64,000 nucleotides of DNA, from NCBI RefSeq assembly GCF_003018115.1, contig NZ_CP027457.1; one strand, written 5' to 3'. Source of the DNA: Escherichia coli (GTDB taxonomy: Bacteria; Pseudomonadota; Gammaproteobacteria; Enterobacterales; Enterobacteriaceae). Position 1 is the stretch's first letter. Each line of letters starts with the position of its first letter. The translations under genes were made by a program, and so were the position numbers. A model generated the notes under the pieces. The model saw only the letters and a program-made list of their open reading frames with translations, had not been told where the DNA came from and did not search any database. This document shows positions 1 through 64,000 of this stretch, piece after piece.

Positions 1-657
1 ACCTGGGTCGGCGGCATTGGTATGCGCTATCGTTTGTACTCCCGACTAGGGTTACCGGGCAGCACTATTACGCGGATTTTCTCGCTCAGTATTACCACCA
101 ACTGGCTGGGCTATATTTTACTGGCAGGGATTATCTTTACCGCAGGCGTGGTGGAGTTGCCGGACCACTGGTATGTCGATCAAACCACGCTGCGCATTCT
201 CGGCATTGGCTTACTGATGATTATTGCGGTTTATTTGTGGTTTTGCGCTTTCGCGAAGCACCGCCATATGACCATCAAAGGGCAAAAGCTGGTGCTGCCT
301 TCGTGGAAATTCGCCCTCGCCCAGATGCTGATTTCCAGCGTTAACTGGATGGTAATGGGAGCGATAATCTGGCTGTTACTTGGTCAAAGCGTGAACTATT
401 TCTTTGTACTGGGCGTGTTGCTGGTTAGTAGTATTGCTGGTGTCATCGTGCATATTCCGGCGGGGATTGGTGTGCTGGAAGCGGTGTTTATCGCACTACT
501 GGCTGGGGAGCATACATCCAAGGGCACAATTATCGCCGCCCTACTCGCTTACCGTGTGCTGTATTACTTTATCCCGCTGCTGCTGGCGCTGATCTGTTAC
601 CTGTTGCTGGAAAGCCAGGCGAAGAAGCTGCGGGCGAAAAATGAAGCGGCGATGTGA
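1..657 (+). CDS. ybhN: Inner membrane protein YbhN (UPF0104 family), C-terminal part; 5' end lies outside the window
   Basis: Multi-TM hydrophobic translation in the expected position next to ybhL/moa; ORF open to the window start. Confidence 0.65.
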   Translation, partial: TWVGGIGMRYRLYSRLGLPGSTITRIFSLSITTNWLGYILLAGIIFTAGVVELPDHWYVDQTTLRILGIGLLMIIAVYLWFCAFAKHRHMTIKGQKLVLPSWKFALAQMLISSVNWMVMGAIIWLLLGQSVNYFFVLGVLLVSSIAGVIVHIPAGIGVLEAVFIALLAGEHTSKGTIIAALLAYRVLYYFIPLLLALICYLLLESQAKKLRAKNEAAM

Positions 658-660
658 AGT

Positions 661-939
661 TCAGTTAAGTTCTTTTGGTTTAAGTTCGGGATGCTGTTTA
701 TAGATGGGGTTCATGATGTCGATTAGCATGCGCCCCATTATTTCACCGATGGCGGAACGATAAGTATCAAGCTCAGATTCATCGCAAGTTTGCTGAACAA
801 GTGAAACGGAATTATCTAATTTCGCACCAATCTCAAGCATTAATGCACTAATTTCTGCTGCGACAGTTTTATCTTTAAACATTCTACAAATCCTTATTAT
901 TGCTAAATTCAAAGGAAACCACGTTTTCCATTTCATCAC
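661..939 (-). CDS. Hypothetical acidic protein in AT-rich segment (possible 3' part of a frameshifted gene)
   Basis: 92-aa ORF directly abutting the ybhN stop; overlaps upstream ORF. Confidence 0.3.
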   Translation of the reverse strand: MMKWKTWFPLNLAIIRICRMFKDKTVAAEISALMLEIGAKLDNSVSLVQQTCDESELDTYRSAIGEIMGRMLIDIMNPIYKQHPELKPKELN

Positions 940-1252
940 TTAAGGGATAATCATCTCTTTTTGTATAGATCAAATCGGTTGTTTGGAGAATTAGTTCTTG
1001 TATGACAGTCTCGAGCCTTTCAGGGATCAGCGATTCAATATCTTCAAGCTCACAACCATGATAAATTATATCTAGTAATTCTTTATCACAACCTTTCCTC
1101 CGTAGAGTACGGGCAAAAAAAGGACAGAAAACAAGTAATTCAGATTCATCTATGGTTACTGCTCCCCTTTCCAGCGAGTGTAAAACCCCTAAAAGCAGAA
1201 TAGCCATAAATTTATCAACATATTTATTTTCTATTGTGCAAACTAATGACAT
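884..1252 (-). CDS. Hypothetical acidic protein in AT-rich segment (possible 5' part of a frameshifted gene)
   Basis: 122-aa ORF, low GC, overlaps next ORF by about 56 nt in another frame. Confidence 0.3.
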   Translation of the reverse strand: MSLVCTIENKYVDKFMAILLLGVLHSLERGAVTIDESELLVFCPFFARTLRRKGCDKELLDIIYHGCELEDIESLIPERLETVIQELILQTTDLIYTKRDDYPLSDEMENVVSFEFSNNKDL

Positions 1253-1303
1253 AAAAACCGCTCTTGTTTAATATCATAAATATTTTTAAATATATCTGGA
1301 ATT

Positions 1304-1648
1304 TCATTTCCTTTTTGCATCAATTTTCTTTAAAAATAACACCGACATATACGATAGCATGAATGATAAAATCATTAAAATAACTCGCAATGGATGCAAA
1401 CCGCCCCACGAAAACAATAAATATAATATTGCAATACAAGATAGTGTGTGCGTGTACTTATTTGCTATAAATGGCGTCAGGTATACCACGGGGAGGAGAA
1501 CAAAAAGCATATAAAAGCGGATAAATCCCAAACCAACTCCGTGACTTGACGGCCTGAAATATGACGTATATATCTCGTGACCGAGGTCATGTGCCATCAC
1601 CATAATCATAACACCTGTAATCGCAATAATTATCTTTATCACTTTCAT
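1304..1648 (-). CDS. Hypothetical small hydrophobic membrane protein
   Basis: 114-aa ORF with hydrophobic stretches, very AT-rich. Confidence 0.3.
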   Translation of the reverse strand: MKVIKIIIAITGVMIMVMAHDLGHEIYTSYFRPSSHGVGLGFIRFYMLFVLLPVVYLTPFIANKYTHTLSCIAILYLLFSWGGLHPLRVILMILSFMLSYMSVLFLKKIDAKRK

Positions 1649-1940
1649 AATTTTATTTCTTCAATATGCGTCCATTACCTGCACCGTGAATGCCTGGGCC
1701 AGACAAGCACAAGAGCGTTCATGGCAGGAAACCGAAACAAGCGAATAAAATCGCAATAGTGTTTTATCCCGCCAGCTACCAGCCACCCTTTGAGGGGCCG
1801 GTTTTTTCCGGGCAAGTAAGTGACAGCGAATTGACGGTTCAAATGAGTTATCTATCCCTGAATTGACGCATACGGATAGTGTGGCATTTGCAGCGACTGA
1901 GTTCTCATGAAAATGAGCGAAACAGCCTTTATATAATCCG

Positions 1941-1964
1941 AAAAAATCCCGGCACCAGGCCGGG
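1941..1964 (-). terminator. Rho-independent terminator downstream of ybhL
   Basis: Hairpin CCGGC-ACCAG-GCCGG followed by a T-tract on the minus strand, just after the ybhL stop. Confidence 0.6.
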
Positions 1965-1984
1965 ATCAGCAGGAAGAAGAGAAT

Positions 1985-2689
1985 TTAACGGCGGTTGCCG
2001 AAGATCCGCAGCAACATCAGGAACAGGTTGATGAAATCGAGATACAGCGTTAATGCGCCAAGAATGGAATATTTGCGCAGGTTCGACGTGTCGCGGGTAT
2101 CTATCTGCTCACCCATATTTTTCAGTTTCTGGGTGTCATACGCCGTCAATCCGACAAAGACAATCACGCCGATGTAGGTGACTGCCCACATCAACGCTTC
2201 GCTTTTCAGCCAGAAGTTGACCAGCGATGCCAACACAATGCCGATTAACGCCATAAACAGCATATTACCAAAGCCGCTTAGATCGCGCTTCGTGGTGTAA
2301 CCATACAGGCTCATTGCGCCGAACATCCCGGCAGTAACGACGAAAGTACTGGCGATAGAAGCAGCGGTATAGACAATGAAAATACTGGAAAGCGTAAGAC
2401 CCGTCAGCGCCGAATAAAGCATAAAGAGCATCGTCGTTACACCTGCGCTCAGCTTTTGAATCATCGCTGATAACACAATAACCAATGCTAATTGCGCGAT
2501 GATCAGACCGATTAAAAAGACACGGTTAGTGAACAACAGCTCCATCACGGCCGCGGAATTAGCCGCATACCAGGCAACAAATGCGGTCAGCAACAAGCCA
2601 ACGGTCATCCAGCCATAGACTTGCGCCATATAAGTTTGCAAGCCAGCCCGGGGTTGTACGATTGAATCAGAACGTGGGAATCTGTCCAT
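1985..2689 (-). CDS. ybhL: BAX inhibitor-1 family inner membrane protein YbhL
   Basis: Translation MDRFPRSDSIVQPRAGLQTYMAQVYGWMTVGLL..., about 234 aa, 7-TM BI-1 pattern. Confidence 0.85.
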   Translation of the reverse strand: MDRFPRSDSIVQPRAGLQTYMAQVYGWMTVGLLLTAFVAWYAANSAAVMELLFTNRVFLIGLIIAQLALVIVLSAMIQKLSAGVTTMLFMLYSALTGLTLSSIFIVYTAASIASTFVVTAGMFGAMSLYGYTTKRDLSGFGNMLFMALIGIVLASLVNFWLKSEALMWAVTYIGVIVFVGLTAYDTQKLKNMGEQIDTRDTSNLRKYSILGALTLYLDFINLFLMLLRIFGNRR

Positions 2690-2825
2690 GACGATCTCCT
2701 GAAGATATAAGGAATATCTTAAGGATACTGCAAAATGATGAGGCTGTGCATCGACGCAGCGTAAACGCATGTACTGAGCGGTGAAATTGCCGGACGCAGC
2801 GGTGCCTTATCCGGCTAACAAAAAA

Positions 2826-3278
2826 CTACCAGCGTTTTGCTGCCTGCTGATCGCTCTCCCGAGCTTCAACCCAGCGGTCGCCTTCAGGCGTGGCTTCGCG
2901 CTTCCAGAACGGTGCGCGGGTTTTGAGATAATCCATAATAAACTGCCCGGCTTCAAACGCACTGCTGCGATGCGCACTGGTGACACCGACAAAAACAATT
3001 TCATCGCCCGGCCATAATTCCCCGATGCGGTGAATCACCGTGACGCGCCCCAGCGGCCAGCGGTTACGCGCTTCATCGACAATTTCTGCCAGTGCTTTTT
3101 CAGTCATCCCCGGATAGTGTTCGAGGGTTAATGCTTTGACGCTGTCGCCCAGGTTATGGTTGCGCACCTTACCAGTAAAGGTGACTACCGCACCGTCTTC
3201 GTCACGCTCCGCCAGCCACGGGTACTCTTCTCCTACGCTGAACGGCTGCGGACCAACAACAATTTTGGTTTCTGCCAT
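2826..3278 (-). CDS. moaE: Molybdopterin synthase catalytic subunit MoaE
   Basis: 150-aa translation MAETKIVVGPQPFSVGEEYPWL...; operon order moaA-E. Confidence 0.92.
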   Translation of the reverse strand: MAETKIVVGPQPFSVGEEYPWLAERDEDGAVVTFTGKVRNHNLGDSVKALTLEHYPGMTEKALAEIVDEARNRWPLGRVTVIHRIGELWPGDEIVFVGVTSAHRSSAFEAGQFIMDYLKTRAPFWKREATPEGDRWVEARESDQQAAKRW

Positions 3279-3279
3279 C

Positions 3280-3525
3280 TTAACCTCCGGTTACCGGCGG
3301 GAAGAAAGCTACTTCGTCGCCGTCAGTCAGCGGATGGTCAAAACTCACCAGCGTCTGGTTGACGGCAGCCAGTAATTTGCCATCTTCCAGCGCCAGCGCC
3401 CAGCGATCGCTCTGCGCAGCCAGGTGCTGGCGTAACGCTTCAACGGTTGGGAAATCCGCAGCCACTTCGGTTGCATCTGTTCCTACCAACTCGCGCACCT
3501 GGGCGAAAAAAAGAACTTTAATCAT
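3280..3525 (-). CDS. moaD: Molybdopterin synthase sulfur carrier subunit MoaD
   Basis: 81-aa translation [17 protein letters not shown]... ending in GG. Confidence 0.9.
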
Positions 3526-4003
3526 CCGCTTCCACCTTAAAGTCACCTGACTTGCCGCCGCTCTTCGCCAGCAAACGTACCGGACCAATCACCATATCTT
3601 TTTGCACCGCTTTGCACATGTCATAAATGGTCAGCGCCGCCACGGAGGCCGCGGTTAACGCTTCCATTTCGACACCGGTTTTCCCGGTCAGGCGGCATAA
3701 GGTTTCTATACGCACCCGATTGTGCTCCGGCTCGGCCTGTAAATTGACTTCAACTTTGCTGAGCATCAGCGGATGACACAGCGGGATCAGATCCCAGGTG
3801 CGTTTTGCCGCCTGAATACCGGCAATACGCGCAGTGGCAAATACGTCGCCTTTGTGGTGGCGACCATCAATAATCATCGCCAGCGTCTCGCTGCGCATGG
3901 TGACAAAGGCTTCCACCCGCGCTTCACGCACGGTTTCCGCTTTGGCGGAGACATCCACCATGTGCGCTTCGCCAGCGGCGTTGATATGGGTCAGTTGCGA
4001 CAT
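3518..4003 (-). CDS. moaC: Cyclic pyranopterin monophosphate synthase MoaC
   Basis: 161-aa translation [21 protein letters not shown]... Confidence 0.92.
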
Positions 4004-4005
4004 AC

Positions 4006-4518
4006 TTATTTCTTCAAATGTGGATGGAAATTACACGGACGCGTACGGGCATCCAGCTGCGGCGCGATGATATTTTCCCATGCGGTACGGCACGCTTTGG
4101 TCGAACCCGGCATGGCGAAAATCAGCGTTTTGTTAGCGACGCCCGCTACCGCACGAGATTGCAACGTGGAAGTGCCAATCTCTTCAAACGACAACATACG
4201 GAACACTTCACCAAAACCTTCAACTTCACGGTCGAACAACGGCAGCAATGCTTCGGGAGCCTGATCACCTTCCGTCAGGCCAGTCCCCCCCGTAATCAAC
4301 ACCACTTGTACATCGTCGCTGGCGATCCACGCAGATACCTGAGCGCGAATAGCGTAGCGGTTTTCTTTCACAATGGCTTTATCGACAACGTGATGGCCCG
4401 CTTCTTGCGCCGAATCGCGCAAATAGTGACCGGAGGTATCGTCTTCTTCACCGCGACGATTAGAAACCGTAAGAATAGCAATACGGGTCGGGATAAATTC
4501 AGTGCTTACCTGACTCAT
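4006..4518 (-). CDS. moaB: Molybdenum cofactor biosynthesis protein MoaB
   Basis: 170-aa translation [30 protein letters not shown]... Confidence 0.92.
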
Positions 4519-4539
4519 CTGATCTCTCCTTTTGACGTT

Positions 4540-5529
4540 TTAGCCGCCAATGTACGATAAGTTTTGCGTAATACCGGTGTTGTTTTGATGCAGGAAATGG
4601 GTCTGTTTCTTCTCCCGCAGCGCCGCTGAAATACGCGCTTCCAGCGCCTGTTGCTGGGCATCGTCTTCCAGCAGATCGCGCAGGTTAACACCGCCTTCAC
4701 CAAACAGGCAGAGATGGAGTTTACCAATGGAGGAAACGCGCAGACGGTTGCAAGTGGCGCAGAAGTCTTTTTCATACGGCATGATAAGGCCAATCTCTCC
4801 GGCGTAATCCGGATGACAAAAGACTTGCGCGGGACCGTCGCTGCGTTGACGTAATTGGTGGATCCAGCCGCGACGCAGTAGCTCGTCACGCAGAACCTGA
4901 CCAGAGATGTGATGCTTACGGAAGAGCTCGCTGCCCTCGCCCGTTTCCATCAGTTCGATGAAACGCAGCTGGATGGGACGATGCTGGATCCAGTTCAGAA
5001 AGGTGTCGAGCTGGTGATGATTAACATCACGCATCAGCACTGTATTGACTTTGACCTTCTCAAAACCGGCCTCAAATGCAGCATCAATCCCCGCCATGAC
5101 CTGGTTGAATTTATCCTGCCCGGTAATAGCGTGAAACTGGCGGGCGTCCAGACTGTCGACACTGACGTTGATGCCAGTAAGTCCAGCATCGCGCCAGTTC
5201 GCCACATCGCGTTCCAGACGGTAACCATTGGTGGTGACCGCAATCTGGCGGATAGCGTCGTTTTCTCGCACAGCGGCGATGATATCGGTAAAGTCGCGGC
5301 GTAAAGACGGCTCACCGCCTGTCAGGCGCACTTTTTCGGTGCCCAGACTGGCGAAGGCGCGCGTAACCCGGCGAATTTCATCGACGGTCAGAAAGCCTTT
5401 ATTGGTGACGCCGCTCGGTTTGTAGCCATCCGGCAGGCAGTAGGTGCAACGAAAGTTACACACATCGGTAATCGACAGGCGCAAGTAGTAAAACTTACGC
5501 GCAAATGCATCAGTCAGTTGTGAAGCCAT
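4540..5529 (-). CDS. moaA: GTP 3',8-cyclase MoaA (radical SAM)
   Basis: Translation from [31 protein letters not shown] (CxxxCxxC radical SAM motif); 329 aa. Confidence 0.92.
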
Positions 5530-5534
5530 GTACA

Positions 5535-5680
5535 CCTTTCCAGATACGGGAGGCGAAGTCATTTCTTCCTTCGCCCTGGTGGCAATCTTTACGAGCATTG
5601 TCACGGCCAAAGCACCGTATCAGTTGACCCAGGTGCAGAGGCTAGAGTGTTTAGTGGTTAAGCCGATACTAGCGTGTAAA
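5535..5680 (-). ncRNA. Probable molybdenum cofactor (Moco) riboswitch in the moaA leader
   Basis: Position only: structured 5' UTR immediately upstream of moaA, where E. coli carries the Moco RNA motif; boundaries approximate. Confidence 0.4.
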
Positions 5681-5865
5681 CGAGATTTTTACCATCCACA
5701 CTTTCGCTATGTAATCATGTATATAGCGTCATGATCGTGCTATTTCGCTACAGAATAAGGGAAAATGGCGGTTTTACTTTGATATACATCATCAGGGAGG
5801 CATAGCGTACATCGTCCTTTAGAGGTAGAAGAAAATAGTTTGTATCCTCAATATTGGCAGGTTAA

Positions 5866-6834
<969 letters not shown>

Positions 6835-6887
6835 CGGAAATCCGAAGGAAAATTCCGGCTTCCTATTGAAGACAAAGTGCGCGTTGT

Positions 6888-6990
6888 TTATGCCGGATGC
6901 GGCGTGAACGCCTTATCCGGCCTACAAACCGCGCTAATTCAATGTATTGCAGAATCATGTAGGCCTGATAAGCGTAGCACATCAGGCAAT
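6888..6990. repeat. REP (repetitive extragenic palindrome) pair
   Basis: GCCGGATGCGGCGTGAACGCCTTATCCGGCCTACA and TGTAGGCCTGATAAGCGTAGCACATCAGGCA motifs. Confidence 0.75.
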
Positions 6991-7024
6991 TTTGCTTTTG
7001 TCATCTGTCTTCTTCGTTATCCTG

Positions 7025-9046
7025 TCACGAAGCCGCGATAAATAATTCACGCAGCTGATGCAACTGGTCACGAATTTGTGCCGCTTCTTCGAACTCCAGA
7101 TTCTGCGCGTGTTGCATCATTAACCCTTCCAGCTCATGGATTTTCTGTTGCAACGCTTTAGGCGACATATCCATCGGCACATTATCCGGCTCAACAATCG
7201 GTCGCGATTTTCCTCTGCCCTTCGCTTTGGTTTTAGCAATGTTCTGCCCCAACGCCAGGATATCGACCACTTTCTTGTTCAAGCCTTGCGGCGTAATGCC
7301 GTGTTCCTCGTTGTACTTCTGCTGTTTCTCGCGGCGACGTTCGGTTTCGCCAATCGCTTTCGCCATTGATGGGGTGATCTTATCGCCGTAGAGAATCGCT
7401 TTACCGTTAACGTTACGTGCCGCACGACCAATGGTCTGGATCAACGAACGTTCGGAACGCAGGAAGCCTTCTTTGTCAGCGTCGAGGATCGCCACCAGCG
7501 ACACTTCCGGCATATCCAGACCTTCGCGCAGTAAGTTGATCCCTACCAGCACGTCGAACTCACCCAGACGCAAGTCGCGGATGATTTCCATACGTTCGAC
7601 GGTGTCGATATCTGAGTGAAGATAACGCACGCGCTCGCCGTGTTCTTCGAGATATTCCGTGAGATCTTCCGCCATCCGCTTGGTCAGAGTTGTAACCAGT
7701 ACGCGTTCGTTAATTGCCGCTCGCTGACGAATCTCCGAAAGAAGATCATCAACCTGTGTCGCCACCGGCCGCACTTCGATAATCGGGTCAAGCAATCCGG
7801 TTGGACGCACCACCTGATCCACCACATCGCCGCCGGATTTTTCCAGCTCATAATTACCTGGCGTCGCCGAAACATAGATGGTTTGCGGCGCTAATGCTTG
7901 GAACTCTTCAAATTTCAGCGGACGGTTATCTAGCGCTGATGGCAGGCGGAAGCCGTACTCCACCAGTGTCTCTTTACGCGCCCGGTCACCGCGATACATG
8001 CCGCCAATTTGTGGAATGGTGACGTGAGATTCATCGACCACCAGCAGCCCATCGGCAGGGAGGTAATCAAACAGCGTCGGCGGTGGCTCACCCGGTCCAC
8101 GACCGGAGAGGAAGCGCGAGTAGTTTTCAATCCCCGAACAGTAGCCCAGCTCGTTCATCATCTCCAGATCAAACTGGGTACGCTGGGTCAGCCGCTGCTC
8201 TTCCAGCAGTTTGTTGTTTTCCAACAGCACTTTGCGTCTGGCGGCCAGTTCTTCTTTGATCTCCTCCATCGCCTGTACGATGCGCTCACGTGGCGTAACG
8301 TAGTGCGTTTTCGGGTAGATGGTAAAACGTGGAATGGTGGAAACAATCTGTCCGGTCAGCGGGTCAAATAACGACAATCGTTCCACTTCCTCGTCAAACA
8401 GTTCCACGCGAAGTGCAATGTCATCCGATTCTGCCGGGAAGATATCAATCACCTCGCCCCGAACACGGAAAGTACCACGCTGGAATGCTTGATCATTACG
8501 AGCGTATTGCAGCTCCGCCAGTCGGCGCAGAATCGCGCGCTGATCGATAATCATACCGACCGTGAGATGGAGCATCATCTTGAGATATAAATCAGGATCG
8601 CCCAGACCATAAATCGCGGAAACAGACGCCACCACAACCACATCACGCCGCTCCAGCATCGCTTTGGTGGCGGACAAACGCATCTGCTCAATATGTTCGT
8701 TAACCGAGGCATCTTTCTCAATGAAGGTGTCGGAACTCGGTACATAGGCTTCCGGCTGATAGTAGTCGTAGTAGGAGACGAAATACTCCACCGCGTTTTC
8801 CGGGAAGAACTCTTTCATTTCGCCATACAGCTGGGCCGCCAGCGTTTTGTTGGGCGCAAGTACCATGGTTGGGCGCTGAAGGTCAGCAATGACATTGGCA
8901 ATGGTGAAGGTTTTCCCGGAGCCAGTCACGCCAAGTAACGTCTGGTGCGCCAGGCCATCTTCCAGCCCCTCTTCGAGACGTCGAATCGCCTCTGGCTGAT
9001 CGCCAGAAGGTTTAAAAGCGGAATTCAGTTTGAACGGTTTACTCAT
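7025..9046 (-). CDS. uvrB: Excinuclease ABC subunit B UvrB
   Basis: 673-aa translation [47 protein letters not shown]... Confidence 0.97.
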
Positions 9047-9120
9047 GAGTCGCTACCTGAAGGAGTTGGGCGGGCAGGTATGTAATTTTACTCGTCGTAC
9101 TTAATTATGCCAACAAATTA

Positions 9121-9140
9121 TACTGGATAAAAAAACAGTT
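9121..9140 (-). promoter_or_regulatory. LexA (SOS) box in the uvrB promoter region
   Basis: Minus-strand CTGTTTTTTTATCCAG (CTG-N10-CAG) about 80 bp upstream of uvrB. Confidence 0.7.
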
Positions 9141-9624
9141 CATCACCATAATATTTCTGTTACAGCGTAAACTCCGCTGTCAATCATGAGTAAAATTTAC
9201 TCTGTGGCGAGATAAAACTCCGGCCTTACCGGGTTATCCCCAAATCAACGGCTTTTTTAACATTTGTCAAGATGAGTGATGACAGTTTTATGGCAAGAGA
9301 TGCCTGTTCAGTGACTGCCATTGCAATTATCTAACCAGTTAAAAAATAAAAGATATTTCTTTGAGCCGTCTTTAACGCCAATTCGCGTGCAAGCCGCGTA
9401 TTCTCTCGCTTGCCTCGTGTTTTCTAACTCTAATACACATGGTTATCCACAGGAATAGTGGATAACTGTCTGCAGCCCCTATCCCCCGCCGCCTGGGCAA
9501 TTCCCACATTCGCCGCATGATGCGGAAGTAAAATTTTTTTCGTGATTATTTTAGAATTTAATTGGTTAAATTGCAGTCAATCGAAGACGCGATCTCGCTC
9601 GCAATTTAACCAAATACAGGATGG

Positions 9625-10302
9625 CTACAACAAGGCAAGGTTTATGTACTTTCCGGTTGCCGCATTTTCTGGATTTTCTGCAAGCCAGGGGATCTCTCCC
9701 AGCAGCGGCGCGGGAATCATGCGGGTGAGCGTGGTCATATATTCAGCGTGACGTTTTCCCGGAGGCGTGACATCGTTCGCCACCCAACCCGCTAGAGTCA
9801 GCCCGGCGTGTTGTATCGCCTGTGCCGTCAACATCGCGTGATTAATACAGCCAAGTTTCACGCCAACCACCAGTATTACCGGCAGTTGTTCCTGTGTTAC
9901 CCAATCCGCAAAAGTGAAAGTGTCAGAAAGCGGCGTAAACCAGCCGCCAGCGCCTTCCACTAACACCCAGTCAGCCTGTTGTTCAAGCGCGCGTAATCCG
10001 GAGCTCATTACCGATGATTCTATCGGCCTGCCCTCTTGCGCGCTGATGATGTGCGGTGAGGTGGGTTCTGCGAAGGTGTAAGGATTTACCGTTTCGTAAT
10101 CCAGCTGCAGGCTGCTGTTGCGCTGTAACGCCAGCGCGTCACTATTACGTAAACCCTCCGGGGTCTTTTCGCTGCCAGAGGCGACCGGTTTATAACCTGC
10201 CGTCCGATAGCCTGCTGCCTTTGCGGCTTGTAAAAGTGCACAACTGGCGACAGTTTTCCCCACTTCGGTATCCGTTCCGGTGACAAAATAACGTTTACTC
10301 AC
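9625..10302 (-). CDS. bioD: Dethiobiotin synthetase BioD
   Basis: Translation (V/M)[31 protein letters not shown]..., probable GTG start. Confidence 0.92.
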
Positions 10303-11050
10303 GAACAATCACTCCCAAAAAAAGATGATACGTCAGAGGATATCGCCCCTGTTGTTGCGGCCAGGCCAGTTGCAATCGCTGCAACTGTGAACGCGTTAAT
10401 ATTCGCTGGTCGCGCCCTTCATGAAGATGCGTGGCACCGATGCCTTTCAGCGAACGCATGGCACTGAGCGCATCATCAAACCATAGTGTGATGGGCTGAA
10501 TATGATGTTGATAATGCACGCCGTTCAGCGACTGTTCGATTTCATCTGGCGGTAAAAAGCGATTAGCATGCGGGCGCTCGTCCACCGCCTGCCACGCCTG
10601 ATGCAGTTCGGGTAACGATCCCTGCACCAGCGTGGTAAACGCGACCACGCCTCCGGGGCGCACCACCCGATACAGCTCGCGGAGTGCCGTTGATAAATTA
10701 CCGCACCACTGCACCGCGAGATTGCTCCATACAAGATCGAACGTCGCAGTCGCTAACGGCAGGGATTCGATATCTCCCGCCAGATAATGATCTGCGGCAT
10801 CTTTATGGCGGGCTTGCGCAAGCATTGGCGGCGAGAGATCTAACGCTGTCACCTGCGCGTGACGCTCTCGCCAGTGGCGGCTCATCCAGCCTGGCCCACA
10901 CCCCGCGTCCAGTACGTGGGTGTATTTACGCTGTGGGAGCATTGCCAGTAAGACGTCAGCACTCTGGCGCTGTAACTCTGCGTGTTGCTCATAGTGCGCG
11001 GCTGCCCGACCAAATGCCGCTGCAATGGCTTGTTTATTAACCGTTGCCAT
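10295..11050 (-). CDS. bioC: Malonyl-ACP O-methyltransferase BioC
   Basis: Translation from [28 protein letters not shown]..., 251 aa, SAM-MTase motif LDAGCGPG. Confidence 0.92.
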
Positions 11051-12191
11051 GCAGCACCTCCAGCAGACGGTCGATATCCTGCATTTCATGCGCGGAGGTT
11101 AGTGTTAAGCGCAGTCGCGCAGTACCAGCGGGTACGGTTGGCGGGCGAATCGCCGTGACCCAGCAGCCTTGCTGGCGCAGTTTTTCTGCCAGTTGTAACG
11201 CACGGCTGTTATCACCGACGATCAATGGCTGGATGGCGCTGCATGAATCAGCAAGCGTAAACGGCAAATCCTGTACTCCGGCACGAAAACGCGTAATGAG
11301 TGCCGCCAGTTTTTCGCGCCGTGCATCACCCTCATCACTGCGAATGACCGCCAGTGACGCACGTAATGCCTGCGCCTGAGCGGGCGGCATACTGGTGCTG
11401 TAGATAAGATGGCGGGCGAATTGCAGCAGATAATCCGCCACCGTACTGGAGCAAAGCACCGCAGCCCCACTGACGCCAAATCCTTTGCCAAAAGTCACTA
11501 CCAGCAATTCTGGTTTTACCTTTTGCAACCAGCAGGTGCCGCGCCCCTGCTCCCCGATAACGCCCGTGCCGTGGGCATCATCGACCATCAACCAGCCATT
11601 GTGCTGTTGCGTTACCTGCTGGATTTCCGCCAGTGGCGCACTATCGCCGTCCATGCTGAACACGCCTTCTGTCACCACCAGTTGCTGCCCCGGACAGGGG
11701 GAAGCAAGCAGTCGCGCCAGATGAGCGACATCGTTATGGATAAAACGGCGAAGCTGCGACGGGCTTAAACTGGCAGCCTCCAGCAATGAGGCATGGCTAA
11801 GCCGGTCGGCAACAATACGGTCCTCTTTCGCCATCATCGCGGCAATGACCGCCTGATTAGCGGCAAAACCAGAGATAAACAGCAGTGCCCGCGAATAGCC
11901 CAGCCACTCGGCCAGTTCTTCTTCCAGCGCCTGATGCGCCACGCTATAACCGCTGACGTGACCGGAACCGCCGCTACCGACGCCAAATTGCTCCGCCCCC
12001 TGCTTCCAGGCACGGATAATTTGCGGATGATGGCTTAAACCTAAATAATCGTTACTGGAAAAGTTCAGATACTGGCGATCATCCGCCACCAGCCAGCGTC
12101 CGGCTCCTTGCGCCACTGGATAACGGCGACGCAGGGCATCGGCAGCACGCCGCGCATCGAGCGCCGCGTTGATTTTCTCCTGCCAGCTCAT
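11037..12191 (-). CDS. bioF: 8-amino-7-oxononanoate synthase BioF
   Basis: 384-aa translation [52 protein letters not shown]... Confidence 0.93.
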
Positions 12192-13228
12192 AGTGCTGCC
12201 GCGTTGTAATATTCGTCAGTGTCCGGGGCCATCAGTGCCTGCTCCAGACGCTGCTGTTGTTCGTTATCCCCTGCCAGCACGGCAGTTTGCTGCGGATTTA
12301 GCCCCAGTTTGCGAAACAGTTGCAGGTCTTTATCTTCTTCCGGATTCGGCGTGGTTAGCAGTTTGCAACCGTAGAAAATCGAGTTTGCGCCTGCCATAAA
12401 GCACATCGCCTGAGTCTGTTCGTTCATCTGCTCGCGTCCGGCAGAAAGGCGTACGTAAGAGGTCGGCATCATGATCCGCGCTACGGCAATGGTGCGAATA
12501 AAATCAAAGGCATCGACATCATCGTTATCGGCAAGCGGCGTGCCTTTCACCTTCACCAGCATGTTGATTGGCACGCTTTCCGGCGGCGTCGGCAGGTTTG
12601 CCAGTTGCAGTAATAATCCGGCGCGATCTTTTACCGTTTCGCCTAAACCCACAATGCCACCTGAGCAGACTTTGATCCCGGCATCGCGCACTTTTTCCAG
12701 GGTATCAAGGCGTTCCTGATAAGTACGTGTGGTGATGATATTGCCGTAAAACTCCGGCGAGGTGTCGAGGTTATGGTTGTAGTAATCCAGCCCGGCGTTC
12801 GCAAGGCGCTGCGCCTGAGATTCACTCAACGTGCCCAGCGTCATACACGCCTCCAGCCCCATCGCTTTTACCCCCTGCACCATTTGTTCCAGGTACGGCA
12901 TATCGCGTTCGTGGGGATTCTTCCACGCCGCGCCCATACAGAAACGCGTCGATCCTGCCGCTTTCGCTTTGCGCGCCGACTCCAGCACCTGTTCAACTTC
13001 CATCAACCTCTCGGCTTCCAGCCCGGTTTTGTAGCGCGAGCTTTGCGGGCAGTATTTGCAATCTTCCGGACAAGCTCCGGTCTTAATCGACAGCAACGTG
13101 CTGACCTGCACCTGACGAGGATCGAAATGCTGGCGATGCACCTGCTGCGCTTCAAACAGCAGATCCAGCAACGGTTTTTCAAATAATTCTGTGACTTGCG
13201 ACAATGTCCAGCGTGGGCGGTGAGCCAT
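12188..13228 (-). CDS. bioB: Biotin synthase BioB
   Basis: 346-aa translation [35 protein letters not shown]... with CPEDCKYC radical SAM motif. Confidence 0.95.
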
Positions 13229-13273
13229 GGGGCTTCTCCAAAACGTGTTTTTTGTTGTTAATTCGGTGTAGAC

Positions 13274-13307
13274 TTGTAAACCTAAATCTTTTCAATTTGG
13301 TTTACAA
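13274..13307. promoter_or_regulatory. bioO: bio operator (BirA binding site) in the divergent bioA/bioBFCD promoter region
   Basis: Palindrome TTGTAAACC-N-GGTTTACAA between divergent bioB and bioA. Confidence 0.8.
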
Positions 13308-13314
13308 GTCGATT

Positions 13315-14604
13315 ATGACAACGGACGATCTTGCCTTTGACCAACGCCATATCTGGCACCCATACACATCCATGACCTCCCCGTTACCGGTTTATCCGGT
13401 GGCAAGCGCCGAAGGTTGCGAGCTAATTTTGTCTGATGGCAGACGCCTGGTTGACGGTATGTCGTCCTGGTGGGCGGCGATCCACGGCTACAATCACCCG
13501 CAGCTTAATGCGGCGATGAAGACGCAAATTGATGCCATGTCGCATGTGATGTTTGGCGGTATCACTCATGCGCCAGCCATTGAGCTGTGCCGCAAACTGG
13601 TGGCGATGACGCCGCAACCGCTGGAATGCGTTTTTCTCGCGGACTCCGGCTCCGTAGCGGTGGAAGTGGCGATGAAAATGGCGTTGCAGTACTGGCAGGC
13701 CAAAGGCGAAGCGCGCCAGCGTTTTCTGACCTTCCGCAATGGTTATCATGGCGATACCTTTGGCGCGATGTCGGTGTGCGATCCGGACAACTCAATGCAC
13801 AGCCTGTGGAAAGGCTATCTGCCAGAAAACTTGTTTGCTCCCGCCCCGCAAAGCCGCATGGATGGTGAATGGGATGAGCGCGATATGGTGGGCTTTGCCC
13901 GCCTGATGGCGGCGCATCGTCATGAAATCGCGGCGGTGATCATTGAACCGATTGTCCAGGGCGCAGGCGGGATGCGCATGTACCATCCGGAATGGTTAAA
14001 ACGAATCCGCAAAATGTGCGATCGCGAAGGTATCTTGCTGATTGCCGACGAGATCGCCACCGGATTTGGTCGTACCGGCAAACTGTTTGCCTGTGAACAT
14101 GCAGAAATCGCGCCGGACATTTTGTGCCTCGGTAAAGCCTTAACCGGCGGCACAATGACCCTTTCCGCCACACTCACCACGCGCGAGGTTGCAGAAACCA
14201 TCAGTAACGGCGAAGCCGGCTGCTTTATGCACGGGCCAACTTTTATGGGCAATCCGCTGGCCTGTGCGGCTGCAAACGCCAGCCTGGCGATTCTCGAATC
14301 TGGCGACTGGCAGCAACAGGTGGCGGCTATTGAAGTACAGCTGCGCGAGCAACTTGCCCCCGCCCGTGATGCCGAAATGGTTGCCGATGTGCGCGTGCTG
14401 GGGGCAATCGGCGTAGTCGAAACAACTCGTCCGGTGAATATGGCGGCGCTGCAAAAATTCTTTGTCGAACAGGGTGTCTGGATCCGGCCTTTTGGCAAAC
14501 TGATTTACCTGATGCCGCCCTATATTATTCACCCGCAACAGTTGCAGCGTCTGACCGCAGCGGTTAATCGTGCGGTGCAGGATGAAACATTTTTTTGCCA
14601 ATAA
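13315..14604 (+). CDS. bioA: Adenosylmethionine-8-amino-7-oxononanoate aminotransferase BioA
   Basis: Translation from [62 protein letters not shown]..., 429 aa. Confidence 0.95.
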
Positions 14605-14662
14605 CGGGAAGTCAGCGTGTGGGTTTCTGGCTACACTTTCTGCAAACAAGAAAGGAGGGTTT

Positions 14663-15139
14663 ATGAAACTCATCAGTAACGATCTGCGCGATGGCGATAA
14701 GTTGCCGCATCGTCATGTCTTTAACGGCATGGGTTACGATGGCGATAATATTTCACCGCATCTGGCGTGGGATGATGTTCCTGCGGGAACGAAAAGTTTT
14801 GTTGTCACCTGCTACGACCCGGATGCGCCAACCGGCTCCGGCTGGTGGCACTGGGTAGTTGTTAATTTACCCGCTGATACCCGCGTATTACCGCAAGGGT
14901 TTGGCTCTGGTCTGGTAGCAATGCCAGACGGCGTTTTGCAGACGCGTACCGATTTTGGTAAAACCGGATACGATGGCGCAGCGCCGCCGAAAGGCGAAAC
15001 CCATCGCTACATTTTTACCGTTCACGCGCTGGATGTAGAGCGTATTGATGTCGATGAAGGAGCCAGCGGCGCGATGGTCGGGTTTAACGTTCATTTCCAC
15101 TCTCTGGCAAGCGCATCGATTACCGCGATGTTTAGTTAA
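14663..15139 (+). CDS. ybhB: PEBP/YbhB family protein
   Basis: Translation MKLISNDLRDGDKLPHRHVFNGMGYDGDNISPHLAWDDVPAGTKSF..., 158 aa, RBS AAAGGAGGG upstream. Confidence 0.88.
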   Translation: MKLISNDLRDGDKLPHRHVFNGMGYDGDNISPHLAWDDVPAGTKSFVVTCYDPDAPTGSGWWHWVVVNLPADTRVLPQGFGSGLVAMPDGVLQTRTDFGKTGYDGAAPPKGETHRYIFTVHALDVERIDVDEGASGAMVGFNVHFHSLASASITAMFS

Positions 15140-15229
15140 TCACTCTGCCAGATGGCGCAATGCTATCTGGTATCACTTAAAGGTATTAAAAACAACTTTT
15201 TGTCTTTTTACCTTCCCGTTTCGCTCAAG

Positions 15230-15244
15230 TTAGTATAAAAAAGC
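15230..15244. repeat. attR: Prophage attachment site core, attR (P-O-B' read on the minus strand)
   Basis: Exact lambda 15-bp core GCTTTTTTATACTAA (as reverse complement) with bacterial B' arm CTTGAGCGAAACG on the ybhB side and lambda-like P arm on the phage side. Confidence 0.85.
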
Positions 15245-15691
15245 TGAATGCGAAACAGCAAACCAAATAATATCAATACGTTACAATGCATTTAGTCTAA
15301 AAAATAGACTGCATAATGCTACAAAACACAACATATCCAGTCACTATGAATCAACTACTTAGATGGTATTAGTGACCTGTAACAGAGCATTAGCGCAAGG
15401 TGATTTTTTGTCTTCTTGCGCTAATTTTTTGTCAACACACTGGGTTAGCTAAATTTACAACCATGCTCAGTATCTCGATAAGCGCAGAGAAATGATGCAG
15501 TGGTGGGCAGACTGGTTTGATAGGAAGGTGTAACCTGAAAGTAGCACACAGCCTTTATTCCGTTTACCAGGCTTTGTGCTATAACTCTTGCATAACATCA
15601 TTATTAACATCAATTTCCATTCAAATTGATTTTATTTAATCTAAATTAACAAAATGTAATCCTCATTTAAACGCATATTTAAAATCATTAT

Positions 15692-16756
15692 CTATTTCAC
15701 AAGCATATTTTTATTATTTCTTTTGAAAACAACATTGGTTAACAACCTTATTACAGGTTTTTCTAAGTAGTAACTAAATATCATTGACGTTATTAAAGCG
15801 AAGATAATCATTGCAGCATAAAGGATAATTGCTCCTGTATAGTCGGTTATTTTATAACCAATGCATCTTAAAAAGGTTGAAAGCACAATGAAAGAAATTG
15901 TATGAATCAAATATATAGAATACGAAGCATCCCCAAGCTTCATAAGTGCTTTGTGAACAAATGATTTTTCATTGAAAGAAATATTTATTGCGCCAAGAAC
16001 ACATAAGAGAGATGGCACCCCTACGTATATAATACGCTCATCACCAACACCCCATACATTAGTCCCAACAATTAAAAATAGACCTACAGCAAAACATAAA
16101 ACTGATAGTTTTATGTTTTGAAGAATCTTTTTCTGATAAACATAGCCGCATATCATACCGAATATGAATTCAAGATGTATCGGGCTGAAAAATAATCTTT
16201 GGATAAAGTTCAAGCTGCCCCAGTTATAAAACAAGAATGTATAAGTACAGAATAGGACGCCAGTGGCAACTCTTCCATATTTACCAAAAATACAGCACAT
16301 TAATGCTAGCGACATATAGAAGTAAACTTCAAAATTTAGTGTCCAACTTATTGCATAAATGGTTTCTGCCTTCCATGATTCAGATGGGTAAAACAAAAAC
16401 ATAGCGCTTGTTACAAACTTCCTGAAAGCATCATCAGGAATCTTGCCAGTTACCATTAAGGCTATAGCATAAAGCAAAAGAGACATCCAGAATGCTGGAG
16501 CTACGCGAATTAATCTTTTAATTATAAAATCACCAATACCACGATCGCTCCTCATGCACTTTCCGATAGTTATGTACATAACCATTCCAGAAATGACGAA
16601 AAATATATCAACTCCGTACTTACCGAACTGTACGAACCCCTGATCAGGGAGAATAAGTCGCGTAGATGGAACGAAGTGGTTTACTGCTACCTTGGCATGG
16701 ATGAACACTACCATCAAGGCCGCAATGCCTCGTAAATACTGAAGCCCAATAATCAT
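15692..16756 (-). CDS. Acyltransferase-3 family membrane protein, probable O-antigen acetyltransferase (seroconversion)
   Basis: 354-aa multi-TM translation MIIGLQYLRGIAALMVVFIHAKV...; located between att and tailspike as in Sf6 oac; AT-rich. Confidence 0.7.
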   Translation of the reverse strand: MIIGLQYLRGIAALMVVFIHAKVAVNHFVPSTRLILPDQGFVQFGKYGVDIFFVISGMVMYITIGKCMRSDRGIGDFIIKRLIRVAPAFWMSLLLYAIALMVTGKIPDDAFRKFVTSAMFLFYPSESWKAETIYAISWTLNFEVYFYMSLALMCCIFGKYGRVATGVLFCTYTFLFYNWGSLNFIQRLFFSPIHLEFIFGMICGYVYQKKILQNIKLSVLCFAVGLFLIVGTNVWGVGDERIIYVGVPSLLCVLGAINISFNEKSFVHKALMKLGDASYSIYLIHTISFIVLSTFLRCIGYKITDYTGAIILYAAMIIFALITSMIFSYYLEKPVIRLLTNVVFKRNNKNMLVK

Positions 16757-16767
16757 GAGGTTCTCCT

Positions 16768-16789
16768 AAAATGACATCCATGTCATTTT
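16768..16789. promoter_or_regulatory. Perfect 22-bp palindrome between the tailspike stop and the acyltransferase start
   Basis: AAAATGACATCCATGTCATTTT; possible terminator/attenuator or operator. Confidence 0.4.
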
Positions 16790-16850
16790 AGCGACTAAAC
16801 CACGATGGTAAAGATAATCATAACAACTATTCAACAGAGTAGTTTTGTGT

Positions 16851-18875
16851 TTAGTAAGCAACAAACGTTCCTGGAGATCCAGTGGCAGTGCATCGCAACC
16901 TGAATGGTGCCGTGGTTGCATTCACCAATACAAAATCCTCCCCCTTTCGCCAATAACCACCAGTTGGTATACCCTGAATCCCATTTTGACTATAACCTAA
17001 GTTGTACGTAATTTCTCTTAGGTATGGACCAATGTTTGTTTGCCAAGTTCCTGTTTCCACCCATACATTACTGTGTCGGAGTGATCTCCCCTGAAATGAA
17101 GCATTTGGTTGAGGAGTTACACCATCAACCATTAGACCAATAAATTTCATGGATCGAAGATAGCTAGGAGCTGAAGGTGAAACAGGAAATTCAAATGGCA
17201 CAGTTATTGTCGTTGTCGATAGATAATTGTTTCTGTCCCAAAATTTTATATTGATATCACCAAGATTAAACCTGTTGACATTTCTTATGTCAGCAATTCT
17301 AGAATCCATTAAAGATGGATTGTAAACAAACAAAAGATCACAATCCCCAATTGTTAAATTGTTCAAGGCTCCTTTATCACACGATAGAAACCTTACTCCC
17401 TCTATTTCTCCTGTTATTCTTCCTATAGACACCTCTTCTGCTAGAGTATTGGCGGACCTAGCATTCATAACAGACTTTGGAGTGTTACCATCTGTACCAC
17501 GAAATATATGTAAATGCTCAATATTTATTCTTGAACAATCAGCATAACTAACCGCACCAAGCCCGGTTCCGCCAACTTCAGCATATAGTATTGTCATGTT
17601 TGCATCTGTTGCACCAGCGATAGCTTCTTCACTTCCATCATAGTGGAAATAATCTATATGTATGCGACCACCTCCGTATATGCCATTGTCTGCACAATTT
17701 TTTAGATACATTCTGTTTACTGTTACTTCGATATCCTGCGCTGAATTAAGTATAGAACAACAGTCTACGGCAGATATTGAATTAATAATGTTATTTTTCG
17801 ACCCGTCAAAAAAATGCAGCAGTTGAGGCATAGAAGCATTGCTGTTACCAGTATTTACACAATTGTATCCTCTTATGACCCCAACAACATTATTGGAACC
17901 CTTGAACTGTATTCCAATTACACCAGTACCTGAACCAGATGGCGCGTAAAGCCCAGTTATATACACTGATTTAAAGGTATTGTTACTACCAGATACCCTG
18001 ATAGGCATGCAAGCTGTTTCATTGGCATCAATATTTAGATTAAAATATCCTTTTTCTTTAGTTATATTTACAATATTTCCATAAGTTGGTGATGTTGTAA
18101 TTAACTTGCCGTCATTAATACAATTAATTGAACGGGCTACAGAGGTTGTTCCTGTAAGTTTAATTGTAATCCCGTCTATCAGCACAGGACACCCAGGATA
18201 AGACATTGCAGAGTTGAATAGTTCTGTTTGGTCAACATCGCAACTATCTACAAGGCCTAAAGATTGTGCCTTAACTTCAGTTTGATATACAATAGCCTTA
18301 AGTCCATTTTCTATATCATGAATATTTGAATTATCTTGTATGCCTGAGCTAGATATTATATATACACAACTGCCACCGTCACCTTTTGAAAAAAAACCCC
18401 TCGTCTCAACAATATCGCCTTCCTTTAAATTCATATCTGATTTCATATCAGATACGGTGTCATATTTTCGACCATAATGTGATGAAAGACCTCCAATAAT
18501 AGCATATCCATTGCTACTTGATAAATCTACCCTTAGCCGGTCAGGGTCATACTTCAGCACATTAGGAAAATAGAACTGCTGTGCACCATACGCATCATAA
18601 ACAGCCATAGAATGGCCTTGCACGGTAACGAATTTGGCAATCTGTCCGTTATATACAGGGTAACCAGCAGCGTTAATGATGATTGGTTGAGAAACAGGAA
18701 CGTGAGAACCGTCTTCATTCTCTACATAAACCTGAATCTGGTTTTCAGGATTTACAGGGTCAGTGTCAATTTTACCGATATAAATTTTGCCATTGGCAAC
18801 CGCTTTAAAAGAACGCGCCATAGTGAAGAGTTGCGAAGGCATGCTTACCACAACATTTGCGGTGATATCTGACAT
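16851..18875 (-). CDS. Tailspike protein with P22 gp9-like N-terminal head-binding domain and divergent receptor-binding domain
   Basis: N-terminus [59 protein letters not shown] closely matches P22 tailspike; remainder unrelated. Confidence 0.85.
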
Positions 18876-18996
18876 TTCATTGCTCCAGACGAATGATATG
18901 ATGCAACCATGATGTGATTGCATACCGAAATGGTACTATTGAGTATTTATCCAGTAGGTTACGATGCCATTCCACCCAACTGGTGAGGCATCAAGG

Positions 18997-19263
18997 ATGT
19001 ACAGCAAATACGACGAGGCGCAGTTTCACTTGAGACTTCCGCATGAACTCCACGCGAAAATTAAGCAGCGTGCGAAGATGAATAACAGGTCGCTGAACTC
19101 AGAGATAATTGCAGCGATTGAAGAATCATTGGCTAAACAAAGCTCTGCACCAGTTTACATTGACGATGCAGAGCGTATGGCAGAACAACAATCCGATATA
19201 GTTAAGAAAATGGTTTTTGAAACGCTTAAGACCATGTATAGCAATAATAAAAAGGAAACATAG
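18997..19263 (+). CDS. mnt: Mnt-like ribbon-helix-helix repressor (immI-type)
   Basis: Translation MYSKYDEAQFHLRLPHELHAKIKQRAKMNNRSLNSEIIAAIEESLAK... resembles P22 Mnt/Arc family. Confidence 0.65.
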   Translation: MYSKYDEAQFHLRLPHELHAKIKQRAKMNNRSLNSEIIAAIEESLAKQSSAPVYIDDAERMAEQQSDIVKKMVFETLKTMYSNNKKET

Positions 19264-19333
19264 AAATCTAGTTTCCGACTAAAATGGCATTGCCTTCATG
19301 ATATCCTGTGAAAAACTAAGGAGAGTTAACCAT

Positions 19334-19819
19334 ATGAAAAAATCACTGTTAATTATCCCACTTCTGCTGGTTGGATGCGCAAAAGTAAGTGACTATCAAG
19401 CAAGTTGCGAACAACGCTATCAAAAGCTTAGCGATATGGCTAATTGCCTTGATGCCAGTGTGAAGAACGACTCACGCATGGCATCAGCACCAACACCTAA
19501 GCTGTATGTCCTTGCTGCAAAGGTGCTCGGGCAAGGTGTCGATGAAGGAAAGATAAGTGACGCACAGGCAAGACTTGAGCTTCAGAATCTTTATGTTCAA
19601 TTACAAAGCCAAGAACAAGCCCAACAAATAGCACAAAGCCAAGCATTCCAGCAGGCTTTATTGAATTATCAGGCTGTAAACACAATGCAAGCGATCGAGC
19701 AAAAAGCGCGCCAGCCTGTTATAACTCAACCTTACCCAACACGCGTTGACACATATACAAACTGCAATTCAGGATTTGGAAACACGGTAACATGCAACAG
19801 TAGCAGTAACATCAGATAA
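19334..19819 (+). CDS. Lipoprotein of unknown function (in the P22 sieA position)
   Basis: Signal peptide plus lipobox MKKSLLIIPLLLVGC; Q-rich mature region. Confidence 0.55.
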   Translation: MKKSLLIIPLLLVGCAKVSDYQASCEQRYQKLSDMANCLDASVKNDSRMASAPTPKLYVLAAKVLGQGVDEGKISDAQARLELQNLYVQLQSQEQAQQIAQSQAFQQALLNYQAVNTMQAIEQKARQPVITQPYPTRVDTYTNCNSGFGNTVTCNSSSNIR

Positions 19820-19909
19820 CAATCAGCAAAGGTATCGCCTATGCAGAGGAATACGATAAACCTCGCGTTCTACATATTTGGTTTTTGCACGTTCCTGGTG
19901 TTTGAAAGG

Positions 19910-21907
19910 CTATTCTGACAACGAATCAGACTTAGCACCCTGCGTCAGTGCATTAATCGCTTTTTGCGCTTGCTGCATGGCTTTCTCAAACGCTGTCGAT
20001 CCGCGTGGGGTGTTTGCCATTCGGAGCATTGCATTTCTGAATGGCTCGCTCTCATAGGCGCGAGTAAGAAGTCCGTAGCTTACTGCTGCGCCAGTTGTCG
20101 CCGGGTTCATTGCCGTACCATACCCAATAATGAACGGGATAGTTTGCTGCCCTGTTGGTGTTGTTACTGCCGCTTTTGCAGCCTGCTGCGTGGATTGCAG
20201 ATAGTTTTTTAATCCTTTCAGATAAGCAGCGTCCTGCCCCTTAAATGTGATGCCAGTATGGTTTTGCAGGATGTTAAGCTGCCGAAGGAACTGGTCAGGG
20301 GATCCGCCAGATTTCTCCATCGCCTTTCCAATGATGCCATTGCGCATTTGCGCCCTGCCAACACGACCAACTGAGTTATACAGCGTCTTAATTTCCGATT
20401 TGTTCTTGCTGAATAGCATGTTGTTGACAACTTCCGGCGTCAGGTCGCCTTTCATGAGAACATTCTTCAGCCTGGTATTCTTTAGTTTCGCCGCTTCGTC
20501 AGCGTAGACGGCATTGGCCTGCTGATATTTACGGAGAGTATCGTTGCCAAGATTCTGACCAATGGCACCATTGATATCGTCTGTCATTGCCTTGTAAACG
20601 CGCTGAATGGCAGCATCGGAACGGTTTGGTAACACTGGTCGTTCCCCCTTCACGTCCATTCTGAACTGGCTGCGCAGATCGCTTAATTGCTTCAAATCCA
20701 GATTTACCGGACCATCAGGACCAGCATTGCGAACAAGCTCATCACGATAGGACTGAAGTTTTGAAATAGTCTCGTTATCGGCGACCTTACCAAGCTTCTG
20801 CAGGTTAGATATTTCTGTATCAATCTGCTGAATTGCTCGAGCAGGCTGGATATTGACTCCCGCCATTGCATTCTGAACCTGCTCAAGACGGTTCCCTGCA
20901 GCACGACGAATTCCTGATGTTTTCGCTTTAAGGCTGTCAATAACAACAGCTGGATCATACTCACCGAATTTATCAGCAAATCTCTGCACCAACTGGCTTC
21001 TCGCTTCCTGTTGCGTTGCTCTCATTCCGCTTGTGCCAGCCAGAGGGATATTTTCTGCTGTAGTCTGCGCCATTTTTCCGACGCGGGAAGTTGGTTGTAA
21101 CAGGTCTGTGGTGTGCAGAGGAACTCCTTCACGCTCTGCAAATCTGATAGCCTGCTGCGCTTCTGGCGCAATAGCACCGCGAACACCACGATAAGCAGCA
21201 CCTAATCCACGTCCGGCAGCGTTAATAGCACCTCCAGCCAGCACACCAACGCCTAAATCGGTAGCGAGTGCTTCCGCATCATCTTTCGCACTATTTGCAG
21301 CAAGTGATCCAACTGCGTTTTCTGCTAGAAGGCGAGTTGCCCCCTGAGCAATTCGACCAGCAAGTGTTGGTGCCTGTACCGCCGCTCTCTCAACGCCAGC
21401 AGGAGTGAGGTAAGGCAATGCTTCAGCAAATACCCTTCCCTCTGTCGTTTGTGGAGTCAGCGCACCTTGCTGAAGGCCAAAGTCCTGCTCTAATCCCTGC
21501 GTTGTTACTCGTGGTGCTGGTTGATATGTACCATCGCCAATGCCGAGTTTACCGCCAGCCCAAGCCGCCGCGCTTGTTACAGCATCGGCAACTGATGCAG
21601 GTATGTTTGCCACGTTCACGCCAGCCTGCACCAGTCCACGACCAGTCTCTTTTACTGCTTCACCAAGATCAGACATAAATCCACTTTGCTGTGGTTGTTG
21701 CTGTGCTACTGGTTGTTGTGTCTCCACTGGCTGCACAGATGGCAATGGATAGGCAGCATAGAAAGCTTGCTTAGCCTGCTCTGCATTTTCTCCGGCTTGC
21801 GGGGCCACGACTTCATTGAAGTATTGCTCCTGAGCCTGCGCTTTTTGTTCTGGTGCTAACGCCTGATACTGTGGAGAGGCGATAACATCTTTCCATGCTT
21901 TAGCCAT
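19910..21907 (-). CDS. Ejection (injection) protein, P22 gp16-like
   Basis: 665-aa protein at the end of the gp7-gp20-gp16 series; position and composition. Confidence 0.7.
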   Translation of the reverse strand: MAKAWKDVIASPQYQALAPEQKAQAQEQYFNEVVAPQAGENAEQAKQAFYAAYPLPSVQPVETQQPVAQQQPQQSGFMSDLGEAVKETGRGLVQAGVNVANIPASVADAVTSAAAWAGGKLGIGDGTYQPAPRVTTQGLEQDFGLQQGALTPQTTEGRVFAEALPYLTPAGVERAAVQAPTLAGRIAQGATRLLAENAVGSLAANSAKDDAEALATDLGVGVLAGGAINAAGRGLGAAYRGVRGAIAPEAQQAIRFAEREGVPLHTTDLLQPTSRVGKMAQTTAENIPLAGTSGMRATQQEARSQLVQRFADKFGEYDPAVVIDSLKAKTSGIRRAAGNRLEQVQNAMAGVNIQPARAIQQIDTEISNLQKLGKVADNETISKLQSYRDELVRNAGPDGPVNLDLKQLSDLRSQFRMDVKGERPVLPNRSDAAIQRVYKAMTDDINGAIGQNLGNDTLRKYQQANAVYADEAAKLKNTRLKNVLMKGDLTPEVVNNMLFSKNKSEIKTLYNSVGRVGRAQMRNGIIGKAMEKSGGSPDQFLRQLNILQNHTGITFKGQDAAYLKGLKNYLQSTQQAAKAAVTTPTGQQTIPFIIGYGTAMNPATTGAAVSYGLLTRAYESEPFRNAMLRMANTPRGSTAFEKAMQQAQKAINALTQGAKSDSLSE

Positions 21908-23295
21908 TAATCACCCCATAGTGAAGAAAAGTTACTGCTGGCTGCTGGCTGTGATACCTGTGCAGGTTGAGATTGCTTCCGCTGAGATTTACCAACATTA
22001 ACGTTATATTGTTGGTTGTAATTGTTGGTGTATTCCTGAATTTCACGAATCGACTGCTGCATAGCCTCCGGGCTTGAATAGTCAACCTGCGGCATCCCCT
22101 GAAAATACATCTTCGCTTCTGCAACGGTGTTAATACCACTGGCACCCATGTCCCTTGCTGCCGCCACACCCTGATTCTGCATTCTGCCCTGAATACGTTG
22201 TGCTGAGTTATATAACTGGCGCTGCTCTTTTCCCGTTAATCGGCTGCGAACATCAGCACCAATTGCTGGATTACCTGCACCGCCTGTCATTCCTGTCATG
22301 AAATCGAGAGCAGAAGCGTCTGCATTTGCGATCGCGTCGATATCCTTCTTCATGGCATAGTTTTGTGCTGATGCAGACGATGTTGCAGGCGCAGCGATTG
22401 AACTGGCAGGGACGCGAACCATATTCCCCTCGTTGTCGATGCCTTCGTAGAACGCATTAGCCCCAGCGCCATGAAGCTTCCCGCCTACCGTTACAGTTCT
22501 GCCATCTGATAACTGAACTGTACGCTCATCATTCCCAGCGATTCCTCTTGTTGACGCTCGCTGCATTGCCAAATCCTGACCTCGTCGCGCAGTAGAAGCA
22601 GATAAGTCCTGACCGCGCATCGTGATGTTCTGGCCTCGTGCTGTTAGCGCCTCGCCAGCCTGATTGCTGCGGATTGTCTCTGCAAGTTTCCCGCGATCAA
22701 TCTCACGACCAGCCATCTTGTCCTGAACATTGAAGTAATCAATTGGACCAAGAGCAGCCATCCCAAGGTGATCAACAAACTCACCAAATCCTGAAGGATT
22801 CTGCTGATACATCTGAGCAACGTTATTAGGGTCAACACCGACGCGCGCCAGCTCATTGGCGTTGTTTTGCAGCCATGATTGCATTGCTTCTGGAGACGAG
22901 GCCGCAAGGCGTGCGCCAGCCGCTAAGGTGCCGATAGAATTGCGCTGGTCTTCATCAATGAATCCCATGCCTTTACGAACGGATTCAATCTGGTCTGGAT
23001 ATTGAGTAGCCAACTGACGCAAAGCACCGCGATCACCAGACGCATAAGCATTAGCGTATGCCTGCTGAAATTCTTTCTGCCGCTGAGCCTGCTTTTCCTG
23101 CTGAAACACCCCCGCAATACCTGAAAGGCCTTGCAAAGCAGTCAGCCCAACATTGTTAGCGCCTGAACGCTCAATATCATTGTTCTGCCTGATAAGCTGA
23201 AGCGTATTGCCGATGTCATTTACGCTCGGAGCGTTTGAGTTGACGCCGCCGATACCAGCCAACAATCCGCCGTTTGTTCCTTGCCAAGTAGCCAT
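21907..23295 (-). CDS. Ejection protein, P22 gp20-like
   Basis: 462-aa protein; synteny with P22 gene 20. Confidence 0.7.
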
Positions 23296-23304
23296 GATTA
23301 CCCC

Positions 23305-23997
23305 TTAAAACAACGAGCCAAGCAATCCGATACCAGCACCAATGCCAGCGCCCCAAGGCGTTGATGTTCCCAAAAGACTGGCAAGACCTGCACCGGCAAT
23401 CGCACCAGACGTGCCACCGCTAATTGCAGTCTGAAGACTTGATGGTTTATTGGCATTAGCAGCGGCAAGTGCTGCACTTTGCTGTGCAATGCTGCTCATG
23501 TTGTTGGCGTATGTCTGCCCAGCGTTTGCCTGACCTTGCAGCGCACCAAGCCCAACGTTTGCCAGATTGTTGTAATTGCTCATCTGGTTTGATAACCACG
23601 ACTGACCGAGAGTCGGAGCAATCGTAGCCAGTTGATTGCTTGTGGCTGTCGAACCAAGTCCGCCAGTCGCCTCCGCAGCAGCAAGACTCTGGTAACGAGC
23701 CTGACCTGCAAGGTCTTTATACTGCTGAGAATTGTAATACTGATTAAGTGCCTGCCCCTGACCTTCTAAACTGGAAAGATTCTGAAGCTGGTTAACATAC
23801 TGCTCCGCAAGCGGCGTGAACGGAGCAAGGTTTTTCATGATCGTCTGCCACTGCTGATTTTGCAGGTCTGCGGCATACTTCTGGGCTTCTGCTGCATACT
23901 TTGCGCTTTTATCAGAGCTACCACCTTTCCCGCCTTTTTCAGGGCACCAAGGTTCCTCGCCGCGCAGTTTTCTGCCCAGCTTAAATGCATATAACAT
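23305..23997 (-). CDS. Ejection protein, P22 gp7-like
   Basis: 230-aa Q/A/N-rich protein with C-terminal hydrophobic tail; synteny. Confidence 0.7.
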   Translation of the reverse strand: MLYAFKLGRKLRGEEPWCPEKGGKGGSSDKSAKYAAEAQKYAADLQNQQWQTIMKNLAPFTPLAEQYVNQLQNLSSLEGQGQALNQYYNSQQYKDLAGQARYQSLAAAEATGGLGSTATSNQLATIAPTLGQSWLSNQMSNYNNLANVGLGALQGQANAGQTYANNMSSIAQQSAALAAANANKPSSLQTAISGGTSGAIAGAGLASLLGTSTPWGAGIGAGIGLLGSLF

Positions 23998-23999
23998 GG

Positions 24000-24455
24000 C
24001 TATCTCCCGTGATTCAGGAAGTCGATTAGTTCTTCGCGTGTGGCGCTGTAAAAAGTCACGTCATCCACGCCTTTAAAGTATTTCTTGATGGTTCCGACAC
24101 GCTTAAGGCCAATCATTGCGCAGTAAATCTGCCCGTGGCGGAATTTGCGTGCGGCGAACGATGTGACGCACTGAACGGTGGTGTTAGTCAGAATGTATCG
24201 CCAGAAAGCCAGCCCGATTTCCTTGCTGAATCCACGAATCTCTGGCAGGTACATGGCGTGGCAATCGAATGTCAGCGGCTGAATCTCCTGATAGTAAACA
24301 ATGCCGCCGAACTGACCGTGCACGTTCACCTCAAAGTAACGGCAATCAGGTTTGTAGTCGTATCCATCACCGTTGTTGCTCCCGGCAATAATGTCAGGGT
24401 GATTTCCGACTGCTTCTATCAGGTCGATGTTTCGCGTTGGTTTGAACTGAATCAT
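24000..24455 (-). CDS. P22 gp14-like virion protein
   Basis: Translation [51 protein letters not shown]... Confidence 0.8.
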   Translation of the reverse strand: MIQFKPTRNIDLIEAVGNHPDIIAGSNNGDGYDYKPDCRYFEVNVHGQFGGIVYYQEIQPLTFDCHAMYLPEIRGFSKEIGLAFWRYILTNTTVQCVTSFAARKFRHGQIYCAMIGLKRVGTIKKYFKGVDDVTFYSATREELIDFLNHGR

Positions 24456-25303
24456 TACTGCTCCGCGATTATCTTGATGGTTGTGGCAGTAAACGCCGCA
24501 CCATTCGACTGAATGGTTAACGTGCTGCCATTTGTGGCAAGAAAGCCGTCTTTATCCACGCTGAAGAACGTAGCTAACAGGATGTTATCGGTCGTTGTCG
24601 CCGAGTTGCGGCTGCTTACCAGTGTGTCAGGAACAGAGCCGGAAAAGGTTAGCTGCATTGACCTGTTGGCTGTTCCGCTGGGCCACGTCCCGACGATCGA
24701 CAGCTTGAAGAACAAGGTTTTGTTCTCGTTGAACACAACCATCTTGTTGTTAACGGTGTCGAAGAATGGTGCCAACGTGCCGGATGACGGCGTGAGCGTT
24801 TTCAGCAGGCTAACAAGGTTGGTCGGCGCTGTCGGGATGGTTACTGATACGCCAGAGTAAACAACCTCTGACTTCTTGCGAGTAGTGGCATACTCCAGAG
24901 CATCGATGCGCGTTTCATGGTCTGAAACCTGCGATTCCAGCGACTGAACTCTGGTATCAAGCGACGCAATATCGCTTTCATTCTGCGCTATTCGTGTTTC
25001 ATGTTCCTGAAGAGTTGATTCTGCCTGGCTGATTCGCTCCTCATGATTAACAAGCGTTGCTTCCGCAGCAGAAATTCGCTGCTCATGGTCAGCGAGAATC
25101 ACATCCTGCTCATCGTTCCTGACCTGTGCATCATAAGCGCCCTGTCCGGCCTCGTTGGCCTTGTTAGCCACGTTACCAACATCAGTGCCCTGTGCGATAA
25201 CGTAAAGCAGATACGACTGCGAGAAGATATTGCGTGGAAGGACTGATGTGTCGAGCCGTGTAGCCTGAATGATTACCGGCACATTGAGATTCGAATCAGC
25301 CAT
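24455..25303 (-). CDS. Tail needle protein (P22 gp26-like) with extended C-terminal knob
   Basis: N-terminal [52 protein letters not shown] plus heptad-repeat coiled coil; 282 aa versus 233 in P22. Confidence 0.8.
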
Positions 25304-26721
25304 TACTCAATCCTTATCTGGCAGCCTGACAGAGTGACAGGTGACTTCGTGATAACGCGCAATTTGAAGCCGACATTTTTCCTGATGCGCCCGACTCGCT
25401 TCCACAAAACACGTTTGTCGTAAACGAACGGTTCATTCTGTTCAATCATCTGCTCACGTCCGTAATTTATGCCGTCAGTGGTTGCAGAGAGGAACAGGCG
25501 GTCGGCGTACTGCGCAACGCCAGTTGACGATTCAACCTCAAGGTCGAACACTCTGGCGTTATCCGCTTTGAACAACGGAGTAAACAGCAGGTGTTCCTGT
25601 TGCTTGTCGTACTGGCTGCTGATGTCGAATTGCAGTTTCCCGGTAACAGATTCCAGCTTATCGCCGCACGTTATCTGATTGCCTTCGTAAATGAAGTCGA
25701 TAGCGCGGTACACATCGTCATACAGGCCTGTTTTCAACACACACCATTGCGGACCATTGGCGCTTGAAGATGCGTCGTACACGAGGACGTGACGCGGAAG
25801 GTGGATAATCAGCAACTCATGAGCATCAAATCGCAGAGACTCCATCACGCCATCAGCCAGTTCATCAGCAGTGTAGGAGCGGAGGATTTTCTCAATGCTC
25901 GCGCTGGCGATTGGTGATACCTGACCAGATCCGATGATGTATACAGACGGCGCACCCGTTGCCGGATTGCTGATGAACGCATACGAATCAGCAAACGGCG
26001 TTTTGCAGTAAGTCCCGGCGATGCCTTTTTGCACCATCAGCGATGGCTGGGCGACATACAAAGCAGCACCAACGGTGGTTGCACCAGTCAGGGAAAAATA
26101 CTCAATCGTCGATGAACCAAAGCAGACGATGAAGTCTCGCCATGTCCCGATACCGATAATGCCGTCCGGCTGCGATTCTGCGCGATATTGTGCACTGTAT
26201 CGGTCAGGGTGCGATTCGTCTCCAAGGTCAGTGATAAACCATGAATCAGTGCCGTCTTTTGACCACGCATAACGCCCACGTAAGCGTGTAATGTCGCGGA
26301 CTGAACCTAACTCATACTGCGTAAATCCGCTGTCTGTAGGCCAGTTTGAGACGGTTTTAACCGTACCATCATAGCGATACTCGACCAGTTGACCATTAAC
26401 GCCTACCGCTTGTGATGTCCGACCATGTGCCATTGATACGCGACCACTTCCGGCGACGTCACCGACTTCGCTTTCGCCCTTATACAACTTGCTACCACAC
26501 ACGCGATAAACAGCACTCTGCGCCATGTTGTACTCGACGCCGCGCGATACTCCGTTCACATCAGAACGTTTGGCAATGCCCGGGAATGAGCGAAGATATC
26601 CGCTGCTGTTCAGGATTTCTTTGGGTGTAGCCAGCATATTTACTGGCAGATAGTCGATATAGTCGGCGTTTCGAAAGTCTTTGCCGACACCTTTCATAAG
26701 CGGAAGTTGCTGAATCGGCAT
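25303..26721 (-). CDS. Tail accessory protein, P22 gp10-like
   Basis: 472 aa, same length and position as P22 gp10. Confidence 0.8.
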
Positions 26722-27221
26722 TATTCGCTCCCGTTATCGCAAGGTTCCTTTCGGTGGAAGTAATTCCAACCGTTCCACTTCGCCAACTGGTTACCGCTAC
26801 CAACAGGCATACGGTTTGGATAACCGGACTTACATTTAGCGGCTTTTGCTCTGTCCATTGCAGACAGTTTGACGAGTCGCTCTTTCCCGTATCTGGCAGT
26901 GGTTATAAGTTTTGCAGACGCTTCCAGCGCATAATCTGGAGCAATGCGGCAGGCAAGGTTGAAAATGACGGCATTAATAGCGTTATTTGATAAGCCGTGC
27001 TCATCGCCCGGATCCGGAGCAACATCTGCATCAGCAAAAATGTAGCCAACGTTGATACCAGGTGACGCATCACCGCCAAGCCATTCAGCCATCATCATTT
27101 CAAGGTCGTTAACGCCGTCTTCCATAGACTGCGGTTCGACATCGGTTAACGTGGCATTTGATGCCACACCGAGCTTACGTAATGCCGCAAGAACTAAATC
27201 ACCCTTCGTTGTCAGGTTCAT
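26721..27221 (-). CDS. Tail accessory / head-completion protein, P22 gp4-like
   Basis: Translation ...[43 protein letters not shown]... matches P22 gp4. Confidence 0.8.
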
Positions 27222-27786
27222 CTGCTGCCGCCTTAGGTTTTCGACCAGGCTTTTTACGCTGTTTTTCTTCTGGCTCTGCAATGGCCGGACGCAAACTCAG
27301 GAGTCGTCCAAGAACATCATTTGCTTCATGACCATCCCACTCTTTCCCGAACTCAAGCTCAGTACCTTCAGGAAGGAACTCGATTTCTTCAACAGGTAGG
27401 TGATAAGTGATTTCGCCTTCTGGAGTGGTGATACCAGCAATAATCCAGCCATCCCACTCTTCACCGTCACTGTGTTTGCGAGACCACCACGAAAGCTCAG
27501 CGTAAGCATGCATCAGCGATGAGAAGAGGCGCACTCGGTGAGCGTAAAGCTCGTTAAAAGTGTGATAACCGTCGGACACTTCGCCCATATCAACTGGGGA
27601 AGTTTCACCTACGCCAACACTCCCAATTTGATCACCAACAAGAGGATCATCAGGAACATCGTCAGGGTGCTTATACCAGCCATTTGCTAAGTGCACAGCT
27701 ACATCATCAGGATCAACGGTTTTCGTTTTCAGCTTGCGCCCCCATATTTTGGTATCTCCGCCAGCCTGAAAAATCATTACGCTCAT
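27199..27786 (-). CDS. Hypothetical protein inserted between coat and gp4 genes
   Basis: 195-aa [21 protein letters not shown]... with GGAG RBS 7 nt upstream; no recognised family. Confidence 0.5.
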
Positions 27787-27796
27787 TGGTATCTCC

Positions 27797-27821
27797 AATA
27801 GAAAAGGGAGCCGAAGCTCCC
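27797..27821 (-). terminator. Hairpin plus T-tract immediately after the coat gene (terminator/attenuator)
   Basis: GGGAGC-TTCG-GCTCCC followed by TTTTCTATT on the minus strand. Confidence 0.55.
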
Positions 27822-27829
27822 TCTGGTTA

Positions 27830-29125
27830 TCACGCGGTCTGGTTAGGCAGACCAACACCAATTGCCTCTGGTCGTACAGCACATGCTGAATACCACACAG
27901 CAATACGGCACTTACCAGACAGAGTGTTGATATCACCCTGCGTTGCGAAGATGCCGTTAACACCAATACCAGGAATGCTGAAGGAAGACGTTTTCATGCC
28001 AGCAAACAGTTCATGGGTTACCGGGATCGGCTGAGACAGCAGACGGATTGAGTCATCAGCCCAGAACACGTTAGCGGTGGTCGTTGCCACGTTCAGAACG
28101 TTTACCGGAGTGGTATCAGCAAGAGAGGTGTTTACGTTAGCGTAAGCCTTCTCTTCTTTTGTCAGTGAAGCGTCATCAAGCGCAATCGGCTTCGGCGTGA
28201 TTTCGATGTGAGTACCATCGATCACACGGGTGATTGAGAAAGTCGCATCATCAGTCAGCACGTTCTTCGCCATCTGAGACAAGAATTTCACACCAGTGAA
28301 GCTGATTTTGTCGCCGCGCTTAAACCCGGTGGTGGAGGATACGGTCACCGTTGCAACACGGTTGTCGACGTTCTCTTTGTTACCATCGGTATCAAGGGTG
28401 TATGCCTGCGGCTTAAACTTCTGCGCACCAGAAACAGTTACACCAGTAGCGGTTGACTTGGTAACTGCCGGAAGTTTCGGTGAGCGAAGAATTTCATCAA
28501 AGCCAGCAATCTGACGCTGAATAGTACCGTTGCGATACGCTTCTTCAGGAACGCGCCCGAAGATGTCACCATCTACCAGGTTGCGGCCTGCTTTGCGGTA
28601 ATCGTCAGGGTTCAGGAAGTAACTGATGCCCATATCGCGGTTTAGCTCACGGGAGAACATCAGGCGCTCTGCATCAGACACAAAATCCCAGCCAGACAGG
28701 CCAGTAGATGGACCAATTGCGCGGGTATCGTGAACAACAAGCGAGCCCATTTCAGTTGCCTGTTTGGCAATCGCTGACTCAATGTTATTCGCCAGTTTTT
28801 TGGCGGATGCCTGGATGCGGCGACGGTAAGAACGCTCATCACGCAGGTCATCTGCACGAAGCTCGAAGAAATCGTTATCCGGATCGCCCATGTTGCATTT
28901 CACGGACAGTTCCAGAATACCGGTAGCGTTGCCAGTTAAATCCCAGCCAGTCTGAGTTGGCGCTTCCTGCTCAACAGGCATCCACACGGTGTTGCTTGAA
29001 CGTTGCATGGATTCTGCCGGAGGGGTGTATTTTGTCACTTTTGACGCCATTGGCGTCAGGTTCTGGACGGTTTCGATGATTTCATCCAGAGCATACGTGA
29101 CCAGTTGACCTTCATTTAATGCCAT
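27830..29125 (-). CDS. Major coat protein, P22 gp5-like
   Basis: 431-aa translation [54 protein letters not shown]... Confidence 0.92.
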
Positions 29126-30036
29126 TATCGAATTCCTTTATTCAGTTGCGCCTTGAGCTTGCGGTACGTCTCTACATCCCCTTTGTTTGCTGCCGCCTCC
29201 ATCTGCTTTTCAATCGCAGATATATTTGCAGCAACAGCGTGTCCCTGAATGGGTTCATCAGGTAGCGGGGCTTCTGAAACAGGTTTGGCTCGAGGCTTGA
29301 GAGTTAAACGTTCTGACAGTCGAGTGAGTTCAATCAGCGCGGATTGCCCGTCCATCGCCAGCAACTGGCGTGTTTTCTCAGGATTAGCACCAAGGTGATA
29401 CATGAGAGCGGCGGATTTCTCCGGGAAGAGGCGCATGATGTCGGCACCGACTGCTGGCGGCACCAGTTGCATGAATGCATCCTCTTTCTCCTGATAGTCA
29501 GGGATATTGAGCTTTTCCGCTGCGTCGTAGTGCTTACGGGCTGCCTCGACGTATTGCGCTGATTGCTGGGTGAACTCCTGAGTTTTGCGACCCTGCTCGG
29601 CGACAGCCTGGCTTCGTGCGTCCATAGCCTTGATCTGCCATTCACTGTTTGCCTGCTGGAAGGCAGCCAGTGCGCGGCTCTGGTCATAGTCGTACTTAGC
29701 CAGTGCATCTTCGGAAAGATAATCGTTAGGGTCTGGTTGTTTTGGTAACTCAGGGTTCACCCGCAGGTGCTCCGGCAACTCTCCACGCTTAACCGCTTCC
29801 ATCTGCTGCTCAAGCTCACGCTGGCGTTTGCGTTCGATGCGGCGACGGGCAAATTCAGCATTAGTTGCCGGGTCTTGTTTTGGTTTCTCATCGTCTTTCA
29901 GGACAATCTCGAAGCCTTCTTCCTGACCTGCGTTGTCGTTGGCATTATCGACAACTAAGCCATCAGCAGATGCCGCTGCATGATTGCCGGGCAGGGTTAA
30001 TTCTTCAGAAGCCTGAATGTCGGTGGTTTGGTCCAT
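29125..30036 (-). CDS. Scaffolding protein, P22 gp8-like
   Basis: 303-aa translation ...[60 protein letters not shown]... Confidence 0.92.
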
Positions 30037-30049
30037 GATTAACTCTCTC

Positions 30050-32215
30050 TTATTGAGGTGTCTCGGCTACTCCGCCGGAGGGGATTTGAACTTGACGCAT
30101 AAGATTCGCGAAATCAATGCGTTGTGAATGAGTCTGGTCTGCATCTTTAAGAAGCAGCTCAGCGTTAGCACGAGCATCTTTGCTGCGCTGTTGCTGGAAT
30201 TGACCTACGAGCTTGAGGTACTCACGCAGTTCTGCCTGCTTGTCGAGGTCCATATTGTTAAAGATTTCTGCAATCTTCGCGGCGTTGAGTTGGTTTTGGG
30301 CTTCAACCTTGGCGGCTTCAACCTGAATCTGCGCCTGTTGGTTCTCTGCCTTGAGCAATTCAGCCTGACCTTGCAGAAGGATACCCTGCGCCTGAATTTG
30401 CTCTGCTGATGGCTGCTGCGGCTGTTGTTGTGCCTGCTGTACCATCTCCATCTCTTCAGGTGTTTCTGGTTTCTTCAGCCCCATCATCACCAGTTGCTTG
30501 TTAGCGTACTCTCGCATCATCTCGACGCCTTTACCGTCAAGCAGCGTGAAGTATTGCAGCATCAGCATCTGGAACTCTGGAGTACCTTGCGGAACCTTGG
30601 TGAGCAACTCCTGAATCTCTGCGCGGTTCTGTTCCTTCATACTCTGGAAGGATGGTCCAACGTCCGTATAGCACTCATATCGACCACGAATGTCGTTGAG
30701 TGTGACCACATTGCCGGACTGGTAATCGACAACTTGCGCATAGAGTTGAACGTCTTTCTCGCTTCCATCTTCAAGTGTCAGCGTTACATGACGAGGAACG
30801 TCATAAATATCGTTGACCATTGAGGCATAAATCTCGCCATCACGTCGCATTGCGGTAGCCAGGTTATCCTGAAACACGTATGTCTCAAGGTCTGCCCGCA
30901 TGTTCAGTTGATTGACGGTATCGAAAGCGACCTGACCATTTGCCGCCTGCGCATCCACGCCAAGACTAGCCACCTCTTTCACTGCGTTGGTGGCAGCCTC
31001 AAGCATGTAAGCGTTGGCTTGCGGCACTTCAGGGTTTTCCATGTAGGAGATTGGACCAATCGGCAGGTCGTTACCGTTTTCATCGGTCTTGTTCTGCAAA
31101 TAGTACGGATAGTCATCATTTCCACCGTACATGTATTCGTAGCCTTCGATTTGCTCAGGGAAGAAGGTCGGTTTCTTCTTCGGTGAACGAGCAACAATAT
31201 CGGCGTTGAATGACATGATCATGTTACGAAGGCGCTGACCGTCTTTCGTCAGCCTTACCACTCCTTCGTAGCACTCCTTGTCACCAGCGAATGACCATTC
31301 GCCATACACTGGAACGATTGGAATATGCTCTCCGGCTATCTTCTCGCGGTCTTTCAGTATCTGCGTGCAGGTGATGATCGACTTATACACACGCCGACGC
31401 TTCACCTTGCGCTCTGCTACCTTAATGAATCCACGATTAGCCAGGTCGTCGATGACGTCTTTGATATCTTGCTGGTAATAGCTGACCGGCTCACCTGTCA
31501 GCGGGTCGCGGTAGATGAAGACTTTTTCTTTCTTCTCTTCGACCTCGTAATACTCAGCGACGTAGACGACATCATTCGATACCCACGGAAACAGCCATGT
31601 GTCGTTCGGATTCTGGAAAGATGGCAAGGTATCCGGATCAATACCGTAATCCTCTGCGAACTCTTTCCAGCCATTGCGTGACAAGGCGTTAATCACCGTG
31701 CAGTGCTTAGCGTCGCTCTTATCCATCTGCTTGCTGTTGGCGTCCCATATGACGTGTGAGCAGGCTTCATGGATTGGCAGGCGTCGGATTACCTGATTGT
31801 TGCTTGTTGGATCGTTGTCTTCGTACTGCGTGACCAGACGCCATGCACCAACGCCTGACTCTATCTGCTCACGAACGCCAACGTTAACGGCAATTTTTGC
31901 CGTATTATGGCGCATATCAGTACGATACATCCCCATCAACACATCGGCTGCATCAGGATTAGCGCCGTCTTTGGGTCGGAAGAGAACGTCGATAGGGTTC
32001 CGGCGCATCTCTGCGACCAGCTTCCTGACCACCGGGCGAACAACATCGAATTGTCCGCGATATTGCAGGGTGGTGTAGTTTGATAGCCAGTCATCCCATT
32101 GCGACACTCGGCTAAAATACAGGTCATTTGTCGCCTCGGTTCTGGCTTCATCGCTCGCCATCCAGTCCGCGTCAAACTTACACAGAATGGAATTGAGTCT
32201 GTTTTCGTCGGCCAT
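30050..32215 (-). CDS. Portal protein, P22 gp1-like
   Basis: 721-aa translation [43 protein letters not shown]... Confidence 0.92.
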
Positions 32216-33715
32216 TTAAGTTCTCCGTGCGATGGGCCTGATTGGGGCTGGTATCTTTTTCTCTTTTGGTTTTTTGATGTCGCGCATCATTTTGGCGAAG
32301 CGGCGCATCATGTATGCATAGCGAACGGCTGAGAGAACGTCGTCGTTAAGCTTGACGATCTTCCCGTTTTCATCACGGTGATAGAGGCGGAATTCCTCAA
32401 AGAATGGTTCACAGGTGTTGAATACCTTGAAGCGACCATCTAGCATCATGTCGCGCAATTCAGTGATTCCAGGCTCAACAGCATTACCGCCATCAGGCCA
32501 TGTCGCATGCTCCTGCAACATCATAAATCCAGCGTCCGCATACTGCCCTTTGAGCTGCTCACCGCCGCCCTTCTCGTGCTGGTTTCCGTCATGGGGCCAT
32601 GCGGTTGGCACTTTATGCGCCCATGGTTTAACGGCTCCCCACGCCTGAACGGCTGTCTTTTCTTTCGCCTTCCACACGCGTGAAAGGTAGATTATGTCTG
32701 CGTCCTTATCCCACCAAAGCTGAACCTGCGCCTGTGGGTGATCCCATCCGAAATCCATCCCGCCAATTACGTAGAAGTGATCCGGACACTCGAACGGCTG
32801 ACACTTAATCGTCTCTTCCGGTATCTGGAAGATTCGACCGCTACCCATCGTAGGAATACCGCGAGCACGCGCCTCTCTCTCATGCTCGGGATAGGATGCG
32901 ATGATTTGCTCTTTTTGCTCGTCGGTGTAGTGCTCAGCGTCGTAGATGGTCATGTTGACCACTTTCTGCGACTTGCTGGGATTCTTCAGGAACTTGGTAA
33001 CAACGTCAGACATCCCCATCAGCGGGGTAAACGTCAGAATTGAGAATTGCCCGTATTTGTTGGTACGGGTAAGGCCTTCGCCATAAATGCTGTATGGTGG
33101 TTCTTCGTCAAACCACACGCCATGGATTGTATCACCCTGCCAGCGAGCACGGCCTTGCGAGTATGGCTTGAAGTAGCAGATTGAAATGCCATCTTCAACG
33201 CCATCAGCCGTGTGATGCTTAACCAGAAGATGATCAACAAGGTTCGGAAAGAAAGGAGACTTCTTCCAGCTAATGATGTCTTCTTTCGGTATGGAACCGT
33301 AGCCAGGCTCATCATTCTCTTCGATACGACCGCACAGGATGCGTTGAGTCGTTTTGGTTACCGTCTCGTTTGTCTCGCCGCCAATCCAGAAGACAACAGG
33401 CTCATAGAAACGCTTACCTTTCCACTCGCCGCCATATTTACCATCAGCAGGATAGCCTTTTGTGCCAGGATAACGCCCTGTAAGGTGAAACGCGACTTCA
33501 GCAGCGCCAGTAAATGACTTACCAAGCTGGTTACCAGCCATAAAACATCGCTCTGGATAGTCATGCCCGGCGTCGATGAACTCACGCTGTTTGCTGTATG
33601 GCGTAAATTCATACAGCAGGTGTGTGTTCCGGTAGTTCTCTTCTTCTTCGAGTAGATCGAGCAATTCGATTTGCTCTTCATCGCTCAGGTTATCAAGAAT
33701 CGCGTCCAGTTCCAC
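32216..33715 (-). CDS. Terminase large subunit, P22 gp2-like
   Basis: 499-aa translation [46 protein letters not shown]... Confidence 0.92.
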
Positions 33716-34181
33716 GGTTGAATAGCTCCTTGATACGAGAGCGCCGCTTATCGCGATCTCCCTTATCAGGTGTCACGTCTTCAACTTGCGACTGCTCTTT
33801 GAGGCCCAAATCACGGGCGATGATGTTAGCGTTGAGAAGGTCAGCGGCTGCGCCAGAGAATTTCTGGTCGTAGATGACCTGCTCTGCTCGCGTAACGACT
33901 TCAGATAAATCTTCTCGCAGGCGATATGTGCGCCATGTTTCAAGCGTCACATCAATGAACAGAGTGAGGCCGGTGATGGTCATCGCTCGCATCTTGGCGA
34001 TAGGCTCTTGCATCACTTCCCCCTGATACGAGAACGCCTTCATCTCCCATAGCGGGTTAGCTTCCACCCACTCGAAGTATTCACAACAAGCAGCCCACAG
34101 CGCCTCAGGCGATTCGAATTTAGGGTTTCGCCCATGACTACTGCGGGCCTCCCAAAATCGGTTGCCCTTTGGTGCTGCCAT
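33693..34181 (-). CDS. Terminase small subunit, P22 gp3-like
   Basis: 162-aa translation [50 protein letters not shown]... Confidence 0.92.
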
Positions 34182-34260
34182 ATTGATTATTTCCCTTCTG
34201 CTTGCTTATCCCATTCATCGCGGAATTTGGATGGGTTGTCGAAACCTTGAGTTGCCATGA

Positions 34261-34503
34261 TTATGCTCCGGTGGTGAACAGGTCTAACACTTCCTTCGAT
34301 TTACGTACCGCTTCGATAGTGCGGGTCGTGATATCTGAATTAGCGCCGCCTGACTGGAAGTGAATTTTGAATAGCTCAAGCTTCAGCTCGTCAGTGCCAA
34401 TGAACTGAAATGCTTCTTCTGCGGCTGCGTTCTGGTTCATGACCAGTTTGTAAATCTCTAACTGGAATTTCTGTTCTTCAGTCATGGGAATAATCTCTGC
34501 CAT
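34261..34503 (-). CDS. Hypothetical 80-aa protein upstream of terminase (P22 ORF80-like position)
   Basis: ORF in the late operon between rha and the small terminase gene. Confidence 0.5.
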   Translation of the reverse strand: MAEIIPMTEEQKFQLEIYKLVMNQNAAAEEAFQFIGTDELKLELFKIHFQSGGANSDITTRTIEAVRKSKEVLDLFTTGA

Positions 34504-34712
34504 TGTTGGCTCCGTTTATCCGTTAAAAGGGATATCAGTTAAGTTATCCCGTGCAGGGTATAAGCTATTGTCGAGACCACTCATTGAATGGTCTCTCCAT
34601 CAGTCCGCCACCACAAAGAATCTTTTTTGCCATAAGGCAGGAGGTTCATCTTTCAGTGGCTGCCAGTGTTATTTCCCCACTTACTGGCTTGGGTTGTTTC
34701 GTGGTACTGCCG

Positions 34713-35255
34713 TTAATTGGTGAGTCCGGGGATTACGGTTTGCCCGTGCTGTTCAAGGCGTTCAATTCTCGCCAGTAGCTGAGGCTTCTTAATTTTTCCC
34801 CAGCGATTAAGCAGGCGGCCTGACATGCTGGCAACATCCTTCTCTTTCATGTACTCCAGCATTACGGCATTTCTCTCTTCTTCAAATTGACGATGACCAA
34901 CCTGAAGCATGGCGTACATCCAGTTGAATGCGTTGATGTAAGCAATTTTGATACGCATTGCTTCTTTTTTGGTGTAGGACATAACCAAAAGCATCAACCC
35001 ATCCTTACGTAGCCGATAGAATTTTTGCGGCTTACCATTCTGTAACTCATTGTTTTTATAGCAAAGCTCAAAGTTGAGCTTTGTATCAAACTCAGGAGGG
35101 CAAGCTTCTATGGTTCGCTCAATGTCACGGACTACGTTCTTCGGCAGCTTTCCAAATGCTTTTGCCACCATAAAAGAATCTGTAACCGGATCGTTGTTTG
35201 CTACAAAAATTAGGTCTCTGAAATCTATATCGTTAACAACGGTTGGGTAGTTCAT
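34713..35255 (-). CDS. rha: Rha family phage regulatory protein
   Basis: N-terminal ...VTDSFMVAKAFGKLPKNVVRDIERTIE... typical of Rha domain; position after the lysis genes as in P22. Confidence 0.65.
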   Translation of the reverse strand: MNYPTVVNDIDFRDLIFVANNDPVTDSFMVAKAFGKLPKNVVRDIERTIEACPPEFDTKLNFELCYKNNELQNGKPQKFYRLRKDGLMLLVMSYTKKEAMRIKIAYINAFNWMYAMLQVGHRQFEEERNAVMLEYMKEKDVASMSGRLLNRWGKIKKPQLLARIERLEQHGQTVIPGLTN

Positions 35256-35601
35256 TGCGTCTTTACCTTTTAGAAAGATGAGCCTGTTCGCACAGAAAAG
35301 CCGTCCCCGAGATGGTCGCCACCATATACGGCAATTCTCAGGCTCAGCTTTCTGAAAGACTCGGGATTGTTACGCGCTGCGATGCGCGGTTTACTGCAGA
35401 TGTAAAAAAGCCCCGCTACTGCGAGGCTAAATCCTGGTGTTTGTGATGACTGGCCCTTATCTCAACGCAGCCCCTTACCGCGCGCCAGATGCTCAATATC
35501 AAGCATCAGCAATGAGATGTTTAATCTGGATTCACTCCAGAAGTGATCACCACCCTGTCTACAGAGCCAGATGTGAAGGATGATGAGTAGAATTATCGCT
35601 A

Positions 35602-36039
35602 TCATCGAAGGCATTGCGTCCTGATGTATTCCTGCAGGTAGTTAACCTGCGCGGTTATCCTGTCGATTCCACTTCGGAGACGGTAATAATTGAGTTCAGC
35701 ATCTGCTGTAAGTCTTGGGCTTTCTCCATCGCCCATGCTGCTGGCTCCGGTCGTTGACTTTGCACAGGTGGCGGAGACTTGCAGGCGCTTACGACCAACA
35801 GAAACATCAGCACGGAGACTTTCGATAGTCGCGTTAGCATCAGCAAGCTCCTTTGTGTATCTGGCGTCGAGTTCTGCTACATCACGTTGACGCTTCTGCA
35901 TATCAGCGATGATGGATGTGGCTTTGTCGCGCTGGTCTTTATAGGCGATGGCGTTATCACGGTAATGATTAACAGCCCATGACAGGCAGACGATGATGCA
36001 GATAACCAGAGAGGAGATAATCGCGGTTACTCTGCTCAT
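35602..36039 (-). CDS. Rz: Spanin inner-membrane subunit Rz (lambda-type)
   Basis: Translation [34 protein letters not shown]... nearly identical to lambda Rz N-terminus. Confidence 0.9.
35655..35846 (-). CDS. Rz1: Spanin outer-membrane lipoprotein subunit Rz1, embedded in Rz in another frame
   Basis: Embedded ORF with lipobox VVSAC and proline-rich segment; start approximate. Confidence 0.7.
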
Positions 36040-36512
36040 ACCTCAATCTCTCTGACCGTTCCACCTGCTTCTTTGAATTTTGCAATCAGGCTGTCTGCCT
36101 TATGCTCGAACTGACCATAACCAGCCCCCGGCAGTGAAGCCCAGATATTGCTGCAACGGTAGATAGCCTGACGAATATCGCCGCGATCAATCATCGGTAA
36201 AGCGCCACGCTCTTTAATCTGCTGCAGCGCAACAGCATCCTGGCTTTTCGGAGAGAAGTCTTTCAGGCCAAGCTGCTTACGGTAGGCATCCCACCAACGG
36301 GAAAGAAGCTGGTAACGTCCAGCGGCTGTTGATTTGAGTTTGGGGTTTAGCGTGACAAGTTTGCGAGGGTGATCGGAGTAATCAGTGAATAGCTCTCCGC
36401 CAACAATGACGTCATAACCATGATTTCTGGTTTTCTGACGTCCGTTATCAGTTCCCTCTGACCACGCCAGCATATCGAGGAACGCCTTACGTTGATTATT
36501 GATTTCCACCAT
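36036..36512 (-). CDS. R: Endolysin R (lytic transglycosylase, lambda-type)
   Basis: 158-aa translation [49 protein letters not shown]... matches lambda R. Confidence 0.95.
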
Positions 36513-36819
36513 CTTCTACTCCGGCTTTTTTAGCAGCGAAGCGTTTGATAAGCGAACCAATCGAGTCAGTACCGATGTAGCCGATGAACACGCTCGTTAT
36601 ATAAGCGAGATTGCTACTTAGTCCGGCGAAGTCGAGAAGGTCACGAATGAACCAGGCGATAATGGCGCACATCGTTGCGTCGATTACTGTTTTTGTAAAC
36701 GCACCGCCATTATATCTGCCGCGAAGGTACGCCATTGCAAACGCAAGGATTGCCCCGATGCCTTGTTCCTTTGCCGCTAGAATGGCGGCTAACAGGTCAT
36801 GTTTTTCTGGCATCTTCAT
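36496..36819 (-). CDS. S: Holin/antiholin S (lambda-type, dual start)
   Basis: 107-aa translation [41 protein letters not shown]... matches lambda S. Confidence 0.95.
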
Positions 36820-37215
36820 GTCTTACCCCCAATAAGGGGATTTGCTCTATTTAATTAGGAATAAGGTCGATTACTGATAGAACAAATCCTGGCTACTGTG
36901 TTTAGTAATCAGATTTGTTCGTGACCGATATGCACGGGCAAAACGGCAGGAGGTTGTTAGCGCAGCCTCTTGCCACCCGCTTTCACGAAGGTCATGTGTA
37001 GAAGGCCGCAGCGTAACTATCACTAATGAATTCAGGACAGCCAGTGGCTACGGCTCAGTTTGGGTTGTGCTGTTGCTGGGCGGCGATGACGCCTGTACGC
37101 ATTTGGTGATCCGGTTCTGCTTCCGGTATTCGCTTAATTCAGCACAACGGAAAGAGCACTGACTAACCAGGCTCGCCGACTCTTCACGATTATCGACTCA
37201 ATGCTCTTACCTGCT

Positions 37216-37418
37216 GTGCAGATATAAAAAATCCCGAAACCGTTATGCAGGCTCTAACTATTACCTGCGAACTGTTTCGGGATTGCATTTTGCAGACCTC
37301 TCAGCCTGCGATGGTTGGAGTTCCAGACGATACGTCGAAGTGACCAACTAGGCGGAATCGGTAGTAAGCGTCGCCTCTTTTTATCTCACTACCACAACGA
37401 GCGAATTAACCCATCGTT
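37216..37418 (-). ncRNA. Lambda-type 6S RNA (pR' leader transcript ending at tR')
   Basis: Region collinear with the lambda pR'-tR' leader; tR' hairpin and T-tract at about 37216-37245; boundaries approximate. Confidence 0.6.
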
Positions 37419-37424
37419 GGGTCA

Positions 37425-37453
37425 AATTTACCCAACTTTATTCAATAAGTCAA
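37425..37453 (-). promoter_or_regulatory. Late promoter pR' with overlapping qut site
   Basis: Minus-strand -35 TTGACT (37448-37453), 17-bp spacer, -10 TAAATT (37425-37430); matches lambda pR'. Confidence 0.8.
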
Positions 37454-37495
37454 TATTATGCCGTTAATATGTTGCCATCCGTGGCAATCATGCTG

Positions 37496-38119
37496 CTAAC
37501 GTGTGACCGCGTTAAAAATGTTGTCTGCGATTGACTCTTCCTTGTGGCATTGCACCACCAGAGCGTCATACAGCGGCTTAACAGTGCGTGACCAGGTGGG
37601 TTGGGTAAGGTTTGGGATTAGCATCGTCACAGCGCGATATGCGGCGCTTGCTGGCATCCTTGAATAACCGACGCCTTTGCATCTTCCGCACTCTTTCTCG
37701 ACAACTCTCCCCCACTGCTCTGTTTTTGCTATATCAACCGCACGGCCTGTACCGTGGCAATCTCTGCATCTTGCGCCCGGCGTCGCGGCACTACGGCAAT
37801 AATCCGCATAAGCGAATGTTGCGAGCACTTGCAGCACCTTTGCCTTAGTATTTCCTTCAAGCTTTGCCACACCACGGTATTTCCCCGATACCTTGTGTGC
37901 AAATTGCATCAGATAGTTGATAGCCTTTTGTTTGTCGTTCTGGCTGAGTTCGTGCTTACCACAGAATGCAGCCATGCCGAATCCGGCTTGTGATTGCGCC
38001 ATCCCCATAGCAGCCATCACATCAGTACCGGAAAGAGAGTCAGAAGCCGTGGCCCGTGGTGAGTCGCTCATCATCGGGCTTTTTGGCGAATGAAATTTAG
38101 CTACGCTTTCGAGTCTCAT
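37496..38119 (-). CDS. Q: Late gene antiterminator Q (lambda-type)
   Basis: 207-aa translation MRLESVAKFHSPKSPMMSDSPRATASDSLSGTDVMAAMGMAQSQAGF... matches lambda Q. Confidence 0.95.
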   Translation of the reverse strand: MRLESVAKFHSPKSPMMSDSPRATASDSLSGTDVMAAMGMAQSQAGFGMAAFCGKHELSQNDKQKAINYLMQFAHKVSGKYRGVAKLEGNTKAKVLQVLATFAYADYCRSAATPGARCRDCHGTGRAVDIAKTEQWGRVVEKECGRCKGVGYSRMPASAAYRAVTMLIPNLTQPTWSRTVKPLYDALVVQCHKEESIADNIFNAVTR

Positions 38120-38304
38120 GGTCTTCCCCTCTTGCCCTGTTTGACCATCAGGACGCCGTTAACTATTACGTGACGCTCGCCTTTGCTGTCTCGGTTGTAC
38201 TTGAGCACTGTTCCTCTTGCGCAGGAAAGCATCCTCGCCACTTCGGTCTGATTGCCTCGTGTCTGGATAAGAAGCTCTGGTATCGTTTGAATTGTGGCGT
38301 TCAT
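38116..38304 (-). CDS. ninH: NinH-like protein
   Basis: 62-aa translation with ...YGNQTEVARMLSCARGTV... resembling lambda NinH. Confidence 0.7.
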   Translation of the reverse strand: MNATIQTIPELLIQTRGNQTEVARMLSCARGTVLKYNRDSKGERHVIVNGVLMVKQGKRGRP

Positions 38305-38663
38305 ACGTTCTCCAGTTCGGTGATTTTTATTCCAAGCCTTCCGCCTGGTACTTTCACACCACGAATTACGCGAATGTCATCGAATTGCTCGTCGTCTTCC
38401 GCAAATCCGGCGTGGATAAGGGAGTCGAGTAAACCCTTCAGGATGTTATCGAGGTCGCGGCGGCGGGAGTCTGGAACGTCTGCGATGACTTTGATGCGGA
38501 GTCGTGATTTGGTGAAAATATCTAACTTGAGTTGGCGGATGATTTGCTGAACGTCTTTTCGGTATTTCTGGCCTTTATCGCTGATGTAGTATTGGCTTCC
38601 CCGTCTTCGCCAGTAGGTATTCACCGACGGCGGGTATGGAAGCACAAACCGATATTCATTCAT
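38301..38663 (-). CDS. rusA: Holliday junction resolvase RusA-like
   Basis: 120 aa; motifs LPYPPSVN...DVPDSRRRDLDN... typical of RusA. Confidence 0.8.
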   Translation of the reverse strand: MNEYRFVLPYPPSVNTYWRRRGSQYYISDKGQKYRKDVQQIIRQLKLDIFTKSRLRIKVIADVPDSRRRDLDNILKGLLDSLIHAGFAEDDEQFDDIRVIRGVKVPGGRLGIKITELENV

Positions 38664-38950
38664 GACTTAACCTTCCCCTCCTTCAGCAATACCGCCTGCG
38701 TCCTGATCACGCCTTCGAGGTGGTAAAGTCTGGCGTCTTTGTTGTCGAGGTTATGGGTGCGTCGGTCGATTTCATCGTGACACGCGCTACAAGCCCATGC
38801 GCCGATCAGGTCGTCAGGCTTCATTCCCGTTCCGCAAATTCCAGCCATCCGGTAATGTGCCAGAACTGTAGTTTCAGGATTGCCATTGCATACGCCGTAA
38901 ATACGTACCTGGCATTCTCTGCCGCGTGCTTCTTTGCGTAGGTTAGCCAT
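38660..38950 (-). CDS. Cysteine-rich nin-region protein (DUF1364-like)
   Basis: 96 aa with paired Cys/His motifs; nin-region context. Confidence 0.5.
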   Translation of the reverse strand: MANLRKEARGRECQVRIYGVCNGNPETTVLAHYRMAGICGTGMKPDDLIGAWACSACHDEIDRRTHNLDNKDARLYHLEGVIRTQAVLLKEGKVKS

Positions 38951-39219
38951 TATGGTTCACTCCAGTAATTCTCAATTGCAGCAGCCATTCTCTGCATCCA
39001 CTCAGCCAGCTTTAACGCGGCTTCTCTTTCAGAACCACATTTAGGGAAATCCTTCATTTCCATGCTGGCCTTATATGTTCTGAATGCCAGGTCTCCGGTA
39101 ATAACCAGCTCCTGATCAAGCACCGAGCGTTTATTCCGGTGTTGAACGTAATAGACAGATTCAGTCCGCATTTCTTCTCTGTCTTTTTTGAAGGAAATAA
39201 GCTCAGAGAAATCACTCAT
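38950..39219 (-). CDS. Hypothetical nin-region protein
   Basis: 89-aa ORF, translationally coupled to neighbours. Confidence 0.4.
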   Translation of the reverse strand: MSDFSELISFKKDREEMRTESVYYVQHRNKRSVLDQELVITGDLAFRTYKASMEMKDFPKCGSEREAALKLAEWMQRMAAAIENYWSEP

Positions 39220-39387
39220 CGTCTTCTTCCTCGTACATTGAGCTATTCGGATCGCTCATCAGTTCTGCGCAGCAGTGCTCACATACGTGAACTTCCAGCA
39301 CATGCAGCTTCTGACCGCAGTTAGCGCACGTTAAAGCCCGCTCGACGCTTTCTTTCTGGTATTGAAGGGATTGGGATGGGCTAAGCA

Positions 39388-39753
39388 TTATTGGATTCTC
39401 TGCATCATGAGAAAGACAATCATGGCGGCGCGGAGGGGATTTTCATGTATAACTCGCTTAGATTTACAGTAGGCCACACCGCGTGCACCCCACTCGTCTT
39501 CATCGAGATTGATAATGCTAATCCTGTATTTTTCAATAATCGGCCATGCGTCTGCTGGGTTTGCGCATGGGTTAAAGGATCCGCGCTCAACTTCTACTTC
39601 AACTGCGTCTCCGTTTACAATGTCTCCCTCAAATGAGACAAACACCATATCGCCATTCTCACCTTCTTTGTAATCCGGTGATCCGTTATGAATGGCTTCG
39701 AATACCGCCACGTTAATTTCAAAATCACTTAACTGTGAATAATCCATTGTCAT
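39388..39753 (-). CDS. Hypothetical acidic nin-region protein
   Basis: About 121-aa ORF; start approximate. Confidence 0.4.
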
Positions 39754-39926
39754 TTCCTCGCACGATGTCTTAGCCACCGGATATCCCACAGGTGAGCCGT
39801 GTAGTTGAAGGTTTTTACGTCAGATTCTTTTGGGATTGGCTTGCGTTTATTTCTGGAGCGTTTCGTTGGAAGGTATTTGCAGTTTTCGCAGATGATGTCG
39901 GTGATACTTCGTCGCTGTCGTCTCAT
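39750..39926 (-). CDS. ninE: NinE-like protein
   Basis: Translation [58 protein letters not shown] matches lambda NinE. Confidence 0.8.
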
Positions 39927-40333
39927 TCGTACCTCCTGTCGGTAAATCTGACACCCTGACCAATAGCCCACGCTGTTGTGTACTCAATCAGACTTGCCAT
40001 ACGCTTTACACTCATCTGCGCGCTGCTTTCGCGGATGTTGACGTATTCGCCTTCAAGCCCGGGCAAAACATCAGCTTCCTGCTTTGTTGCCACTGCATGA
40101 CCGCTGATCAACAAAACCTTCCATTGTTCTGGTTTTAACCATTTATCGCGCCACTGAACTTGCCTGGCGATATCTGCGACCATCGCGTGAAATTTTGCGT
40201 TCTGGTCAAGATTTCGCTTGTAGTCAGTAATGCGGATGGTGACTGGCTTGTCTTTATCGAGTGGTGTTGCGAGGATGGCATTTATTGCGGCTTGCTGTTG
40301 TTGCTTAGTTCGGAGGAAGATTGTTTGCTTCAC
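39923..40333 (-). CDS. ninB: NinB (Orf) recombination mediator-like protein
   Basis: 136 aa; ...[27 protein letters not shown]... resembles lambda NinB. Confidence 0.75.
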
Positions 40334-40344
40334 TGAATACTCCT

Positions 40345-40536
40345 TTATTTTTTATGCCTGTAACCCCATTCTTCCAGCAACCTTGCGGCGTACCACCCAA
40401 GAAACAAAGGAAAGAACATTACAATGAGATATTCCCCGCCACGGTCAATGTTCGAAATTGACCAGATTACGATGTAACCAGTGCAGGACAGGAATATTAC
40501 AAACCCCAAAAAGCTACTTCGTCGACTCATGCTCAC
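40345..40536 (-). CDS. Hypothetical small membrane protein
   Basis: 63-aa ORF with two hydrophobic helices. Confidence 0.35.
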   Translation of the reverse strand: MSMSRRSSFLGFVIFLSCTGYIVIWSISNIDRGGEYLIVMFFPLFLGWYAARLLEEWGYRHKK

Positions 40537-40853
40537 TCCTTCACTTTGATTCCAGCAGCGCGGATGTTTTCCTCATAAGCATCCATTGCATCACCGAAGC
40601 CATTGGAATAATCAACAGTAAACCCTTTGGCTAAGGCTTCTCTGCTGTCGATAAACTTTGGCGCGGTTATTTCAATAGCTGCTCGCGATGCCTGCCACGT
40701 TTGCCAGTGGCCTTGAACATCGTCCATCACGTATTGACCACCAATATTACCGCTGCCAATTTCATGGTGATTTTCAGGGTAACGGATAAGGTCTGAAGAT
40801 TCGCCCCCACGTCGTAACCAACTCTCTTCAAACTGCTTTCTTGATTCGTCCAT
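40533..40853 (-). CDS. Hypothetical protein
   Basis: 106-aa ORF in the operon between helicase and nin genes. Confidence 0.4.
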   Translation of the reverse strand: MDESRKQFEESWLRRGGESSDLIRYPENHHEIGSGNIGGQYVMDDVQGHWQTWQASRAAIEITAPKFIDSREALAKGFTVDYSNGFGDAMDAYEENIRAAGIKVKE

Positions 40854-40870
40854 CGATACTTATCCTCAGT

Positions 40871-41077
40871 TCAACTCACAAAACGCCACGCCATTTTTGC
40901 AACAGCGACAGGCGCAACACCGATAATCACCCACATGAGAGTGCTACCGAAAAGCACACCCACCATGTCTTTACCTTCACCTACCAACCGGATAAAACTG
41001 CTGGCAATCACAATGAACGTCACCACCATCCACGACGCACCGAGAAGCCTCAATGCAGAGAAAATTAACTCAGCCAC
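40871..41077 (-). CDS. Hypothetical small membrane protein
   Basis: 68-aa ORF with two hydrophobic helices. Confidence 0.35.
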   Translation of the reverse strand: MAELIFSALRLLGASWMVVTFIVIASSFIRLVGEGKDMVGVLFGSTLMWVIIGVAPVAVAKMAWRFVS

Positions 41078-41149
41078 GATTTACTCTCCCCCAAATAAAA
41101 AGGCCTGCGATTACCAGCAGGCCTGTTACAAGCTCAGTGATGTAGATGG

Positions 41150-42526
41150 TCATACGTCAGCCCCTTGTGCATATCGTCTGCCACGCGCAGCAGGTGCATT
41201 TGATGCTGTGCAAATCTGTCTGGCTTCATCCTGGTCACATGCAACAAAGTGTCCGTTACAGAACCGCTGGTAAACCGTACCAAGCGAGCCAAAACGGTTT
41301 TTCGTCACAATGATTTCAGCAAATGGTGCGGCGCTACTGTTCTCGTCATATACCGCTTCCCGATAGAGCATGATGATTGAGTCTGCGTCCTGCTCAATGC
41401 TTCCTGAATCACGCAAATCTGCGTTTGTCGGGCGTTTGTTTGGTCGCTTCTCAACATCGCGCGAAAGCTGACTCAGGGAGATAACAGGCGTTTTCAGGTC
41501 TTTCGCCATCGCCTTCAGGCTTCCGGAGATGTGAGCAATTGCAAGGTCGTTGCGGTCTGCTTTCGGCTTCTCAATCAGGCCAAGATAATCCGCCATGATG
41601 AGTGACAGGTTTGGATTTTCCTGTTTGTGCCGTTCTGCGATTGAGCGTATTTCTTCGACCGATAAACGCGAGGCATCGACTACCCATACATCCAAATCTG
41701 CGAGCTGACTCATGCCGTTAGCAACACGCGCCCAGCCTTCGTCATCCATCGATGCAGGATTTCGCAGTACGCTAACCGACATCCTCCCGGCGTTGGCAAT
41801 GCTTCGCTCTGCAATCTGCAATGCGCTCATTTCCATTGAGAAAATCAATACCCCGCGCCGGACGTCAGAACCAGGAATAACGCGGCTTGCAACGCCTTCG
41901 GCAATCTTCAGCGCCAGTTCGGTTTTCCCCATACCAGGACGAGCGGCGATAATCACCAGGTCTTCCGCGTTCATCCCTCCGGTGATAGCGTCAAGTTCTT
42001 CGATTCCGGTCTTCAGGGTATCTGACTCTTCTCCGTTCCTCAGACGCCTGTCAAGCGTGTCAGTGTAGTCGGTGATGATTTCCCCTAACCGTACCGGTTT
42101 AACCTCGTCACGGGGCTTTCTGATGGCTGAAAGACGCTTTACAAGCTCATCCATCGCCTGACTAGATGCGTCGATGGTTCCGCTCTGAATTGGTTCACGC
42201 ATTTCGTCCATGATTTCCAGCACCAGACGGCGGTGATAGTTATCCGCGACCATTCCGGCATATCCCTTCAGGTTTGCGGCACTCGGGCAGTTTTTGCTGG
42301 TCATCAGGATTGACGTGAAATGCTCCTCTCCGCACGCCTCGGCAACCATCAGCGCGTCGATTAGGTTTCTGTTTCGCGCCTGCTTGCGGATAACCTCGAA
42401 GGCTTTCCGGTAGAGCGGAATTGAAAACGCTTCCGGCTCAAGCGTTGCCAGAACGTCACTGGCGGTTGGAGTTAATCCACCAATCAGCAGGCCACCGATA
42501 ACGCTCGCTTCGATATCCTGTCTCAT
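41150..42526 (-). CDS. Replicative DNA helicase, DnaB-type (P22 gene 12-like)
   Basis: 458 aa with Walker A GMGKTE and DnaB C-terminal motifs. Confidence 0.9.
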
Positions 42527-43344
42527 GCAATCCCCCTGTCTGCAAACTTCCCTTCCCGAACTCCCGTTAACGAGTCTTCCCTCAGCAGGTAATCAAAATC
42601 AGCCGTCCAGCCCGTGTCGTTGTCTCCGAAGTAAAACGGCTTGGCCTGATGCACAAACGCCCTGACATACGCTCTGAAACCGTCCACATTTGGCGTTTTC
42701 AGTTGCGGGATGATTTTCTTCAGGCGGCGTTTGCGTTTCTCGTTGACCGCAACAGCGTGTGGCAGTCTGTCACCGACTTCGGTGTTGTAGGCGTTCAGGA
42801 AGGATTCGTAGTCGATTCGTTCTGCCTTGCGACGTTCAGGTTTAACCTGCCCATCGCCACCCCCGTTAGGGGGTAAGGGGGTATTTGTATTTATTGTCTT
42901 TTGTATATTGTCTTTTGTGTTTAGCTGACTTGGCTTATACCCATTAGCCGACTTGGCTAATGTTTTATTAGCTGTTTTAGCTAATGTTAAGCTGTCATGG
43001 CTAATCCACTGAGAAACCACCTTGTTCACTCCGATTTTCACGCCATCAGCAATGAGGAATTTACGCTCGATAAGCTGGCGCTTGGCAGCGCAAACATGAG
43101 TGTGATGAATACCTGTCATGGCTGCTATCTGCGTGTTTGTGAGTCGATCCATCGGCTTATTGAATCCGTATGTCTTGCGCATGATAGCGAGCATCACCTT
43201 CATCTGCCGGACGGTTAAATCAGCCATCAGCAGACTGTCGGTAATCTCGTTAGCAACGCGCATGAAACCATCTTCGGTATCTGCCACGCGATGCTCCACG
43301 ACCTCCAGTTGAGGCCTGTAATCAGCTAACTTAACGACGCCCAT
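42523..43344 (-). CDS. Replication initiation protein with lambda O-like N-terminal domain (P22 gene 18-like)
   Basis: ...[36 protein letters not shown]... resembles the lambda O N-terminus; iterons inside the gene. Confidence 0.85.
42875..43000. repeat. ori: Replication origin: iterons and AT-rich tract inside the O-like gene
   Basis: Direct repeats TTAGCTGACTTGGCTTA / TTAGCCGACTTGGCTAA / TTAGCTGTTTTAGCTAA / TTAAGCTGTCATGGCTAA adjacent to an AT-rich stretch. Confidence 0.7.
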
Positions 43345-43526
43345 GTTTCACTCCTGCTTTGGCTAGTCTGTAAACACCAACAAGGCGCTCTGCGAACGCC
43401 CTGTTATTTGCTGCGGCTACCACTAATCCCTCAGGTGAATCAGGGTGTCGAATCTCTTCTTTTTCCTGGTATTTCTTACGACGTTTTGTCATAATTACTC
43501 CTGTGGATTGATCCAGTCTTTCTACA

Positions 43527-43802
43527 TCAGGCCTCGAAGAATTCGCCGTTCTTCGGGGCTTTTTCTTTTGTCAGCATTCTGGCTACTTTCTTAGCCAGTT
43601 CCGCCAACTCCTCGTCTTCAACACCCCATTCAAGAACAGCCAGAAGCATTCCCATTTTTGGGATGAAGCTGTCTTTCCATCGCGAAATTTGCGATTCATT
43701 AATTCCTAACGCGTCGGCAACCTTTCGCTGGCCACGTACAGCAATTCGATTCAGGATGTTGCTTGTAATTGCATTCGCTTTCTTGCGAGTACTTGTAAGT
43801 TC
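43527..43802 (-). CDS. cII: CII-like transcriptional activator
   Basis: ...GINESQISRWKDSFIPKMGMLLAVLEWGVEDEELAELAKKVARMLT... resembles lambda CII; start approximate. Confidence 0.8.
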   Translation of the reverse strand, partial: ELTSTRKKANAITSNILNRIAVRGQRKVADALGINESQISRWKDSFIPKMGMLLAVLEWGVEDEELAELAKKVARMLTKEKAPKNGEFFEA

Positions 43803-43862
43803 CATATGTAAGTATTTCCTTAACAAATAAGAAGTTATGCGCATCAACTTATGCGCGTTGTA

Positions 43863-43908
43863 TTCCCGCATTTCGGCGGGAATGAGGACCATGACTGTTA
43901 AAGAGCGG
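43863..43908 (-). promoter_or_regulatory. nutR (boxA CGCTCTTTAACA, boxB TTCCCGCCGAAATGCGGGAA)
   Basis: boxA/boxB pair just downstream of cro on the transcribed strand; same boxB as the nutL candidate. Confidence 0.6.
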
Positions 43909-43913
43909 TGTTA

Positions 43914-44108
43914 CTATTTGTTTTTCTTGTTGCTTGGGAAAGGACGAACTTCCTCTCCAATCACACTGCCATCAGGCTTTACCGTAACCATGATGTTACG
44001 GCCTGCCAGAATGGCCTTGCTGATAGCGCACTGGATTACACCAAAGTCACTGGCTGCTTTAGCCTGTCCATGGATTTTGGCGTAATCGGCAAGTGTCATT
44101 CGAATCAT
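43914..44108 (-). CDS. cro: Cro repressor
   Basis: Translation [62 protein letters not shown] resembles lambda Cro; GGAG RBS. Confidence 0.85.
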
Positions 44109-44139
44109 ATGCACTCTCCGTTATTAACCATGAACAAAG

Positions 44140-44203
44140 AATACTACAGGTATTCAAAGCAATCAATACTCAGGGTATTTTTAGTTTAAGTACCTTAGCT
44201 ATT
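44140..44203. promoter_or_regulatory. Right operator OR1-OR3 with divergent promoters pR/pRM
   Basis: 15-bp palindromes AATACTACAGGTATT (44140-44154), AATACTCAGGGTATT (44165-44179) and weaker AGTACCTTAGCTATT (44189-44203); pR -35 TTGATT / -10 TATTCT on the minus strand. Confidence 0.65.
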
Positions 44204-44214
44204 AGAATTAAGCT

Positions 44215-44931
44215 ATGGAAAATAAAAAATCACTGACGACAGAACAGCTCGAAGACGCTAAGCGGCTTAAGGCTTTGTATGAGTCAAAAAAGAAAGAATT
44301 GGGAATAACCCAATACTCAATCGCTGATGAACTGGGTATCACCCAAGGAGCGGTAGGGCATTATCTTAATGGCAGAAACGCGCTAAACGTTGAGGTCGCA
44401 TCTGGTTTTGCACGTTTGTTGCAAGTCTCAATTGCTGATTTTAGCCAGTCAATTGCTGCCAAGGTTGCAGAACAGGCAGAAAGCCTTAAGAGCGATGCCA
44501 ACGTAAGGTATGCAGGGGAATACAGAGCAGGAAAGAGGTATCCGGTGTTAAGCAGTATCCAGGCTGGCTCGTGGTGTGAAGCATGCGAACCATACACCAT
44601 TAAAGACATAGATGTTTGGCTTGAGTCTGACGCGCATATTCAAGGTAATGCGTTCTGGCTTAAAGTGGAAGGTGATTCAATGACGGCACCGGTTGGGTTA
44701 AGCATTCCAGAGGGAACATTCGTTCTTTTCGATACCGGAAGGGAGGCGATCAACGGCAGCTTGGTCATAGCAAAACTTTCTGACTCTAACGAAGCAACAT
44801 TCAAGAAGCTGATAATCGACGGCGGAAATAAATACCTCAAGGGACTTAATCCTGCATGGCCTCTCGTGCCAATCAATGGAAACTGCAAGATTATAGGCGT
44901 TGCAATTGAGACAAAACTAAGGCTGGTTTGA
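44215..44931 (+). CDS. cI: CI repressor (HTH plus LexA-like S24 autocleavage domain)
   Basis: 238 aa; ...LTTEQLEDAKRLKALYESKKKELGITQYSIADELG... and C-terminal ...AFWLKVEGDSMTAP... resemble lambda CI. Confidence 0.9.
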   Translation: MENKKSLTTEQLEDAKRLKALYESKKKELGITQYSIADELGITQGAVGHYLNGRNALNVEVASGFARLLQVSIADFSQSIAAKVAEQAESLKSDANVRYAGEYRAGKRYPVLSSIQAGSWCEACEPYTIKDIDVWLESDAHIQGNAFWLKVEGDSMTAPVGLSIPEGTFVLFDTGREAINGSLVIAKLSDSNEATFKKLIIDGGNKYLKGLNPAWPLVPINGNCKIIGVAIETKLRLV

Positions 44932-44945
44932 TCACGCAAGGGGCG

Positions 44946-45317
44946 ATTATGGTTGGAACCGCTATAGCAAGCTTTTTTGGGATGTTGGCAATCTCGACAA
45001 TTTACGGCTTAGCGCATGCTTTTATTGCGAAATCTCTATCAGAAAAAATAAGCCAGGCTTGGGCGCATAGATCAGCTCGTTTCATGATTCTGGTGATCAT
45101 AGCAATACAAGGGATATCTGCATTTATCCTCTATGGATCAAGCTTATACCTATTGTATCAAGGCGCGACATTTACGCCTTACACCAGTGATTACGGAACT
45201 CTATACGATGGTAGTGAAGACATCACTGTGGCTTGGATCGTCTTTGGTTTATCTATGGCCGTGTCTGTTGTAGCAGACATCATTAAGGTAATTCTCGTCT
45301 TAACCTTCGCTGACTAA
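44946..45317 (+). CDS. Small multi-pass membrane protein in the cI operon (rexAB position); function unknown
   Basis: About 123-aa ORF with 3-4 predicted TM helices beginning just after the cI stop; precedes OL/pL. Confidence 0.55.
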   Translation: MMVGTAIASFFGMLAISTIYGLAHAFIAKSLSEKISQAWAHRSARFMILVIIAIQGISAFILYGSSLYLLYQGATFTPYTSDYGTLYDGSEDITVAWIVFGLSMAVSVVADIIKVILVLTFAD

Positions 45318-45403
45318 CCTATAATCCCGGCAGCAATAGCTATCGGGATCCACTTCACATATCCCGCATAAAAAGCACTGAACAAGCAGACACCGAAAAA
45401 ATA

Positions 45404-45490
45404 AATATCCTTTGTATTCATTTGCTTATCATTATTTCACCAAAAATAAATACCTTGGGTATTTACACAATAAAATACCTACAGTATTCT
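45404..45490 (+). promoter_or_regulatory. Left operator OL1-OL3 and pL promoter
   Basis: AATATCCTTTGTATT (45404-45418), AATACCTTGGGTATT (45449-45463), AATACCTACAGTATT (45474-45488); -35 TTTACA / -10 TATTCT overlapping OL1. Confidence 0.65.
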
Positions 45491-45536
45491 TTAGCCATCA
45501 GCAGGACGCTGGAAGCCAAACGGAACAGATTGGCAG

Positions 45537-45577
45537 GCTCTTTAACATTGATGGGATTGTCCCGCCGAAATGCGGGA
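45537..45577 (+). promoter_or_regulatory. nutL (boxA GCTCTTTAACA, boxB TCCCGCCGAAATGCGGGA)
   Basis: boxA closely matching the rrn-type consensus followed by a hairpin, between pL and N. Confidence 0.6.
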
Positions 45578-45684
45578 ACCAAAGAGTAGTTGGCTTTGGG
45601 GTGACGTGAAGTGCAGCTGCACGACGGCAACCGGAAGATAAGCACCCGGCGCGTCACCGCCAAAGTCAATCATCGGAGGTCAAC

Positions 45685-45990
45685 ATGACAGTAGTCATTA
45701 CATATCTGGCTGACGATAACGCCAGAAATCGCCGCAGAGCACGCAGACAGGCTCAACGTGAACAGGCAATGCAAGAGCAGCGACTGGCGCGAAAAATTGC
45801 GCTAAAGCTCTCTGGTTGCGTCAGGGCAGACAAAGCAGCATCACTCGGAAGCCTTCGCTGCCAGAAGGCAGAAGAAGTCGAGCGTAAACAGAACCGTATT
45901 TACTACCGCAAGCCACGCAGTGAAATGGGTGTGACATGCTCAGGCCGCCAGAAGCAACGCGGAAAATCAATTCCAGCTTATTACGATTGA
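45685..45990 (+). CDS. N: N antitermination protein
   Basis: Arginine-rich motif NARNRRRARRQAQRE near the N-terminus; C-terminus ...GVTCSGRQKQRGKSIP resembles lambda N. Confidence 0.8.
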   Translation: MTVVITYLADDNARNRRRARRQAQREQAMQEQRLARKIALKLSGCVRADKAASLGSLRCQKAEEVERKQNRIYYRKPRSEMGVTCSGRQKQRGKSIPAYYD

Positions 45991-45998
45991 GGTTAATG

Positions 45999-46265
45999 AT
46001 GAAATTCAAATTGAACGATGAAGTTAAATGGTCTAGCTCATCAAACGGTGTAACGAAGGTAAAAATCGGGTTTATCGTTGAGGTGATTCCTCCTGGTGTC
46101 AACGTAAAAAAATTCGAACTAGGCCGTCTGCTAGATGCACCTGGCCTTCCGAGGAAAGAAGAGAGCTATATAGTTTGTGTAGGTCCAAGACCAGGATCTC
46201 GTGCCAAGCCAAAATATTACTGGCCGCGAGTTAATAACCTGCGTCGCTTACACGATGACAAATAG
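45999..46265 (+). CDS. Hypothetical early protein
   Basis: About 88-aa ORF immediately after N. Confidence 0.4.
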   Translation: MKFKLNDEVKWSSSSNGVTKVKIGFIVEVIPPGVNVKKFELGRLLDAPGLPRKEESYIVCVGPRPGSRAKPKYYWPRVNNLRRLHDDK

Positions 46266-46320
46266 AAGTGAGTATCCTTGTTTTACTTTTTCGCAGCAAA
46301 CCACTTATTTGAGGTGAGAT

Positions 46321-46572
46321 ATGGAATTTCATGAAAGTGCGATTTGTGATTTTCGCGCTAACGCAAATTCAGTAAAACCACAGCCAATTGCAGTTCTTTT
46401 TAAAACAATGGGTGCGTGGGCTGTTTTATGCTTCGCCGCTGATGACACTGACGCAAGAATGGCAATAGGCCAAGAGATGGAGATGGACCCGACAAACGAT
46501 GAATTCATAATTTATGGCGCTCCATCTAATTACTTACTTGATACCTGCAACATTTACAACAAGGCTGCCTGA
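46321..46572 (+). CDS. Hypothetical early protein
   Basis: 83-aa ORF. Confidence 0.4.
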   Translation: MEFHESAICDFRANANSVKPQPIAVLFKTMGAWAVLCFAADDTDARMAIGQEMEMDPTNDEFIIYGAPSNYLLDTCNIYNKAA

Positions 46573-46611
46573 TGGTGGCCTTTATTTTTGGCATAAACAA
46601 CAGAGGCTAAC

Positions 46612-46908
46612 ATGGAATTTAAAGGTACTAAAGGTAAGTGGGAAATAATGATTGATGGCGATGAGATTAAAATCATCCAGGCAGACTCACTTGAAAATGG
46701 CGCAGGCTGGCGTTCGTATATTGCAATCTGTGAGGAAGTTCAATGCATTGAAGATGCCAATCTAATAGCGGCAGCGCCTGACCTTCTCGAAGCACTTCAG
46801 TTATTACTTAAGCAAACCAAAAATAGAACAACGACAACATATCCAGAATGGTATGGAGCTGTTAATAAAGGTATCGCAGCAATCAGAAAAGCTCTTGGGG
46901 ATAAGTAA
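46612..46908 (+). CDS. Hypothetical early protein
   Basis: 98-aa ORF. Confidence 0.4.
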   Translation: MEFKGTKGKWEIMIDGDEIKIIQADSLENGAGWRSYIAICEEVQCIEDANLIAAAPDLLEALQLLLKQTKNRTTTTYPEWYGAVNKGIAAIRKALGDK

Positions 46909-47096
46909 TGAAAGTAAAAATAACTGCTTCTAATACCAGTTTTGTTAGTGTTGGTGATATTACAGAAGTAATAACAAACCATGATGGAACACAAGTTATG
47001 TGGTCTGATTTTTGTAAAAGATATGAGCGAGTCACTTGGTGTAAACTCGTATGGGGAGTCGAATACGAAGAATTACCTGAAATGCATGACGAATAA
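46908..47096 (+). CDS. Hypothetical early protein
   Basis: 62-aa ORF translationally coupled to the preceding gene. Confidence 0.35.
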   Translation: MKVKITASNTSFVSVGDITEVITNHDGTQVMWSDFCKRYERVTWCKLVWGVEYEELPEMHDE

Positions 47097-47281
47097 GCAC
47101 TGTGTATTCATTCCAACGAGTGAATACACGGAGCAATGTTGCTCGTAACTAAACAGGAGCCGACTTGTTCTGATTATTGGAAATCTTCTTTGCCCTCCAG
47201 TGTGAGGGCTTTTTTATATGCATACCAATAACGCTTCACTCGAGGCGTTTTCGTTATGCAATCAAACAGAAGGAGCATCCT

Positions 47282-47452
47282 ATGCAACAGTTCGCTATTG
47301 CAGGGGCGGCATCGGTTCGCCCTTTCAACCCGATTTTATCGGTACAGCATTCACGAAAAAACATTCTAACCGGAGCAGACTTTAAACAACCAAGAATGAA
47401 AAGTTTGCTCGAAAAGCTTTGGGATATTTTGAAACAACAAGGCCGCCCATGA
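47282..47452 (+). CDS. cIII: CIII-like protein (FtsH inhibitor)
   Basis: Translation MQQFAIAGAASVRPF...KSLLEKLWDILKQQGRP resembles lambda CIII; AAGGAG RBS. Confidence 0.7.
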   Translation: MQQFAIAGAASVRPFNPILSVQHSRKNILTGADFKQPRMKSLLEKLWDILKQQGRP

Positions 47453-47533
47453 GTTTTACAGATAGCTGGTCAGACGAAGAATTCATTCGTCAGATGAACA
47501 AAATGCTCAATCAGCACAAAGAACAGGAGAAAG

Positions 47534-47845
47534 ATGATGATTCTGACTCTGAATGATAAGCGTGAAATATCGCAAATAATCGCAAGTTTTACTGATGAAG
47601 ATTACGAACGAATCAACAGTGAAGTTGATCGCCTCTGCAAACGTTGCGACCCAATAAGCGAAATGCTTCGATCATATAAACCAGATGAACACACTAAGGA
47701 CGCTATCGACTGGCTGGAAGATGATGACTGTAACTATCAGGAAAAAGCCGCTGAATGGTTCTGGGATGCAATAACCGAAAGAGTTAAGGCTGAATATGCC
47801 TTCGCAATATTCAAACGCAGACATATTTATGGAGAAGCTGCATGA
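47534..47845 (+). CDS. Hypothetical protein upstream of recT (possible Abc2/Kil-like function)
   Basis: 103-aa acidic ORF; position analogous to anti-RecBCD/kil genes in P22 and lambda; no direct motif evidence. Confidence 0.4.
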   Translation: MMILTLNDKREISQIIASFTDEDYERINSEVDRLCKRCDPISEMLRSYKPDEHTKDAIDWLEDDDCNYQEKAAEWFWDAITERVKAEYAFAIFKRRHIYGEAA

Positions 47846-48744
47846 GCAATATCGTTGAATTCGTTAAACAGCAAGAGCAGTTATTCTGCGGAGCATTGAC
47901 TGAACAGACGGTGACATGGGCTAAGGAAAGCCAGTTTGCAATTCAGTATTTCCAGAAAAACGATTACCTGGCTAAAACAGCACTGGCAAATCCAACCAGC
48001 GCACAGAACGCCATCATCAATGTTGCGGCGATCGGCATCACCTTAAACCCGGCCAGCAAACTGGCTTATCTGGTTCCTCGCGACGGCATGGTGTGCCTTG
48101 ATATCAGTTACATGGGATTACTTCATCTTGCGCAATCGACAGGATCAATTAAGTGGGGGCAATGCAAACTGGTGTACTCAAACGACACCTATGAATCAAA
48201 TGGCCTTGATTCAGCACCAACCCACAAATACAACGCATTTGGTGAGCGAGGCTCTATTGTTGGAGGTTATTGCACGGTTAAAACAGCAGATGGTGACTAC
48301 CTGACTGAAGAAATGAGTCTGGCAGAAATTAAAGCTGTGGAAGCAACGAGCAAGGCAAAGAATGGACCGTGGAAAACATTCTGGGAAGAGATGGCGCGTA
48401 AAACAATAGTTAAACGCGCCAGCAAATACTGGCCTAAAGCCCAGCGACTGGATAATGCCATTCACCTGCTTAACGAAGATGAAGGTGTGCATCAGGAACC
48501 AGTTATGCCGCACAAATCAGAGGAAGATATCCGCGAAGATGAACGGAAACGCCAGCAGGAAATAATGGATAAAGCACAACTTCTTTGCGATGAAATGTCT
48601 CAGGCAGAAAACATGGATGATTTGAAGCGATATTTTGCAGAAGCATATCGCCTGACATCTGGAATGAAATTGCAGCAGAACGTACAAGCCATTTACATAG
48701 AATGCAAAGCGAAACTGGAGGTTGCCAGTGAGCAAACTGTATGA
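47842..48744 (+). CDS. recT: RecT-family single-strand annealing protein
   Basis: 300 aa; ...NGPWKTFWEEMARKTIVKRASKYWP... matches the RecT family signature region. Confidence 0.8.
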   Translation: MSNIVEFVKQQEQLFCGALTEQTVTWAKESQFAIQYFQKNDYLAKTALANPTSAQNAIINVAAIGITLNPASKLAYLVPRDGMVCLDISYMGLLHLAQSTGSIKWGQCKLVYSNDTYESNGLDSAPTHKYNAFGERGSIVGGYCTVKTADGDYLTEEMSLAEIKAVEATSKAKNGPWKTFWEEMARKTIVKRASKYWPKAQRLDNAIHLLNEDEGVHQEPVMPHKSEEDIREDERKRQQEIMDKAQLLCDEMSQAENMDDLKRYFAEAYRLTSGMKLQQNVQAIYIECKAKLEVASEQTV

Positions 48745-49210
48745 AATAGCCAATGAATACGCAAAGCTGATGGATTCAGATTTAGAGCCAGAGATGATTG
48801 CTGACACAATAGAAGGCATGGAAGGAGAATTTACCGATAAAATAGAGCAACTTCTCGCCATTATTAAAAATGAATCTGGTTATGCTGAACGCCTCAAGGA
48901 AGAGGCAAAGTCACTAAATGAGAGAGCCGCAGTAATTCAAAATAAGATTGACAGCATTATGGCGTATATAGCGTCATCGCTTGAAATGGTTGGCAAGAAA
49001 AAGATTCGAGCAGGTATTCACCAGGTAACAATCCGCAAACCGTCAGAAACTGTAGAAATCATCGACTCAAGCGCCCTTCCTCCTGAATACGTTGAATTTG
49101 AAACGACAATTAAAGCCGACAAACTGGCAATCAAACACCAACTAAAAGCAGGAATAAATATCCCCGGCGCTCAACTCAAAGTTGGGAAACCTTCACTTCT
49201 TATCAAATAA
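48728..49210 (+). CDS. Siphovirus Gp157-like protein
   Basis: About 160 aa, (M)SKLYEIANEYAKL... coiled-coil-rich; typical partner of recT modules; probable GTG start. Confidence 0.45.
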   Translation: MSKLYEIANEYAKLMDSDLEPEMIADTIEGMEGEFTDKIEQLLAIIKNESGYAERLKEEAKSLNERAAVIQNKIDSIMAYIASSLEMVGKKKIRAGIHQVTIRKPSETVEIIDSSALPPEYVEFETTIKADKLAIKHQLKAGINIPGAQLKVGKPSLLIK

Positions 49211-49221
49211 CGGTATCGCCT

Positions 49222-49536
49222 ATGAAAAAGACTCCATGGGAGAAATGGGAAGTCGATTTCTTGCGCGAAGTGGCGGCGACAATGCCAGTTGAAGTTATCG
49301 CTGAAAAACTGGAAAGGACTGAAAAAGCAGTAATGGCGAAAGCAACAAGGATTGGAGCTGACATTGTTAGCCGACTTCGTGGAAGACGCTGGACAAGAGC
49401 CGAAGTATCACTTTTCGGTAAGTTCTCCGCAGAAGAAATAGCAATTGCAACCTGCCGCTCAATTTATTCAGTAAGAGCTATGAGATACAAGCTAAAAAAA
49501 CTCGATGAAGAAAGAGCAGGCATACGAATAAATTAA
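49222..49536 (+). CDS. Hypothetical protein
   Basis: 104-aa ORF. Confidence 0.4.
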   Translation: MKKTPWEKWEVDFLREVAATMPVEVIAEKLERTEKAVMAKATRIGADIVSRLRGRRWTRAEVSLFGKFSAEEIAIATCRSIYSVRAMRYKLKKLDEERAGIRIN

Positions 49537-49552
49537 CATGGAGTAATTAACA

Positions 49553-49834
49553 ATGAAGCTAAACATAGACCTAGGCAAATATGTTATTACAGGAACCAAA
49601 CACGACCTGATTCTTAGTGAAAGAGGAATTATCAAAGAAGGTGAGAATGCAGGGAAAGAAACACTAAGCCGTATCGGTTATTACAGCAAGTTTGAGCATC
49701 TGGTTAAAGAGTTATGTAACCGTGAAATCCTGTTATCTCAGGCGCAGACGCTACAGGATATTCAGCAGCATATCGAAACTTTAGGTATGTCACTTAGCAT
49801 GGCTATTGACCAGTTCGTGGAGAGTAAATCATGA
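49553..49834 (+). CDS. Hypothetical protein
   Basis: 93-aa ORF. Confidence 0.4.
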
Positions 49835-49991
49835 GAGGACTTGCATACAATCCCGGCATTCTTCCGGCAGAAATGATTATTCGCCAACGCGTAAAACCAA
49901 TGCCATCGAGAGAGGAATTGCTTAAGAGAAATTCTTTTCCATCAGTGAATCAAAACAAATATCTGAATGCTATGTGGCGGAGTGGGAAGAA

Positions 49992-50468
49992 ATGAAACTA
50001 ATGTCACTAATTGAGATGGATGGTTTTCTGAAAGGTAAATGCATCCCACGAGATTTAAAGGTTAACGAAACAAACGCTGAATATCTGGTGCGTAAGTTCG
50101 GTGAGCTTGAATCAAAACTGGAAACGGCGTTGCGGGAGTGTCGTTCTGCTGGAATCACGATTGATAACCTTGAGGCTAAATGCGCGAAGATGGCTGCTGA
50201 AAATACCTCGCTTAAGCAATCTGAGAAGGAATTTAATGACTTTTGTCGTGAGGAGTTTAGCGAATGGGAAGATGATGTTACTGAACCCCAAGCCACCGAT
50301 GCTTTCCTGGCTGAAGTCCGGGCTAAGGCGTTTGATGACCTTTGCGCGGCGTTCGTTAAGCACGCGTCGGTGTCCGGGCTGGACGATGGCGACTGCGTTA
50401 CGGTGAAAGAGGCGACTGACGCCCTGCTGCATTGTGCGGAACAGCTTCACGAGGGAGTGCATTCATGA
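49992..50468 (+). CDS. Hypothetical coiled-coil protein
   Basis: About 158-aa ORF from [16 protein letters not shown]... Confidence 0.4.
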
Positions 50469-50707
50469 GCAACCTACTACCATGTCCATTCTGTGGCGGC
50501 GCAGCGCACGTTGCCAGCGAAGCAGATCACCCTGAATATGGCTCTGGCGGTCGATTCTATTTCGTTCGATGCGGTACGTGTCGCGCTCAATCTGGTAGCA
50601 AATATGCAGCGCCTGGAAATGACTGCGCGATTTTTTATTCAGAGGTTAGAGCAGAGTGGAATCAGCGAGCAAAGGAGGCAACCAGTGAGCGGAAAAAGAA
50701 TGACTAA
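50465..50707 (+). CDS. lar: Lar-family restriction alleviation protein
   Basis: Translation [16 protein letters not shown]...FVRCGTCRAQ... with the CPFCGG zinc motif typical of Lar. Confidence 0.65.
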   Translation: MSNLLPCPFCGGAAHVASEADHPEYGSGGRFYFVRCGTCRAQSGSKYAAPGNDCAIFYSEVRAEWNQRAKEATSERKKND

Positions 50708-50909
50708 CAGAGAGCTTGTTGATGCCGCCATTAAGCTTGCTGGTGATTTTTATTCAATGATGGGGTACACGCATCGCCCAGGCTTCAAATATTGGGAGTC
50801 TCCGCACCCGCAAGAGCAACTGGTATTTCAAATGGCCTGCCGTGCTTTTGAGGTTATTCGCGGTTCTGATGTGATGGACGCCGTTGCCGACTTGGAGGAT
50901 GAAGAGTGA
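50700..50909 (+). CDS. Hypothetical protein
   Basis: About 69-aa ORF MTNRELVDAAIKLAGDFYSMMGY...; start approximate. Confidence 0.35.
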   Translation: MTNRELVDAAIKLAGDFYSMMGYTHRPGFKYWESPHPQEQLVFQMACRAFEVIRGSDVMDAVADLEDEE

Positions 50910-51358
50910 GCAAGATTGACTATCAGGCACTGCGTGAAAAGGCAGAGAAAGCAACGTGTGGGGTGTGGTCGCTCGAATATGGAGAGGAGAGATTTGATGC
51001 TGATGATGCGCTAATTCATCGTGAAGTTGTTGGATATCTTCCCATTTGCAGAATTGAAGGAGCGCATCCAGAAAGCGGTTTCGATGAAGATTTCCAAATG
51101 GAACAGCAGGCCAATGCTGAATTCATCGCCGCAGCCAATCCAGCTACCGTGCTGGCGCTGCTGGATGAGCTGGAAGCCAAAGACAAGCGGATTGCTGACA
51201 TGGAGGCGCGGGAGGTTGTACTGCCGCGTGCGCACGATGTTCACCCATTAGGGCCGCAGGCGGCGAAAATTTTTTGTGAGTTTCACCGGAGTATCGTGAA
51301 CAGATGCGCCGATGAGATTCGCAAGGTTGGCATCAAAGTCAGCATCAAGGGGAATTAG
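50906..51358 (+). CDS. Ead/Ea22-like protein
   Basis: 150 aa; ...QANAEFIAAANPATVLALLDELEAKDKRIADMEA... typical of Ea22-family early proteins. Confidence 0.55.
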   Translation: MSKIDYQALREKAEKATCGVWSLEYGEERFDADDALIHREVVGYLPICRIEGAHPESGFDEDFQMEQQANAEFIAAANPATVLALLDELEAKDKRIADMEAREVVLPRAHDVHPLGPQAAKIFCEFHRSIVNRCADEIRKVGIKVSIKGN

Positions 51359-51362
51359 GGAT

Positions 51363-51896
51363 ATGGCTGAACTAACCAAAGAATGGCTGAAGCAAACTAT
51401 CGCTGAATACGAAGCCAATCGTGATGAATTACCGTTTGGACTGGATACCAACAGTGCCATTGGGCTTCAGGCGTTCAAGTTGGCGCTGGCATCGCTGGAA
51501 GCAGAGCCGGTGGCGTGGGAGGTAACCTTCACGCAAATTGACCGTGAATATAACACGTTCACTGGTATGTATCCTGACAAAGCAGAAGTCGAACGGTGGG
51601 TGCGTCTGCATAAAGCATGTAATTTTCGGGCAGATATAACACCGCTTTATACCGCCAAGCCAGTGCCGGTAACTCCGGATGGTTGGATAAGCTGTAGTGA
51701 GCGAATGCCGGAAAAGAATCAGAACGTGCTTATTTCGGTGAATTTCGATAGCTCTCTGGTTGAACCGCTAATATGCTCCGCACGCTATACAGGAAGCACA
51801 TTCCGGCGAGGGGAAGCAACGATTAAGCCGGGTAATGGTATTGAGCAGGCAACTCACTGGATGCCGCTACCAGAACCGCCGCAGGAGGCGAAATGA
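51363..51896 (+). CDS. DUF551 domain protein
   Basis: C-terminal ...WISCSERMPEKNQNVLI...THWMPLPEPP resembles DUF551. Confidence 0.5.
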   Translation: MAELTKEWLKQTIAEYEANRDELPFGLDTNSAIGLQAFKLALASLEAEPVAWEVTFTQIDREYNTFTGMYPDKAEVERWVRLHKACNFRADITPLYTAKPVPVTPDGWISCSERMPEKNQNVLISVNFDSSLVEPLICSARYTGSTFRRGEATIKPGNGIEQATHWMPLPEPPQEAK

Positions 51897-52153
51897 TGGA
51901 TGTAAAAGAGAAGGTTTTGCAGGTGATGCGTTCCCGGGCTGCCCTGCAAGATAAAGCTCTCGGCGGGGAATATCAATTCAGGATGGCAACCTGGAATCTG
52001 CGGTTGGCAATGGAGAAGGAATTTCCTGATGAAGAATGGCGTTCGGCAGATTTGCGCAAAATTCTTATGGAGCTGGCTAAAGACGGAGCAGTATCCAAAG
52101 ATACCTATGCCAGCCGGATTGGTCAGGCGGTATGGAGACTGGAGGTGCGGTAA
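51893..52153 (+). CDS. Hypothetical protein
   Basis: 86-aa ORF. Confidence 0.4.
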   Translation: MMDVKEKVLQVMRSRAALQDKALGGEYQFRMATWNLRLAMEKEFPDEEWRSADLRKILMELAKDGAVSKDTYASRIGQAVWRLEVR

Positions 52154-52247
52154 TGGCTAACCTGCAACTTGCCGTCAAAGGTGAATAACAATCCTCGCAC
52201 TCGCGGGGATTTCTTTTATCTGAACTCGCTATGGCGGGTTTTGTTTT

Positions 52248-52559
52248 ATGGAGATGATTATGGCCTATTCAACATTCAACCCTTTAACGTTACAGAAATA
52301 CCAGACAGACCCTGAAGATTTATGCTCACTGTGTGGCGGAAATCATGGTAAAGCAGCCATGATCGAATGTAAGGACAAAATCCACATTTGCCTTAATTGC
52401 GTTGATGTCCTCGTTGATATCAAAAATGAAAGAGAAGATAAAAAGCGTAGCGAGGCTATTCGCGCCTTAGATTCATGGATGCGAGATGGGTATAGTGCTG
52501 CGCAAATTTATGACTTAGCCATTTCAAAAGGCGAAATACCAGGTGTGCGAATCGAATAA
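52248..52559 (+). CDS. Hypothetical cysteine-containing protein
   Basis: 103-aa ORF with CxxC...CxxC. Confidence 0.4.
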   Translation: MEMIMAYSTFNPLTLQKYQTDPEDLCSLCGGNHGKAAMIECKDKIHICLNCVDVLVDIKNEREDKKRSEAIRALDSWMRDGYSAAQIYDLAISKGEIPGVRIE

Positions 52560-52594
52560 GAAGCGCACTCAAGCATCTTTTGGAGAAATCACAA

Positions 52595-52762
52595 ATGCAC
52601 TTCCGAGTCACAGGTGAATGGAATGGAGAGCCATTCAACAGAGTTATCGAAGCAGAGAACATCAATGACTGCTATGACCACTGGATGATATGGGCGCAGA
52701 TAGCACATGCAGAAGTAACCAATATTCGAATTGAAGAACTGAAAGAACACCAAGCCGCCTGA
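52595..52762 (+). CDS. Hypothetical small protein
   Basis: 55-aa ORF MHFRVTGEWNGEPF... with GGAG RBS. Confidence 0.35.
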   Translation: MHFRVTGEWNGEPFNRVIEAENINDCYDHWMIWAQIAHAEVTNIRIEELKEHQAA

Positions 52763-52801
52763 TGGCGGTTTTTTCTTGCGTGTAATTGCGGAGACTTTGC
52801 G

Positions 52802-53020
52802 ATGTACTTGACACTTCAGGAGTGGAACGCACGCCAGCGACGCCCAAGAAGCCTTGAAACAGTTCGTCGATGGGTGCGCGAATGCAGGATATTCCCACCA
52901 CCGGTTAAGGATGGAAGAGAGTATCTGTTCCACGAATCAGCGGTAAAGGTTGACTTAAATCGACCAGTAACAGGTAGCCTTTTGAAGAGGATCAGAAATG
53001 GGAAGAAGGCGAAGTCATGA
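52802..53020 (+). CDS. xis: Excisionase Xis (lambda-type)
   Basis: 72-aa translation MYLTLQEWNARQRRPRSLETVRRWVRECRIFPPPVKDGREYLFHESAVKVDL... matches lambda Xis. Confidence 0.95.
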   Translation: MYLTLQEWNARQRRPRSLETVRRWVRECRIFPPPVKDGREYLFHESAVKVDLNRPVTGSLLKRIRNGKKAKS

Positions 53021-54068
53021 GCGCCGGGATTTACCCCCTAACCTTTATATAAGAAACAATGGATATTACTGCTACAGGGACCCAAGGACGGGTAAAGAGT
53101 TCGGATTAGGCAGAGACAGGAGGATAGCAATCACTGAAGCTATACAGGCCAACATTGAGTTATTTTCAGGACACAAACACAAGCCTCTGACAGCGAGAAT
53201 CAACAGTGATAATTCTGTTACGTTACATTCATGGCTTGATCGCTACGAAAAAATCCTCGCCAGCAGAGGAATCAAGCAGAAGACACTCATAAATTACATG
53301 AGCAAAATTAAAGCAATAAGGAGGGGGCTGCCTGATGTTCCACTTGAAGACATCACCACAAAAGAAATTGCGGCAATGCTCAATGGATACATAGACGAGG
53401 GCAAGGCGGCATCAGCCAAGTTAATCAGATCAACACTGAGCGATGCATTCCGAGAGGCTATAGCTGAAGGCCATATAACAACAAACCCGGTCGCTGCTAC
53501 TCGCGCAGCAAAATCAGAGGTAAGGAGATCAAGGCTTACGGCTGACGAATACCTGAAAATTTATCAAGCAGCAGAATCATCACCATGTTGGTTAAGACTT
53601 GCAATGGAACTGGCTGTTGTTACCGGACAGCGAGTTGGTGATTTATGCGAAATGAAGTGGTCTGATATCGTAGATGGATATCTTTATGTCGAGCAAAGCA
53701 AAACAGGCGTAAAAATTGCCATCCCAACAGCATTGCATGTTGATGCTCTCGGAATATCAATGAAGGAAACACTTGATAAATGCAAAGAGATTCTTGGCGG
53801 AGAAACCATAATTGCATCTACTCGTCGTGAACCGCTTTCATCCGGCACAGTATCAAGGTATTTTATGCGCGCACGAAAAGCATCAGGTCTTTCCTTCGAA
53901 GGGGATCCGCCTACCTTTCACGAGTTGCGCAGTTTGTCTGCAAGACTCTATGAGAAGCAGATAAGCGATAAGTTTGCTCAACATCTTCTCGGGCATAAGT
54001 CGGACACCATGGCATCACAGTATCGTGATGACAGAGGCAGGGAGTGGGACAAAATTGAAATCAAATAA
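52998..54068 (+). CDS. int: Integrase Int (tyrosine recombinase, lambda-type)
   Basis: 356-aa translation MGRRRSHERRDLPPNLYIRNNGYYCYRDPRTGKEFGLGRDRRIAITEAIQANIELF... matches lambda Int. Confidence 0.97.
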   Translation: MGRRRSHERRDLPPNLYIRNNGYYCYRDPRTGKEFGLGRDRRIAITEAIQANIELFSGHKHKPLTARINSDNSVTLHSWLDRYEKILASRGIKQKTLINYMSKIKAIRRGLPDVPLEDITTKEIAAMLNGYIDEGKAASAKLIRSTLSDAFREAIAEGHITTNPVAATRAAKSEVRRSRLTADEYLKIYQAAESSPCWLRLAMELAVVTGQRVGDLCEMKWSDIVDGYLYVEQSKTGVKIAIPTALHVDALGISMKETLDKCKEILGGETIIASTRREPLSSGTVSRYFMRARKASGLSFEGDPPTFHELRSLSARLYEKQISDKFAQHLLGHKSDTMASQYRDDRGREWDKIEIK

Positions 54069-54141
54069 TGATTTTATTTTGACTGATAGTGACCTGTTCG
54101 TTGCAACAAATTGATAAGCAATGCTTTTTTATAATGCCAAC

Positions 54142-54156
54142 TTAGTATAAAAAAGC
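54142..54156. repeat. attL: Prophage attachment site core, attL (B-O-P' read on the minus strand)
   Basis: 15-bp lambda core (as reverse complement) with lambda-like P' arm between core and int and bacterial arm on the ybhC side. Confidence 0.85.
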
Positions 54157-54202
54157 AGGCTTCAACGGATTCATTTTTCTATTTCATAGCCCGGAGCAAC
54201 CT

Positions 54203-55486
54203 GTGAACACATTTTCAGTTTCCCGTCTGGCGCTGGCATTGGCTTTTGGCGTGACGCTGACCGCCTGTAGCTCAACACCACCCGATCAACGTCCTTCTGA
54301 TCAAACTGCGCCTGGTACCTCTTCTCGCCCGATTCTGTCGGCAAAAGAAGCGCAGAATTTCGATGCTCAACACTATTATGCATCCCTGACACCAGGTGCT
54401 GCAGCGTGGAATCCGTCCCCGATAACCCTGCCTGCGCAACCTGACTTTGTTGTCGGCCCGGCGGGTACTCAAGGTGTAACGCATACCACGATTCAGGCGG
54501 CGGTAGATGCGGCAATTATCAAGCGCACCAACAAGCGCCAGTATATTGCCGTGATGCCTGGTGAGTATCAGGGAACGGTGTATGTCCCTGCTGCTCCAGG
54601 TGGAATTACTCTGTACGGTACAGGTGAAAAACCGATTGATGTGAAGATTGGGCTTTCCCTTGATGGGGGCATGAGCCCTGCCGACTGGCGTCACGACGTC
54701 AACCCGCGCGGCAAATATATGCCAGGTAAACCAGCGTGGTATATGTACGATAGCTGCCAGCGCAAACGCAGCGACAGTATCGGTGTTCTGTGTTCTGCGG
54801 TCTTCTGGTCACAAAACAATGGCCTGCAACTGCAAAATCTGACCATCGAAAACACGCTGGGCGATAGCGTAGATGCAGGTAACCATCCGGCGGTGGCACT
54901 GCGTACTGACGGTGACCAGGTACAGATTAACAACGTTAACATTCTCGGTCGTCAGAACACCTTCTTTGTCACCAACAGCGGTGTGCAGAACCGTCTGGAA
55001 ACGAATCGTCAGCCGCGTACGCTGGTGACCAACAGCTACATTGAAGGGGATGTGGATATCGTTTCTGGTCGCGGCGCAGTGGTGTTCGATAACACCGAAT
55101 TCCGCGTGGTGAACTCACGTACTCAGCAAGAAGCGTATGTGTTTGCACCGGCTACGCTGTCCAACATCTATTACGGTTTCCTCGCCGTAAACAGCCGTTT
55201 CAATGCTTCCGGTGATGGCGTGGCGCAACTGGGCCGCTCGCTGGATGTTGATGCCAATACCAACGGTCAGGTGGTGATCCGTGATAGCGCCATCAACGAA
55301 GGTTTTAACACGGTTAAACCGTGGGGCGATGCGGTGATCTCTAATCGTCCGTTTGCGGGTAATACCGGCAGCGTTGACGATAGCGACGAAATACAGCGCA
55401 ATCTGAATGACACTAACTACAACCGCATGTGGGAATACAATAACCGCGGCGTGGGTAGCAAAGTGGTTGCAGAGGCGAAGAAGTAA
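54203..55486 (+). CDS. ybhC: Pectinesterase-like outer membrane lipoprotein YbhC
   Basis: 427 aa; signal peptide plus lipobox LTAC; right-handed beta-helix-like repeats. Confidence 0.85.
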   Translation: MNTFSVSRLALALAFGVTLTACSSTPPDQRPSDQTAPGTSSRPILSAKEAQNFDAQHYYASLTPGAAAWNPSPITLPAQPDFVVGPAGTQGVTHTTIQAAVDAAIIKRTNKRQYIAVMPGEYQGTVYVPAAPGGITLYGTGEKPIDVKIGLSLDGGMSPADWRHDVNPRGKYMPGKPAWYMYDSCQRKRSDSIGVLCSAVFWSQNNGLQLQNLTIENTLGDSVDAGNHPAVALRTDGDQVQINNVNILGRQNTFFVTNSGVQNRLETNRQPRTLVTNSYIEGDVDIVSGRGAVVFDNTEFRVVNSRTQQEAYVFAPATLSNIYYGFLAVNSRFNASGDGVAQLGRSLDVDANTNGQVVIRDSAINEGFNTVKPWGDAVISNRPFAGNTGSVDDSDEIQRNLNDTNYNRMWEYNNRGVGSKVVAEAKK

Positions 55487-55499
55487 GAGCTATTAACTA

Positions 55500-55620
<121 letters not shown>

Positions 55621-55626
55621 CGCTTT

Positions 55627-57888
55627 TTACATCTGACGGTTTTTATTGAAGTTAATCAAACTACCCGCCTTGATAATCTCGCGCTCTTCAGCAGTCAGAC
55701 TTTCCATATAGAGCGTAATTTCCGTTACCGGCGCATCTTCATGGATCACATAACCTTTAAACGTCGTACCCGGATTATCCAGCGCCGCTTTAATGCCAGG
55801 GATGTAAATGTAATCCCCCACTTCAAAGGTTGGCACTTCCGCCATTTGCAGCGGTAACATCCCCCAGTTGATGACGTTAGAACGATAGCGTTTAGTCGCG
55901 TACTCCTCGGCAATATTCGCCAGACCGCCAATCACACGCTGGCAGCTCGCCGCCTGTTCACGCGCAGAACCATCGCCTGGTTTCACCGCATAGACCATGC
56001 TGCCAATTTCAGTTTGCAGCGGATCAATATGCTCCTGACCAGCAATCTGCTTAATGCGCGCAAACACCTCTGTCAGCTCGCTGACATTCCCCGCCAGACG
56101 CTGATTTTCCAGCTCAGCAGTCGCTTTACTTCTGCCAACATAACCGGGATCGCGGCGAGACAGGGTAAACTCCGCCAGACCAATCGGATTTGAACGATAA
56201 GAAGAGGTTTCACCGGAAGGGATCAGTTCGTCGGTGGTGGTCACTTCGTCGAGGATCTTCGAGCACACTTTGAGGACGATATTGTCAGTCAGCGCACCTA
56301 ATTCCGGCCAGTCTTTAATGTTCGGTCCGTAAATCAGCGGTTGCTGAGTTGCCCCTTTCACAAAGCCCTGATAAACACGGTTTTTATACGGCGTTACATC
56401 GAAGGCGTACTCCGGCACGTTGTCCCAGCAATCGAGTTCGCTGGCAGAAGTTAAATAGCCACCGTTTCCCGCAGTCGCAGCGATAGAACGAGCGTCCATC
56501 AACGCCACCGCTGACATCTGCCCATTAGCTGGCTTAGAGCCTTCGCGGTTCGGGAAGTTACGCGTGGTGTGGCGAATACTTAAACCGTTGTTGATTGGCG
56601 TATCGCCCGCGCCAAAGCATGGGCCGCAGAACGCGGTTCTGATGATTGCGCCTGCGCCAATCAAATCTGCTACCACACCTTTTTTGGCGAGATCCATAAA
56701 CACCGGCTGTGATGACGGGTAAACCGCCAGCGAGAAGGTGTCATTGCCACAGGATTGACCGCGCAGTGCATTCGCCGCCGCGATGACGTTTTCGTAGTTA
56801 CCGCCAGAACAGCCCGCGATAATCCCCTGCTGCACTTTCAGGCGACCATTTTCCACTTTATCCAGCAGCGAGAGTTTGGCTTTACCGTGCGCCACGCGCT
56901 CGGACTCAATTTCAATCTCACGTAGAATGTCGGTCAGGTTCTGGTTCAGCGTGTCGATTTCATACACGTTGCTCGGGTGGAACGGCAGCGCAATCATTGG
57001 TTTGATGGCGCTTAAATCAACGCTGATGCAGCCATCGTAGTACGCCATCGGTTGAGGGTTAAGCTGGCAGTAATCCTGGCCGCGACCGTGCAGCGCCAGC
57101 CAGTTATGCACTTCTTCATCGGTTTGCCAGACAGAACTTAAACAGGTCGTTTCAGTGGTCATAACGTCAACACTGTTACGGAAATCGGTAGAGAGCGCAG
57201 CAATACCGGGACCTACGAATTCCATCACTTTGTTTTTGACGTAGCCGTTTTTGAACACGGCACCGATGATAGCCAGCGCCACATCCTGCGGCCCCACATA
57301 CGGCGCTGGTTTTCCGGTCAGATGCACCGCAACAACTCCCGGATAGTCGATATCCCAGGTGTCATTAAGCAATTGTTTTACCAACTCGCCGCCGCCCTCA
57401 CCGACTGCCATTGTCCCTAATGCACCGTAACGGGTGTGACTGTCTGACCCGAGGATCATTTTGCCGCCACCTGCCATCATCTCACGCATATATTGATGGA
57501 TGACCGCAATATGCGGAGGCACAAAAATACCGCCATAACGCTGAGCCGCCGATAAACCAAAAACATGGTCATCACCGTTAATGGTGCCGCCGACGGCGCA
57601 AAGTGAGTTATGGCAGTTGGTCAGCACATACGGCAGCGGGAAACGTTCCATACCGGACGCTTTAGCGGTCTGTACTATACCAACAAAGGTAATATCGTGA
57701 GAGGCTAATGAATCAAACTTAATTTTAAGTTTATCCATATTTCCGGACGTATTATGAGAAGAGAGAATAGACCAGGCAATAGTGCCTTTTTTGGCTTCTT
57801 CTTTTTTAATTTCGCCGGTGAAATGTTCTTCGGCAATTATTTCGTTATTACTGGCGAGAAACACGCCTTTTTCAGATAACTTGATCAT
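55627..57888 (-). CDS. ybhJ: Aconitase-family hydratase YbhJ
   Basis: About 753 aa, aconitase-like; position between ybhI and ybhC. Confidence 0.8.
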
Positions 57889-58070
57889 TAAATGCTCCAG
57901 ATATCTGCGCACCGTGAAGTGCGCAAAAAGATAATAAATGGATATACTCTAAATAATTCGAGTTGCAGGAAGGCGACAAGCGAGTGAATCCCCAGGAGCT
58001 TACATAAGTAAGTGACTGGGGTGAGCGAACGCAGACTCAGCACATGCAACTTGAAGTATGACGAGTATAT

Positions 58071-59504
58071 TTACAGCATGTTCCAGCCGATCAGCATATT
58101 CCACCACCACACTCCGAGGGTGATATGCACCAGGAAGGTTAATATCGTCAGTACCGCACCGACCAACCACCAGGATTTAATATCGTTATAACCCACGCCA
58201 AAGATGACCGGACCTGCCGCGCCGCCATAGTGAGTAACCATGCCGCCATAGGAGTTGGAGAACAACAGTGCCAGCGCGGTTAACATTAACGGTGCGCCGG
58301 AGACGTTCGCCAGCATGGCAAATACCGGTAACATAGCAACGATATAGGCACTACCGGAAGCGAAGAAATAACGCACGATGATGCTGAGGAAAATAATAAC
58401 GAAGAAAGCAACGTTACCGTGACCATCAAATGCCAGGTTATTTTTAAAGACTTCAGCTAACCATTCGAAAAATTTAACTTTCGATAATAAGGAGCTTAAG
58501 CCGATAATACCGCCGTACCAGATTAAGGTATTCCAGCCGCCTTTATTTTTAACCACGTCTTCCCAGGTAACGATACCCAGCAGCAGCATAGTCGCCATAA
58601 CAACGATTGCCACGGTGGATTCATCAACCCCCAGAGACTTACTGAAAATCCAGCCCAGCAGCGCCAGCACAAAGACACCGAGCAGCATTTTTTCGCGGAT
58701 TTTCATCGGTCCCAGTTCGGCAAGGCCCGCTTTAGCGATGGTTTTGTTATCCACCTTCTTAATTTCTGGTGGATACATGGTGTAAATCACCAGCGGGGTG
58801 ACCAGCAGCATAATGATGCCCGGCAATCCGGCGGCCAGCGCCCATCCACCCCAGCTAATTTGCAGGTGCAGAATGTCGTTGATCATTTTCAGCGCCAGAA
58901 TGTTCCCCGCCATTGCGGTAAAGAACATATAGCTGGTGGTTTTGGTGACCATGTAAATGGACATCATCAGGTAATGTCCGACACGACGCGGACTTTTTTC
59001 CGGTTCGGACCCCAAAGCCACCGCCACGCTGTTGATGATCGGTAACACAATGCCGCCCGCACGCGCGGTGTTAGACGGTGTTGCCGGAGCCAGTACCAGA
59101 TCGAGGAATACCGTAACGTAACCCAGACCCAGCGTGGTGTTACCGATTTTACCAATCAGCAGATAGGCAATACGTTTACCTAAACCGGTGGTCACAAATG
59201 CGGCGCTTAAGGTAAACGCCGAGAACACCAGCCAGGTAGTACCTGAAGAGTAACCGCTTAATACGGCGGTGGTTTTAAACGCACCGTCGGATAAGTTACC
59301 GACCACCACCATGGAGGCAGCAACGGCAATTAACAGTACGACAGGTTCCGGGAAAGGCTTGATAACCAGCCCCACAATGGCCGCCAGGTAAATACCAAAA
59401 AGCACCCACGCCAGTTCGCTTAATCCTGCCGGAGCTGGCATAAAGCCAATAATACATGGGATCGCTAATATGAGAATTAGCTTCCATAACGATTTCTTAT
59501 TCAT
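58071..59504 (-). CDS. ybhI: DASS-family anion:sodium symporter YbhI
   Basis: 477-aa polytopic membrane protein. Confidence 0.8.
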   Translation of the reverse strand: MNKKSLWKLILILAIPCIIGFMPAPAGLSELAWVLFGIYLAAIVGLVIKPFPEPVVLLIAVAASMVVVGNLSDGAFKTTAVLSGYSSGTTWLVFSAFTLSAAFVTTGLGKRIAYLLIGKIGNTTLGLGYVTVFLDLVLAPATPSNTARAGGIVLPIINSVAVALGSEPEKSPRRVGHYLMMSIYMVTKTTSYMFFTAMAGNILALKMINDILHLQISWGGWALAAGLPGIIMLLVTPLVIYTMYPPEIKKVDNKTIAKAGLAELGPMKIREKMLLGVFVLALLGWIFSKSLGVDESTVAIVVMATMLLLGIVTWEDVVKNKGGWNTLIWYGGIIGLSSLLSKVKFFEWLAEVFKNNLAFDGHGNVAFFVIIFLSIIVRYFFASGSAYIVAMLPVFAMLANVSGAPLMLTALALLFSNSYGGMVTHYGGAAGPVIFGVGYNDIKSWWLVGAVLTILTFLVHITLGVWWWNMLIGWNML

Positions 59505-59579
59505 TTAAAATCCTGTTCTTTCTGTATGACTCATACAGAAGTCCTTTATTGATTGTCCTTATCCTGACAACGAATCTTT

Positions 59580-60632
59580 TCAGGGAAGATAAACTTCACC
59601 GGAAAATATTTTTCTGGTCGTCCGAATAACAGATGCGCGTAACGTCGTGGCATCCTGACCTTCATTAGTTAAATGAACGTCGAGCGCACCACTGGGGTGT
59701 TCAATATTGATATTGCCATATCCTACAGAAGGGATGATTTGTCGGGTGACGGTGCCTTCCAATGCACAACTACTGGAAATAGCAATAGCACCGGTTATCG
59801 CCAACGCGCGATGGCAAGAATGCGGCATAAAATAACGCACATTAATTGCCCCGCCTTTCTGCGCTGGAGAAATAAGCACAGGTTTAGGGATAACCATATT
59901 ACTGACATCACCTAAGCCCATTGCTTTACCCGCTTGTAGACGGATAGATTCAATGCGGGCTAATAATGCTTTGTCGGCATCCAGTTCCGCCGGTAATTCA
60001 TAGCCTGTTTTTCCCAGATATTCAGCCGGAATAATGACGACTGGCATCGCCATATCGATACAGGTCACCGGGACATCGTCAAAATAATCAATCTGATTAT
60101 CAGTCGGGAAAACTTTTCCGGTTTTGGTTCCAGCGGCATTCAGGAAAGTGAGCGCAACCGGTGCGGCAGTACCCGGTACGCCGTCAATTCTGGCGCTACC
60201 CTCGTACTCGACAACACCATTTGGCGTTTGCACATCAGCTTCGATGAACGTACCCGTATTGACGTTGCGGATACGTACACGGGTAACTGGCGAAGTCGCT
60301 GCAATCAAACCATTTTCAATGGCGAATGCGCCAACGCCAGACAGCATATTGCCGCAGTTAGGCGTGGTATCGACACGTTGCTCATGGACGATAACTTGAG
60401 CAAACAGATAATCAACATCAGCACGCGGATCGCTGGAACGGCTAATAATGGCGACTTTACTAGTCAGCGGATTACCGCCGCCAATACCGTCAATTTCCAG
60501 ATCGTTACCGGAACCCATAATTGCCATCAATATTTTATCGCGCTGCGTTTGATCTTCGGGTAAATGTTCCGCTAACAGGAACGCGCCCCTCGAGGTTCCA
60601 CCTCGCATCATCACGCAGGGTATTTTTTTCAT
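59580..60632 (-). CDS. ybhH: PrpF/AcnD-accessory family isomerase YbhH
   Basis: 350-aa translation MKKIPCVMMRGGTSRGAFLLAEHLPEDQTQRDKILMAIMGSGN... Confidence 0.8.
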   Translation of the reverse strand: MKKIPCVMMRGGTSRGAFLLAEHLPEDQTQRDKILMAIMGSGNDLEIDGIGGGNPLTSKVAIISRSSDPRADVDYLFAQVIVHEQRVDTTPNCGNMLSGVGAFAIENGLIAATSPVTRVRIRNVNTGTFIEADVQTPNGVVEYEGSARIDGVPGTAAPVALTFLNAAGTKTGKVFPTDNQIDYFDDVPVTCIDMAMPVVIIPAEYLGKTGYELPAELDADKALLARIESIRLQAGKAMGLGDVSNMVIPKPVLISPAQKGGAINVRYFMPHSCHRALAITGAIAISSSCALEGTVTRQIIPSVGYGNINIEHPSGALDVHLTNEGQDATTLRASVIRTTRKIFSGEVYLP

Positions 60633-60815
60633 AATAATGCCCTCAATTTAAAAACATAACTTATTGCGATATGGTTACATTAAGGACAAAGCATCTCTAA
60701 TGACTTTAGCTCAACGATTAATAACATTTTTTCATTAATTTAAGTTGGCTAAATGCAGTTAAAATTTTTAACGACCAGCCACCCAAAATCGTCGCTTCCA
60801 TTTTCCGGAGTAATA

Positions 60816-61769
60816 ATGAAGCATGAATTATCAAGTATGAAGGCATTTGTCATACTGGCAGAGTCCAGTTCATTTAACAATGCCGCTAAATTACTCAACA
60901 TTACGCAACCTGCATTAACGCGAAGAATAAAAAAGATGGAGGAAGATTTACATATTCAACTATTTGAGCGTACAACTCGCAAGGTTACGTTAACAAAAGC
61001 AGGAAAAAGGTTGCTCCCGGAGGCGCGGGAATTAATAAAGAAATTCGATGAAACGCTTTTTAATATTCGTGATATGAATGCTTATCATCGTGGTATGGTG
61101 ACGTTAGCGTGTATTCCGACCGCAGTATTTTATTTTTTACCGCTGGCAATCGGTAAATTTAATGAGCTGTATCCCAATATTAAAGTGCGGATTCTGGAAC
61201 AAGGCACGAATAATTGCATGGAATCGGTGCTATGTAACGAATCAGACTTTGGCATAAACATGAACAACGTCACAAATTCATCCATTGATTTTAGCCCACT
61301 GGTCAACGAGCCGTTCGTGCTGGCCTGTCGGCGTGACCATCCATTGGCCAAAAAGCAGCTTGTAGAATGGCAGGAGTTAGTGGGTTACAAAATGATTGGC
61401 GTACGCTCCTCCAGCGGCAACCGACTGTTGATAGAACAACAGCTAGCCGACAAGCCCTGGAAGCTGGACTGGTTTTACGAAGTGCGTCATCTTTCGACGT
61501 CATTAGGACTGGTGGAGGCAGGACTGGGGATTTCAGCGCTTCCTGGTCTGGCAATGCCCCATGCGCCCTATTCTTCGATTATTGGTATCCCACTGGTGGA
61601 ACCCGTTATACGTCGGACATTGGGGATTATTCGCCGCAAAGATGCCGTGCTTTCTCCGGCAGCTGAACGCTTTTTTGCCTTGCTGATTAATTTGTGGACT
61701 GACGATAAAGACAATTTGTGGACCAATATCGTCGAACGCCAGAGACATGCGTTACAGGAGATAGGTTAA
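60816..61769 (+). CDS. ybhD: LysR-family transcriptional regulator YbhD
   Basis: 317 aa from MKHELSSMKAFVILAESSSFNNAAKLLNITQPALTRRIKKMEEDL (HTH). Confidence 0.85.
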   Translation: MKHELSSMKAFVILAESSSFNNAAKLLNITQPALTRRIKKMEEDLHIQLFERTTRKVTLTKAGKRLLPEARELIKKFDETLFNIRDMNAYHRGMVTLACIPTAVFYFLPLAIGKFNELYPNIKVRILEQGTNNCMESVLCNESDFGINMNNVTNSSIDFSPLVNEPFVLACRRDHPLAKKQLVEWQELVGYKMIGVRSSSGNRLLIEQQLADKPWKLDWFYEVRHLSTSLGLVEAGLGISALPGLAMPHAPYSSIIGIPLVEPVIRRTLGIIRRKDAVLSPAAERFFALLINLWTDDKDNLWTNIVERQRHALQEIG

Positions 61770-61809
61770 TACACCGGCGCAGGAGAGACTGCGCCGGGTA
61801 AATCAGCGG

Positions 61810-62841
<1,032 letters not shown>

Positions 62842-62959
62842 CTAAAATTAGTCGCTTTTGGCGGTGAATGCTGAATTAAAACGCAGAATTTTGTCCGATA
62901 GTGGTATCGGTGTACCATTCGCGCAGACGAAAATTCTTAACCTTAATCTGGAATACGCC

Positions 62960-63778
62960 ATGACCACACGCGTGATTGCTCTCGACTTAGACGGCACCTT
63001 ATTGACCCCGAAAAAGACCCTGCTTCCTTCATCGATAGAAGCCCTGGCCCGTGCTCGCGAAGCAGGCTATCGATTAATCATCGTCACAGGTCGCCATCAC
63101 GTCGCTATTCATCCTTTTTATCAGGCGCTGGCGCTGGATACACCTGCTATTTGCTGTAATGGCACCTATTTGTATGATTATCATGCAAAAACCGTGCTGG
63201 AAGCGGACCCAATGCCCGTTAATAAAGCCCTGCAACTCATTGAGATGCTGAATGAACACCACATTCACGGTCTGATGTATGTGGATGATGCAATGGTCTA
63301 TGAGCACCCGACCGGGCATGTCATTCGCACGTCTAACTGGGCGCAAACCCTGCCGCCGGAACAGCGTCCGACTTTCACACAAGTCGCTTCTCTGGCTGAA
63401 ACGGCGCAACAAGTTAACGCCGTATGGAAGTTCGCCCTGACGCACGATGACCTGCCGCAATTGCAGCATTTTGGTAAGCATGTCGAACATGAACTGGGAC
63501 TGGAGTGTGAATGGTCCTGGCACGATCAGGTTGATATTGCACGCGGCGGCAACAGCAAAGGTAAACGTTTGACGAAATGGGTTGAGGCGCAAGGCTGGTC
63601 GATGGAAAACGTCGTGGCGTTCGGCGATAACTTTAATGATATCAGTATGCTGGAAGCCGCTGGTACAGGCGTGGCGATGGGCAACGCCGATGACGCGGTA
63701 AAAGCGCGCGCCAACATTGTGATTGGTGATAACACCACCGACAGCATTGCCCAGTTCATTTATAGCCACCTGATTTAA
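62960..63778 (+). CDS. ybhA: HAD-family phosphatase YbhA (Cof-type)
   Basis: 272 aa from MTTRVIALDLDGTLLTPKK (HAD motif I DLDGT). Confidence 0.88.
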   Translation: MTTRVIALDLDGTLLTPKKTLLPSSIEALARAREAGYRLIIVTGRHHVAIHPFYQALALDTPAICCNGTYLYDYHAKTVLEADPMPVNKALQLIEMLNEHHIHGLMYVDDAMVYEHPTGHVIRTSNWAQTLPPEQRPTFTQVASLAETAQQVNAVWKFALTHDDLPQLQHFGKHVEHELGLECEWSWHDQVDIARGGNSKGKRLTKWVEAQGWSMENVVAFGDNFNDISMLEAAGTGVAMGNADDAVKARANIVIGDNTTDSIAQFIYSHLI

Positions 63779-64000
63779 TCAGGCGGTTATCGACACACTT
63801 TTAATTTGCGCGTACAGCCACAGGCCAGGTTTGATCGCCAGTTCATCCCTGGCCCACGGGCTGATACGCGCCCACAGCGTTTTACCGCCGACTTCCAGTT
63901 CCACTTCCACCTGGCCGTTGTCGTCATAACTATTAACAACTTTTGCCCGCAATACGTTACGAATGCTGGTTTGCTGCGGCGGTTGTAAAACCAGAGAAAC
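63779..64000 (-). CDS. modC: Molybdate ABC transporter ATPase ModC, C-terminal fragment (gene continues beyond the window)
   Basis: Hand-translated minus-strand C-terminus ...[13 protein letters not shown] followed by a stop at 63779-63781. Confidence 0.65.

Follow-up and report, generated by a model that had tools for sequence, protein, structure and literature searches.

The moaA leader and its Moco riboswitch

The locus raises the question of whether the leader of moaA, in a stretch of Escherichia coli DNA of 64,000 nucleotides (the window), contains a riboswitch for the molybdenum cofactor (Moco), and, if so, which nucleotides it comprises. An earlier note had predicted, by position only, such an element in the moaA 5' UTR, at 5535-5680, and had proposed a covariance-model search on the minus strand. 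In this search (cmscan), Rfam family RF01055, the Moco RNA motif, matched positions 5517-5661 on the minus strand with 103.4 bits, compared with a gathering score of 36 bits, and the alignment spanned model positions 1-135 of 135, bearing out the prediction over the full length of the model. With an E value of 4.7e-26 (1.2e-24 in the window-wide scan), the match is highly significant, where a leader lacking the element had been expected to give no significant hit. When the whole 64 kb was scanned, RF01055 was the sole Rfam family over its gathering score. The RefSeq feature "molybdenum cofactor riboswitch", mapped from strains JM109 and EC1515, occupies exactly 5517-5661 as well.

We are therefore confident that positions 5517-5661 on the minus strand represent the E. 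coli moaA Moco riboswitch and that it acts as a translational OFF switch. The element is already known, being represented in Rfam and RefSeq and having been studied experimentally; the locus is indeed the type example of the Moco RNA class, not merely a member of it. The interval first proposed was correct for 127 of the 145 nt of the element but needs to be shifted by 18-19 nt toward the gene. It leaves out the 3' 18 nt (5517-5534), where the moaA start codon and the far end of the P1 3' strand are located, and takes in 19 extra nt (5662-5680), which are promoter DNA rather than leader RNA, as they lie upstream of the S1 transcription start site deduced from the literature (see below).

The element sits in the 5' UTR of the Moco biosynthesis gene moaA and overlaps the moaA start. 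The gene overlapping the element scored 370 bits against the MoaA equivalog profile TIGR02666 (cut-off 284), and the moaABCDE operon is intact in the window:

5517..5661, minus strand: Moco riboswitch, an aptamer with built-in expression platform (RF01055 match and RefSeq feature)
4540..5529, minus strand: moaA, encoding 329 aa from the ATG at 5529-5527; first of the genes that the riboswitch controls (TIGR02666 and RefSeq start)
4006..4518, minus strand: moaB (open reading frame and RefSeq annotation of the collinear strain EC1515, as for the following three genes)
3518..4003, minus strand: moaC
3280..3525, minus strand: moaD
2826..3278, minus strand: moaE

A 356-aa open reading frame starting with TTG at 5610 was also considered as moaA and rejected as an artefact of mechanical ORF listing; the ATG at 5529 is preferred because it is the RefSeq start, because the MoaA profile aligns from residue 5 and because of the spacing to the Shine-Dalgarno (SD) region. 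Upstream of moaA, yvcK lies on the opposite strand, followed by uvrB. REP-type palindromes are located at 6886-6966, between yvcK and uvrB, where two Rfam families gave sub-threshold matches (naRNA4, 38.3 bits with a gathering score of 59.5; ES036, 20.7 bits with a gathering score of 37.6).

Paired elements, expression platform and promoters

All five paired elements of the motif, P1-P5, arranged around a multistem junction, map onto the window sequence. Mapping the 42 pairs of RF01055 through the cmscan alignment gives 34 that are standard here, along with 7 non-standard pairs and 1 deletion; the junction reads CUCuCUAGCC compared with the consensus CuC.CGAGCc. The elements are:

5645..5659, minus strand: P1 5' strand, pairing with 5523-5536 (cmscan pair map)
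5523..5536, minus strand: P1 3' strand, which holds the 3' part of the SD (G5536, G5535, U5534, G5533) and brackets the start codon
5606..5642, minus strand: P2 stem, 5642-5626 with 5621-5606 (cmscan pair map)
5579..5604, minus strand: P3 hairpin, 5604-5600 with 5583-5579, with five model pairs and one A-C mismatch
5551..5576, minus strand: P4 hairpin, 5576-5566 with 5561-5551 and a GAAA tetraloop at 5565-5562
5540..5550, minus strand: P5 mini-hairpin (CC...GG), a two-pair stem of 5550-5549 with 5541-5540 and the conserved loop GUAUCU
5533..5541, minus strand: SD region, GGAAAGGUG, read from the sequence

The inner pairs of P1 lie over the 3' half of the SD (C5645-G5536, C5647-G5535, A5648-U5534, C5649-G5533 and A5650-U5532), and its outer pairs form beyond the AUG (C5656-G5526, A5658-U5524 and A5659-U5523), so that the AUG is enclosed. 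Five nucleotides separate the AGG of the SD region from the AUG. A P1 3' strand harboring the SD and the start codon is the arrangement described for E. coli (PMC2408646), and sequestration of SD and AUG by P1 is the recognisable expression platform of the present element.

The interior of P2 is a U/C-rich block of bulges and mismatches. Its receptor-like bulge is a variant, CCUGGG...UACGG, of the canonical tetraloop receptor CCUAAG...UAUGG; the same variant is found in E. albertii and Citrobacter, and the fully canonical pair occurs in 4 of the 99 aligned relatives introduced below. P3 can be extended to eight pairs (5597-5604 with 5579-5586). Its presence in the window, as read from the sequence, marks the element as belonging to the Moco-type subclass and not to the tungsten type, as presence or absence of P3 correlates with the use of Moco or of the tungsten cofactor (Tuco; PMC2408646). 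The P3-lacking variants of the motif, proposed Tuco/WCo riboswitches, share with the present element the junction core, P1, P2, the GAAA-looped P4 and P5, but differ from it in lacking P3 and in being associated with Tuco metabolism.

Transcription of moaABCDE starts from a ModE-activated promoter, S1, and an FNR-dependent promoter, S2, with a distance of 131 nt from S1 to the start codon (PMC2408646). A scan of 5450-5950 for consensus sigma-70 promoters returned no sites, as expected for activator-dependent promoters, and the positions of S1 and S2 consequently rest on literature arithmetic. The candidate elements are:

5660..5671, minus strand: probable S1 -10 element TAGTAT (5671-5666) with the S1 start near 5660, deduced from the 131-nt distance (PMC2408646) and the sequence
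5705..5728, minus strand: putative ModE-type operator palindrome, CGCTATATACATGATTACATAGCG, upstream of S1, with the core TATAT-N7-TACAT at 5709-5725
5779..5792, minus strand: FNR-like site, ATGATGTATATCAA, upstream of S2, with one mismatch to TTGAT-N4-ATCAA

The sequence TATAT-N7-TAYAT, which we take to be the ModE consensus and on which the assignment of 5705-5728 as a ModE-type palindrome is based, has a single match in the 64 kb (5709-5725; 0.16 expected). A search with TTGAT-N4-ATCAA, presumably the FNR consensus and the basis for regarding 5779-5792 as FNR-like, gave 5 matches with 3.8 expected, such that this site is not significant alone. Its position would fit the FNR-dependent S2 promoter described previously (PMC2408646).

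Conservation in E. coli and covariation in relatives

All but two of 5426 complete E. coli genomes (5424) matched a 501-bp leader query, with the RefSeq riboswitch annotation beneath it. The 145-nt aptamer was at least 99% identical in 5396 of the 5424 genomes, and identity below 99% was seen in 28 genomes for the aptamer compared with 1202 for the flanking 501 bp; the element is more conserved than the sequence that surrounds it. The earlier description of the element as ordinary core-genome regulation thus holds, as it is already annotated in RefSeq and near-invariant in E. coli. Among the matches to the leader and riboswitch, two were on plasmid-labelled records and a few genomes had two copies, which may be real duplications or a matter of assembly labels.

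The window and E. coli K-12 carry the same element at the same locus (RF01055, PMC2408646), and they have in common P1-P5 including P3, the platform with the SD in P1, the gene neighbours and the RefSeq annotation. Positions 5390-5660 are identical to the K-12 derivative JM109. Regulski et al. 2008 (PMC2408646) worked with an RNA of about 149 nt, starting 9 nt before P1 and ending 21 nt past P1, and this RNA therefore has the same sequence here. Intergenic differences from JM109 are confined to three single-base polymorphisms, all outside the tested RNA, at 5809, 5681 and 5661, after which the sequences do not diverge again until 5389. Position 5661 (T versus A in K-12), which is unpaired, is where the Rfam match begins and corresponds to about position -1 of S1, 5681 (G versus A) lies within the S1 promoter spacer, and 5809 (T versus C) is upstream of the FNR-like site. 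The variants are common to other natural isolates, such as EC1515, and no functional effect would be expected from them.

In one clinical isolate, strain 774 (NZ_CP183138.1), a copy of ISVsa5 (IS4-like; 1279-2487 of the extracted locus) is located between yvcK and the moaA promoters, at about window position 5807. This insertion lies upstream of the FNR-like site, and the riboswitch and moaA are intact.

Could the match nevertheless be a chance resemblance, or a decayed, functionless relic in the strain from which the window derives? The thermodynamic z score of the 145-nt RNA, only -1.57 compared with shuffled sequences, speaks for such an explanation, and folding energy used as a detector would not have flagged the element, as its minimum free energy (MFE) structure is not the consensus fold either. 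On the other hand, an E value of 4.7e-26, identity to the functional K-12 RNA, an intact moaABCDE operon and near-invariance across 5424 genomes with more variable flanks all argue against it. Based on the covariance match, the K-12 identity and the conservation of the aptamer, we consider this explanation effectively refuted and give it virtually no weight.

Beyond the species, 120 loci in a wide range of bacteria matched a degenerate DNA pattern over the P4-P5-SD core. Of these, 99 were aligned using a covariance model built from the sequences of E. coli, E. albertii and Citrobacter together with the Rfam structure. Standard pairs were found in 89.8% of cells, compared with 64.6% upon shuffling and at most 46% with slid partners; two-sided changes occurred in 35 of 41 pairs, and the covariation score for the consensus fold was 0.49 versus 0.15, all values referring to an alignment that had been fitted to the model. 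The P1 helices (helices 1-4) covary, P2 showed both-side changes in 11 of 11 pairs in its main helix, helix 5, and in 3 of 3 in its distal segment, helix 6, and 8 of 11 pairs in P4 exhibited compensatory changes; P5 and the three invariant P4 pairs (columns 195-197 with 221-223) sit in bases that were fixed by the search pattern. P3 is present in 38 of the 99 relatives and absent in 61. At columns that are at least 85% conserved, E. coli departs from the relatives at a single position, C5543 in the P5 loop, which is U in 94% of them (n = 99).

The relatives also differ in what follows the aptamer. Among 122 pattern matches (the window itself and 121 in relatives), 62 have an ORF that starts 2-13 nt past GGAAAGG, as in E. 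coli; in 35 of the other 60, a T-run lies within 70 nt. These start-codon and T-run classes match the two platform types already described for the Moco motif (PMC2408646).

Signal, mechanism and alternative folding

When placed behind a constitutive promoter in a translational reporter, the E. coli leader conferred more than 3-fold repression upon induction of Moco synthesis (PMC2408646). Repression was lost with the P3-disrupting mutation M1 and restored by the compensatory mutation M2, knockouts in the Moco pathway revealed that it depends on Moco synthesis, and tungstate was without effect on the E. coli RNA (PMC2408646). Together, the reporter and pathway data suggest that the leader responds to Moco itself. 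In that study, the instability of the ligand stood in the way of demonstrating that Moco binds the RNA directly (PMC2408646). According to a 2024 paper, the precise metabolite had yet to be identified (PMC10845959), a December 2024 review refers to an RNA "of unknown structure" (PMC11672702), and the searchable literature contained no report of direct Moco-RNA binding or of a three-dimensional structure.

As the SD lies inside P1 and in light of the reporter results (PMC2408646), the most likely and best-supported mechanism is one in which a ligand-stabilised P1 blocks translation initiation. The leader of about 131 nt transcribed from S1 would fold into the five-stem aptamer P1-P5, with P3 present and the GAAA tetraloop on P4. 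When Moco, or a very closely related molybdopterin-Mo species, is abundant, it would bind the multistem junction and stabilise P1. Stabilised P1 would then bury part of the SD and bracket the AUG, ribosomes would fail to initiate and expression of moaABCDE would fall. While the motif, its pairs, the location of SD and AUG inside P1, the K-12 identity of the RNA and the covariation in relatives are grounded in the present analysis, we infer the direct contact between Moco and RNA and the P1-stabilisation step. ModE-molybdate at S1, FNR at S2, activation by CsrA and Rho-dependent termination of the untranslated leader form outer layers of control.

In a different reading, the leader is a real regulatory structure but serves as a protein operator, the Moco signal being conveyed by a Moco- or MPT-binding protein. 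This would be in line with the lack of reported ligand binding in vitro (PMC2408646, PMC10845959, PMC11672702), and the leader is already known to bind one protein, CsrA, which has two binding sites within the aptamer and acts as a translational activator (PMC7652899). Nevertheless, no such protein has come to light since the 131-nt region was delimited (PMC2408646), and the occurrence of the same junction core in very distant phyla argues for a universal small-molecule ligand. The correlation of P3 with the use of Moco or Tuco, and the two classic types of riboswitch expression platform downstream of the aptamer in relatives, likewise speak against an operator, and we regard a protein intermediary as quite improbable.

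CsrA and Rho might also be thought to account for most of the regulation, the apparent response to Moco being secondary. Apart from CsrA activation (PMC7652899), this explanation could draw on a Rho-dependent 3' end in the leader or early ORF and on a moaA fusion that is more than 2-fold higher in a rho R66S mutant (PMC7815308), as well as on two GGA motifs in the window, one in P4 (5569-5567) and one in the SD region (5541-5539). It is difficult to reconcile with the pathway knockouts and the P3 compensatory mutants, which, under a constitutive promoter, establish a specific dependence on Moco synthesis (PMC2408646); moreover, Rho termination is an expected consequence of blocked translation and not an alternative sensor. 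We therefore consider it very improbable, even more so than a protein intermediary, and retain ligand-stabilised P1 as the preferred mechanism.

How the leader folds when no ligand is bound is less straightforward. In ViennaRNA calculations, the fold constrained to the consensus had an energy of -39.2 kcal/mol compared with -48.0 kcal/mol for the unconstrained fold, a gap of about 9 kcal/mol. Two stretches of 7-bp perfect complementarity, between GAUACGG (5621-5615) of the P2 3' strand and CCGUAUC (5549-5543) of the P5 loop, and between UGCACCU (5637-5631) of the P2 5' strand and AGGUGUA (5537-5531) of the SD, explain why the MFE fold differs from the consensus aptamer; the alternative fold also pairs AGCC (5643-5640) with GGCU (5527-5524). 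As the unconstrained ensemble pairs the SD, too (mean pairing probability 0.75), a simple picture in which the ligand-free state equals a free SD is not predicted.

The alternative MFE helices were considered as a family-wide anti-structure and rejected: across the 99 relatives their positions were paired in 61.9% of cases versus 60.1% upon shuffling, and their covariation score was 0.097 versus 0.084 for shuffled controls, compared with 0.49 for the consensus fold. We regard the alternative fold as a peculiarity of the E. coli lineage or as reflecting the limits of the energy model rather than as a feature of the family. A more specific version, in which the ligand-free leader of Escherichia and close relatives would adopt a lineage-specific, SD-hiding alternative fold and the ON state would depend on protein, appears unlikely to us. 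In-line probing of the ligand-free RNA left much of P2 unsupported (PMC2408646); if true, such a fold could explain this mismatch as well as the need for CsrA to open the leader.

The thiM TPP and btuB AdoCbl riboswitches are likewise cofactor-sensing translational OFF switches of E. coli, each with a 5'-UTR aptamer for a pathway end product and an SD that is sequestered in the ligand-bound state, while their aptamer folds and ligands are unrelated to those of the Moco RNA. Several E. coli cofactor OFF riboswitches show secondary Rho-dependent termination. For the TPP and AdoCbl classes, ligand binding and three-dimensional structures are established. In contrast, neither is established for the Moco class (PMC10845959, PMC11672702), for which the exact ligand species, the three-dimensional structure and the discrimination between Moco and the tungsten cofactor are the questions at the level of the class. 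The locus gives no new handle on the class, and its significance for the window lies in correct annotation: as the riboswitch is intact and has the K-12 sequence, feedback control of Moco synthesis should behave as it does in the model strain.

Elsewhere in the window, the region to the left of ybhL (1-1980) encodes ybhN along with a "DUF3969 family protein" and a "hypothetical protein"; EC1515 has ybhM at this place. Just 18 of the 5426 complete E. coli genomes covered at least 80% of this region, which was 100% identical in the O169:H41 ETEC strains F6326-C1 and 2014EL-1345-2, as well as in strains F9792 and F8111-1SC3, for which no serotype is given. On the other side, collinearity with EC1515 ends past bioA/ybhB (about 15000-64000), where EC1515 has a lambdoid prophage. 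The portion tested, 14500-24500, matched P22-like prophage genes with about 96% identity over 70% of the query, including those for a head-binding tailspike, DNA ejection proteins and glucosyltransferases, among them yfdH, which suggests that a prophage different from that of EC1515 may reside on the bio side of the chromosome.

Follow-up and report, generated by a model that had tools for sequence, protein, structure and literature searches.

An intact-looking P22-like prophage of mosaic composition at attB(lambda) of Escherichia coli

The stretch of 64,000 nucleotides of E. coli DNA analysed here (the window) very probably carries an intact-looking, temperate prophage of 38,912 bp plus a duplicated 15-bp core, which by its sequence would be a P22-like podovirus (short-tailed) residing at attB(lambda). 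We place it with high confidence in the group of lambdoid phages of E. coli formed by HK620, IME10, Gally and JEP4, and take a lambda-type Int to have inserted it between ybhB on the bio side and ybhC on the gal side. As judged by comparison with known phages, the prophage unites known modules, each with relatives at 93–99% identity, in a new assortment; combined in it are a lambda int/att module, an HK620 immunity region, a P22-type capsid with pac, Gally-type injection genes and an Sf6-type needle knob. The mosaic would have arisen by ordinary lambdoid module exchange, of which it is a clean, well-bounded case, with little weight beyond cataloguing. The junctions and the integration genes are, in window positions:

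15230–15244, minus strand: att core at the bio-side junction (POB'-type, equivalent to lambda attR); exact core, the host side running into ybhB
15245–15480, minus strand: P arm of attP, aligned to lambda 27490–27723; distal part near lambda, core-proximal part diverged
52802–54068, plus strand: lambda-type xis (52802–53020) and int (52998–54068); 98.6% and 99.2% amino acid identity and 97.8% nucleotide identity to lambda
54069–54156, minus strand: P' arm and att core (54142–54156) at the gal-side junction (BOP'-type, equivalent to lambda attL), adjoining ybhC; P' identical to lambda, core exact

The 15-bp lambda core GCTTTTTTATACTAA (minus strand) is present as an exact copy at 15230–15244 and again at 54142–54156, with 0 matches in 100 shuffles, as expected from the original prediction that it forms direct repeats at both ends. 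Deletion of the DNA between the cores rebuilt an empty site that is found as contiguous ybhB-ybhC, at 99.9% identity, in 3,492 of 5,426 complete E. coli genomes; the repeats therefore bound one clean insertion, in agreement with the single contiguous element that had been proposed. Chromosomal site and orientation are shared with lambda, int lying toward gal. A scan for tRNA genes was negative, and a search of Rfam at gathering thresholds gave no RNA family within the prophage, the only hit being a Moco riboswitch in the flank. The idea that one known phage or genome contains the entire element was rejected, and with it the reading of the region as a known phage lacking mosaic junctions: in 50,697 phage records and 5,426 complete E. 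coli genomes, nucleotide coverage of the element never exceeded ~51% and in no case reached 80% of either half. Coverage of the element was 51% for Gally, 48% for IME10, 42% for 611R6, 41% for P22, 40% for JEP4 and 29% for HK620. Relative to an ICTV-style threshold for the genus Lederbergvirus (coverage x identity reaching ~70% or more against a classified member, taken over the full genome), values against the references tested fall below the line, and the prophage is P22-like by gene content.

The integration proteins are as close to lambda as had been anticipated, Int at 99.2% over 356 of 356 residues and Xis at 98.6% over 72 of 72. The lambda-like P and P' arms of the original prediction held in part: P' is identical to lambda and the distal P arm (P1, H1, P2) differs by 1 mismatch and 1 indel, but the core-proximal P arm (lambda 27645–27723, the segment of Xis X1/X1.5/X2, Fis F and IHF-H2) has diverged. 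The alignment to lambda shows the full set of arm-type Int sites (P1, P2, P'1-3), and in the diverged segment a retained H2 IHF consensus WATCAANNNNTTR and an X1 with 2 mismatches. Phages JEP4 and Huey, and likewise prophage MFDS1019527, share this variant of the proximal P arm. Three sequenced P22-like podoviruses, JEP4 (MT740315), Huey (PQ850609) and vB_EcoP-720R6 (ON470605), carry the lambda-type int-xis-attP at 98% nucleotide identity, JEP4 and Huey with an identical 15-bp core. They are not otherwise close, since the nucleotide alignment takes in only 40% of the element for JEP4 and 27% for Huey, and JEP4, Huey, 720R6 and phiHS3 differ from it in coat and portal types, Q (shorter in JEP4 and Huey), immunity and tailspikes. 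Other P22-like prophages lie at ybhB/ybhC in the E. coli genomes MFDS1019527 and ESC818, and the P22-like phage phiHS3 has been shown experimentally to integrate upstream of ybhC and to complete the integration/excision cycle (bioRxiv 10.64898/2026.05.19.726188). Gally was considered as a further P22-like phage at attB(lambda) and rejected; it encodes an HK022-type Int (75% amino acid identity) and integrates between torS and torT (PMC9928086). Within these comparisons int-xis-att is the sole specifically lambda module of the prophage, and P22-like phages carried such a module already.

Replication, late control and lysis are encoded on the minus strand, as follows:

34261–34503, minus strand: P22 orf80-like DUF2560 gene, 97.5% to the P22 protein (phrog_571/phrog_518 are listed for the gene pair 34261–35255)
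34713–35255, minus strand: Rha-family regulator, 56% to the P22 protein (second gene of that pair)
35602–36039, minus strand: P22-type spanins, Rz with embedded Rz1 (35655–35840); 91% and 95% to P22 gp15/Rz1
36036–36819, minus strand: lambda/HK620-type endolysin R (36036–36512; 98.1% to lambda, 99.4% to HK620) and holin S (36496–36819; 99.1% to each)
36820–37495, minus strand: late control region with pR', qut, 6S RNA and tR'; 661 of 678 aligned positions equal lambda 44510–45186 (97.5%)
37496–38119, minus strand: Q antiterminator; 99.0% to lambda Q, 98.6% to HK620 Q, 97.1% to P22 gp23
38116–40853, minus strand: nin region with NinH, RusA, DUF1364, NinF, NinX-like, NinE, NinB and small ORFs, named from nucleotide and protein comparison, PHROG and PGAP names at homologous loci
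41150–43344, minus strand: replication pair, a DnaB-type helicase (41150–42526) and an O/gp18-type initiator (42523–43344), from protein comparison

In the late control region the start codon of orf-64 is changed from ATG to ATA relative to lambda. Q, S and R had been described as essentially lambda-identical, and at 99.0%, 99.1% and 98.1% they are; the same description failed for Rz, since Rz and Rz1 have 57% and 41% identity to lambda, against 91% and 95% to P22 gp15/Rz1. With Q at 97.1% to P22 gp23 and S and R at 99% to HK620, a podovirus under a lambda-type Q is normal for P22 and its E. coli relatives. The replication pair, proposed to be of the P22 gene-18/gene-12 type, is clearly so for the helicase (90.4% to P22 gp12 and 99.3% to Gally), but the initiator has only 50.6% identity to P22 gp18 and 41% to lambda O. 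A homologue of lambda P was not found in the prophage.

These comparisons bear on how the lambda-like and P22-like parts came together. One mosaic prophage with a lambda int, a P22-like virion and a non-lambda immunity is what we find, but the claim that lambda modules were fused to P22-like modules overstates the case, because Q, S and R are equally HK620/P22-like, Rz/Rz1 is of the P22 type, int-xis-attP is known in P22-like phages and the site is already used by them. A local version of such an event, in which a P22-like phage took int, xis, att, Q, S and R from a resident lambda-like prophage at attB(lambda), would account for the sharp edges of the lambda-identical segments (52578–54156 and 35791–38129), and residents at this site are common, the attB(lambda) flanks being separated in ~36% of complete E. 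coli genomes (n=5,426). We nonetheless regard it as highly improbable: this int-xis-attP is already found in the free phages JEP4, Huey and 720R6, its proximal P arm in the same form that departs from lambda, and for Q, S and R the matches to HK620 and to P22 gp23 are just as near. The presence of the module in free P22-like phages and the shared Q, S and R indicate that it circulates in the P22-like group, the recombination being old and shared, not local.

The virion and packaging genes, together with the two genes at the left of the prophage and the two plus-strand genes among them, are:

15692–16756, minus strand: O-acetyltransferase (Acyl_transf_3 family), candidate lysogenic-conversion gene; phrog_3333, E=2.5e-49, and PF01757 on the L013 homologue
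16851–18875, minus strand: tailspike of 674 aa with a P22-type head-binding domain (PF09008) and a rare receptor domain
18964–19263, plus strand: Mnt/Arc-family repressor, immI remnant; 47% to P22 Mnt, phrog_795 and Arc-like families
19298–19819, plus strand: 173-aa protein of unknown function at the P22 sieA position; phrog_6067, inside the 96.7% Gally match, no PADLOC match
19910–21907, minus strand: ejection protein gp16, 33% to P22, open frame
21907–23295, minus strand: ejection protein gp20, 67% to P22, open frame
23305–23997, minus strand: ejection protein gp7, 83% to P22, open frame
24000–24455, minus strand: gp14, open frame
24455–25303, minus strand: tail needle gp26 with Sf6-type knob (phrog_1030, tail needle knob), open frame
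25303–26721, minus strand: gp10, open frame
26721–27221, minus strand: gp4, open frame
27830–34181, minus strand: coat gp5, scaffold gp8, portal gp1, TerL gp2 and TerS gp3; 73–99% amino acid identity to P22, nucleotide identity 95.8% to IME10 and 78% to P22
33893–33914, minus strand: pac site inside gene 3, an exact match to the annotated 22-bp P22 pac

The minus strand from 16851 to 34181 carries all 13 genes of the P22 order 3-2-1-8-5-4-10-26-14-7-20-16...9, at 33–99% amino acid identity to P22. Identity is highest for gp3 (99%; 99.4%), followed by gp2 and gp10 (93% each), gp14 (92%), gp8 (85%), gp7 (83%), gp1 (77%), gp5 (73%), gp20 (67%), gp4 (60%) and gp16 (33%), while gp26 matches P22 over its N-terminal 137 residues only and the tailspike over its N-terminal ~126 residues only. 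The assignment of terminase, portal, scaffold, coat, gp4/10/26, gp14, ejection proteins and tailspike as P22-like is thus borne out, for gp26 and the tailspike in their N-terminal parts. The ejection-protein region (19910–23997) has 96.7% nucleotide identity to Gally.

The control genes and the early-left region are:

43527–45990: HK620-type immunity region, 98.6% nucleotide identity to HK620
43527–43805, minus strand: cII, 97.8% to HK620
43914–44108, minus strand: cro, 100% to HK620
44139–44204: OR1-3, exact HK620 match
44215–44931, plus strand: cI, 99.6% to HK620
44949–45317, plus strand: hkaS-like gene, within the immunity region
45426–45489: OL1-3, OL1-2 exact against HK620 and OL3 with 1 mismatch
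45536–45577: nutL, exact HK620 match
45685–45990, plus strand: N, within the immunity region
45936–52762, plus strand: early-left accessory and recombination genes, with PHROG matches and 93–97% nucleotide identity to Gally and 611R6
47842–48744, plus strand: RecT (PHROG)
48722–49210, plus strand: Mu Gam-like (PHROG)
52580–52762, plus strand: lambda p35 homologue of the early-left region (PHROG)

The original prediction that the cI/cro/operator set represents an immunity different from that of lambda was correct, since cI has only 43% identity to lambda cI, and the region can now be named as that of HK620, with 5 of 6 operators and pR, pL, nutL and nutR matching exactly. The prophage is thus expected to share the immunity of HK620 and to be heteroimmune to both lambda and P22. 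Beside the mnt-like gene, comparison with P22 proteins and PHROG found neither arc nor ant. The early-left region also holds Ea22/EaA/EaD-like genes and others without known function. PADLOC found no defence system in ten accessory ORFs, and no NCBIfam family matched the tailspike, the acetyltransferase, the hkaS-like gene or other accessory genes.

Set beside each relative as a whole, the prophage resembles different phages in different parts. HK620 is near to it in the immunity region (98.6%) and in Q, S and R (98.6–99.4%), with similar gp10 and nin genes, but differs in having an IntS-type integrase in place of lambda Int, other terminase, portal and coat types (32% identity or no match), and different O and P proteins (helicase 32%), Rz and tailspike receptor domain. 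IME10 shares the P22-type packaging and procapsid genes at 95.8% nucleotide identity, whereas its integrase is IntS and its coverage 48%. Gally is alike in the ejection-protein/needle/gp10 region (93–97%), the helicase (99.3%) and the early-left genes (~94%), but differs in its HK022-type Int (75% amino acid identity), with coverage of 51%. With P22 it has in common the order and content of the virion genes, the exact pac and close proteins (gp3 99%, gp2 93%, gp12 90%, gp23 97%, Rz/Rz1 91%/95%), at ~78–81% nucleotide identity in the parts that align; P22 is set apart by an Int/Xis and att site of its own, by c2 immunity, a full immI (arc, ant), gtrABC, the gp19 lysozyme and the Erf recombinase. 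Likeness to lambda lies in int, xis, the core, the P' arm and the distal P arm, and in Q, pR'-qut-tR', S and R at 95–98% nucleotide identity, but only 11.7% of the element aligns and Rz/Rz1 is not of the lambda type. By the markers of lambda itself the prophage is no lambda: lambda head, tail, cos, P, exo, bet and gam have no match in it, and lambda O and cI only the initiator at 41% and the repressor at 43%.

The tailspike receptor domain and the O-acetyltransferase are the only rare part of the prophage. PF09008 covers tailspike residues 1–113 (E=4.5e-67) and is the sole Pfam match, and likeness to the tailspikes of P22, HK620 and Gally is confined to the N-terminus. For the receptor domain (residues ~125–674) there was no Pfam or PHROG match, and a PDB sequence search gave chance-level hits only; the C-terminal part is in none of 50,697 phage records except a Vibrio phage at 29.6%, and the domain was found in 1 of 5,426 E. 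coli genomes. AlphaFold, given an alignment of 4 sequences, yielded a weak model (mean pLDDT 56.6), which in Foldseek retrieved beta-helix tailspikes and depolymerases. The receptor domain is probably a beta-helix in this model, but with TM-scores of only 0.2–0.3 its enzymatic class is not assignable. GC content is ~38–40% in the O-acetyltransferase region. The cassette lies at attB(lambda) here, at a yfdC-side (argW-type) site in L013 and beside dacD in an O20:H12 strain, and this single O20:H12 genome is the basis for the O20 assignment. We tentatively propose, giving it slightly less than an even chance, that the receptor domain is a depolymerase of previously uncharacterised O-antigen specificity, possibly O20, paired with an O-antigen-converting O-acetyltransferase and mobile as one cassette between P22-like prophages at at least three integration sites. 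The tailspike would bind and cleave the O-antigen, possibly O20, and the O-acetyltransferase would alter that antigen in the lysogen, such that superinfection would be blocked. The cassette is thereby a candidate serotype-specific depolymerase/conversion pair, with possible use in O-antigen typing or engineering.

From the intact reading frames and conserved sites, the prophage is expected to be inducible, to excise and to produce particles. The HK620-type cI would keep it silent; SOS cleavage of cI would permit N-dependent early transcription, Int/Xis excision and then Q-dependent late transcription. A cryptic or defective prophage, intact-looking in gene set yet yielding neither excision nor particles owing to the diverged Xis/Fis P arm or to point mutations invisible at the level of ORFs, is in our view unlikely. 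The proximal P arm has indeed diverged from lambda, immI is cut down to the mnt-like gene, and relatives at the same site are damaged by frameshifts or IS (MFDS1019527; ESC818 with ISEc31 in the tailspike). However, none of the 16 virion and conversion ORFs that were checked is interrupted or truncated, the regulatory sites match HK620, lambda or P22 exactly, and the P arm variant is also that of JEP4 and Huey, which are isolated phages. For the functional prophage that we favour, headful packaging would start at pac and proceed through genes 3, 2, 1 and onward to the bio side. With this direction of packaging, DNA packaged ahead of excision would include ybhB, bio, uvrB and moa, which would amount to lateral transduction. 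Such transfer by a pac-type prophage at attB(lambda) agrees with phiHS3, which mediates lateral transduction (bioRxiv 10.64898/2026.05.19.726188).

The window carries two exact minus-strand copies of the 15-bp lambda core GCTTTTTTATACTAA, one at 15230-15244 and the other at 54142-54156; 100 shuffles gave 0 matches. The empty site was rebuilt by joining 14830-15244 to 54157-54556 (left flank, one core and right flank; 815 bp). This rebuilt attB is found unbroken at 99.9% identity, from ybhB to ybhC, in 3,492 of 5,426 complete E. coli genomes, and therefore 15230-54156 bounds one clean 38,927-bp insertion at attB(lambda), in agreement with the original prediction that att-like repeats enclose a single contiguous element. 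In the remaining ~36% of these genomes the ybhB and ybhC flanks lie apart, which suggests that attB(lambda) is often occupied in E. coli. The element is a real, well-bounded P22-like prophage, oriented with int toward ybhC (gal) and the virion genes toward ybhB (bio), the same int gal-side orientation as in a lambda lysogen; names for the flanking genes were taken from homologous loci annotated by PGAP.

The pairing of a P22-like virion with lambda's integration module is already on record for attB(lambda). The P22-like phages JEP4 (a classified member of Lederbergvirus), Huey and vB_EcoP-720R6 have int and xis genes of lambda type (98% nucleotide identity). Among E. coli strains, MFDS1019527 has a P22-like prophage that adjoins ybhB, and ESC818 has one extending from ybhB to ybhC with a lambda-type int; on the int-ybhC side, at least nine other genomes gave identical match scores. 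Experiments with the P22-like phage phiHS3 showed that it inserts upstream of ybhC and goes through a complete cycle of integration and excision (bioRxiv 10.64898/2026.05.19.726188). Gally carries an Int of HK022 type and integrates at torS/torT (PMC9928086). At 4252-7276 of the ESC818 locus, this related prophage at the same att site has a tailspike split by ISEc31, and gtrA/gtrB-type conversion genes are found instead of the acetyltransferase.

To map the modules, the element was compared by BLASTN with lambda, P22, HK620, IME10, Gally, vB_EcoP-611R6, JEP4 and Huey.

Modules of the element and their BLASTN matches (window coordinates where given)
P arm: lambda, 87%
52578-54156, int-xis-p35: lambda, 97.8%
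35791-38129, Q through R: lambda, 95%
43483-45876, immunity region: HK620, 98.6%
27792-34582, packaging and procapsid genes: IME10, 95.8%; P22, 78%
19317-26726, ejection proteins, needle and gp10: Gally, 93-97%
Helicase and initiator region: Gally, 97.6%; P22, 81%
Early-left genes: Gally and 611R6, ~94-96%

Only 11.7% of the element aligned with lambda, and the highest coverage by any one of the eight references was that of Gally (51%). In neither the phage collection nor the complete E. coli genomes did any record cover 80% or more of either half of the element. The mosaic structure that had been predicted was thus borne out by whole-genome alignment, in which no single known phage matches the whole element; as judged from these alignments, it is a new combination of individually known modules.

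At the protein level, Int, Xis, Q, S and R are lambda-like as anticipated (99.2%, 98.6%, 99.0%, 99.1% and 98.1% identity), but Rz, first read as essentially lambda-identical, is only 57% identical to lambda (Rz1 41%), compared with 91% to P22 gp15 and 95% to P22 Rz1. The proposal of a podovirus under lambda Q control held for the lambda type of late control, but not for a novel fusion. The whole Q-S interval (pR', qut, 6S and tR') matches lambda at 661 of 678 positions. Yet the element's Q also shares 97.1% identity with P22 gp23 and 98.6% with the Q of HK620, and its S and R share 99% with their HK620 counterparts. Lambda-type late control is the usual condition in P22 and in its relatives from E. 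coli. In the 37380-37385 region, the lambda orf-64 start (ATG at lambda 44621) is ATA within 6S/tR' sequence otherwise near-identical to lambda; orf-64, a small ORF located downstream of pR', is therefore not conserved here. The virion is P22-like, from 99% identity for gp3 down to 33% for gp16, except that gp26 matches P22 in its N-terminal 137 aa only and has an Sf6-type knob. Of the predicted gene-18/gene-12-type replication pair, the helicase is 90% identical to P22 gp12 and the initiator match is weaker (51% to gp18). Protein comparison to lambda found no homologue of P, exo, bet or gam; its recombination genes encode RecT and a protein resembling Mu Gam.

The rebuilt attP was aligned to lambda 27490-27890. 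The P' arm and int 3' end are identical to lambda, and the distal P arm with P1, H1 and P2 differs by one mismatch and one indel, but the core-proximal ~80 bp of the P arm (15245-15325) is strongly diverged, with the IHF H2 consensus kept. In lambda, the core-proximal arm holds X1/X1.5/X2, F and H2. Xis and Int retain 98.6% and 99.2% identity despite the diverged Xis/Fis/IHF-H2 segment. The same core and variant arm are common to the isolated phages JEP4 and Huey and the MFDS1019527 prophage, so the variant probably marks a lineage in which the module works, and is probably not a product of decay. A near-palindrome, AGTCTATTTTTTAGACT, lies in the variant arm at the lambda X1/X1.5 position.

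The immunity region is of HK620 type. Its cI, cro and cII proteins are 99.6%, 100% and 97.8% identical to those of HK620, and the HK620-annotated OR1-3, OL1-2, pR, pL, nutL and nutR are all exact, with one mismatch in OL3. In contrast, cI is 43% identical to lambda cI, as expected of the non-lambda immunity proposed earlier, and 40% to P22 c2. Homoimmunity of the prophage with HK620 is predicted, and heteroimmunity to lambda and P22. Directly 3' of cI, where lambda has rexAB, is an hkaS-like gene (44949-45317, plus strand, 122 aa; phrog_6534, function not assigned) that the lysogen probably expresses; neither PADLOC nor NCBIfam gave a match. A 173-aa phrog_6067 protein (19298-19819, plus strand), conserved in Gally, is encoded between gp16 and mnt; sieA sits at the corresponding position in P22, and this is a possible superinfection-exclusion gene.

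The single rare part of the element is its tailspike/O-acetyltransferase cassette.

Locations of the cassette
Window, 16851-18875 (tailspike) and 15692-16756 (O-acetyltransferase)
O20:H12 E. coli locus, 20214-23397
Draft-genome P22-like prophage locus, 10001-13184

The sole domain of the 674-aa tailspike is Head_binding (residues 1-113). The remaining ~550 aa had no match in Pfam, PHROG or PDB sequences and, among phage records, matched only a Vibrio phage (29.6%); the AlphaFold model is weak (mean pLDDT 56.6) and resembles beta-helix tailspikes and depolymerases. The O-acetyltransferase follows in a ~38-40% GC region. Of the complete E. coli genomes, only that of the O20:H12 strain has the pair, in a P22-like prophage adjoining dacD; an internal stop makes the acyltransferase there a pseudogene. 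An identical pair is carried by the draft-genome prophage, which has a different integrase and adjoins a formate/nitrite-transporter-family gene, presumably yfdC at an argW-side site. The cassette is thereby seen at three integration sites: attB(lambda), dacD-adjacent and yfdC-side (argW-type). In Citrobacter, an 83% identical receptor domain is joined to a different N-terminal domain. This distribution is typical of cassette exchange; specificity of the tailspike for O20 would be a guess.

Each of the 16 virion and conversion ORFs examined has an open frame and matches the reference in length. Gene 3 contains an exact copy of the 22-bp P22 pac site (33893-33914), and the unique length of 38.9 kb lies inside the 38.3-41.7 kb span of the P22-like genomes compared. 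The immI region is cut down to a Mnt-like repressor without arc or ant, likewise in Gally. Taken by its sequence, the prophage is probably functional. P22 packaging runs from pac into genes 3, 2, 1 and onward, and because of this direction in-situ packaging would run toward 15230 and then into ybhB, bio, uvrB and moa. Lateral transduction has been shown for the related phages Gally (PMC9928086) and phiHS3 (bioRxiv 10.64898/2026.05.19.726188).

In the host left flank, a stretch of 43% GC contains two minus-strand ORFs (884-1252, 122 aa; 1304-1648, 114 aa, membrane-embedded by appearance), with an MprF-flippase-like gene on one side and a membrane-protein gene on the other. NCBIfam gave no match for either ORF, and the two may form a small variable island. 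A molybdenum cofactor riboswitch (RF01055, 5517-5661, minus strand, 103 bits) lies upstream of ORF 4540-5610, which we take to be moaA, and is expected host biology.

What the first reader, a model, noticed from the sequence alone, without database searches (positions are those of the whole stretch)
15692..18875. Chimeric tailspike paired with an O-antigen acetyltransferase (likely seroconversion and receptor module)
The tailspike keeps the P22 gp9 head-binding N-terminus (roughly the first 110 residues align by eye), but the rest is unrelated, implying a different polysaccharide receptor specificity. Immediately downstream, next to attR, is an AT-rich acyltransferase-3 family membrane protein in the position where Sf6 carries oac. 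Together they suggest the prophage modifies the host O-antigen that its own tailspike recognises.
Basis: partly seen in the sequence, partly recalled or inferred. Interest (0 to 1): 0.5.

Follow-up and report, generated by a model that had tools for sequence, protein, structure and literature searches.

The report
Prophage tailspike plus O-antigen acetyltransferase cassette
A P22-like prophage carries a tailspike with an uncharacterised receptor-binding domain next to a membrane acetyltransferase. The two genes travel together between phages, and every host whose O-antigen locus could be checked has the same kind (E. coli O20/O137-type), so this is a new example of a known phage trick: recognise a surface sugar, then modify it.

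Summary
Window 16851-18875 (-) encodes a 674-aa tailspike. Residues 1-113 are the P22/Sf6 head-binding domain. Residues 114-674 are a high-confidence right-handed beta-helix with no characterised close relative. Ninety-four bases downstream on the same strand, 15692-16756 (-) encodes a 354-aa AT3-only acyltransferase with all three AT3 catalytic motifs intact. It lies about 450 bp from the lambda-type attR core (15230-15244).

New here:
- The receptor-binding part and the AT3 gene form one mobile cassette. It is 86% identical over 2.5 kb to a long-tailed Citrobacter amalonaticus prophage whose spike has a different N-terminal adaptor.
- In E. coli the cassette sits in P22-like prophages at three different integration sites.
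- Every host that could be typed has the O20/O137 (Gp1) O-antigen gene cluster or, in Citrobacter, a collinear homologue.

Most likely the spike recognises this O-antigen and the AT3 O-acetylates it in lysogens, as in Sf6, BTP1 and CUS-3. No biochemical activity is shown.

Verdict: a new member of a known kind, of moderate interest. The speculative extra is that this gene is the missing outside-the-cluster modifier separating serogroups O20 and O137.

The parts
18537..18875 (-). Tailspike residues 1-113: P22-type head-binding (tail adaptor) domain
   Evidence: PF09008 E 1.9e-67, residues 1-113 of 113. Near-identical to Sf6 gp14 residues 1-112 (PDB 7sg7, E 6.8e-65). About 92% nucleotide identity to HK620 and CUS-3 and 87.5% to Sf6 over this stretch only.
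16851..18536 (-). Tailspike residues 114-674 plus stop: receptor-binding module, made of a small neck subdomain (about 114-230), a right-handed parallel beta-helix and a C-terminal beta domain
16757..16850 (-). 94-bp spacer between tailspike and AT3. It holds a promoter-like site (-35 TTTACC from 16812, -10 TAAAAT 16785-16790), a perfect palindrome AAATGACATGGATGTCATTT (16769-16788) overlapping the -10, and AGGAG before the ATG.
   Evidence: Promoter scan, 9 of 12 matches, not above the shuffle expectation for the region. Sequence read. All these elements are invariant between E. coli and Citrobacter although the flanking coding DNA is 86% identical. The RNA hairpin has z = -1.96 only.
15692..16756 (-). 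AT3-only membrane acyltransferase, 354 aa (putative O-antigen O-acetyltransferase)
   Evidence: PF01757 E 2.9e-30, nearly full length. phrog_3333 'O-acetyltransferase' E 2.5e-49. Motifs R9-X10-H20, FFVISG 52-57 and RLIR 81-84 are present; they are defined in PMC7448272. 88% identical to the AT3 that follows the Citrobacter spike. dN/dS 0.11.
15722..18220 (-). Extent of the DNA cassette shared with Citrobacter amalonaticus prophages: AT3, spacer, and tailspike codons about 219-674
   Evidence: One ungapped-style blastn match, 86.3% over 2499 nt, to L002-L006.
15453..15533 (+). Remnant of the last 26 codons of an IntS/P4-type integrase, carried in together with the cassette
   Evidence: Translation IYNHAQYLDKRREMMQWWADWFDRKV* equals the C-terminus of the intact integrase that follows the AT3 gene in the argW-site prophage L014. 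Window 15453-19229 is 99.3% identical to L014 (context).
15230..15244 (-). attR core of a lambda-type integration between ybhB and ybhC
   Evidence: GCTTTTTTATACTAA occurs exactly twice in the window (15230-15244 and 54142-54156), with 0 expected. ybhB (PBP family) lies at 14663-15139.
54142..54156 (-). attL core; with Int (52998-54068, +) it marks the other end of the roughly 39-kb P22-like prophage
   Evidence: The lambda Int arm-binding and catalytic domains, the P22 coat protein and the P22 portal protein are identified.

Best explanation
This is the receptor module of a P22-like temperate phage, about 39 kb, integrated at att-lambda.

The tailspike plugs into the P22-type tail through its conserved 113-residue head-binding domain. 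It presents a beta-helix receptor-binding body that most likely binds, and probably cleaves, the O-polysaccharide made by the E. coli O20/O137 (Gp1) gene cluster.

The gene immediately downstream encodes a ten-helix-type AT3 membrane acyltransferase. In the lysogen it most likely transfers acetyl groups from cytoplasmic acetyl-CoA onto that same O-antigen in the periplasm. The tailspike of this phage and its relatives would then no longer bind or cut it. That would block superinfection and spare the lysogen's own LPS.

The receptor-binding region and the acyltransferase are inherited as one cassette that recombines onto different tail adaptors and into different phages.

Shown: domain architecture, fold, intact AT3 motifs, co-transfer, host O-locus association. 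Inferred: substrate identity, enzymatic activity of the spike, acetylation, expression in the lysogen, the protective effect.
For: Architecture and fold.

Cassette co-transfer:
- 86.3% identity over 2499 nt across AT3, spacer and spike between E. coli and C. amalonaticus.
- Spike 82% identical from residue 114, AT3 88% identical.
- The Citrobacter spike carries a PF18668 adaptor in a tape-measure-containing tail module.
- The AT3 gene follows the spike in every E. coli locus examined (L001, L014, L025-L029), at att-lambda, dacD-sbcB, argW and one unidentified site. The AT3 is broken in L001 and cut off by the contig end in L029.
- Both genes share low GC, 35-38%, and low dN/dS, 0.11 and 0.08-0.18.

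Host O-type:
- The only complete E. coli genome of 5426 with the cassette is one of just 5 that carry the O20/O137 wzy. The chance of that is about 5/5426.
- A second host is labelled O137:H41. O20 and O137 share the Gp1 cluster (PMC4379981).
- C. amalonaticus genomes carrying the cassette (5,030,678-bp and 4,760,886-bp replicons) also carry a Wzy 50% identical to O20/O137 Wzy. It sits in an O-antigen cluster that is gene-for-gene collinear, with each protein 50-76% identical.
- No acetyltransferase is annotated in that cluster.

AT3 competence: motifs intact. A 68%-identical relative in Enterobacter lies beside gtrABC O-antigen glucosylation genes.

Precedents: BTP1 GtrC protects against the BTP1 tailspike and blocks superinfection (PMC4413052). 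Sf6 has oac next to its spike. CUS-3 has neuO in the same co-directional slot.
Against: - There is no direct evidence for substrate or activity.
- The window's own host could not be O-typed, and only two E. coli hosts carry a serotype label.
- The O20/O137-like cluster appears common in C. amalonaticus (89 index blocks), so co-occurrence there is weakly informative.
- More distant relatives of the receptor-binding domain (64%, 48% and 46% identity) have no AT3 gene beside them.
- The top structural neighbours are capsule lyases, not O-antigen hydrolases.
- The promoter-like site is no better than chance by the scan's own control, so expression in the lysogen is unproven.
- One lineage (O20:H12) carries a nonsense allele of the AT3, Gln186 to stop. 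The function is therefore dispensable for keeping the prophage.
- DebRoy et al. dispute that O20 and O137 clusters are identical (PMC4732683).
Confidence: 0.55

Rival explanations
1. The linkage is positional only. The AT3 is a moron that acylates some other envelope glycan (ECA, colanic acid, a K antigen or peptidoglycan) for a host-fitness reason unrelated to the tailspike's receptor. It travels with the spike only because it sits in the standard variable slot next to it.
For: AT3 proteins act on many substrates (PMC7448272). The nearest named relatives are generic 'ExoZ' exopolysaccharide acetylases at about 30% identity. More distant homologues of the receptor-binding domain lack an adjacent AT3. 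The AT3 is broken in one lysogen lineage.
Against: A single 2.5-kb block with similar divergence in both genes crossed genus and tail type. The adjacent tail adaptor, the neck subdomain and the downstream genes did not. A relative lies beside gtrABC. The O-antigen cluster of the hosts has no annotated acetyltransferase of its own.
Confidence: 0.2
2. The receptor is a capsular (K) polysaccharide rather than the O-antigen. The spike is a capsule lyase and the AT3 acetylates the capsule, as NeuO does for K1 in CUS-3.
Against: Identity to those lyases is 9-12%, and hydrolases such as CBA120 TSP2 and HK620 score nearly as well, so the fold does not tell the chemistry. The host association found is with an O-antigen cluster shared across two genera. 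No capsule information is available either way.
Confidence: 0.12
3. The acetyl group is needed by the spike, not avoided by it. The AT3 would create or complete the receptor epitope, or the spike would be a deacetylating or acetyl-dependent binder, so the pair would work as a matched lock and key rather than as an exclusion device.
For: Co-inheritance alone is equally compatible with dependence. The genes are co-directional with no terminator detected between them, so AT3 could be co-transcribed late with the spike.
Against: The spike is a beta-helix, not an SGNH esterase. The only esterase hint (5jif, E 0.025) is not significant. A prophage that makes its host a better receptor would lose progeny to adsorption on lysogens. 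Known cases (Sf6, BTP1) work the other way. Lysogens with a broken AT3 must still have been infectable.
Confidence: 0.06
4. The AT3 gene is an inactive or decaying passenger.
For: A nonsense allele occurs in the O20:H12 lineage, as fragments of 185 and 154 aa on 10 and 7 contigs. Expression is unproven.
Against: The window's allele is full length with all catalytic motifs. dN/dS is 0.11 over about 0.8 synonymous substitutions per site. Most alleles in the database are intact 354-aa proteins. The upstream spacer is more conserved than the coding DNA.
Confidence: 0.05

Closest known systems
Shigella phage Sf6: gene 14 tailspike (endorhamnosidase) plus oac (gene 15, AT3-only O-antigen acetylase)
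   Same: P22-like phage. Near-identical head-binding domain. An AT3-only acyltransferase lies between the tailspike and int/att. The R/K-X10-H, FFXISG and RXXR motifs are shared.
   Different: The receptor-binding domain is unrelated in sequence. The AT3 is only 37% identical over 83 residues. In Sf6 oac is convergent with the spike and has its own annotated promoter and terminator; here the gene is co-directional, 94 bp downstream. The integrase and att site also differ (lambda type here).
E. coli K1 prophage CUS-3: endosialidase tailspike plus neuO
   Same: P22-like prophage. The acetyltransferase gene sits immediately downstream of the tailspike on the same strand, before int. The remnant int end at 15453-15533 shows that the cassette came from exactly such an argW/IntS-type arrangement.
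   Different: By established knowledge, NeuO is a soluble hexapeptide-repeat enzyme with phase-variable heptanucleotide repeats that acts on a capsule. Here the enzyme is an AT3 membrane protein. No such repeat was looked for, and the inferred target is an O-antigen.
Salmonella prophage BTP1: tailspike plus GtrC(BTP1) acetyltransferase
   Same: The best experimental precedent for the proposed mechanism. The prophage acyltransferase modifies the O-antigen receptor, protects it from the prophage's own tailspike and blocks superinfection (PMC4413052).
   Different: GtrC(BTP1) is described in PMC7448272 as belonging to the AT3-SGNH fused class (OafB family). The protein here is AT3-only at 354 aa, and both host and receptor differ.
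P22 and epsilon34: gp9-type tailspike plus gtrABC conversion genes
   Same: Conserved head-binding residues 1-115 with interchangeable receptor-binding bodies. The conversion genes lie between spike and att and are known to move between phage types (PMC2629481).
   Different: The modification there is glucosylation by a three-gene Gtr system, not acetylation by a single AT3 gene.
CBA120 TSP-type tailspikes (PF18668 N-terminal adaptor)
   Same: The closest homologues of the receptor-binding body (P0002-P0004) carry this adaptor. CBA120 TSP2 is among the best structural matches.
   Different: The window's protein has the P22 head-binding adaptor instead, and its sequence identity to the solved TSPs is about 10%.

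Membership tests
P22-like (Lederbergvirus-type) tailspike | N-terminal head-binding domain (Pfam PF09008, about 110 residues) | tested here: met
   E 1.9e-67 over residues 1-113. PDB matches to Sf6 gp14 and P22 gp9 N-termini.
P22-like (Lederbergvirus-type) tailspike | Right-handed parallel beta-helix receptor-binding body | tested here: met
P22-like (Lederbergvirus-type) tailspike | Gene at the end of the late operon, after the mnt/ant moron, in a genome with P22 coat, portal and ejection proteins | tested here: met
   Mnt/Arc protein at 18964-19263. P22 coat and portal. Homologous loci carry gp7, gp20 and gp16 Pfam families.
P22-like (Lederbergvirus-type) tailspike | Homotrimer with endoglycosidase (or lyase) activity on the receptor polysaccharide | not testable with these tools
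   Candidate conserved polar residues were seen in the family alignment (D396, E417, R473 in full-length numbering, and the NTGNxNxSMPQ loop).
AT3-only carbohydrate O-acetyltransferases (Oac-like; Pfam PF01757) | Full-length AT3 domain without a fused SGNH domain | tested here: met
   PF01757 covers 3-328 of 354 residues and no other domain is present.
AT3-only carbohydrate O-acetyltransferases (Oac-like; Pfam PF01757) | R/K-X10-H motif in TMH1, FFXISG in TMH2, RXXR in the following loop (PMC7448272) | tested here: met
   R9-X10-H20, FFVISG 52-57 and RLIR 81-84. R81 and R84 align with Oac R73 and R76.
AT3-only carbohydrate O-acetyltransferases (Oac-like; Pfam PF01757) | Ten transmembrane helices | tested here: inconclusive
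   A crude Kyte-Doolittle scan gives strong peaks for only about seven segments. No dedicated topology predictor was run and the AT3 protein was not modelled.
AT3-only carbohydrate O-acetyltransferases (Oac-like; Pfam PF01757) | Demonstrated O-acetylation of O-antigen | not testable with these tools
   Needs LPS chemistry.
Sf6 Oac orthologue group | Sequence orthology to Oac (gene 15 of Sf6) | tested here: not met
   37% identity over 83 of 354 residues, E 2e-6 pairwise. No Shigella or Sf6-like record is among the tblastn hits.
Prophage seroconversion / superinfection-exclusion module | Modification gene adjacent to the tailspike and att | tested here: met
Prophage seroconversion / superinfection-exclusion module | Expressed from its own promoter in the lysogen | tested here: inconclusive
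   A promoter-like site with an overlapping palindrome is invariant across genera. The scan as a whole is not above chance, and no transcript data exist.
Prophage seroconversion / superinfection-exclusion module | Modifies the receptor used by the phage's own tailspike | not testable with these tools
   Indirect support only: co-transfer and a shared host O-antigen cluster type.

The most novel reading that the evidence does not exclude
This cassette's AT3 gene is the 'modification gene outside the O-antigen gene cluster' that Iguchi et al. postulated for group Gp1. O-acetylation by the prophage would then be what separates two recognised E. coli serogroups (O20 and O137, or O20 subfactors) that share one biosynthetic cluster.

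The matching tailspike would be the first receptor-binding protein specific for that antigen. The hint is that an intact allele occurs in a strain labelled O137:H41. From memory, not checked here, H41 is also the H type of the O137 reference strain. The strain labelled O20:H12 has a nonsense allele.
Probability: 0.12. Interest if true: 0.6.

Novelty: new member of a known kind. Interest (0 to 1): 0.35.

Why it matters
If the inference holds, it would give three things:
- a receptor-binding protein for a rare and poorly understood O-antigen type. The reported O20 structure does not fit its gene cluster (PMC7685785);
- a concrete candidate for the unexplained serological split inside Gp1 (PMC4379981);
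- a clean natural example that the recognition domain and the gene that masks the recognised sugar are exchanged as one unit across tail morphotypes and genera. This is useful when predicting phage host range or engineering tailspikes.

It does not reveal a new principle. Sf6, BTP1, CUS-3, P22 and epsilon34 already established the logic.

Tried and rejected
- NCBIfam gave no hit for either protein.
- Rfam found nothing in 15100-19400.
- PDB sequence search found nothing for the AT3, and nothing beyond residue 132 of the spike except non-significant hits. These include a hemagglutinin-esterase at E 0.025, which I dismiss as evidence for esterase activity.
- The PHROG label 'colanic acid degradation' (phrog_8280) matches only profile positions 1-255 of 632, that is the head-binding domain plus the neck. 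I do not take it as evidence of substrate.
- I tried to find the published O137 and O20 repeat-unit structures and their O-acetyl status. The review holds them only in figures, and the primary papers are not in the library.
- I tried to cross-match assemblies carrying the spike with assemblies carrying O20/O137 Wzy. The contig look-up collapses near-identical loci, so the sample lists could not be compared. Cross-matching worked only through shared replicon lengths and accession series for two Citrobacter genomes.
- The Enterobacter hormaechei spike next to the 68%-identical AT3 is not the same receptor-binding family: 24% identity over the last 230 residues only. That locus therefore does not extend the cassette.
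- No intrinsic terminator was found between the spike and AT3 or after AT3.
- The spacer hairpin is weak (z = -1.96).
- I could not place the conserved residues on the model because coordinates are not exposed. The hydrolase-versus-lyase question is left open.
Full report
**1. What is there**

The window holds a roughly 39-kb P22-like prophage inserted at the lambda attachment site between ybhB/bioA and ybhC.
- The 15-bp lambda core GCTTTTTTATACTAA occurs exactly twice, at 15230-15244 and 54142-54156, with none expected by chance.
- A lambda-type integrase lies at 52998-54068, next to the second core. P22 coat and portal proteins lie in between.
- At the bio-proximal (attR) end, reading on the minus strand, the order is: an Mnt/Arc-type repressor gene (18964-19263, plus strand), the tailspike gene (16851-18875), a 94-bp spacer, an acyltransferase gene (15692-16756), about 160 bp of AT-rich DNA, an 81-bp integrase remnant, and the att arm.

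The finding's coordinates are exact.

**2. The tailspike**

Residues 1-113 are the P22-type head-binding domain (PF09008, E 1.9e-67). They are almost identical to Sf6 gp14 (PDB 7sg7) and close to P22 gp9. Beyond residue about 120 no solved structure matches by sequence.

In 50,697 phage records the only similarity to the C-terminal body is a Vibrio phage protein at 29.6% identity. DNA similarity to the listed sequenced P22-like phages is confined to the head-binding codons and the mnt side, apart from short att-proximal matches. The chimera is therefore real, and its joint is sharp at YDPD|RLRVDL (residue 113/114).

I built an alignment from an exhaustive HMMER search: 607 cluster representatives at E <= 1e-3, of which only four are above 30% identity over the whole body. 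It gave an AlphaFold2 model with mean pLDDT 92.5 and pTM 0.89.

The fold is a right-handed parallel beta-helix with a small N-terminal neck and a C-terminal beta domain.
- Foldseek against PDB and against viral models agrees. The only closer models are unnamed viral proteins, at 20-23% identity.
- Twenty-four of 59 family members hit PF12708, the pectate-lyase-like domain.

So it is an ordinary depolymerase-type spike body from a family with no characterised member. The fold cannot say whether it is a hydrolase or a lyase.

**3. The acyltransferase**

The 354-aa product matches PF01757 over essentially the whole profile and matches the PHROG 'O-acetyltransferase' family.

It has the three motifs that Pearson et al. 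found in characterised AT3 carbohydrate acetyltransferases and showed to be essential (PMC7448272): R9-X10-H20, FFVISG 52-57 and RLIR 81-84. It has no SGNH domain, so it belongs to the AT3-only class, like Oac.

It is not an Oac orthologue: 37% identity over 83 residues. Unlike Sf6 oac, which is convergent with the spike, it is co-directional. That is the arrangement of neuO in CUS-3.

**4. The two genes are one mobile unit**

This is the main new result. The nearest relative of the receptor-binding body is a Citrobacter amalonaticus protein, P0002. It is 82% identical from residue 114 to the end but has a different N-terminal adaptor (PF18668). It sits at the end of a tape-measure-containing tail module, that is, in a long-tailed prophage.

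Immediately downstream of it, with the same spacing, lies an AT3 gene whose product is 88% identical to the window's. At the DNA level a single match of 2499 nt at 86.3% identity spans window 15722-18220: the AT3 gene, the spacer, and spike codons about 219-674.
- Divergence is similar in both genes. dS is 0.78 for AT3 and 0.50 for spike residues 291-674.
- Both are under purifying selection, with dN/dS of 0.11 and 0.08.
- The neck (residues 114-230) has a different and much more divergent history.
- Both genes share a low GC content of 35-38%, against 49% for the rest of the prophage.

Within E. coli the same spike (identical or >=98%) is followed by the AT3 gene in all seven loci examined. 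These are P22-like prophages at att-lambda (the window and L025), between dacD and sbcB (L001, L026, L027), at argW next to an IntS-type integrase (L014), and at one further unidentified site (L028). L029 is cut off by the contig end.

The window still carries the last 26 codons of that IntS-type integrase at 15453-15533, and window 15453-19229 is 99.3% identical to the argW prophage. The right arm of this lambda-site prophage was therefore recombined in from an argW-type phage.

More distant relatives of the receptor-binding domain (64%, 48% and 46% identity) lie in myovirus-type and siphovirus-type tail modules and have no AT3 neighbour. The linkage is therefore a property of this clade, not of the whole family.

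**5. Which receptor?**

The cassette is rare. One of 5426 complete E. coli genomes has it, even at low-stringency search.
- That genome is labelled O20:H12, and its galF-gnd region encodes 'O20/O137 family' Wzy and Wzx.
- Only five of the 5426 genomes carry that wzy. The chance that the single cassette-bearing genome is one of them is about 0.001.
- A second host of an intact AT3 allele is labelled O137:H41.
- Iguchi et al. placed O20 and O137 in one group, Gp1. The gene sets are identical and the glycosyltransferases are 100% identical. They proposed that the serological difference comes from modification genes outside the cluster (PMC4379981). DebRoy et al. dispute the identity for their O137 sequence (PMC4732683).

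Across genera, the best non-E. coli homologues of O20/O137 Wzy (50% identity) are from C. amalonaticus and a related Citrobacter. The two C. amalonaticus replicons that carry the spike and AT3 (5,030,678 bp, AMG accession series; 4,760,886 bp, SUX series) also carry this Wzy.

Their O-antigen cluster is gene-for-gene collinear with the E. coli one: HAD, a 529-aa protein, GT2, Wzy, Wzx, GT61, GT25, GT4, PssD and PssE. Each protein is 50-76% identical. No gene in the E. coli cluster is annotated as an acetyltransferase.

A temperate phage must adsorb to the host it lysogenises. The simplest reading is therefore that the shared beta-helix recognises the polysaccharide made by this cluster.

Caveats:
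- The window's own host cannot be typed from the window.
- Only two E. coli hosts have serotype labels.
- The cluster seems common in C. amalonaticus, so co-occurrence there is weak evidence.

**6. Mechanism proposed**

By analogy with tested systems, the AT3 protein would O-acetylate the O-antigen in the periplasm of the lysogen. The cognate spike would then no longer bind or cleave it.
- In BTP1, the prophage acyltransferase is necessary and sufficient for protection against BTP1. Without it the prophage's own tailspike shortens the O-antigen (PMC4413052).
- Sf6 oac is a further precedent by established knowledge (gene arrangement).

Support for an O-antigen substrate also comes from an Enterobacter prophage, where a 68%-identical AT3 lies beside gtrABC.

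Expression in the lysogen is plausible but unproven. The spacer has a -35/-10-like pair (TTTACC, 16 nt, TAAAAT) and a perfect 20-bp palindrome overlapping the -10. All of it is invariant between E. coli and Citrobacter. The promoter scan as a whole is not above chance, and the hairpin is weak.

One E. coli lineage has a Gln186-stop allele. The function is therefore not needed to retain the prophage.

**7. Rivals**

- (a) The AT3 acts on another glycan and is linked to the spike only by position.
- (b) The receptor is a capsule, as in CUS-3. The lyase-like top structural hits favour this weakly.
- (c) The spike needs the acetyl group instead of avoiding it.
- (d) The AT3 is a decaying passenger.

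The evidence for and against each is in the rival entries. None is excluded, and together I give them about 0.45.

**8. Comparison and novelty**

This works like Sf6 (spike plus oac), BTP1 (spike plus GtrC) and CUS-3 (spike plus NeuO).

It is a member of the P22-type tailspike family, with the adaptor, fold and genome position all met. It is also a member of the AT3-only acyltransferase family, with the domain and motifs met. It is not an Oac orthologue.

The particulars are new:
- an uncharacterised receptor-binding family;
- a new AT3 subfamily;
- the demonstration that the pair moves as one cassette between tail morphotypes and genera;
- the link to the O20/O137-type O-antigen cluster.

That makes it a new member of a known kind.

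The most novel reading not excluded is that this AT3 is the extra-cluster modifier that splits Gp1 into two serogroups. I give that about 0.12.

**9. Verdict**

Observation confirmed. Interpretation supported by comparative evidence but not demonstrated. Interest 0.35.

Noticed in passing
window 15453-15533 (+): Last 26 codons of an IntS/P4-type integrase, stranded between the AT3 gene and the lambda-type att arm. It equals the C-terminus of the intact integrase in an argW-site prophage that is 99.3% identical over 3.8 kb. The right arm of this att-lambda prophage was therefore swapped in from an argW-type phage.
   Followed up: yes
window 16769-16788 (-): Perfect 20-bp palindrome AAATGACATGGATGTCATTT. 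It overlaps the -10-like hexamer upstream of the AT3 gene and ends just before the AGGAG. It is invariant between E. coli and Citrobacter, while the flanking coding DNA is 86% identical. It could be an operator or a translational hairpin, but the fold z-score is only -1.96.
   Followed up: partly
window 19298-19819 (+): 173-aa ORF with a lipoprotein-like signal (LLVGC), matching only PHROG 6067 of unknown function. It sits next to mnt in the slot where P22 has the ant moron and is transcribed opposite to the late genes.
   Followed up: no
window 17841-18536 (tailspike residues 114-230 approx.): The small neck subdomain between the head-binding domain and the beta-helix has its own history. Against the Citrobacter homologue, 39.5% of nonsynonymous sites differ here, versus 3.9% for residues 291-674. 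Many unrelated proteins match this subdomain alone.
   Followed up: partly
L001 8214-9236 (E. coli O20:H12 strain Res13-Lact-PEB17-18): The AT3 allele in this lysogen has a Gln186-to-stop mutation. The two fragments (185 and 154 aa) recur on 10 and 7 contigs in public data, so a whole lineage has lost the function while keeping the spike.
   Followed up: partly
L016 17808-26870 (E. coli O20/O137 O-antigen cluster); L023 and L017 (Citrobacter): The E. coli Gp1 (O20/O137) O-antigen cluster has a fully collinear counterpart in C. amalonaticus and another Citrobacter, with every protein 50-76% identical while the flanking galF and gnd are 95-96% identical. Liu et al. state that the published O20 structure does not fit this locus.
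   Followed up: partly
L011 7631-12121 (Providencia rettgeri): Downstream of a 48%-identical spike homologue lie three tandem copies of a 377-378-aa gene with no Pfam hit, each preceded by a 44-51-aa ORF, at a spacing of about 1.96 kb.
   Followed up: no
L007 2285-9989 (Enterobacter hormaechei): A 68%-identical AT3 lies between an unrelated PF18668 tailspike and a gtrABC operon, so that prophage carries two O-antigen modification systems side by side.
   Followed up: partly
window 15140-15529: A phage record (vB_EcoP-720R6, ON470605.1) matches this stretch at 92.6% continuously across the att core, including what should be bacterial flank on the ybhB side. Either that record contains host DNA or the flank is itself of phage origin.
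   Followed up: no

Follow-up and report, generated by a model that had tools for sequence, protein, structure and literature searches.

The question raised by this locus is what function, if any, is served by a perfect inverted repeat placed immediately upstream of a prophage O-acetyltransferase gene. The window, as we call the whole 64,000-nt stretch of Escherichia coli DNA that was analysed, carries the repeat on the minus strand, downstream of a P22-like tailspike gene and ahead of a gene for an Acyl_transf_3 O-acetyltransferase. The tailspike and acyltransferase genes are co-directional:

15692 to 16756, minus strand: acyltransferase gene, 354 aa (Acyl_transf_3; PHROG 'O-acetyltransferase')
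16851 to 18923, minus strand: P22-type tailspike gene, longest open reading frame (Head_binding domain)

The gene identities given in the original prediction were all confirmed, namely the Head_binding tailspike, the Acyl_transf_3/PHROG O-acetyltransferase and an Arc and Repressor_Mnt protein encoded at 18964-19263, 2.2 kb from the repeat. Since the Head_binding domain begins at residue 17, the tailspike start is probably at 18875 rather than at the start of the longest open reading frame, which begins 16 codons upstream of the conserved MSDITANVV start. A start at 18875 leaves about 90 bp up to the divergent Mnt-like gene at 18964; the arc and ant genes are absent here, unlike in P22 immI. 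The tailspike stop codon TAA occupies 16851-16853 and is separated by a 94-nt spacer from the acyltransferase gene, whose start codon ATG (16754-16756) follows the 22-mer described below by 11 nt. A consensus scan found no terminator-like site between the tailspike stop and the repeat, and read-through from the tailspike gene into the element is therefore plausible.

The acyltransferase gene is the last gene before attR of the P22-like prophage, and its module is rich in A+T (27-42% G+C). On the host side, bioF, bioB, bioA and ybhB end at 15139, and the lambda att core GCTTTTTTATACTAA lies at 15230-15244. Lambda-like attP arm sequence was seen at about 15340-15440, the att core and arm adjoining bioA/ybhB, and the open reading frame at 52998-54068 encodes a tyrosine recombinase. 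This P22-like prophage at att-lambda presumably uses a lambda-type integrase.

The sequence AAAATGACATCCATGTCATTTT was located at 16768-16789 on the plus strand with perfect 10-bp arms. Its two central bases, CC on the plus strand and GG in the sense strand, are not self-complementary, and the 22-mer is therefore an inverted repeat with a 2-nt spacer rather than a strict palindrome. The perfect arms were found to reach 12 bp (CTAAAATGACAT and ATGTCATTTTAG) around the 2-nt centre, which defines the following feature:

16766 to 16791, minus strand: inverted repeat (sequence, shuffles and hairpin fold)

The original prediction of a perfect 22-bp palindrome with 10-bp arms was thus right in sequence, position and the perfection of its arms, while the centre is not symmetric and the arms are longer than supposed. 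Its placing of the repeat about 60 nt after the tailspike stop also stood (the repeat begins 59-61 nt past it), whereas the ribosome-binding site AGGAG abuts the 22-mer instead of lying 10 nt away. The rarity of the repeat was assessed with dinucleotide-preserving shuffles, counting perfect inverted repeats with arms of at least 12 bp and spacers of at most 8. Their expected number was 0.07 in 64 kb and 0.002 in an acyltransferase module of 1.26 kb; two such repeats were observed in the window, both within this module. The 12-bp inverted repeat exceeds chance. The original prediction had also suggested looking for more copies of ATGACAT/ATGTCAT, and none beyond chance was present in the window, the half-site likewise occurring at chance frequency.

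As a separate observation, CTAAAATGgCAT at 19279-19290 is an 11/12 copy of one arm, which is at chance level. It lies upstream of the open reading frame at 19298-19819 (PHROG 6067, of unknown function, in a sieA-like position), whose Shine-Dalgarno sequence AAGGAG (within 19314-19327) falls in the loop of a 4-bp hairpin and whose real start may be an ATG near 19334.

As sense-strand RNA, the repeat was predicted to form either an 11-bp stem capped by a UGGA tetraloop or a 10-bp stem capped by the hexaloop AUGGAU. The predicted energy of the hairpin alone was −10.5 kcal/mol (z −6.2), and that of the 57-nt leader was −17.5 kcal/mol (z −3.96), with none of 200 shuffles as stable. Two further features were assigned from the leader fold:

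16763 to 16767, minus strand: Shine-Dalgarno sequence AGGAG of the acyltransferase gene (sequence; fold)
16793 to 16801, minus strand: upstream extension of the helix (57-nt fold)

The 12-bp arm ends with the first two bases of AGGAG, and all five bases of AGGAG are paired in the predicted leader helix. In the extension, GGUUU (16797-16801) pairs with GAACC (16759-16763) and UC (16793-16794) pairs with GA (16764-16765), giving a predicted helix of 18 bp overall, with interruptions. The probability that the Shine-Dalgarno sequence is unpaired was predicted to be 0.12-0.18 when the 5' arm is present and 0.43-0.47 when transcripts start inside the repeat, a predicted 2.5- to 4-fold difference in accessibility.

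The apex of the hairpin proved particularly informative when it was compared to the CsrA/RsmE hairpin consensus:

16774 to 16783, minus strand: apical motif ACAUGGAUGU (sequence against the CsrA/RsmE hairpin consensus)

The consensus for CsrA obtained by SELEX is RUACARGGAUGU (PMC7652899). The GGA of CsrA sites lies in a hairpin loop, mostly a hexaloop, with the flanking AC and GU paired, and the target of RsmE is an ANGGAN hexaloop (PMC7652899). The sense-strand apex here is GAC-AUGGAU-GUC, an ANGGAN hexaloop closed by a C-G pair. The motif ACAUGGAUGU matches 9 of the 12 SELEX positions and retains the conserved ACA, GGA and GU, with U in place of R at position 6. We estimate that this sense-strand centre would arise in about 1 of 4096 random palindromes with a 2-nt spacer. 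A second GGA was found at 16764-16766, inside the Shine-Dalgarno AGGAG and 13 nt centre to centre from the loop GGA. A single CsrA dimer is able to span two sites at separations of 10-63 nt; glgC is an example, with its hairpin site immediately ahead of the site in the Shine-Dalgarno sequence (PMC7652899). The sequence therefore offers both a GGA hairpin loop with ACA...GU and a second candidate site on the Shine-Dalgarno sequence within 10-63 nt. No more than 4 contiguous pairs were present in most SELEX hairpins, and a very stable stem may be unfavourable for binding (PMC7652899). Elsewhere in the window, another ANGGAN hexaloop hairpin, ttgccACGGATggcaa, was noted at 37472-37487 on the minus strand, just after the open reading frame at 37496-38119, and ANGGAN hexaloop hairpins with stems of at least 4 bp numbered 9, against 2.2 from shuffles.

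The arrangement resembles that of E. coli glgC, in which a GGA hairpin also stands just upstream of the Shine-Dalgarno sequence, a second GGA lies within that sequence and the spacing is in the 10-63 nt range. It differs in that the stem here is 11 bp long and runs into the Shine-Dalgarno sequence, in that the 13-nt spacing is below the reported optimum of at least 18 nt, and in that the gene is prophage cargo with what is so far a candidate site. The GGA loop atop a stem between Shine-Dalgarno and anti-Shine-Dalgarno sequences is shared with pslA (RsmA, Pseudomonas aeruginosa) and ymdA (CsrA, E. coli). However, the psl hairpin is unstable without RsmA, whereas the present hairpin is predicted to be stable by itself. 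At ymdA, CsrA opens the hairpin and activates; the hairpin considered here is a putative CsrA site at which the effect could run in either direction.

The transcripts on which this hairpin could form depend on where they begin. The consensus scan returned a sigma-70-like site with its −10 element inside the 5' arm:

16785 to 16790, minus strand: candidate −10 hexamer TAAAAT (consensus scan)

The candidate −35 element is TTTACC at 16807-16812, with a 16-nt spacer; the 9/12 promoter match is not enriched over shuffled sequence in this region. The start predicted about 7 nt downstream of TAAAAT falls in the loop, and the resulting mRNA would lack the 5' arm. If TAAAAT is the gene's own promoter, lysogen transcripts would thus be without the 5' arm and the full hairpin would be found solely on read-through transcripts. 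In the fold-back inhibition of IS10 and IS50, a 5' arm present only on external transcripts pairs with the ribosome-binding site. The likeness is that the 5' arm in the window is also predicted to pair with the ribosome-binding site and that the candidate promoter would start transcription between the arms. The differences are that the internal promoter is just 9/12 consensus, that the element belongs to a phage moron rather than to an insertion sequence and that its loop has a protein-binding motif. The oac genes of Sf6 and Sf101 were compared as well. These are also P22-like phages in which an Acyl_transf_3 O-antigen acetyltransferase gene neighbours the tailspike gene at the att-proximal end; in the Sf6 annotation, oac has a promoter and a terminator of its own. 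However, their oac converges on the tailspike gene, so that late read-through is antisense, whereas in the window both genes point the same way, with 94 nt between them. A read-through problem thus arises that is peculiar to the co-directional layout and to which the hairpin could be the answer.

The acyltransferase family is small, with 11 proteins at E ≤ 1e-40 in 5.8 billion, and the comparison was made over four lineages (A-D). Lineage A comprises E. coli (including O20:H12 and O137:H41) and Citrobacter amalonaticus, at 88% protein identity, and the repeat and Shine-Dalgarno sequence are identical in every copy. Outside the repeat, the spacer has diverged:

16792 to 16850, minus strand: rest of the 94-nt spacer, a decaying relic region (alignment with Citrobacter L003)

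The window and the L003 spacer differ at 12 positions, all within the 56 nt of 16795-16850, and at none of the 38 nt of 16757-16794 that hold the repeat and the Shine-Dalgarno sequence (P = 0.0012 if differences were evenly spread). The identity in other stretches of the cassette is likewise 95-97%, and the clean 38 nt are therefore suggestive only.

Lineage B consists of Enterobacter hormaechei prophages (L012-L016) whose acyltransferase is 64-67% identical and whose gene starts 39 nt past the stop of an unrelated tailspike ending GGGGTTTAG. The spacer holds TAGAATGACA[T/G]GGA[T/C]GTCA, which forms a 4-bp stem with an ANGGAN hexaloop; this core, TGAC-ANGGAN-GTCA, directly follows the tailspike stop codon and varies only at its two N positions. 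The 39-nt spacer has 6 variable sites, of which 2 are the N positions and none falls on the 8 fixed positions of the motif (P = 0.007). The Shine-Dalgarno sequence is weak in this lineage, its region contains no GGA and hence no second site, and the leaders fold no better than shuffles (z about −1). Lineage C (L004/L010) has lost the GGA hairpin and retains TAGAAT. Its upstream gene is divergent, with gtrABC downstream, and it is the sole lineage without a co-directional upstream gene. Lineage D is represented by the E. hormaechei prophage L079, with an acyltransferase 38% identical. The same tailspike end is followed there by TATAATGACAAGGATGTCA, whose loop AAGGAU matches 10 of the 12 SELEX positions. 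In L079 the hairpin is 380 nt from the acyltransferase start, at which distance it cannot act on the Shine-Dalgarno sequence of that gene. In L080, also with a 38%-identical acyltransferase, the tailspike is followed by an ordinary G+C-rich terminator and no GGA hairpin.

The loops found among the lineages were AUGGAU, AUGGAC, AGGGAU, AGGGAC and AAGGAU. RNAalifold over all lineages returned only 4 conserved pairs, those of the 4-bp core, with no covariation, and the 12-bp arms occur in the E. coli/Citrobacter lineage A only. The pattern TAnAAT is kept across all four lineages (as TAAAAT, TAGAAT and TATAAT), the hairpin-less one included. These alignments point to the small hairpin TGAC-ANGGAN-GTCA as the conserved, ancestral functional unit, found at the tailspike/acyltransferase junction in several lineages of enterobacterial prophages. 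Its conserved A-GGA centre is asymmetric, which points to a function at the RNA level over a symmetric DNA operator.

The GGTTTAG of the window spacer was recognised as a relic of the last codons of the lineage-B tailspike with its TAG stop (16795-16797). The stretch 16795-16850 thus contains a decayed remnant of the 3' end of an unrelated tailspike family, intact in L012-L016 and L079, and forms a mosaic junction; no homology was found between the window tailspike and the Enterobacter tailspikes beyond this short C-terminal relic. The cassette (15692-18220) joins the receptor-binding part of the tailspike (82% identical over aa 130-690) to the acyltransferase gene across the 94-nt spacer. It is common to Citrobacter amalonaticus prophages (L003, L017-L021), which lie beside lepA and have a different tailspike N-terminal part (Tail_spike_N). 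Among other complete E. coli genomes, 1 of 5426 carried the module, namely O20:H12 (L001, NZ_CP062855), at 98-99% identity, which makes it uninformative about the repeat. There the module lies beside dacD and not at att-lambda, and the acyltransferase gene is annotated as a pseudogene with an internal stop. A scan for the acyltransferase in one genome per species gave relatives of only 24-28% identity with unalignable upstream regions, and searches for more tailspikes ending ...AFVAGV*, by exact 18-mer, by peptide among viral contigs, by blastn among phage genomes and by protein, returned only one known contig or fragments.

The same hairpin was also met outside this gene pair. Among 2.9 million viral contigs, the 22-mer turned up in the Citrobacter-type cassette alone. 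In metagenomes it was found at 51 loci, which represent 39 distinct contexts. The GG/CC centre is present in 19 of the 39, against an expected one in eight (P = 4e-8), and in 12 of these 19 the pairing extends by 4-7 more base pairs that differ between loci. Several of the metagenome copies are TD-2 RNAs of Rfam and one is a TwoAYGGAY RNA; the consensus structures of both families have the apex CAUGGAUG. TwoAYGGAY is a predicted CsrA-binding RNA (PMC4333381). The apical module gaCAUGGAUGuc on a stem is common to TwoAYGGAY (RF01731), TD-2 (RF03162) and the window hairpin, and some members contain the identical 22-mer. Those families, however, are multi-hairpin non-coding RNAs of 98 and 168 positions, respectively, with which the window shares one hairpin module only. 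A cmscan of window positions 15000-19500 at E ≤ 10 reported neither family and just two spurious snoRNA hits.

Two metagenome regions deserve separate mention. At L047 6890-7060 and L027 10780-10835, both intergenic, 2-3 hairpins centred on CATGGATG lie on one strand, one of them the exact 22-mer, with no Rfam family at gathering score; these regions may be unannotated CsrA-sponge-like RNAs. The TD-2 RNAs at L035, L040, L061, L063 and L074 have two AYGGAY-loop hairpins, with five copies on the one contig of L035, and since these loops fit the CsrA consensus, TD-2 may also bind CsrA.

The explanation we favour, tentatively and at a little under an even chance, is that the repeat acts as an RNA hairpin in the O-acetyltransferase leader, in which a CsrA-type loop and occlusion of the Shine-Dalgarno sequence gate translation, chiefly on read-through transcripts. 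Judged from sequence, this is probably an ordinary type of translational control in a new place. Transcripts from the tailspike gene, or from any promoter upstream of 16791, would fold in the leader with the whole AGGAG paired. Host CsrA would bind the loop and either bridge to the occluded Shine-Dalgarno sequence or lock it, and read-through late transcripts would be poorly translated. With TAnAAT as the gene's own −10 element, lysogen transcripts would start inside the repeat, lack the 5' arm and be translated more freely. The perfect 12-bp arms would be an E. coli/Citrobacter elaboration of the small ancestral hairpin. The data that speak for such a gate are the leader fold (z −3.96), the pairing of the Shine-Dalgarno sequence, the ANGGAN motif, the dual-site spacing, the confinement of variation to the N positions, the clean 38 nt, the loss in lineage C and the recurrence of the hairpin elsewhere. 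Counting against it are a stem far longer than that of typical CsrA ligands, the U at position 6, a lineage B with neither a GGA in the Shine-Dalgarno region nor a better-than-shuffle fold, the lack of covariation, the distance in L079, the 95-97% identity of the window and L003 elsewhere in the cassette, and a comparison of no more than 4 lineages. Furthermore, if TAAAAT were the only promoter used, the hairpin would never be transcribed whole in the lysogen, which also argues against the gate. The proposal of the original prediction that the element uncouples the acyltransferase from late transcription fits this evidence as a general idea, with any such effect placed at translation, through Shine-Dalgarno pairing and the GGA loop, and not at transcription.

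A wider form of this proposal, in which the junction element recruits CsrA such that the enzyme is made from own-promoter lysogen mRNA and silenced on late read-through mRNA, and in which the element travels with the tailspike module as a 'serotype cassette', is regarded as speculative and, taken as a whole, unlikely.

Of the alternatives, the one that survives best is that the arms have no function of their own and were produced when template switching perfected an imperfect quasi-palindrome in AT-rich DNA, starting from a cassette-borne junction relic. The second perfect inverted repeat of the module bears directly on this. It lies at 16090-16120 inside the acyltransferase coding sequence (peptide QNIKLSVLC), has 14-bp arms and a 3-nt loop (−12.6 kcal/mol as RNA) and is perfect in the E. 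coli lineage only. In the Citrobacter copy the peptide is the same, but 6-7 differences, most of them synonymous, break the repeat, and in O20:H12 the 3-nt loop is flipped (ATC to GAT, Ser to Ile), a hairpin-loop inversion. Loop inversion is a known signature of hairpin-mediated template switching, that is, quasi-palindrome mutagenesis. The other lineages, too, lack the long arms of the upstream repeat, and its changes relative to relatives lie mostly in the 3' arm, as though copied from the 5' arm. The upstream arms may therefore have been perfected by template switching like those of the coding repeat. However, the upstream repeat is identical in E. coli and Citrobacter while the adjoining 56 nt carry 12 differences, and the ANGGAN core is conserved far past lineage A and varies only at the N positions; this identity and the much greater age of the core speak for maintenance of the core at least. 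The arms could, in addition, have arisen neutrally and still have a present function. We consider the by-product explanation improbable on balance, though one to be taken seriously.

Rather less probable is that structure alone suffices, with the hairpin sequestering the Shine-Dalgarno sequence on read-through transcripts while own-promoter transcripts escape, after the manner of IS10 and IS50, and with the GGA incidental. Full pairing of the Shine-Dalgarno sequence in the predicted helix and the 2.5- to 4-fold predicted difference in accessibility speak for such a mechanism, as does a promoter-like −10 element inside the 5' arm with TAnAAT in every lineage. The hairpin is also missing where there is no co-directional gene upstream. 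This explanation leaves unaccounted for, however, the invariant loop A-GGA beside varying N positions and the ancestral form, with a mere 4-bp stem that does not touch the Shine-Dalgarno sequence. The promoter match of 9/12, no better than shuffled sequence, and the modest predicted gain in accessibility count against it too.

A DNA operator over the acyltransferase −10 element and start, with a dimeric repressor as its ligand (the Mnt-like protein, the repressor of the prophage or a host factor), was judged quite improbable. The symmetric 26-bp site does span the promoter-like −10 element and the predicted start, and a gene for a Mnt-like ribbon-helix-helix protein lies 2.2 kb away. The site is nevertheless single: no related site with up to 3 mismatches exists in the 64 kb, none lies beside mnt, and the half-site is at chance. 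The suggestion that the repeat is an operator of the Mnt-like protein gained no support from the same search, which covered the 40-bp mnt/tailspike control region, and the asymmetry of the conserved centre would not be expected of a symmetric operator. The interval 18880-18964 contained only an unrelated 9-bp imperfect repeat and nothing of the Mnt/Arc operator type. Moreover, the 22-mer is confined to the same cassette in the 2.9 million viral contigs, relatives keep the asymmetric A-GGA while losing the symmetry of the inner arms, and no gene for a regulator accompanies the cassette.

An intrinsic terminator or attenuator ending late or tailspike transcription before the acyltransferase gene, the other mechanism put forward originally, would explain a stable hairpin after the last late gene with an A-run and a U-run flanking its core, loosely like bidirectional terminators, but is highly improbable, as the stem has 2 G-C pairs out of 11 and is not the G+C-rich stem with following U tract of a terminator, the U run is base-paired within the stem, GAGAACC comes after it, only 5 bp of the core stem remain without the A-U run, and the terminator consensus scan did not call the repeat. 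In P22-like phages, moreover, antitermination operates on late transcription, which would pass through a weak signal.

Returning to the translational gate, its interest lies in the gene that it would control. O-antigen acetylation alters serotype, phage susceptibility and immune recognition. If CsrA gates the gene, O-antigen acetylation by the prophage would depend on the Csr state of the host, and if the wider reading of the junction element is true, serotype conversion would be coupled to both the phage life cycle and the host Csr state. CsrA is best known for chromosomal genes and is reported also to repress the lysis gene of plasmid ColE7; no report on CsrA control of phage lysogenic-conversion genes, or on this cassette, was found in literature searches. 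Even if the element is inert, the two perfect repeats of the module illustrate cleanly, in a natural setting, how a quasi-palindrome is perfected and a hairpin loop inverted. The element also marks a recombination junction, at which receptor-binding domain, tailspike relic, hairpin and acyltransferase move together between E. coli P22-like and Citrobacter prophages, and the cassette is thereby useful for learning how receptor specificity and receptor modification are co-inherited.

Follow-up and report, generated by a model that had tools for sequence, protein, structure and literature searches.

A lipoprotein gene occupies the sieA position of a P22-like Escherichia coli prophage and may encode an envelope-level phage exclusion factor

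No system other than SieA of phage P22 is known to block the injection of DNA by short-tailed phages; SieA targets the gp16/gp20 conduit, and the corresponding gene is carried by only a third of the sequenced P22-like phages (PMC10883804). In a 64-kb stretch of E. coli DNA (contig NZ_CP027457.1; hereafter the window), the slot between the gene for a gp16-type ejection protein and the tailspike gene holds mnt and a gene for a lipoprotein (lpp; working name lpp-sie), and the question is whether the product of the latter also serves phage exclusion. The original prediction, made without database searches, had placed an Mnt/Arc-type ribbon-helix-helix gene and a lipoprotein gene there, on the strand opposite to the late genes; both were confirmed (Table 1), except that the lipoprotein comprises 161 residues and not 162. 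The gap between the two genes is 70 bp. The ejection protein, labelled "DNA transfer protein" in the annotation of relatives, shares 33% identity with P22 gp16 over 582 aa, and the true start of the tailspike protein (MSDITAN) was assigned to position 18878.

Table 1. Positions of genes and candidate sequence elements in and around the slot (window coordinates).
Feature	Position	Strand	Description
Tailspike gene	16851..18878	-	Right boundary of the variable slot; Pfam Head_binding, E 1.9e-67
Second palindrome ATGCAACCATGATGTGATTGCAT	18901..18923	.	Just upstream of the tailspike ribosome-binding site
Candidate Mnt operator, palindrome TACCGAAATGGTA	18923..18935	.	Same position as O-mnt in P22
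mnt	18997..19263	+	88 aa; Mnt-family ribbon-helix-helix repressor with Arc-like N-terminal domain and Mnt C-terminal oligomerisation domain
Lipoprotein cassette	19230..19839	+	Extent set by blastn of the window against the mnt-only relative L009
sieA-type leader CATGATATCCTGTGAAAAACTAAGGAG	19297..19323	+	Ends in ribosome-binding site; match to P22 sieA upstream sequence
lpp (lpp-sie)	19334..19819	+	161-aa prolipoprotein; phrog_6067 match
gp16-type ejection protein gene	19910..21907	-	Left boundary of the slot; convergent with lpp

The product of the first gene matched the Pfam families Arc (PF03869; E 8.7e-15, score 54.7 bits with the cut-off at 20.4) and Repressor_Mnt (PF11423, the C-terminal coiled coil for tetramerisation; E 2.5e-11, score 43.5 bits with the cut-off at 20.9). 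In an alignment of 76 residues it has 47% identity with P22 Mnt, and the stretch DAERxAxxQSxxVKKMVFxTLK is common to both proteins. With both domains present it is, judged by these matches, a true Mnt-family repressor. A tblastn search of the whole window yielded no arc, no ant, no sieA of type A or B and no orf59a, and sar is not present in the window either, whereas P22 carries arc, ant and sar. The predicted absence of arc and ant was thus borne out, and the description of the locus as an "immI-like corner" is only partly apt, since a bona fide mnt stands there without arc and ant. This Mnt-alone layout is already common among P22-like phages, mnt being the sole slot gene in 19 of 80 loci.

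As in P22, mnt is divergent from the tailspike-side promoter region, and comparison with the annotated Pant/Omnt region of P22 indicates that its layout is retained: the palindrome TACCGAAATGGTA stands directly after CTCAATAG, as O-mnt does, and its pattern occurs twice in the window against 0.25 occurrences expected by chance. The search for what the Mnt-like protein represses led to a candidate operator at the O-mnt position, but not to an ant gene, which is repressed in the P22-type scheme, where the Mnt operator overlaps the divergent promoter. Since both the palindrome and the DNA-contacting beta-strand residues (QFHLRL as compared to HFNFRM in P22 Mnt) differ from those of P22, a different operator specificity would be expected. 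The second palindrome, ATGCAACCATGATGTGATTGCAT, with one match in the window against 0.03 expected, is conserved in Sf101 and in mnt-only loci and could be an operator or a 5'-UTR hairpin. Rfam searches found no RNA families between positions 18500 and 20200, and consensus scans for promoters and terminators gave matches no more numerous than in shuffled sequence, with no terminator found between mnt and lpp.

The lipoprotein gene had been proposed to lie where P22 carries sieA, and this was substantiated by sibling prophages. One of them, with the gene order gp16, lpp, orf59a, mnt and a slot of 1606 bp (L067), and another with the order gp16, sieA, orf59a, mnt and a slot of 1607 bp (L080) have flanks that are 97-99% identical and differ in the ORF cassette only. 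A further locus (L086) contains a complete P22-type immI with lpp in the stead of sieA. In phages of the L067 and L086 type, the approximately 95 bp upstream of lpp are those of the P22 sieA upstream region with one mismatch, and the leader in the window, which extends to the ribosome-binding site, agrees in 23 of 27 bases with the stretch immediately preceding P22 sieA. What is new here is that lpp, by these alignments, replaces sieA at the nucleotide level, ORF for ORF, so that siblings differ by the swapped ORF alone. For P22, an 85-bp upstream segment together with sieA was sufficient for exclusion when placed at an ectopic site (PMC10883804). The leader in the window includes an extended -10-like TGnTATCCT (19299-19307) and may act as a promoter; the P22 -35 region is absent from the window, so this activity is only putative. 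The cassette begins within mnt, of which it takes in the final 11 codons, and continues through the leader and the ORF to 20 bp of 3' flank; its 610 bp stand where mnt-only relatives have 47 bp, and the slot accordingly measures 475 bp in mnt-only L009 and 1038 bp in window-type loci. Among 80 loci, lpp was found in 13 and sieA in seven, but never both in one.

In 2008, Villafane et al. (PMC2629481) described the variable region that separates genes 16 and 9 under the name "ant moron", and the locus in the window is the same kind of insert, with a gene content that varies by phage. In the accessible portion of that publication, the region is reported to be in rapid flux, with ten types in sixteen genomes, and E. 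coli B7A, which has the same mnt-lpp arrangement at 96.9% identity, is among the genomes of its Figure 3. There, the genes differing from those of P22 are treated as unrelated unknowns, whereas the loci compared here reveal leader-anchored cassettes with a bias towards envelope proteins. In 120 IMG/VR loci, the sieA-type leader precedes at least 12 unrelated cassettes, eleven of which encode a signal peptide or a transmembrane segment; SieA accounts for two of the cassettes (types A and B), and the commonest is lpp (38 of the 120 loci). The slot geometry, between genes 16 and 9, opposite to the late operon and behind the PsieA leader, was the same in all 113 scorable loci. The only characterised occupants linked to this leader are exclusion proteins. 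As far as the alignments go, what the common slot and leader show is a shared regulation and recombination history and not a shared function. We read lpp as an allele that occupies the sieA cassette position of P22-like prophages; in the prophage of the window it is most likely co-transcribed with mnt and/or transcribed from the retained sieA-type leader.

The lipobox and the Gln-rich stretch of the original prediction were both recovered. The signal peptide, MKKSLLIIPLLLVG-C, has a positively charged n-region, a hydrophobic h-region and a lipobox (LVGC, fitting the pattern [LVI][ASTVI][GAS]C), which mark the product as a bacterial lipoprotein with C15 as predicted lipidation cysteine, and the ribosome-binding site AAGGAG lies 10 nt 5' of the ATG. 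A standard lipobox is found in 36 of 37 homologues, and the lipid-carrying cysteine is invariant. It is accompanied by four further cysteines in all 37 aligned homologues (C15, C25, C38 and C154 are the invariants of alignment A1). Aspartate at position +2 is a Lol avoidance signal, while lipoproteins with other residues are released to the outer membrane. Among the 37 homologues, this position is occupied by alanine in 34, by valine in two and never by aspartate; with alanine at +2, the product thus has no inner-membrane retention signal and would probably be located in the outer membrane.

Behind the signal peptide, the protein can be divided into a helical domain with a disulfide (residues 18-98 approximately), a Gln-rich helix (15 Q per 44 residues), a Pro-rich linker and a C-terminal Cys-loop hairpin, the N-domain being conserved and the C-terminal tip variable within the family. 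Structure prediction with AF2 was confident for residues 20-98 (pLDDT 82-89) and low elsewhere, and the mature product is predicted to be helical and soluble, without polytopic inner-membrane topology. However, a fold match was not obtained: a Foldseek search of the model against PDB and BFVD returned nothing at E < 0.3, as did a PDB profile search, which gave no match. A classical Lpp-like coiled coil is not supported for the Gln-rich helix, for which heptad analysis revealed no hydrophobic register. No Pfam or NCBIfam family matched, apart from a sub-threshold hit to GspK (18.8 bits against a cut-off of 130), and PADLOC-DB contained no family matching the lipoprotein or the Mnt homologue at E up to 1.

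The product of lpp matches phrog_6067 (E 1e-109), a PHROG without assigned function, and by these searches belongs to a conserved orphan family with 92 homologue clusters and 234 remote clusters of the same architecture. A word-indexed search with the remote-family alignment matched only unnamed metagenomic proteins, and no functional study of the family or of accession WP_000749291 was found in the literature. Of 5,426 complete E. coli genomes, 185 (3.4%) carry the gene. The family occurs in gut and pathogenic Enterobacterales, and in all close relatives checked, which span at least seven genera of enterobacteria, its place is next to gp16, as the first gene. Strong purifying selection is evident from a median pairwise dN/dS of 0.05 among 24 distinct copies, and cysteines, lipobox and motifs remain unchanged from E. 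coli to Proteus, with sequence identities of 50-60%. The pairing with mnt is variable. The two genes are 17-24 bp apart in Proteus phage Brookers and in L091. In Gally and VSe13 an opposite-strand gene lies between them, L067 and L086 have orf59a in this place and Klebsiella has a Bro-N gene; in Yersinia (L005) and Morganella (L090), lpp has no mnt next to it. Mobile elements of other kinds carry distant relatives: some adjoin genes for giant injected polyvalent proteins, others belong to islands of the integrase-AlpA-primase or small-terminase type, next to genes resembling those for nucleases or Schlafen proteins. For two distant relatives the surroundings are ordinary, non-mobile chromosome, which suggests that the fold may have a housekeeping envelope role.

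Llp of T5 and Cor of phi80 and N15 are outer-membrane lipoproteins that face the periplasm and exclude phages. Like the product of lpp, Llp and Cor (the latter also in HK022) are small, phage-encoded and disulfide-containing, and the predicted compartment and logic are the same. However, lpp encodes no homolog of them, the PHROG match to Cor (phrog_1119, E 0.035) being restricted to the signal peptide; its product exceeds them two- to threefold in size and has a long Gln-rich helix as well as a Cys loop at the C-terminus. Llp and Cor act by blocking FhuA, while P22-like phages use the O-antigen and further components. Bor of lambda and TraT of the F plasmid, which confer serum resistance or surface exclusion, are likewise outer-membrane lipoproteins borne by a prophage or plasmid and expressed in the carrier state, but show no homology to the product of lpp in Pfam, NCBIfam or PHROGs. 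SieA shares with it the slot, as first gene beside gp16 against the late operon, and the leader with its ribosome-binding site, the two genes being mutually exclusive alleles; both are also prophage-expressed and located in the envelope, in the case of lpp by prediction (PMC10883804). In contrast, there is no sequence similarity between the two (the match is phrog_6067 and not phrog_7745 of SieA), and SieA, of which types A-C exist, is an inner-membrane protein with 3-4 transmembrane segments and the motif FxRYPxEAxxFNK, whereas the product of lpp has a lipobox signal peptide, a helical, soluble body and a predicted outer-membrane anchor. It resembles the SieA family in slot and leader position and differs in sequence and in polytopic inner-membrane topology. 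Taken over SieA, Cor, Llp and the PADLOC models, no sequence or fold similarity to known exclusion or defence proteins was found; for SieA exclusion was demonstrated experimentally, while for the product of lpp it is a deduction.

The assumption of the original prediction that the gene is expressed in the lysogen agrees with published RNA-seq data on LF82_138, the 97%-identical orthologue in the Gally prophage of E. coli LF82. This is the second most expressed prophage gene in LB (expression value 70 against a background of 15.6; PMC9928086, S1 Table), and it is about 16-fold induced in macrophages (log2 6.1 to 10.3) while the late genes are silent (PMC9928086). Being 4.5-fold above background in LB, it fell below the 5-fold cut-off of the Gally authors and was not classed as a moron. 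Induction was also observed in cell-culture medium.

We tentatively favour the reading that the product of lpp is an envelope-level phage exclusion factor, giving it a little short of an even chance, because of the precise replacement of sieA, the sieA-like upstream region, the mutual exclusivity and the leader shared with other envelope proteins, and because of the lysogen expression, the conserved lipoprotein signals, the purifying selection, the mobile distant relatives and the precedent of Llp, Cor and SieA. In such a mechanism, the protein would be exported, lipid-modified at Cys15 and Lol-sorted to the inner leaflet of the outer membrane, where the conserved disulfide-bonded helical domain would sit under the membrane and the Gln-rich helix, the Pro-rich linker and the variable Cys-loop tip would reach into the periplasm. 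It would most likely interfere with DNA delivery by superinfecting phages. To this end it could upset how the gp7/gp20/gp16 ejection conduit assembles at the outer-membrane end, or change a component of the outer membrane on which the phage relies; it might thus be an outer-membrane counterpart of the inner-membrane SieA. A wider proposal, doubtful in its full extent, is that P22-like phages have, at the sieA position, a cassette hotspot anchored by the leader, in which a promoter/5'-UTR block of about 27 nt with its ribosome-binding site lets unrelated small envelope proteins swap by recombination, and that lpp represents a widespread mobile-element family of outer-membrane lipoproteins blocking the outer-membrane or periplasmic end of ejection conduits, be they built from gp7/gp20/gp16 or from giant polyvalent injected proteins.

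The induction pattern in Gally fits a host-adaptation role equally well. According to this unlikely, though by no means negligible, alternative, lpp would be a host-adaptation or virulence moron that, in the manner of Bor or TraT, changes the envelope of the lysogen, for example with regard to survival under stress, in serum or in macrophages, without any anti-phage role. In Gally, 6- to 40-fold induction in macrophages and culture medium, independent of the late operon, was seen for the lpp orthologue as well as for mnt, the tailspike gene and the gene of the adjacent lipoprotein gp14, and the non-mobile chromosomal context of two distant relatives as well as the carriage by gut and pathogenic Enterobacterales are in line with it. 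However, the position of the gene is tied to the sieA cassette and leader, several distant relatives lie on satellites or islands beside defence-like genes, and deletion of mnt (not lpp) in Gally left macrophage survival unchanged.

Distinctly less probable is a role in the phage's own lytic cycle, in which the protein, like Llp of T5, would inactivate a receptor or entry route on the infected cell, debris and vesicles and thereby spare progeny, with protection of the lysogen as a side effect. The predicted mechanism would be the same as for exclusion with another beneficiary, the gene is located inside the late region, and outer-membrane vesicles inactivate P22-like virions, as stated in the accessible part of PMC7541932; yet lpp is transcribed against the late operon, and its orthologue is expressed in the uninduced lysogen. 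A spanin or lysis function was rejected, as the gene is expressed in lysogens and is far from the lysis region, which we take from synteny to lie at about 34.7-36.5 kb of the window. A toxin-antitoxin-like pair, with the ribbon-helix-helix protein as antitoxin and lpp as toxin, would agree with the close small ORF downstream, as in many type II modules, but is effectively refuted and deserves hardly any credence, because the two genes are not obligately paired (either is found without its partner, and an opposite-strand gene lies between them in Gally and VSe13), the putative antitoxin is a full Mnt with the Mnt C-terminal domain and the putative toxin an exported lipoprotein. Finally, a functionless hitch-hiker or decaying ORF, as might be imagined in a recombination hotspot with the flux described in the accessible portion of PMC2629481, is contradicted by the dN/dS value, the invariant cysteines, lipobox and motifs, the 92 homologue clusters and the common architecture of the remote ones, and is extremely improbable.

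Should lpp instead be a macrophage-induced fitness factor, it would be relevant to the biology of adherent-invasive E. coli. If the wider proposal holds, the protein would be the first inhibitor acting on the podovirus ejectosome from the outer-membrane side, and new exclusion proteins could be looked up in the slot as in a ready catalogue. Exclusion factors in this slot would offer genetic access to outer-membrane and periplasmic stages of podovirus DNA delivery that are poorly understood, and would bear on host range in phage therapy against E. coli, Salmonella, Klebsiella, Serratia and Proteus. Leader-linked envelope proteins acting as exclusion factors would also explain how P22-like prophages that do not carry sieA protect their hosts.

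The window carries a P22-like (Lederbergvirus-type) prophage at approximately 15.2-54.1 kb, the late genes being encoded on the minus strand, and E. coli chromosome at 13.2-15.1 kb (a bioA-like gene and the PEBP-family ybhB). The original prediction, which placed an Mnt-type protein and a lipoprotein where P22 has the superinfection exclusion gene sieA, was confirmed, both genes being flanked by a gp16-type ejection gene and the tailspike gene. Tblastn searches over the whole 64-kb window detected neither arc nor ant, nor sieA of type A or B, nor orf59a, nor an HK620-type gp14, in agreement with the predicted absence of arc and ant, and an Rfam search found no sar-like RNA. The gene calls stood as well, except that the lipoprotein comprises 161 aa instead of 162; the true tailspike start is at 18878. 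The prophage lies between ybhB and a ybhC-like pectinesterase gene, the classical lambda attB locus, and its integrase has an Arm-DNA-binding domain of the lambda type; a closely related late region, in E. coli ZY22049, is located at a tRNA-Arg gene with IntS. Just past the tailspike gene, at the prophage end, an Acyl_transf_3 gene probably encodes an O-antigen acetylase and so a further lysogenic-conversion or exclusion function.

Features of the prophage and its surroundings (window positions)
Feature	Position	Strand	Evidence or remark
ybhB flank	14570-15139		PEBP family
Acyl_transf_3 gene	15692-16756	-	E 2.9e-30
tailspike gene	16851-18878	-	Head_binding E 1.9e-67
23-bp palindrome	18901-18923		ATGCAACCATGATGTGATTGCAT
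candidate Mnt operator	18923-18935		TACCATTTCGGTA, read on tailspike strand
mnt	18997-19263	+	Pfam Arc and Mnt C-terminal domain
block compared with mnt-only relatives	19230-19839		610 bp
leader	19297-19323		27 nt, CATGATATCCTGTGAAAAACTAAGGAG
TGnTATCCT motif	19299-19307		extended -10-like
lipoprotein gene (lpp)	19334-19819	+	phrog_6067
gp16-type ejection gene	19910-21907	-	
gp20-type ejection gene	21907-23295	-	Inj_translocase E 7e-78
gp7	23305-23997	-	
integrase gene	52998-54068		lambda-type Arm-DNA-binding domain
ybhC-like flank	54203-55486		pectinesterase

The lipoprotein gene, here called lpp, is real, conserved and uncharacterized. It is preceded by a strong AAGGAG ribosome-binding site, and its product combines the classical signal of a lipoprotein (MKKSLLIIPLLLVG-C) with a Gln-rich middle. 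The protein matches phrog_6067 ("unknown function") over its full length (E 1e-109); Pfam, NCBIfam and PADLOC contain no match to it. Close homologues form 92 clusters, every named one from Enterobacterales (Escherichia, Citrobacter, Serratia, Klebsiella, Cronobacter, Pectobacterium, Yersinia, Morganella, Providencia, Tatumella), and also occur in Salmonella and Proteus phages. The gene is carried by 185 of 5,426 complete E. coli genomes and is a "hypothetical protein" in all matches listed. Aligning 37 homologues of 50-89% identity shows five conserved Cys residues, namely the one that carries the lipid, C25, C38 and two in a C-terminal pair, and Ala at position +2 in 34; the median pairwise dN/dS is 0.05 (24 distinct full-length copies).

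When 1.84 billion representative proteins were searched with a profile, a remote family of 234 clusters emerged at E <=1e-3, 95 of them at E <=1e-10. Its members are lipoproteins, mostly of 100-180 aa, built like that of the window: a lipobox leads into C-A-T-V-x-x-Y-Q-x-x-C-E, after which come the motifs ...C-L..., K-L-Y-x-L-K-A and D-A-R-V-E-L-Q-x-L-Y-V, a short linker, and the C-terminal loop T-x-C-x3-G-N-x3-C-x-[ST]-[Y/R/F]; all of them lack Pfam domains and informative names. The family travels on mobile elements, and among 50,697 sequenced phage records it occurs in five Lederbergviruses only. Eight remote loci (L213-L220) were read for context. Two lie beside giant polyvalent (injected-type) protein genes (L213 416-811 and L215 7001-7390; neighbours of >3,000 aa with ddrB-ParB, LPD1 and ART-PolyVal). 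At L213 the two genes abut convergently, by analogy an echo of the lpp-gp16 pair beside an injected protein. L219 and L220 are integrase-AlpA-primase islands with the lipoprotein beside a T5orf172/MUG113 gene, L218 combines a small terminase of Sf6 type with a Schlafen/AlbA_2 ATPase and an integrase in one island, and at L217 the neighbour is a DNA-pol-III-theta gene such as occurs at the ends of P22-like prophages; L214 and L216 are ordinary chromosomal surroundings.

In every close relative examined (phages VSe13, 720R6, Gally and Proteus phage Brookers; prophages of Yersinia ruckeri, Providencia, Klebsiella aerogenes and Morganella; one metagenomic contig), lpp is the first gene at the gp16 3' end, convergent with gp16, in the gp16-tailspike interval. 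P22 sieA occupies the same position beside gp16 (PMC10883804). Among 80 IMG/VR loci whose tailspikes share a closely related head-binding domain, this slot holds the lipoprotein in 13, a SieA homologue in seven, both together in none, and mnt alone (475-bp slot) in 19; the 610 bp of the window compare with 47 bp in mnt-only relatives. Two of the loci are decisive for lpp as a sieA-slot gene. L067 (gp16, lpp, orf59a, mnt; slot 1606 bp) and L080 (gp16, sieA, orf59a, mnt; slot 1607 bp) have flanks 97-99% identical and differ solely in a block of about 550 bp with the ORF. At L086 the P22-type immI region is complete, comprising orf59a, mnt, arc and ant, and lpp stands in place of sieA, which upholds the predicted location. 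Variability of the slot has been known since 2008 as the "ant moron" (PMC2629481), and E. coli B7A, among the genomes of that study, has the same mnt-lpp arrangement as the window. The lipoprotein is best seen as an uncharacterized protein family within a known variable moron.

The slot also houses a second, unrelated lipoprotein of 139 aa on the late strand (MKRIIGVVAGAILLSGC..., phrog_6823, weak PEGA match), which is gp14 of Gally (L007 4447-4866, minus strand), occurs in 720R6 and 10 of the 80 loci, and is absent from the window. Late-strand genes are further found between mnt and lpp, namely a short "antirepressor" in VSe13 (L001 3373-3663) and a Bro-N domain gene in Klebsiella (L089 3891-4655), so that the mnt-lpp module occurs with alternative antirepressor-like genes even without a P22-type ant.

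The leader upstream of lpp, which ends in the ribosome-binding site, shares 23 of its 27 nucleotides with the DNA that immediately precedes sieA in P22; at L067 and L086, about 95 bp including the annotated PsieA equal P22 with one mismatch. At an ectopic site, sieA preceded by no more than 85 bp of its upstream sequence excludes P22 (Leavitt et al., PMC10883804). Searching IMG/VR with the leader gave at least 120 loci in P22-like prophages (L093-L212), with the same slot geometry in 113/113 of those listed with scorable neighbours. Behind it stand at least 12 unrelated small ORF families: among the 120 loci listed, the phrog_6067 lipoprotein (38), two families of 109-aa TM-plus-coiled-coil proteins (20, including two truncated copies, and 13), a 129-aa secreted protein (phrog_2651; 18), SieA type A (10), membrane proteins of 62 aa (6), 75 aa (5) and 106 aa (5), and four singleton families (one each). 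By our own reading of the sequences, 11 of the 12 families have a signal peptide or N-terminal transmembrane segment, and among the eight scanned against PHROG and Pfam, only the SieA types, A and B, have an assigned function. At least four different contexts precede the leader among the matches listed. These comparisons suggest a leader-anchored cassette hotspot; no earlier description of this structure and its envelope bias was found in the literature. The TGnTATCCT motif or the annotated hexamers may serve as promoter, and since the mnt 3' end lies upstream of the leader with no predicted terminator, co-transcription of lpp and mnt is likely in the window.

By its domain content, the neighbouring repressor is a genuine Mnt (Pfam Arc E 8.7e-15, Mnt-specific C-terminal domain E 2.5e-11, both over gathering scores), and it shares 47% identity with the P22 protein. 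The intergenic region between mnt and the tailspike gene is arranged as in P22, where the Pant -10 is followed by CTCAATAG and the operator GTCCACGGTGGAC (central 13 bp of a 17-bp palindrome); in the window, TAAATA-CTCAATAG is followed by the candidate operator. The DNA-contacting beta-strand residues are QFHLRL, whereas P22 Mnt has HFNFRM, which fits a different operator. As there is no ant gene, Mnt presumably targets a relic tailspike-directed promoter and its own promoter. The 23-bp palindrome, which abuts the candidate operator and directly precedes the tailspike ribosome-binding site, is conserved in Sf101 and mnt-only prophages; it may act as another operator or form a hairpin in the 5' UTR.

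Expression in the lysogen, which the original prediction presupposed, was seen for the orthologue in the Gally phage of E. coli LF82 (GALLYPH_13/LF82_138, 96.9% identical; PMC9928086, S1 Table). In overnight LB its normalized count was 70, compared to a prophage median of 15.6 and 727 for the C2 repressor, making it the second-highest Gally gene, just below the authors' 5-fold moron cut-off. Its log2(fpkm+5) was 6.0-6.3 in LB, 7.9-8.2 in the bacteria-only samples B1 and B6, 10.3 after 1 h and 8.5-8.7 after 6 h in macrophages (PMC9928086). As the adjacent ejection genes were at background throughout, this transcription is independent of the late operon; as a caveat, the Gally upstream region differs from that of the window and is common only from the ribosome-binding site onward. 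The right end of such prophages (window-equivalent 16851-19819) has late-operon-independent promoters, that of the tailspike included (LF82 Gally, PMC9928086, S1 Table). In macrophage samples, the gp14 transcript reached log2 ~11, surpassed among the genes of Gally by the C2 repressor alone (PMC9928086).

The best-supported reading is that lpp is a prophage-expressed allele of the sieA cassette, its product an outer-membrane-anchored, presumably periplasm-facing lipoprotein, with Lol sorting predicted from the +2 rule, that would hinder DNA delivery by incoming phages. The protein falls outside the SieA, Cor and Llp families but may work like them, and either the ejection conduit or a co-receptor in the outer membrane may be its target. 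We hold this exclusion function tentatively, somewhat short of even. The induction in macrophages would likewise be expected of a host-adaptation gene, and a moron of that kind is an unlikely, if serious, alternative to exclusion; a lytic-cycle, Llp-like role appears improbable. The finding is of moderate interest, mainly since the cassette series allows a cheap and direct experimental test.
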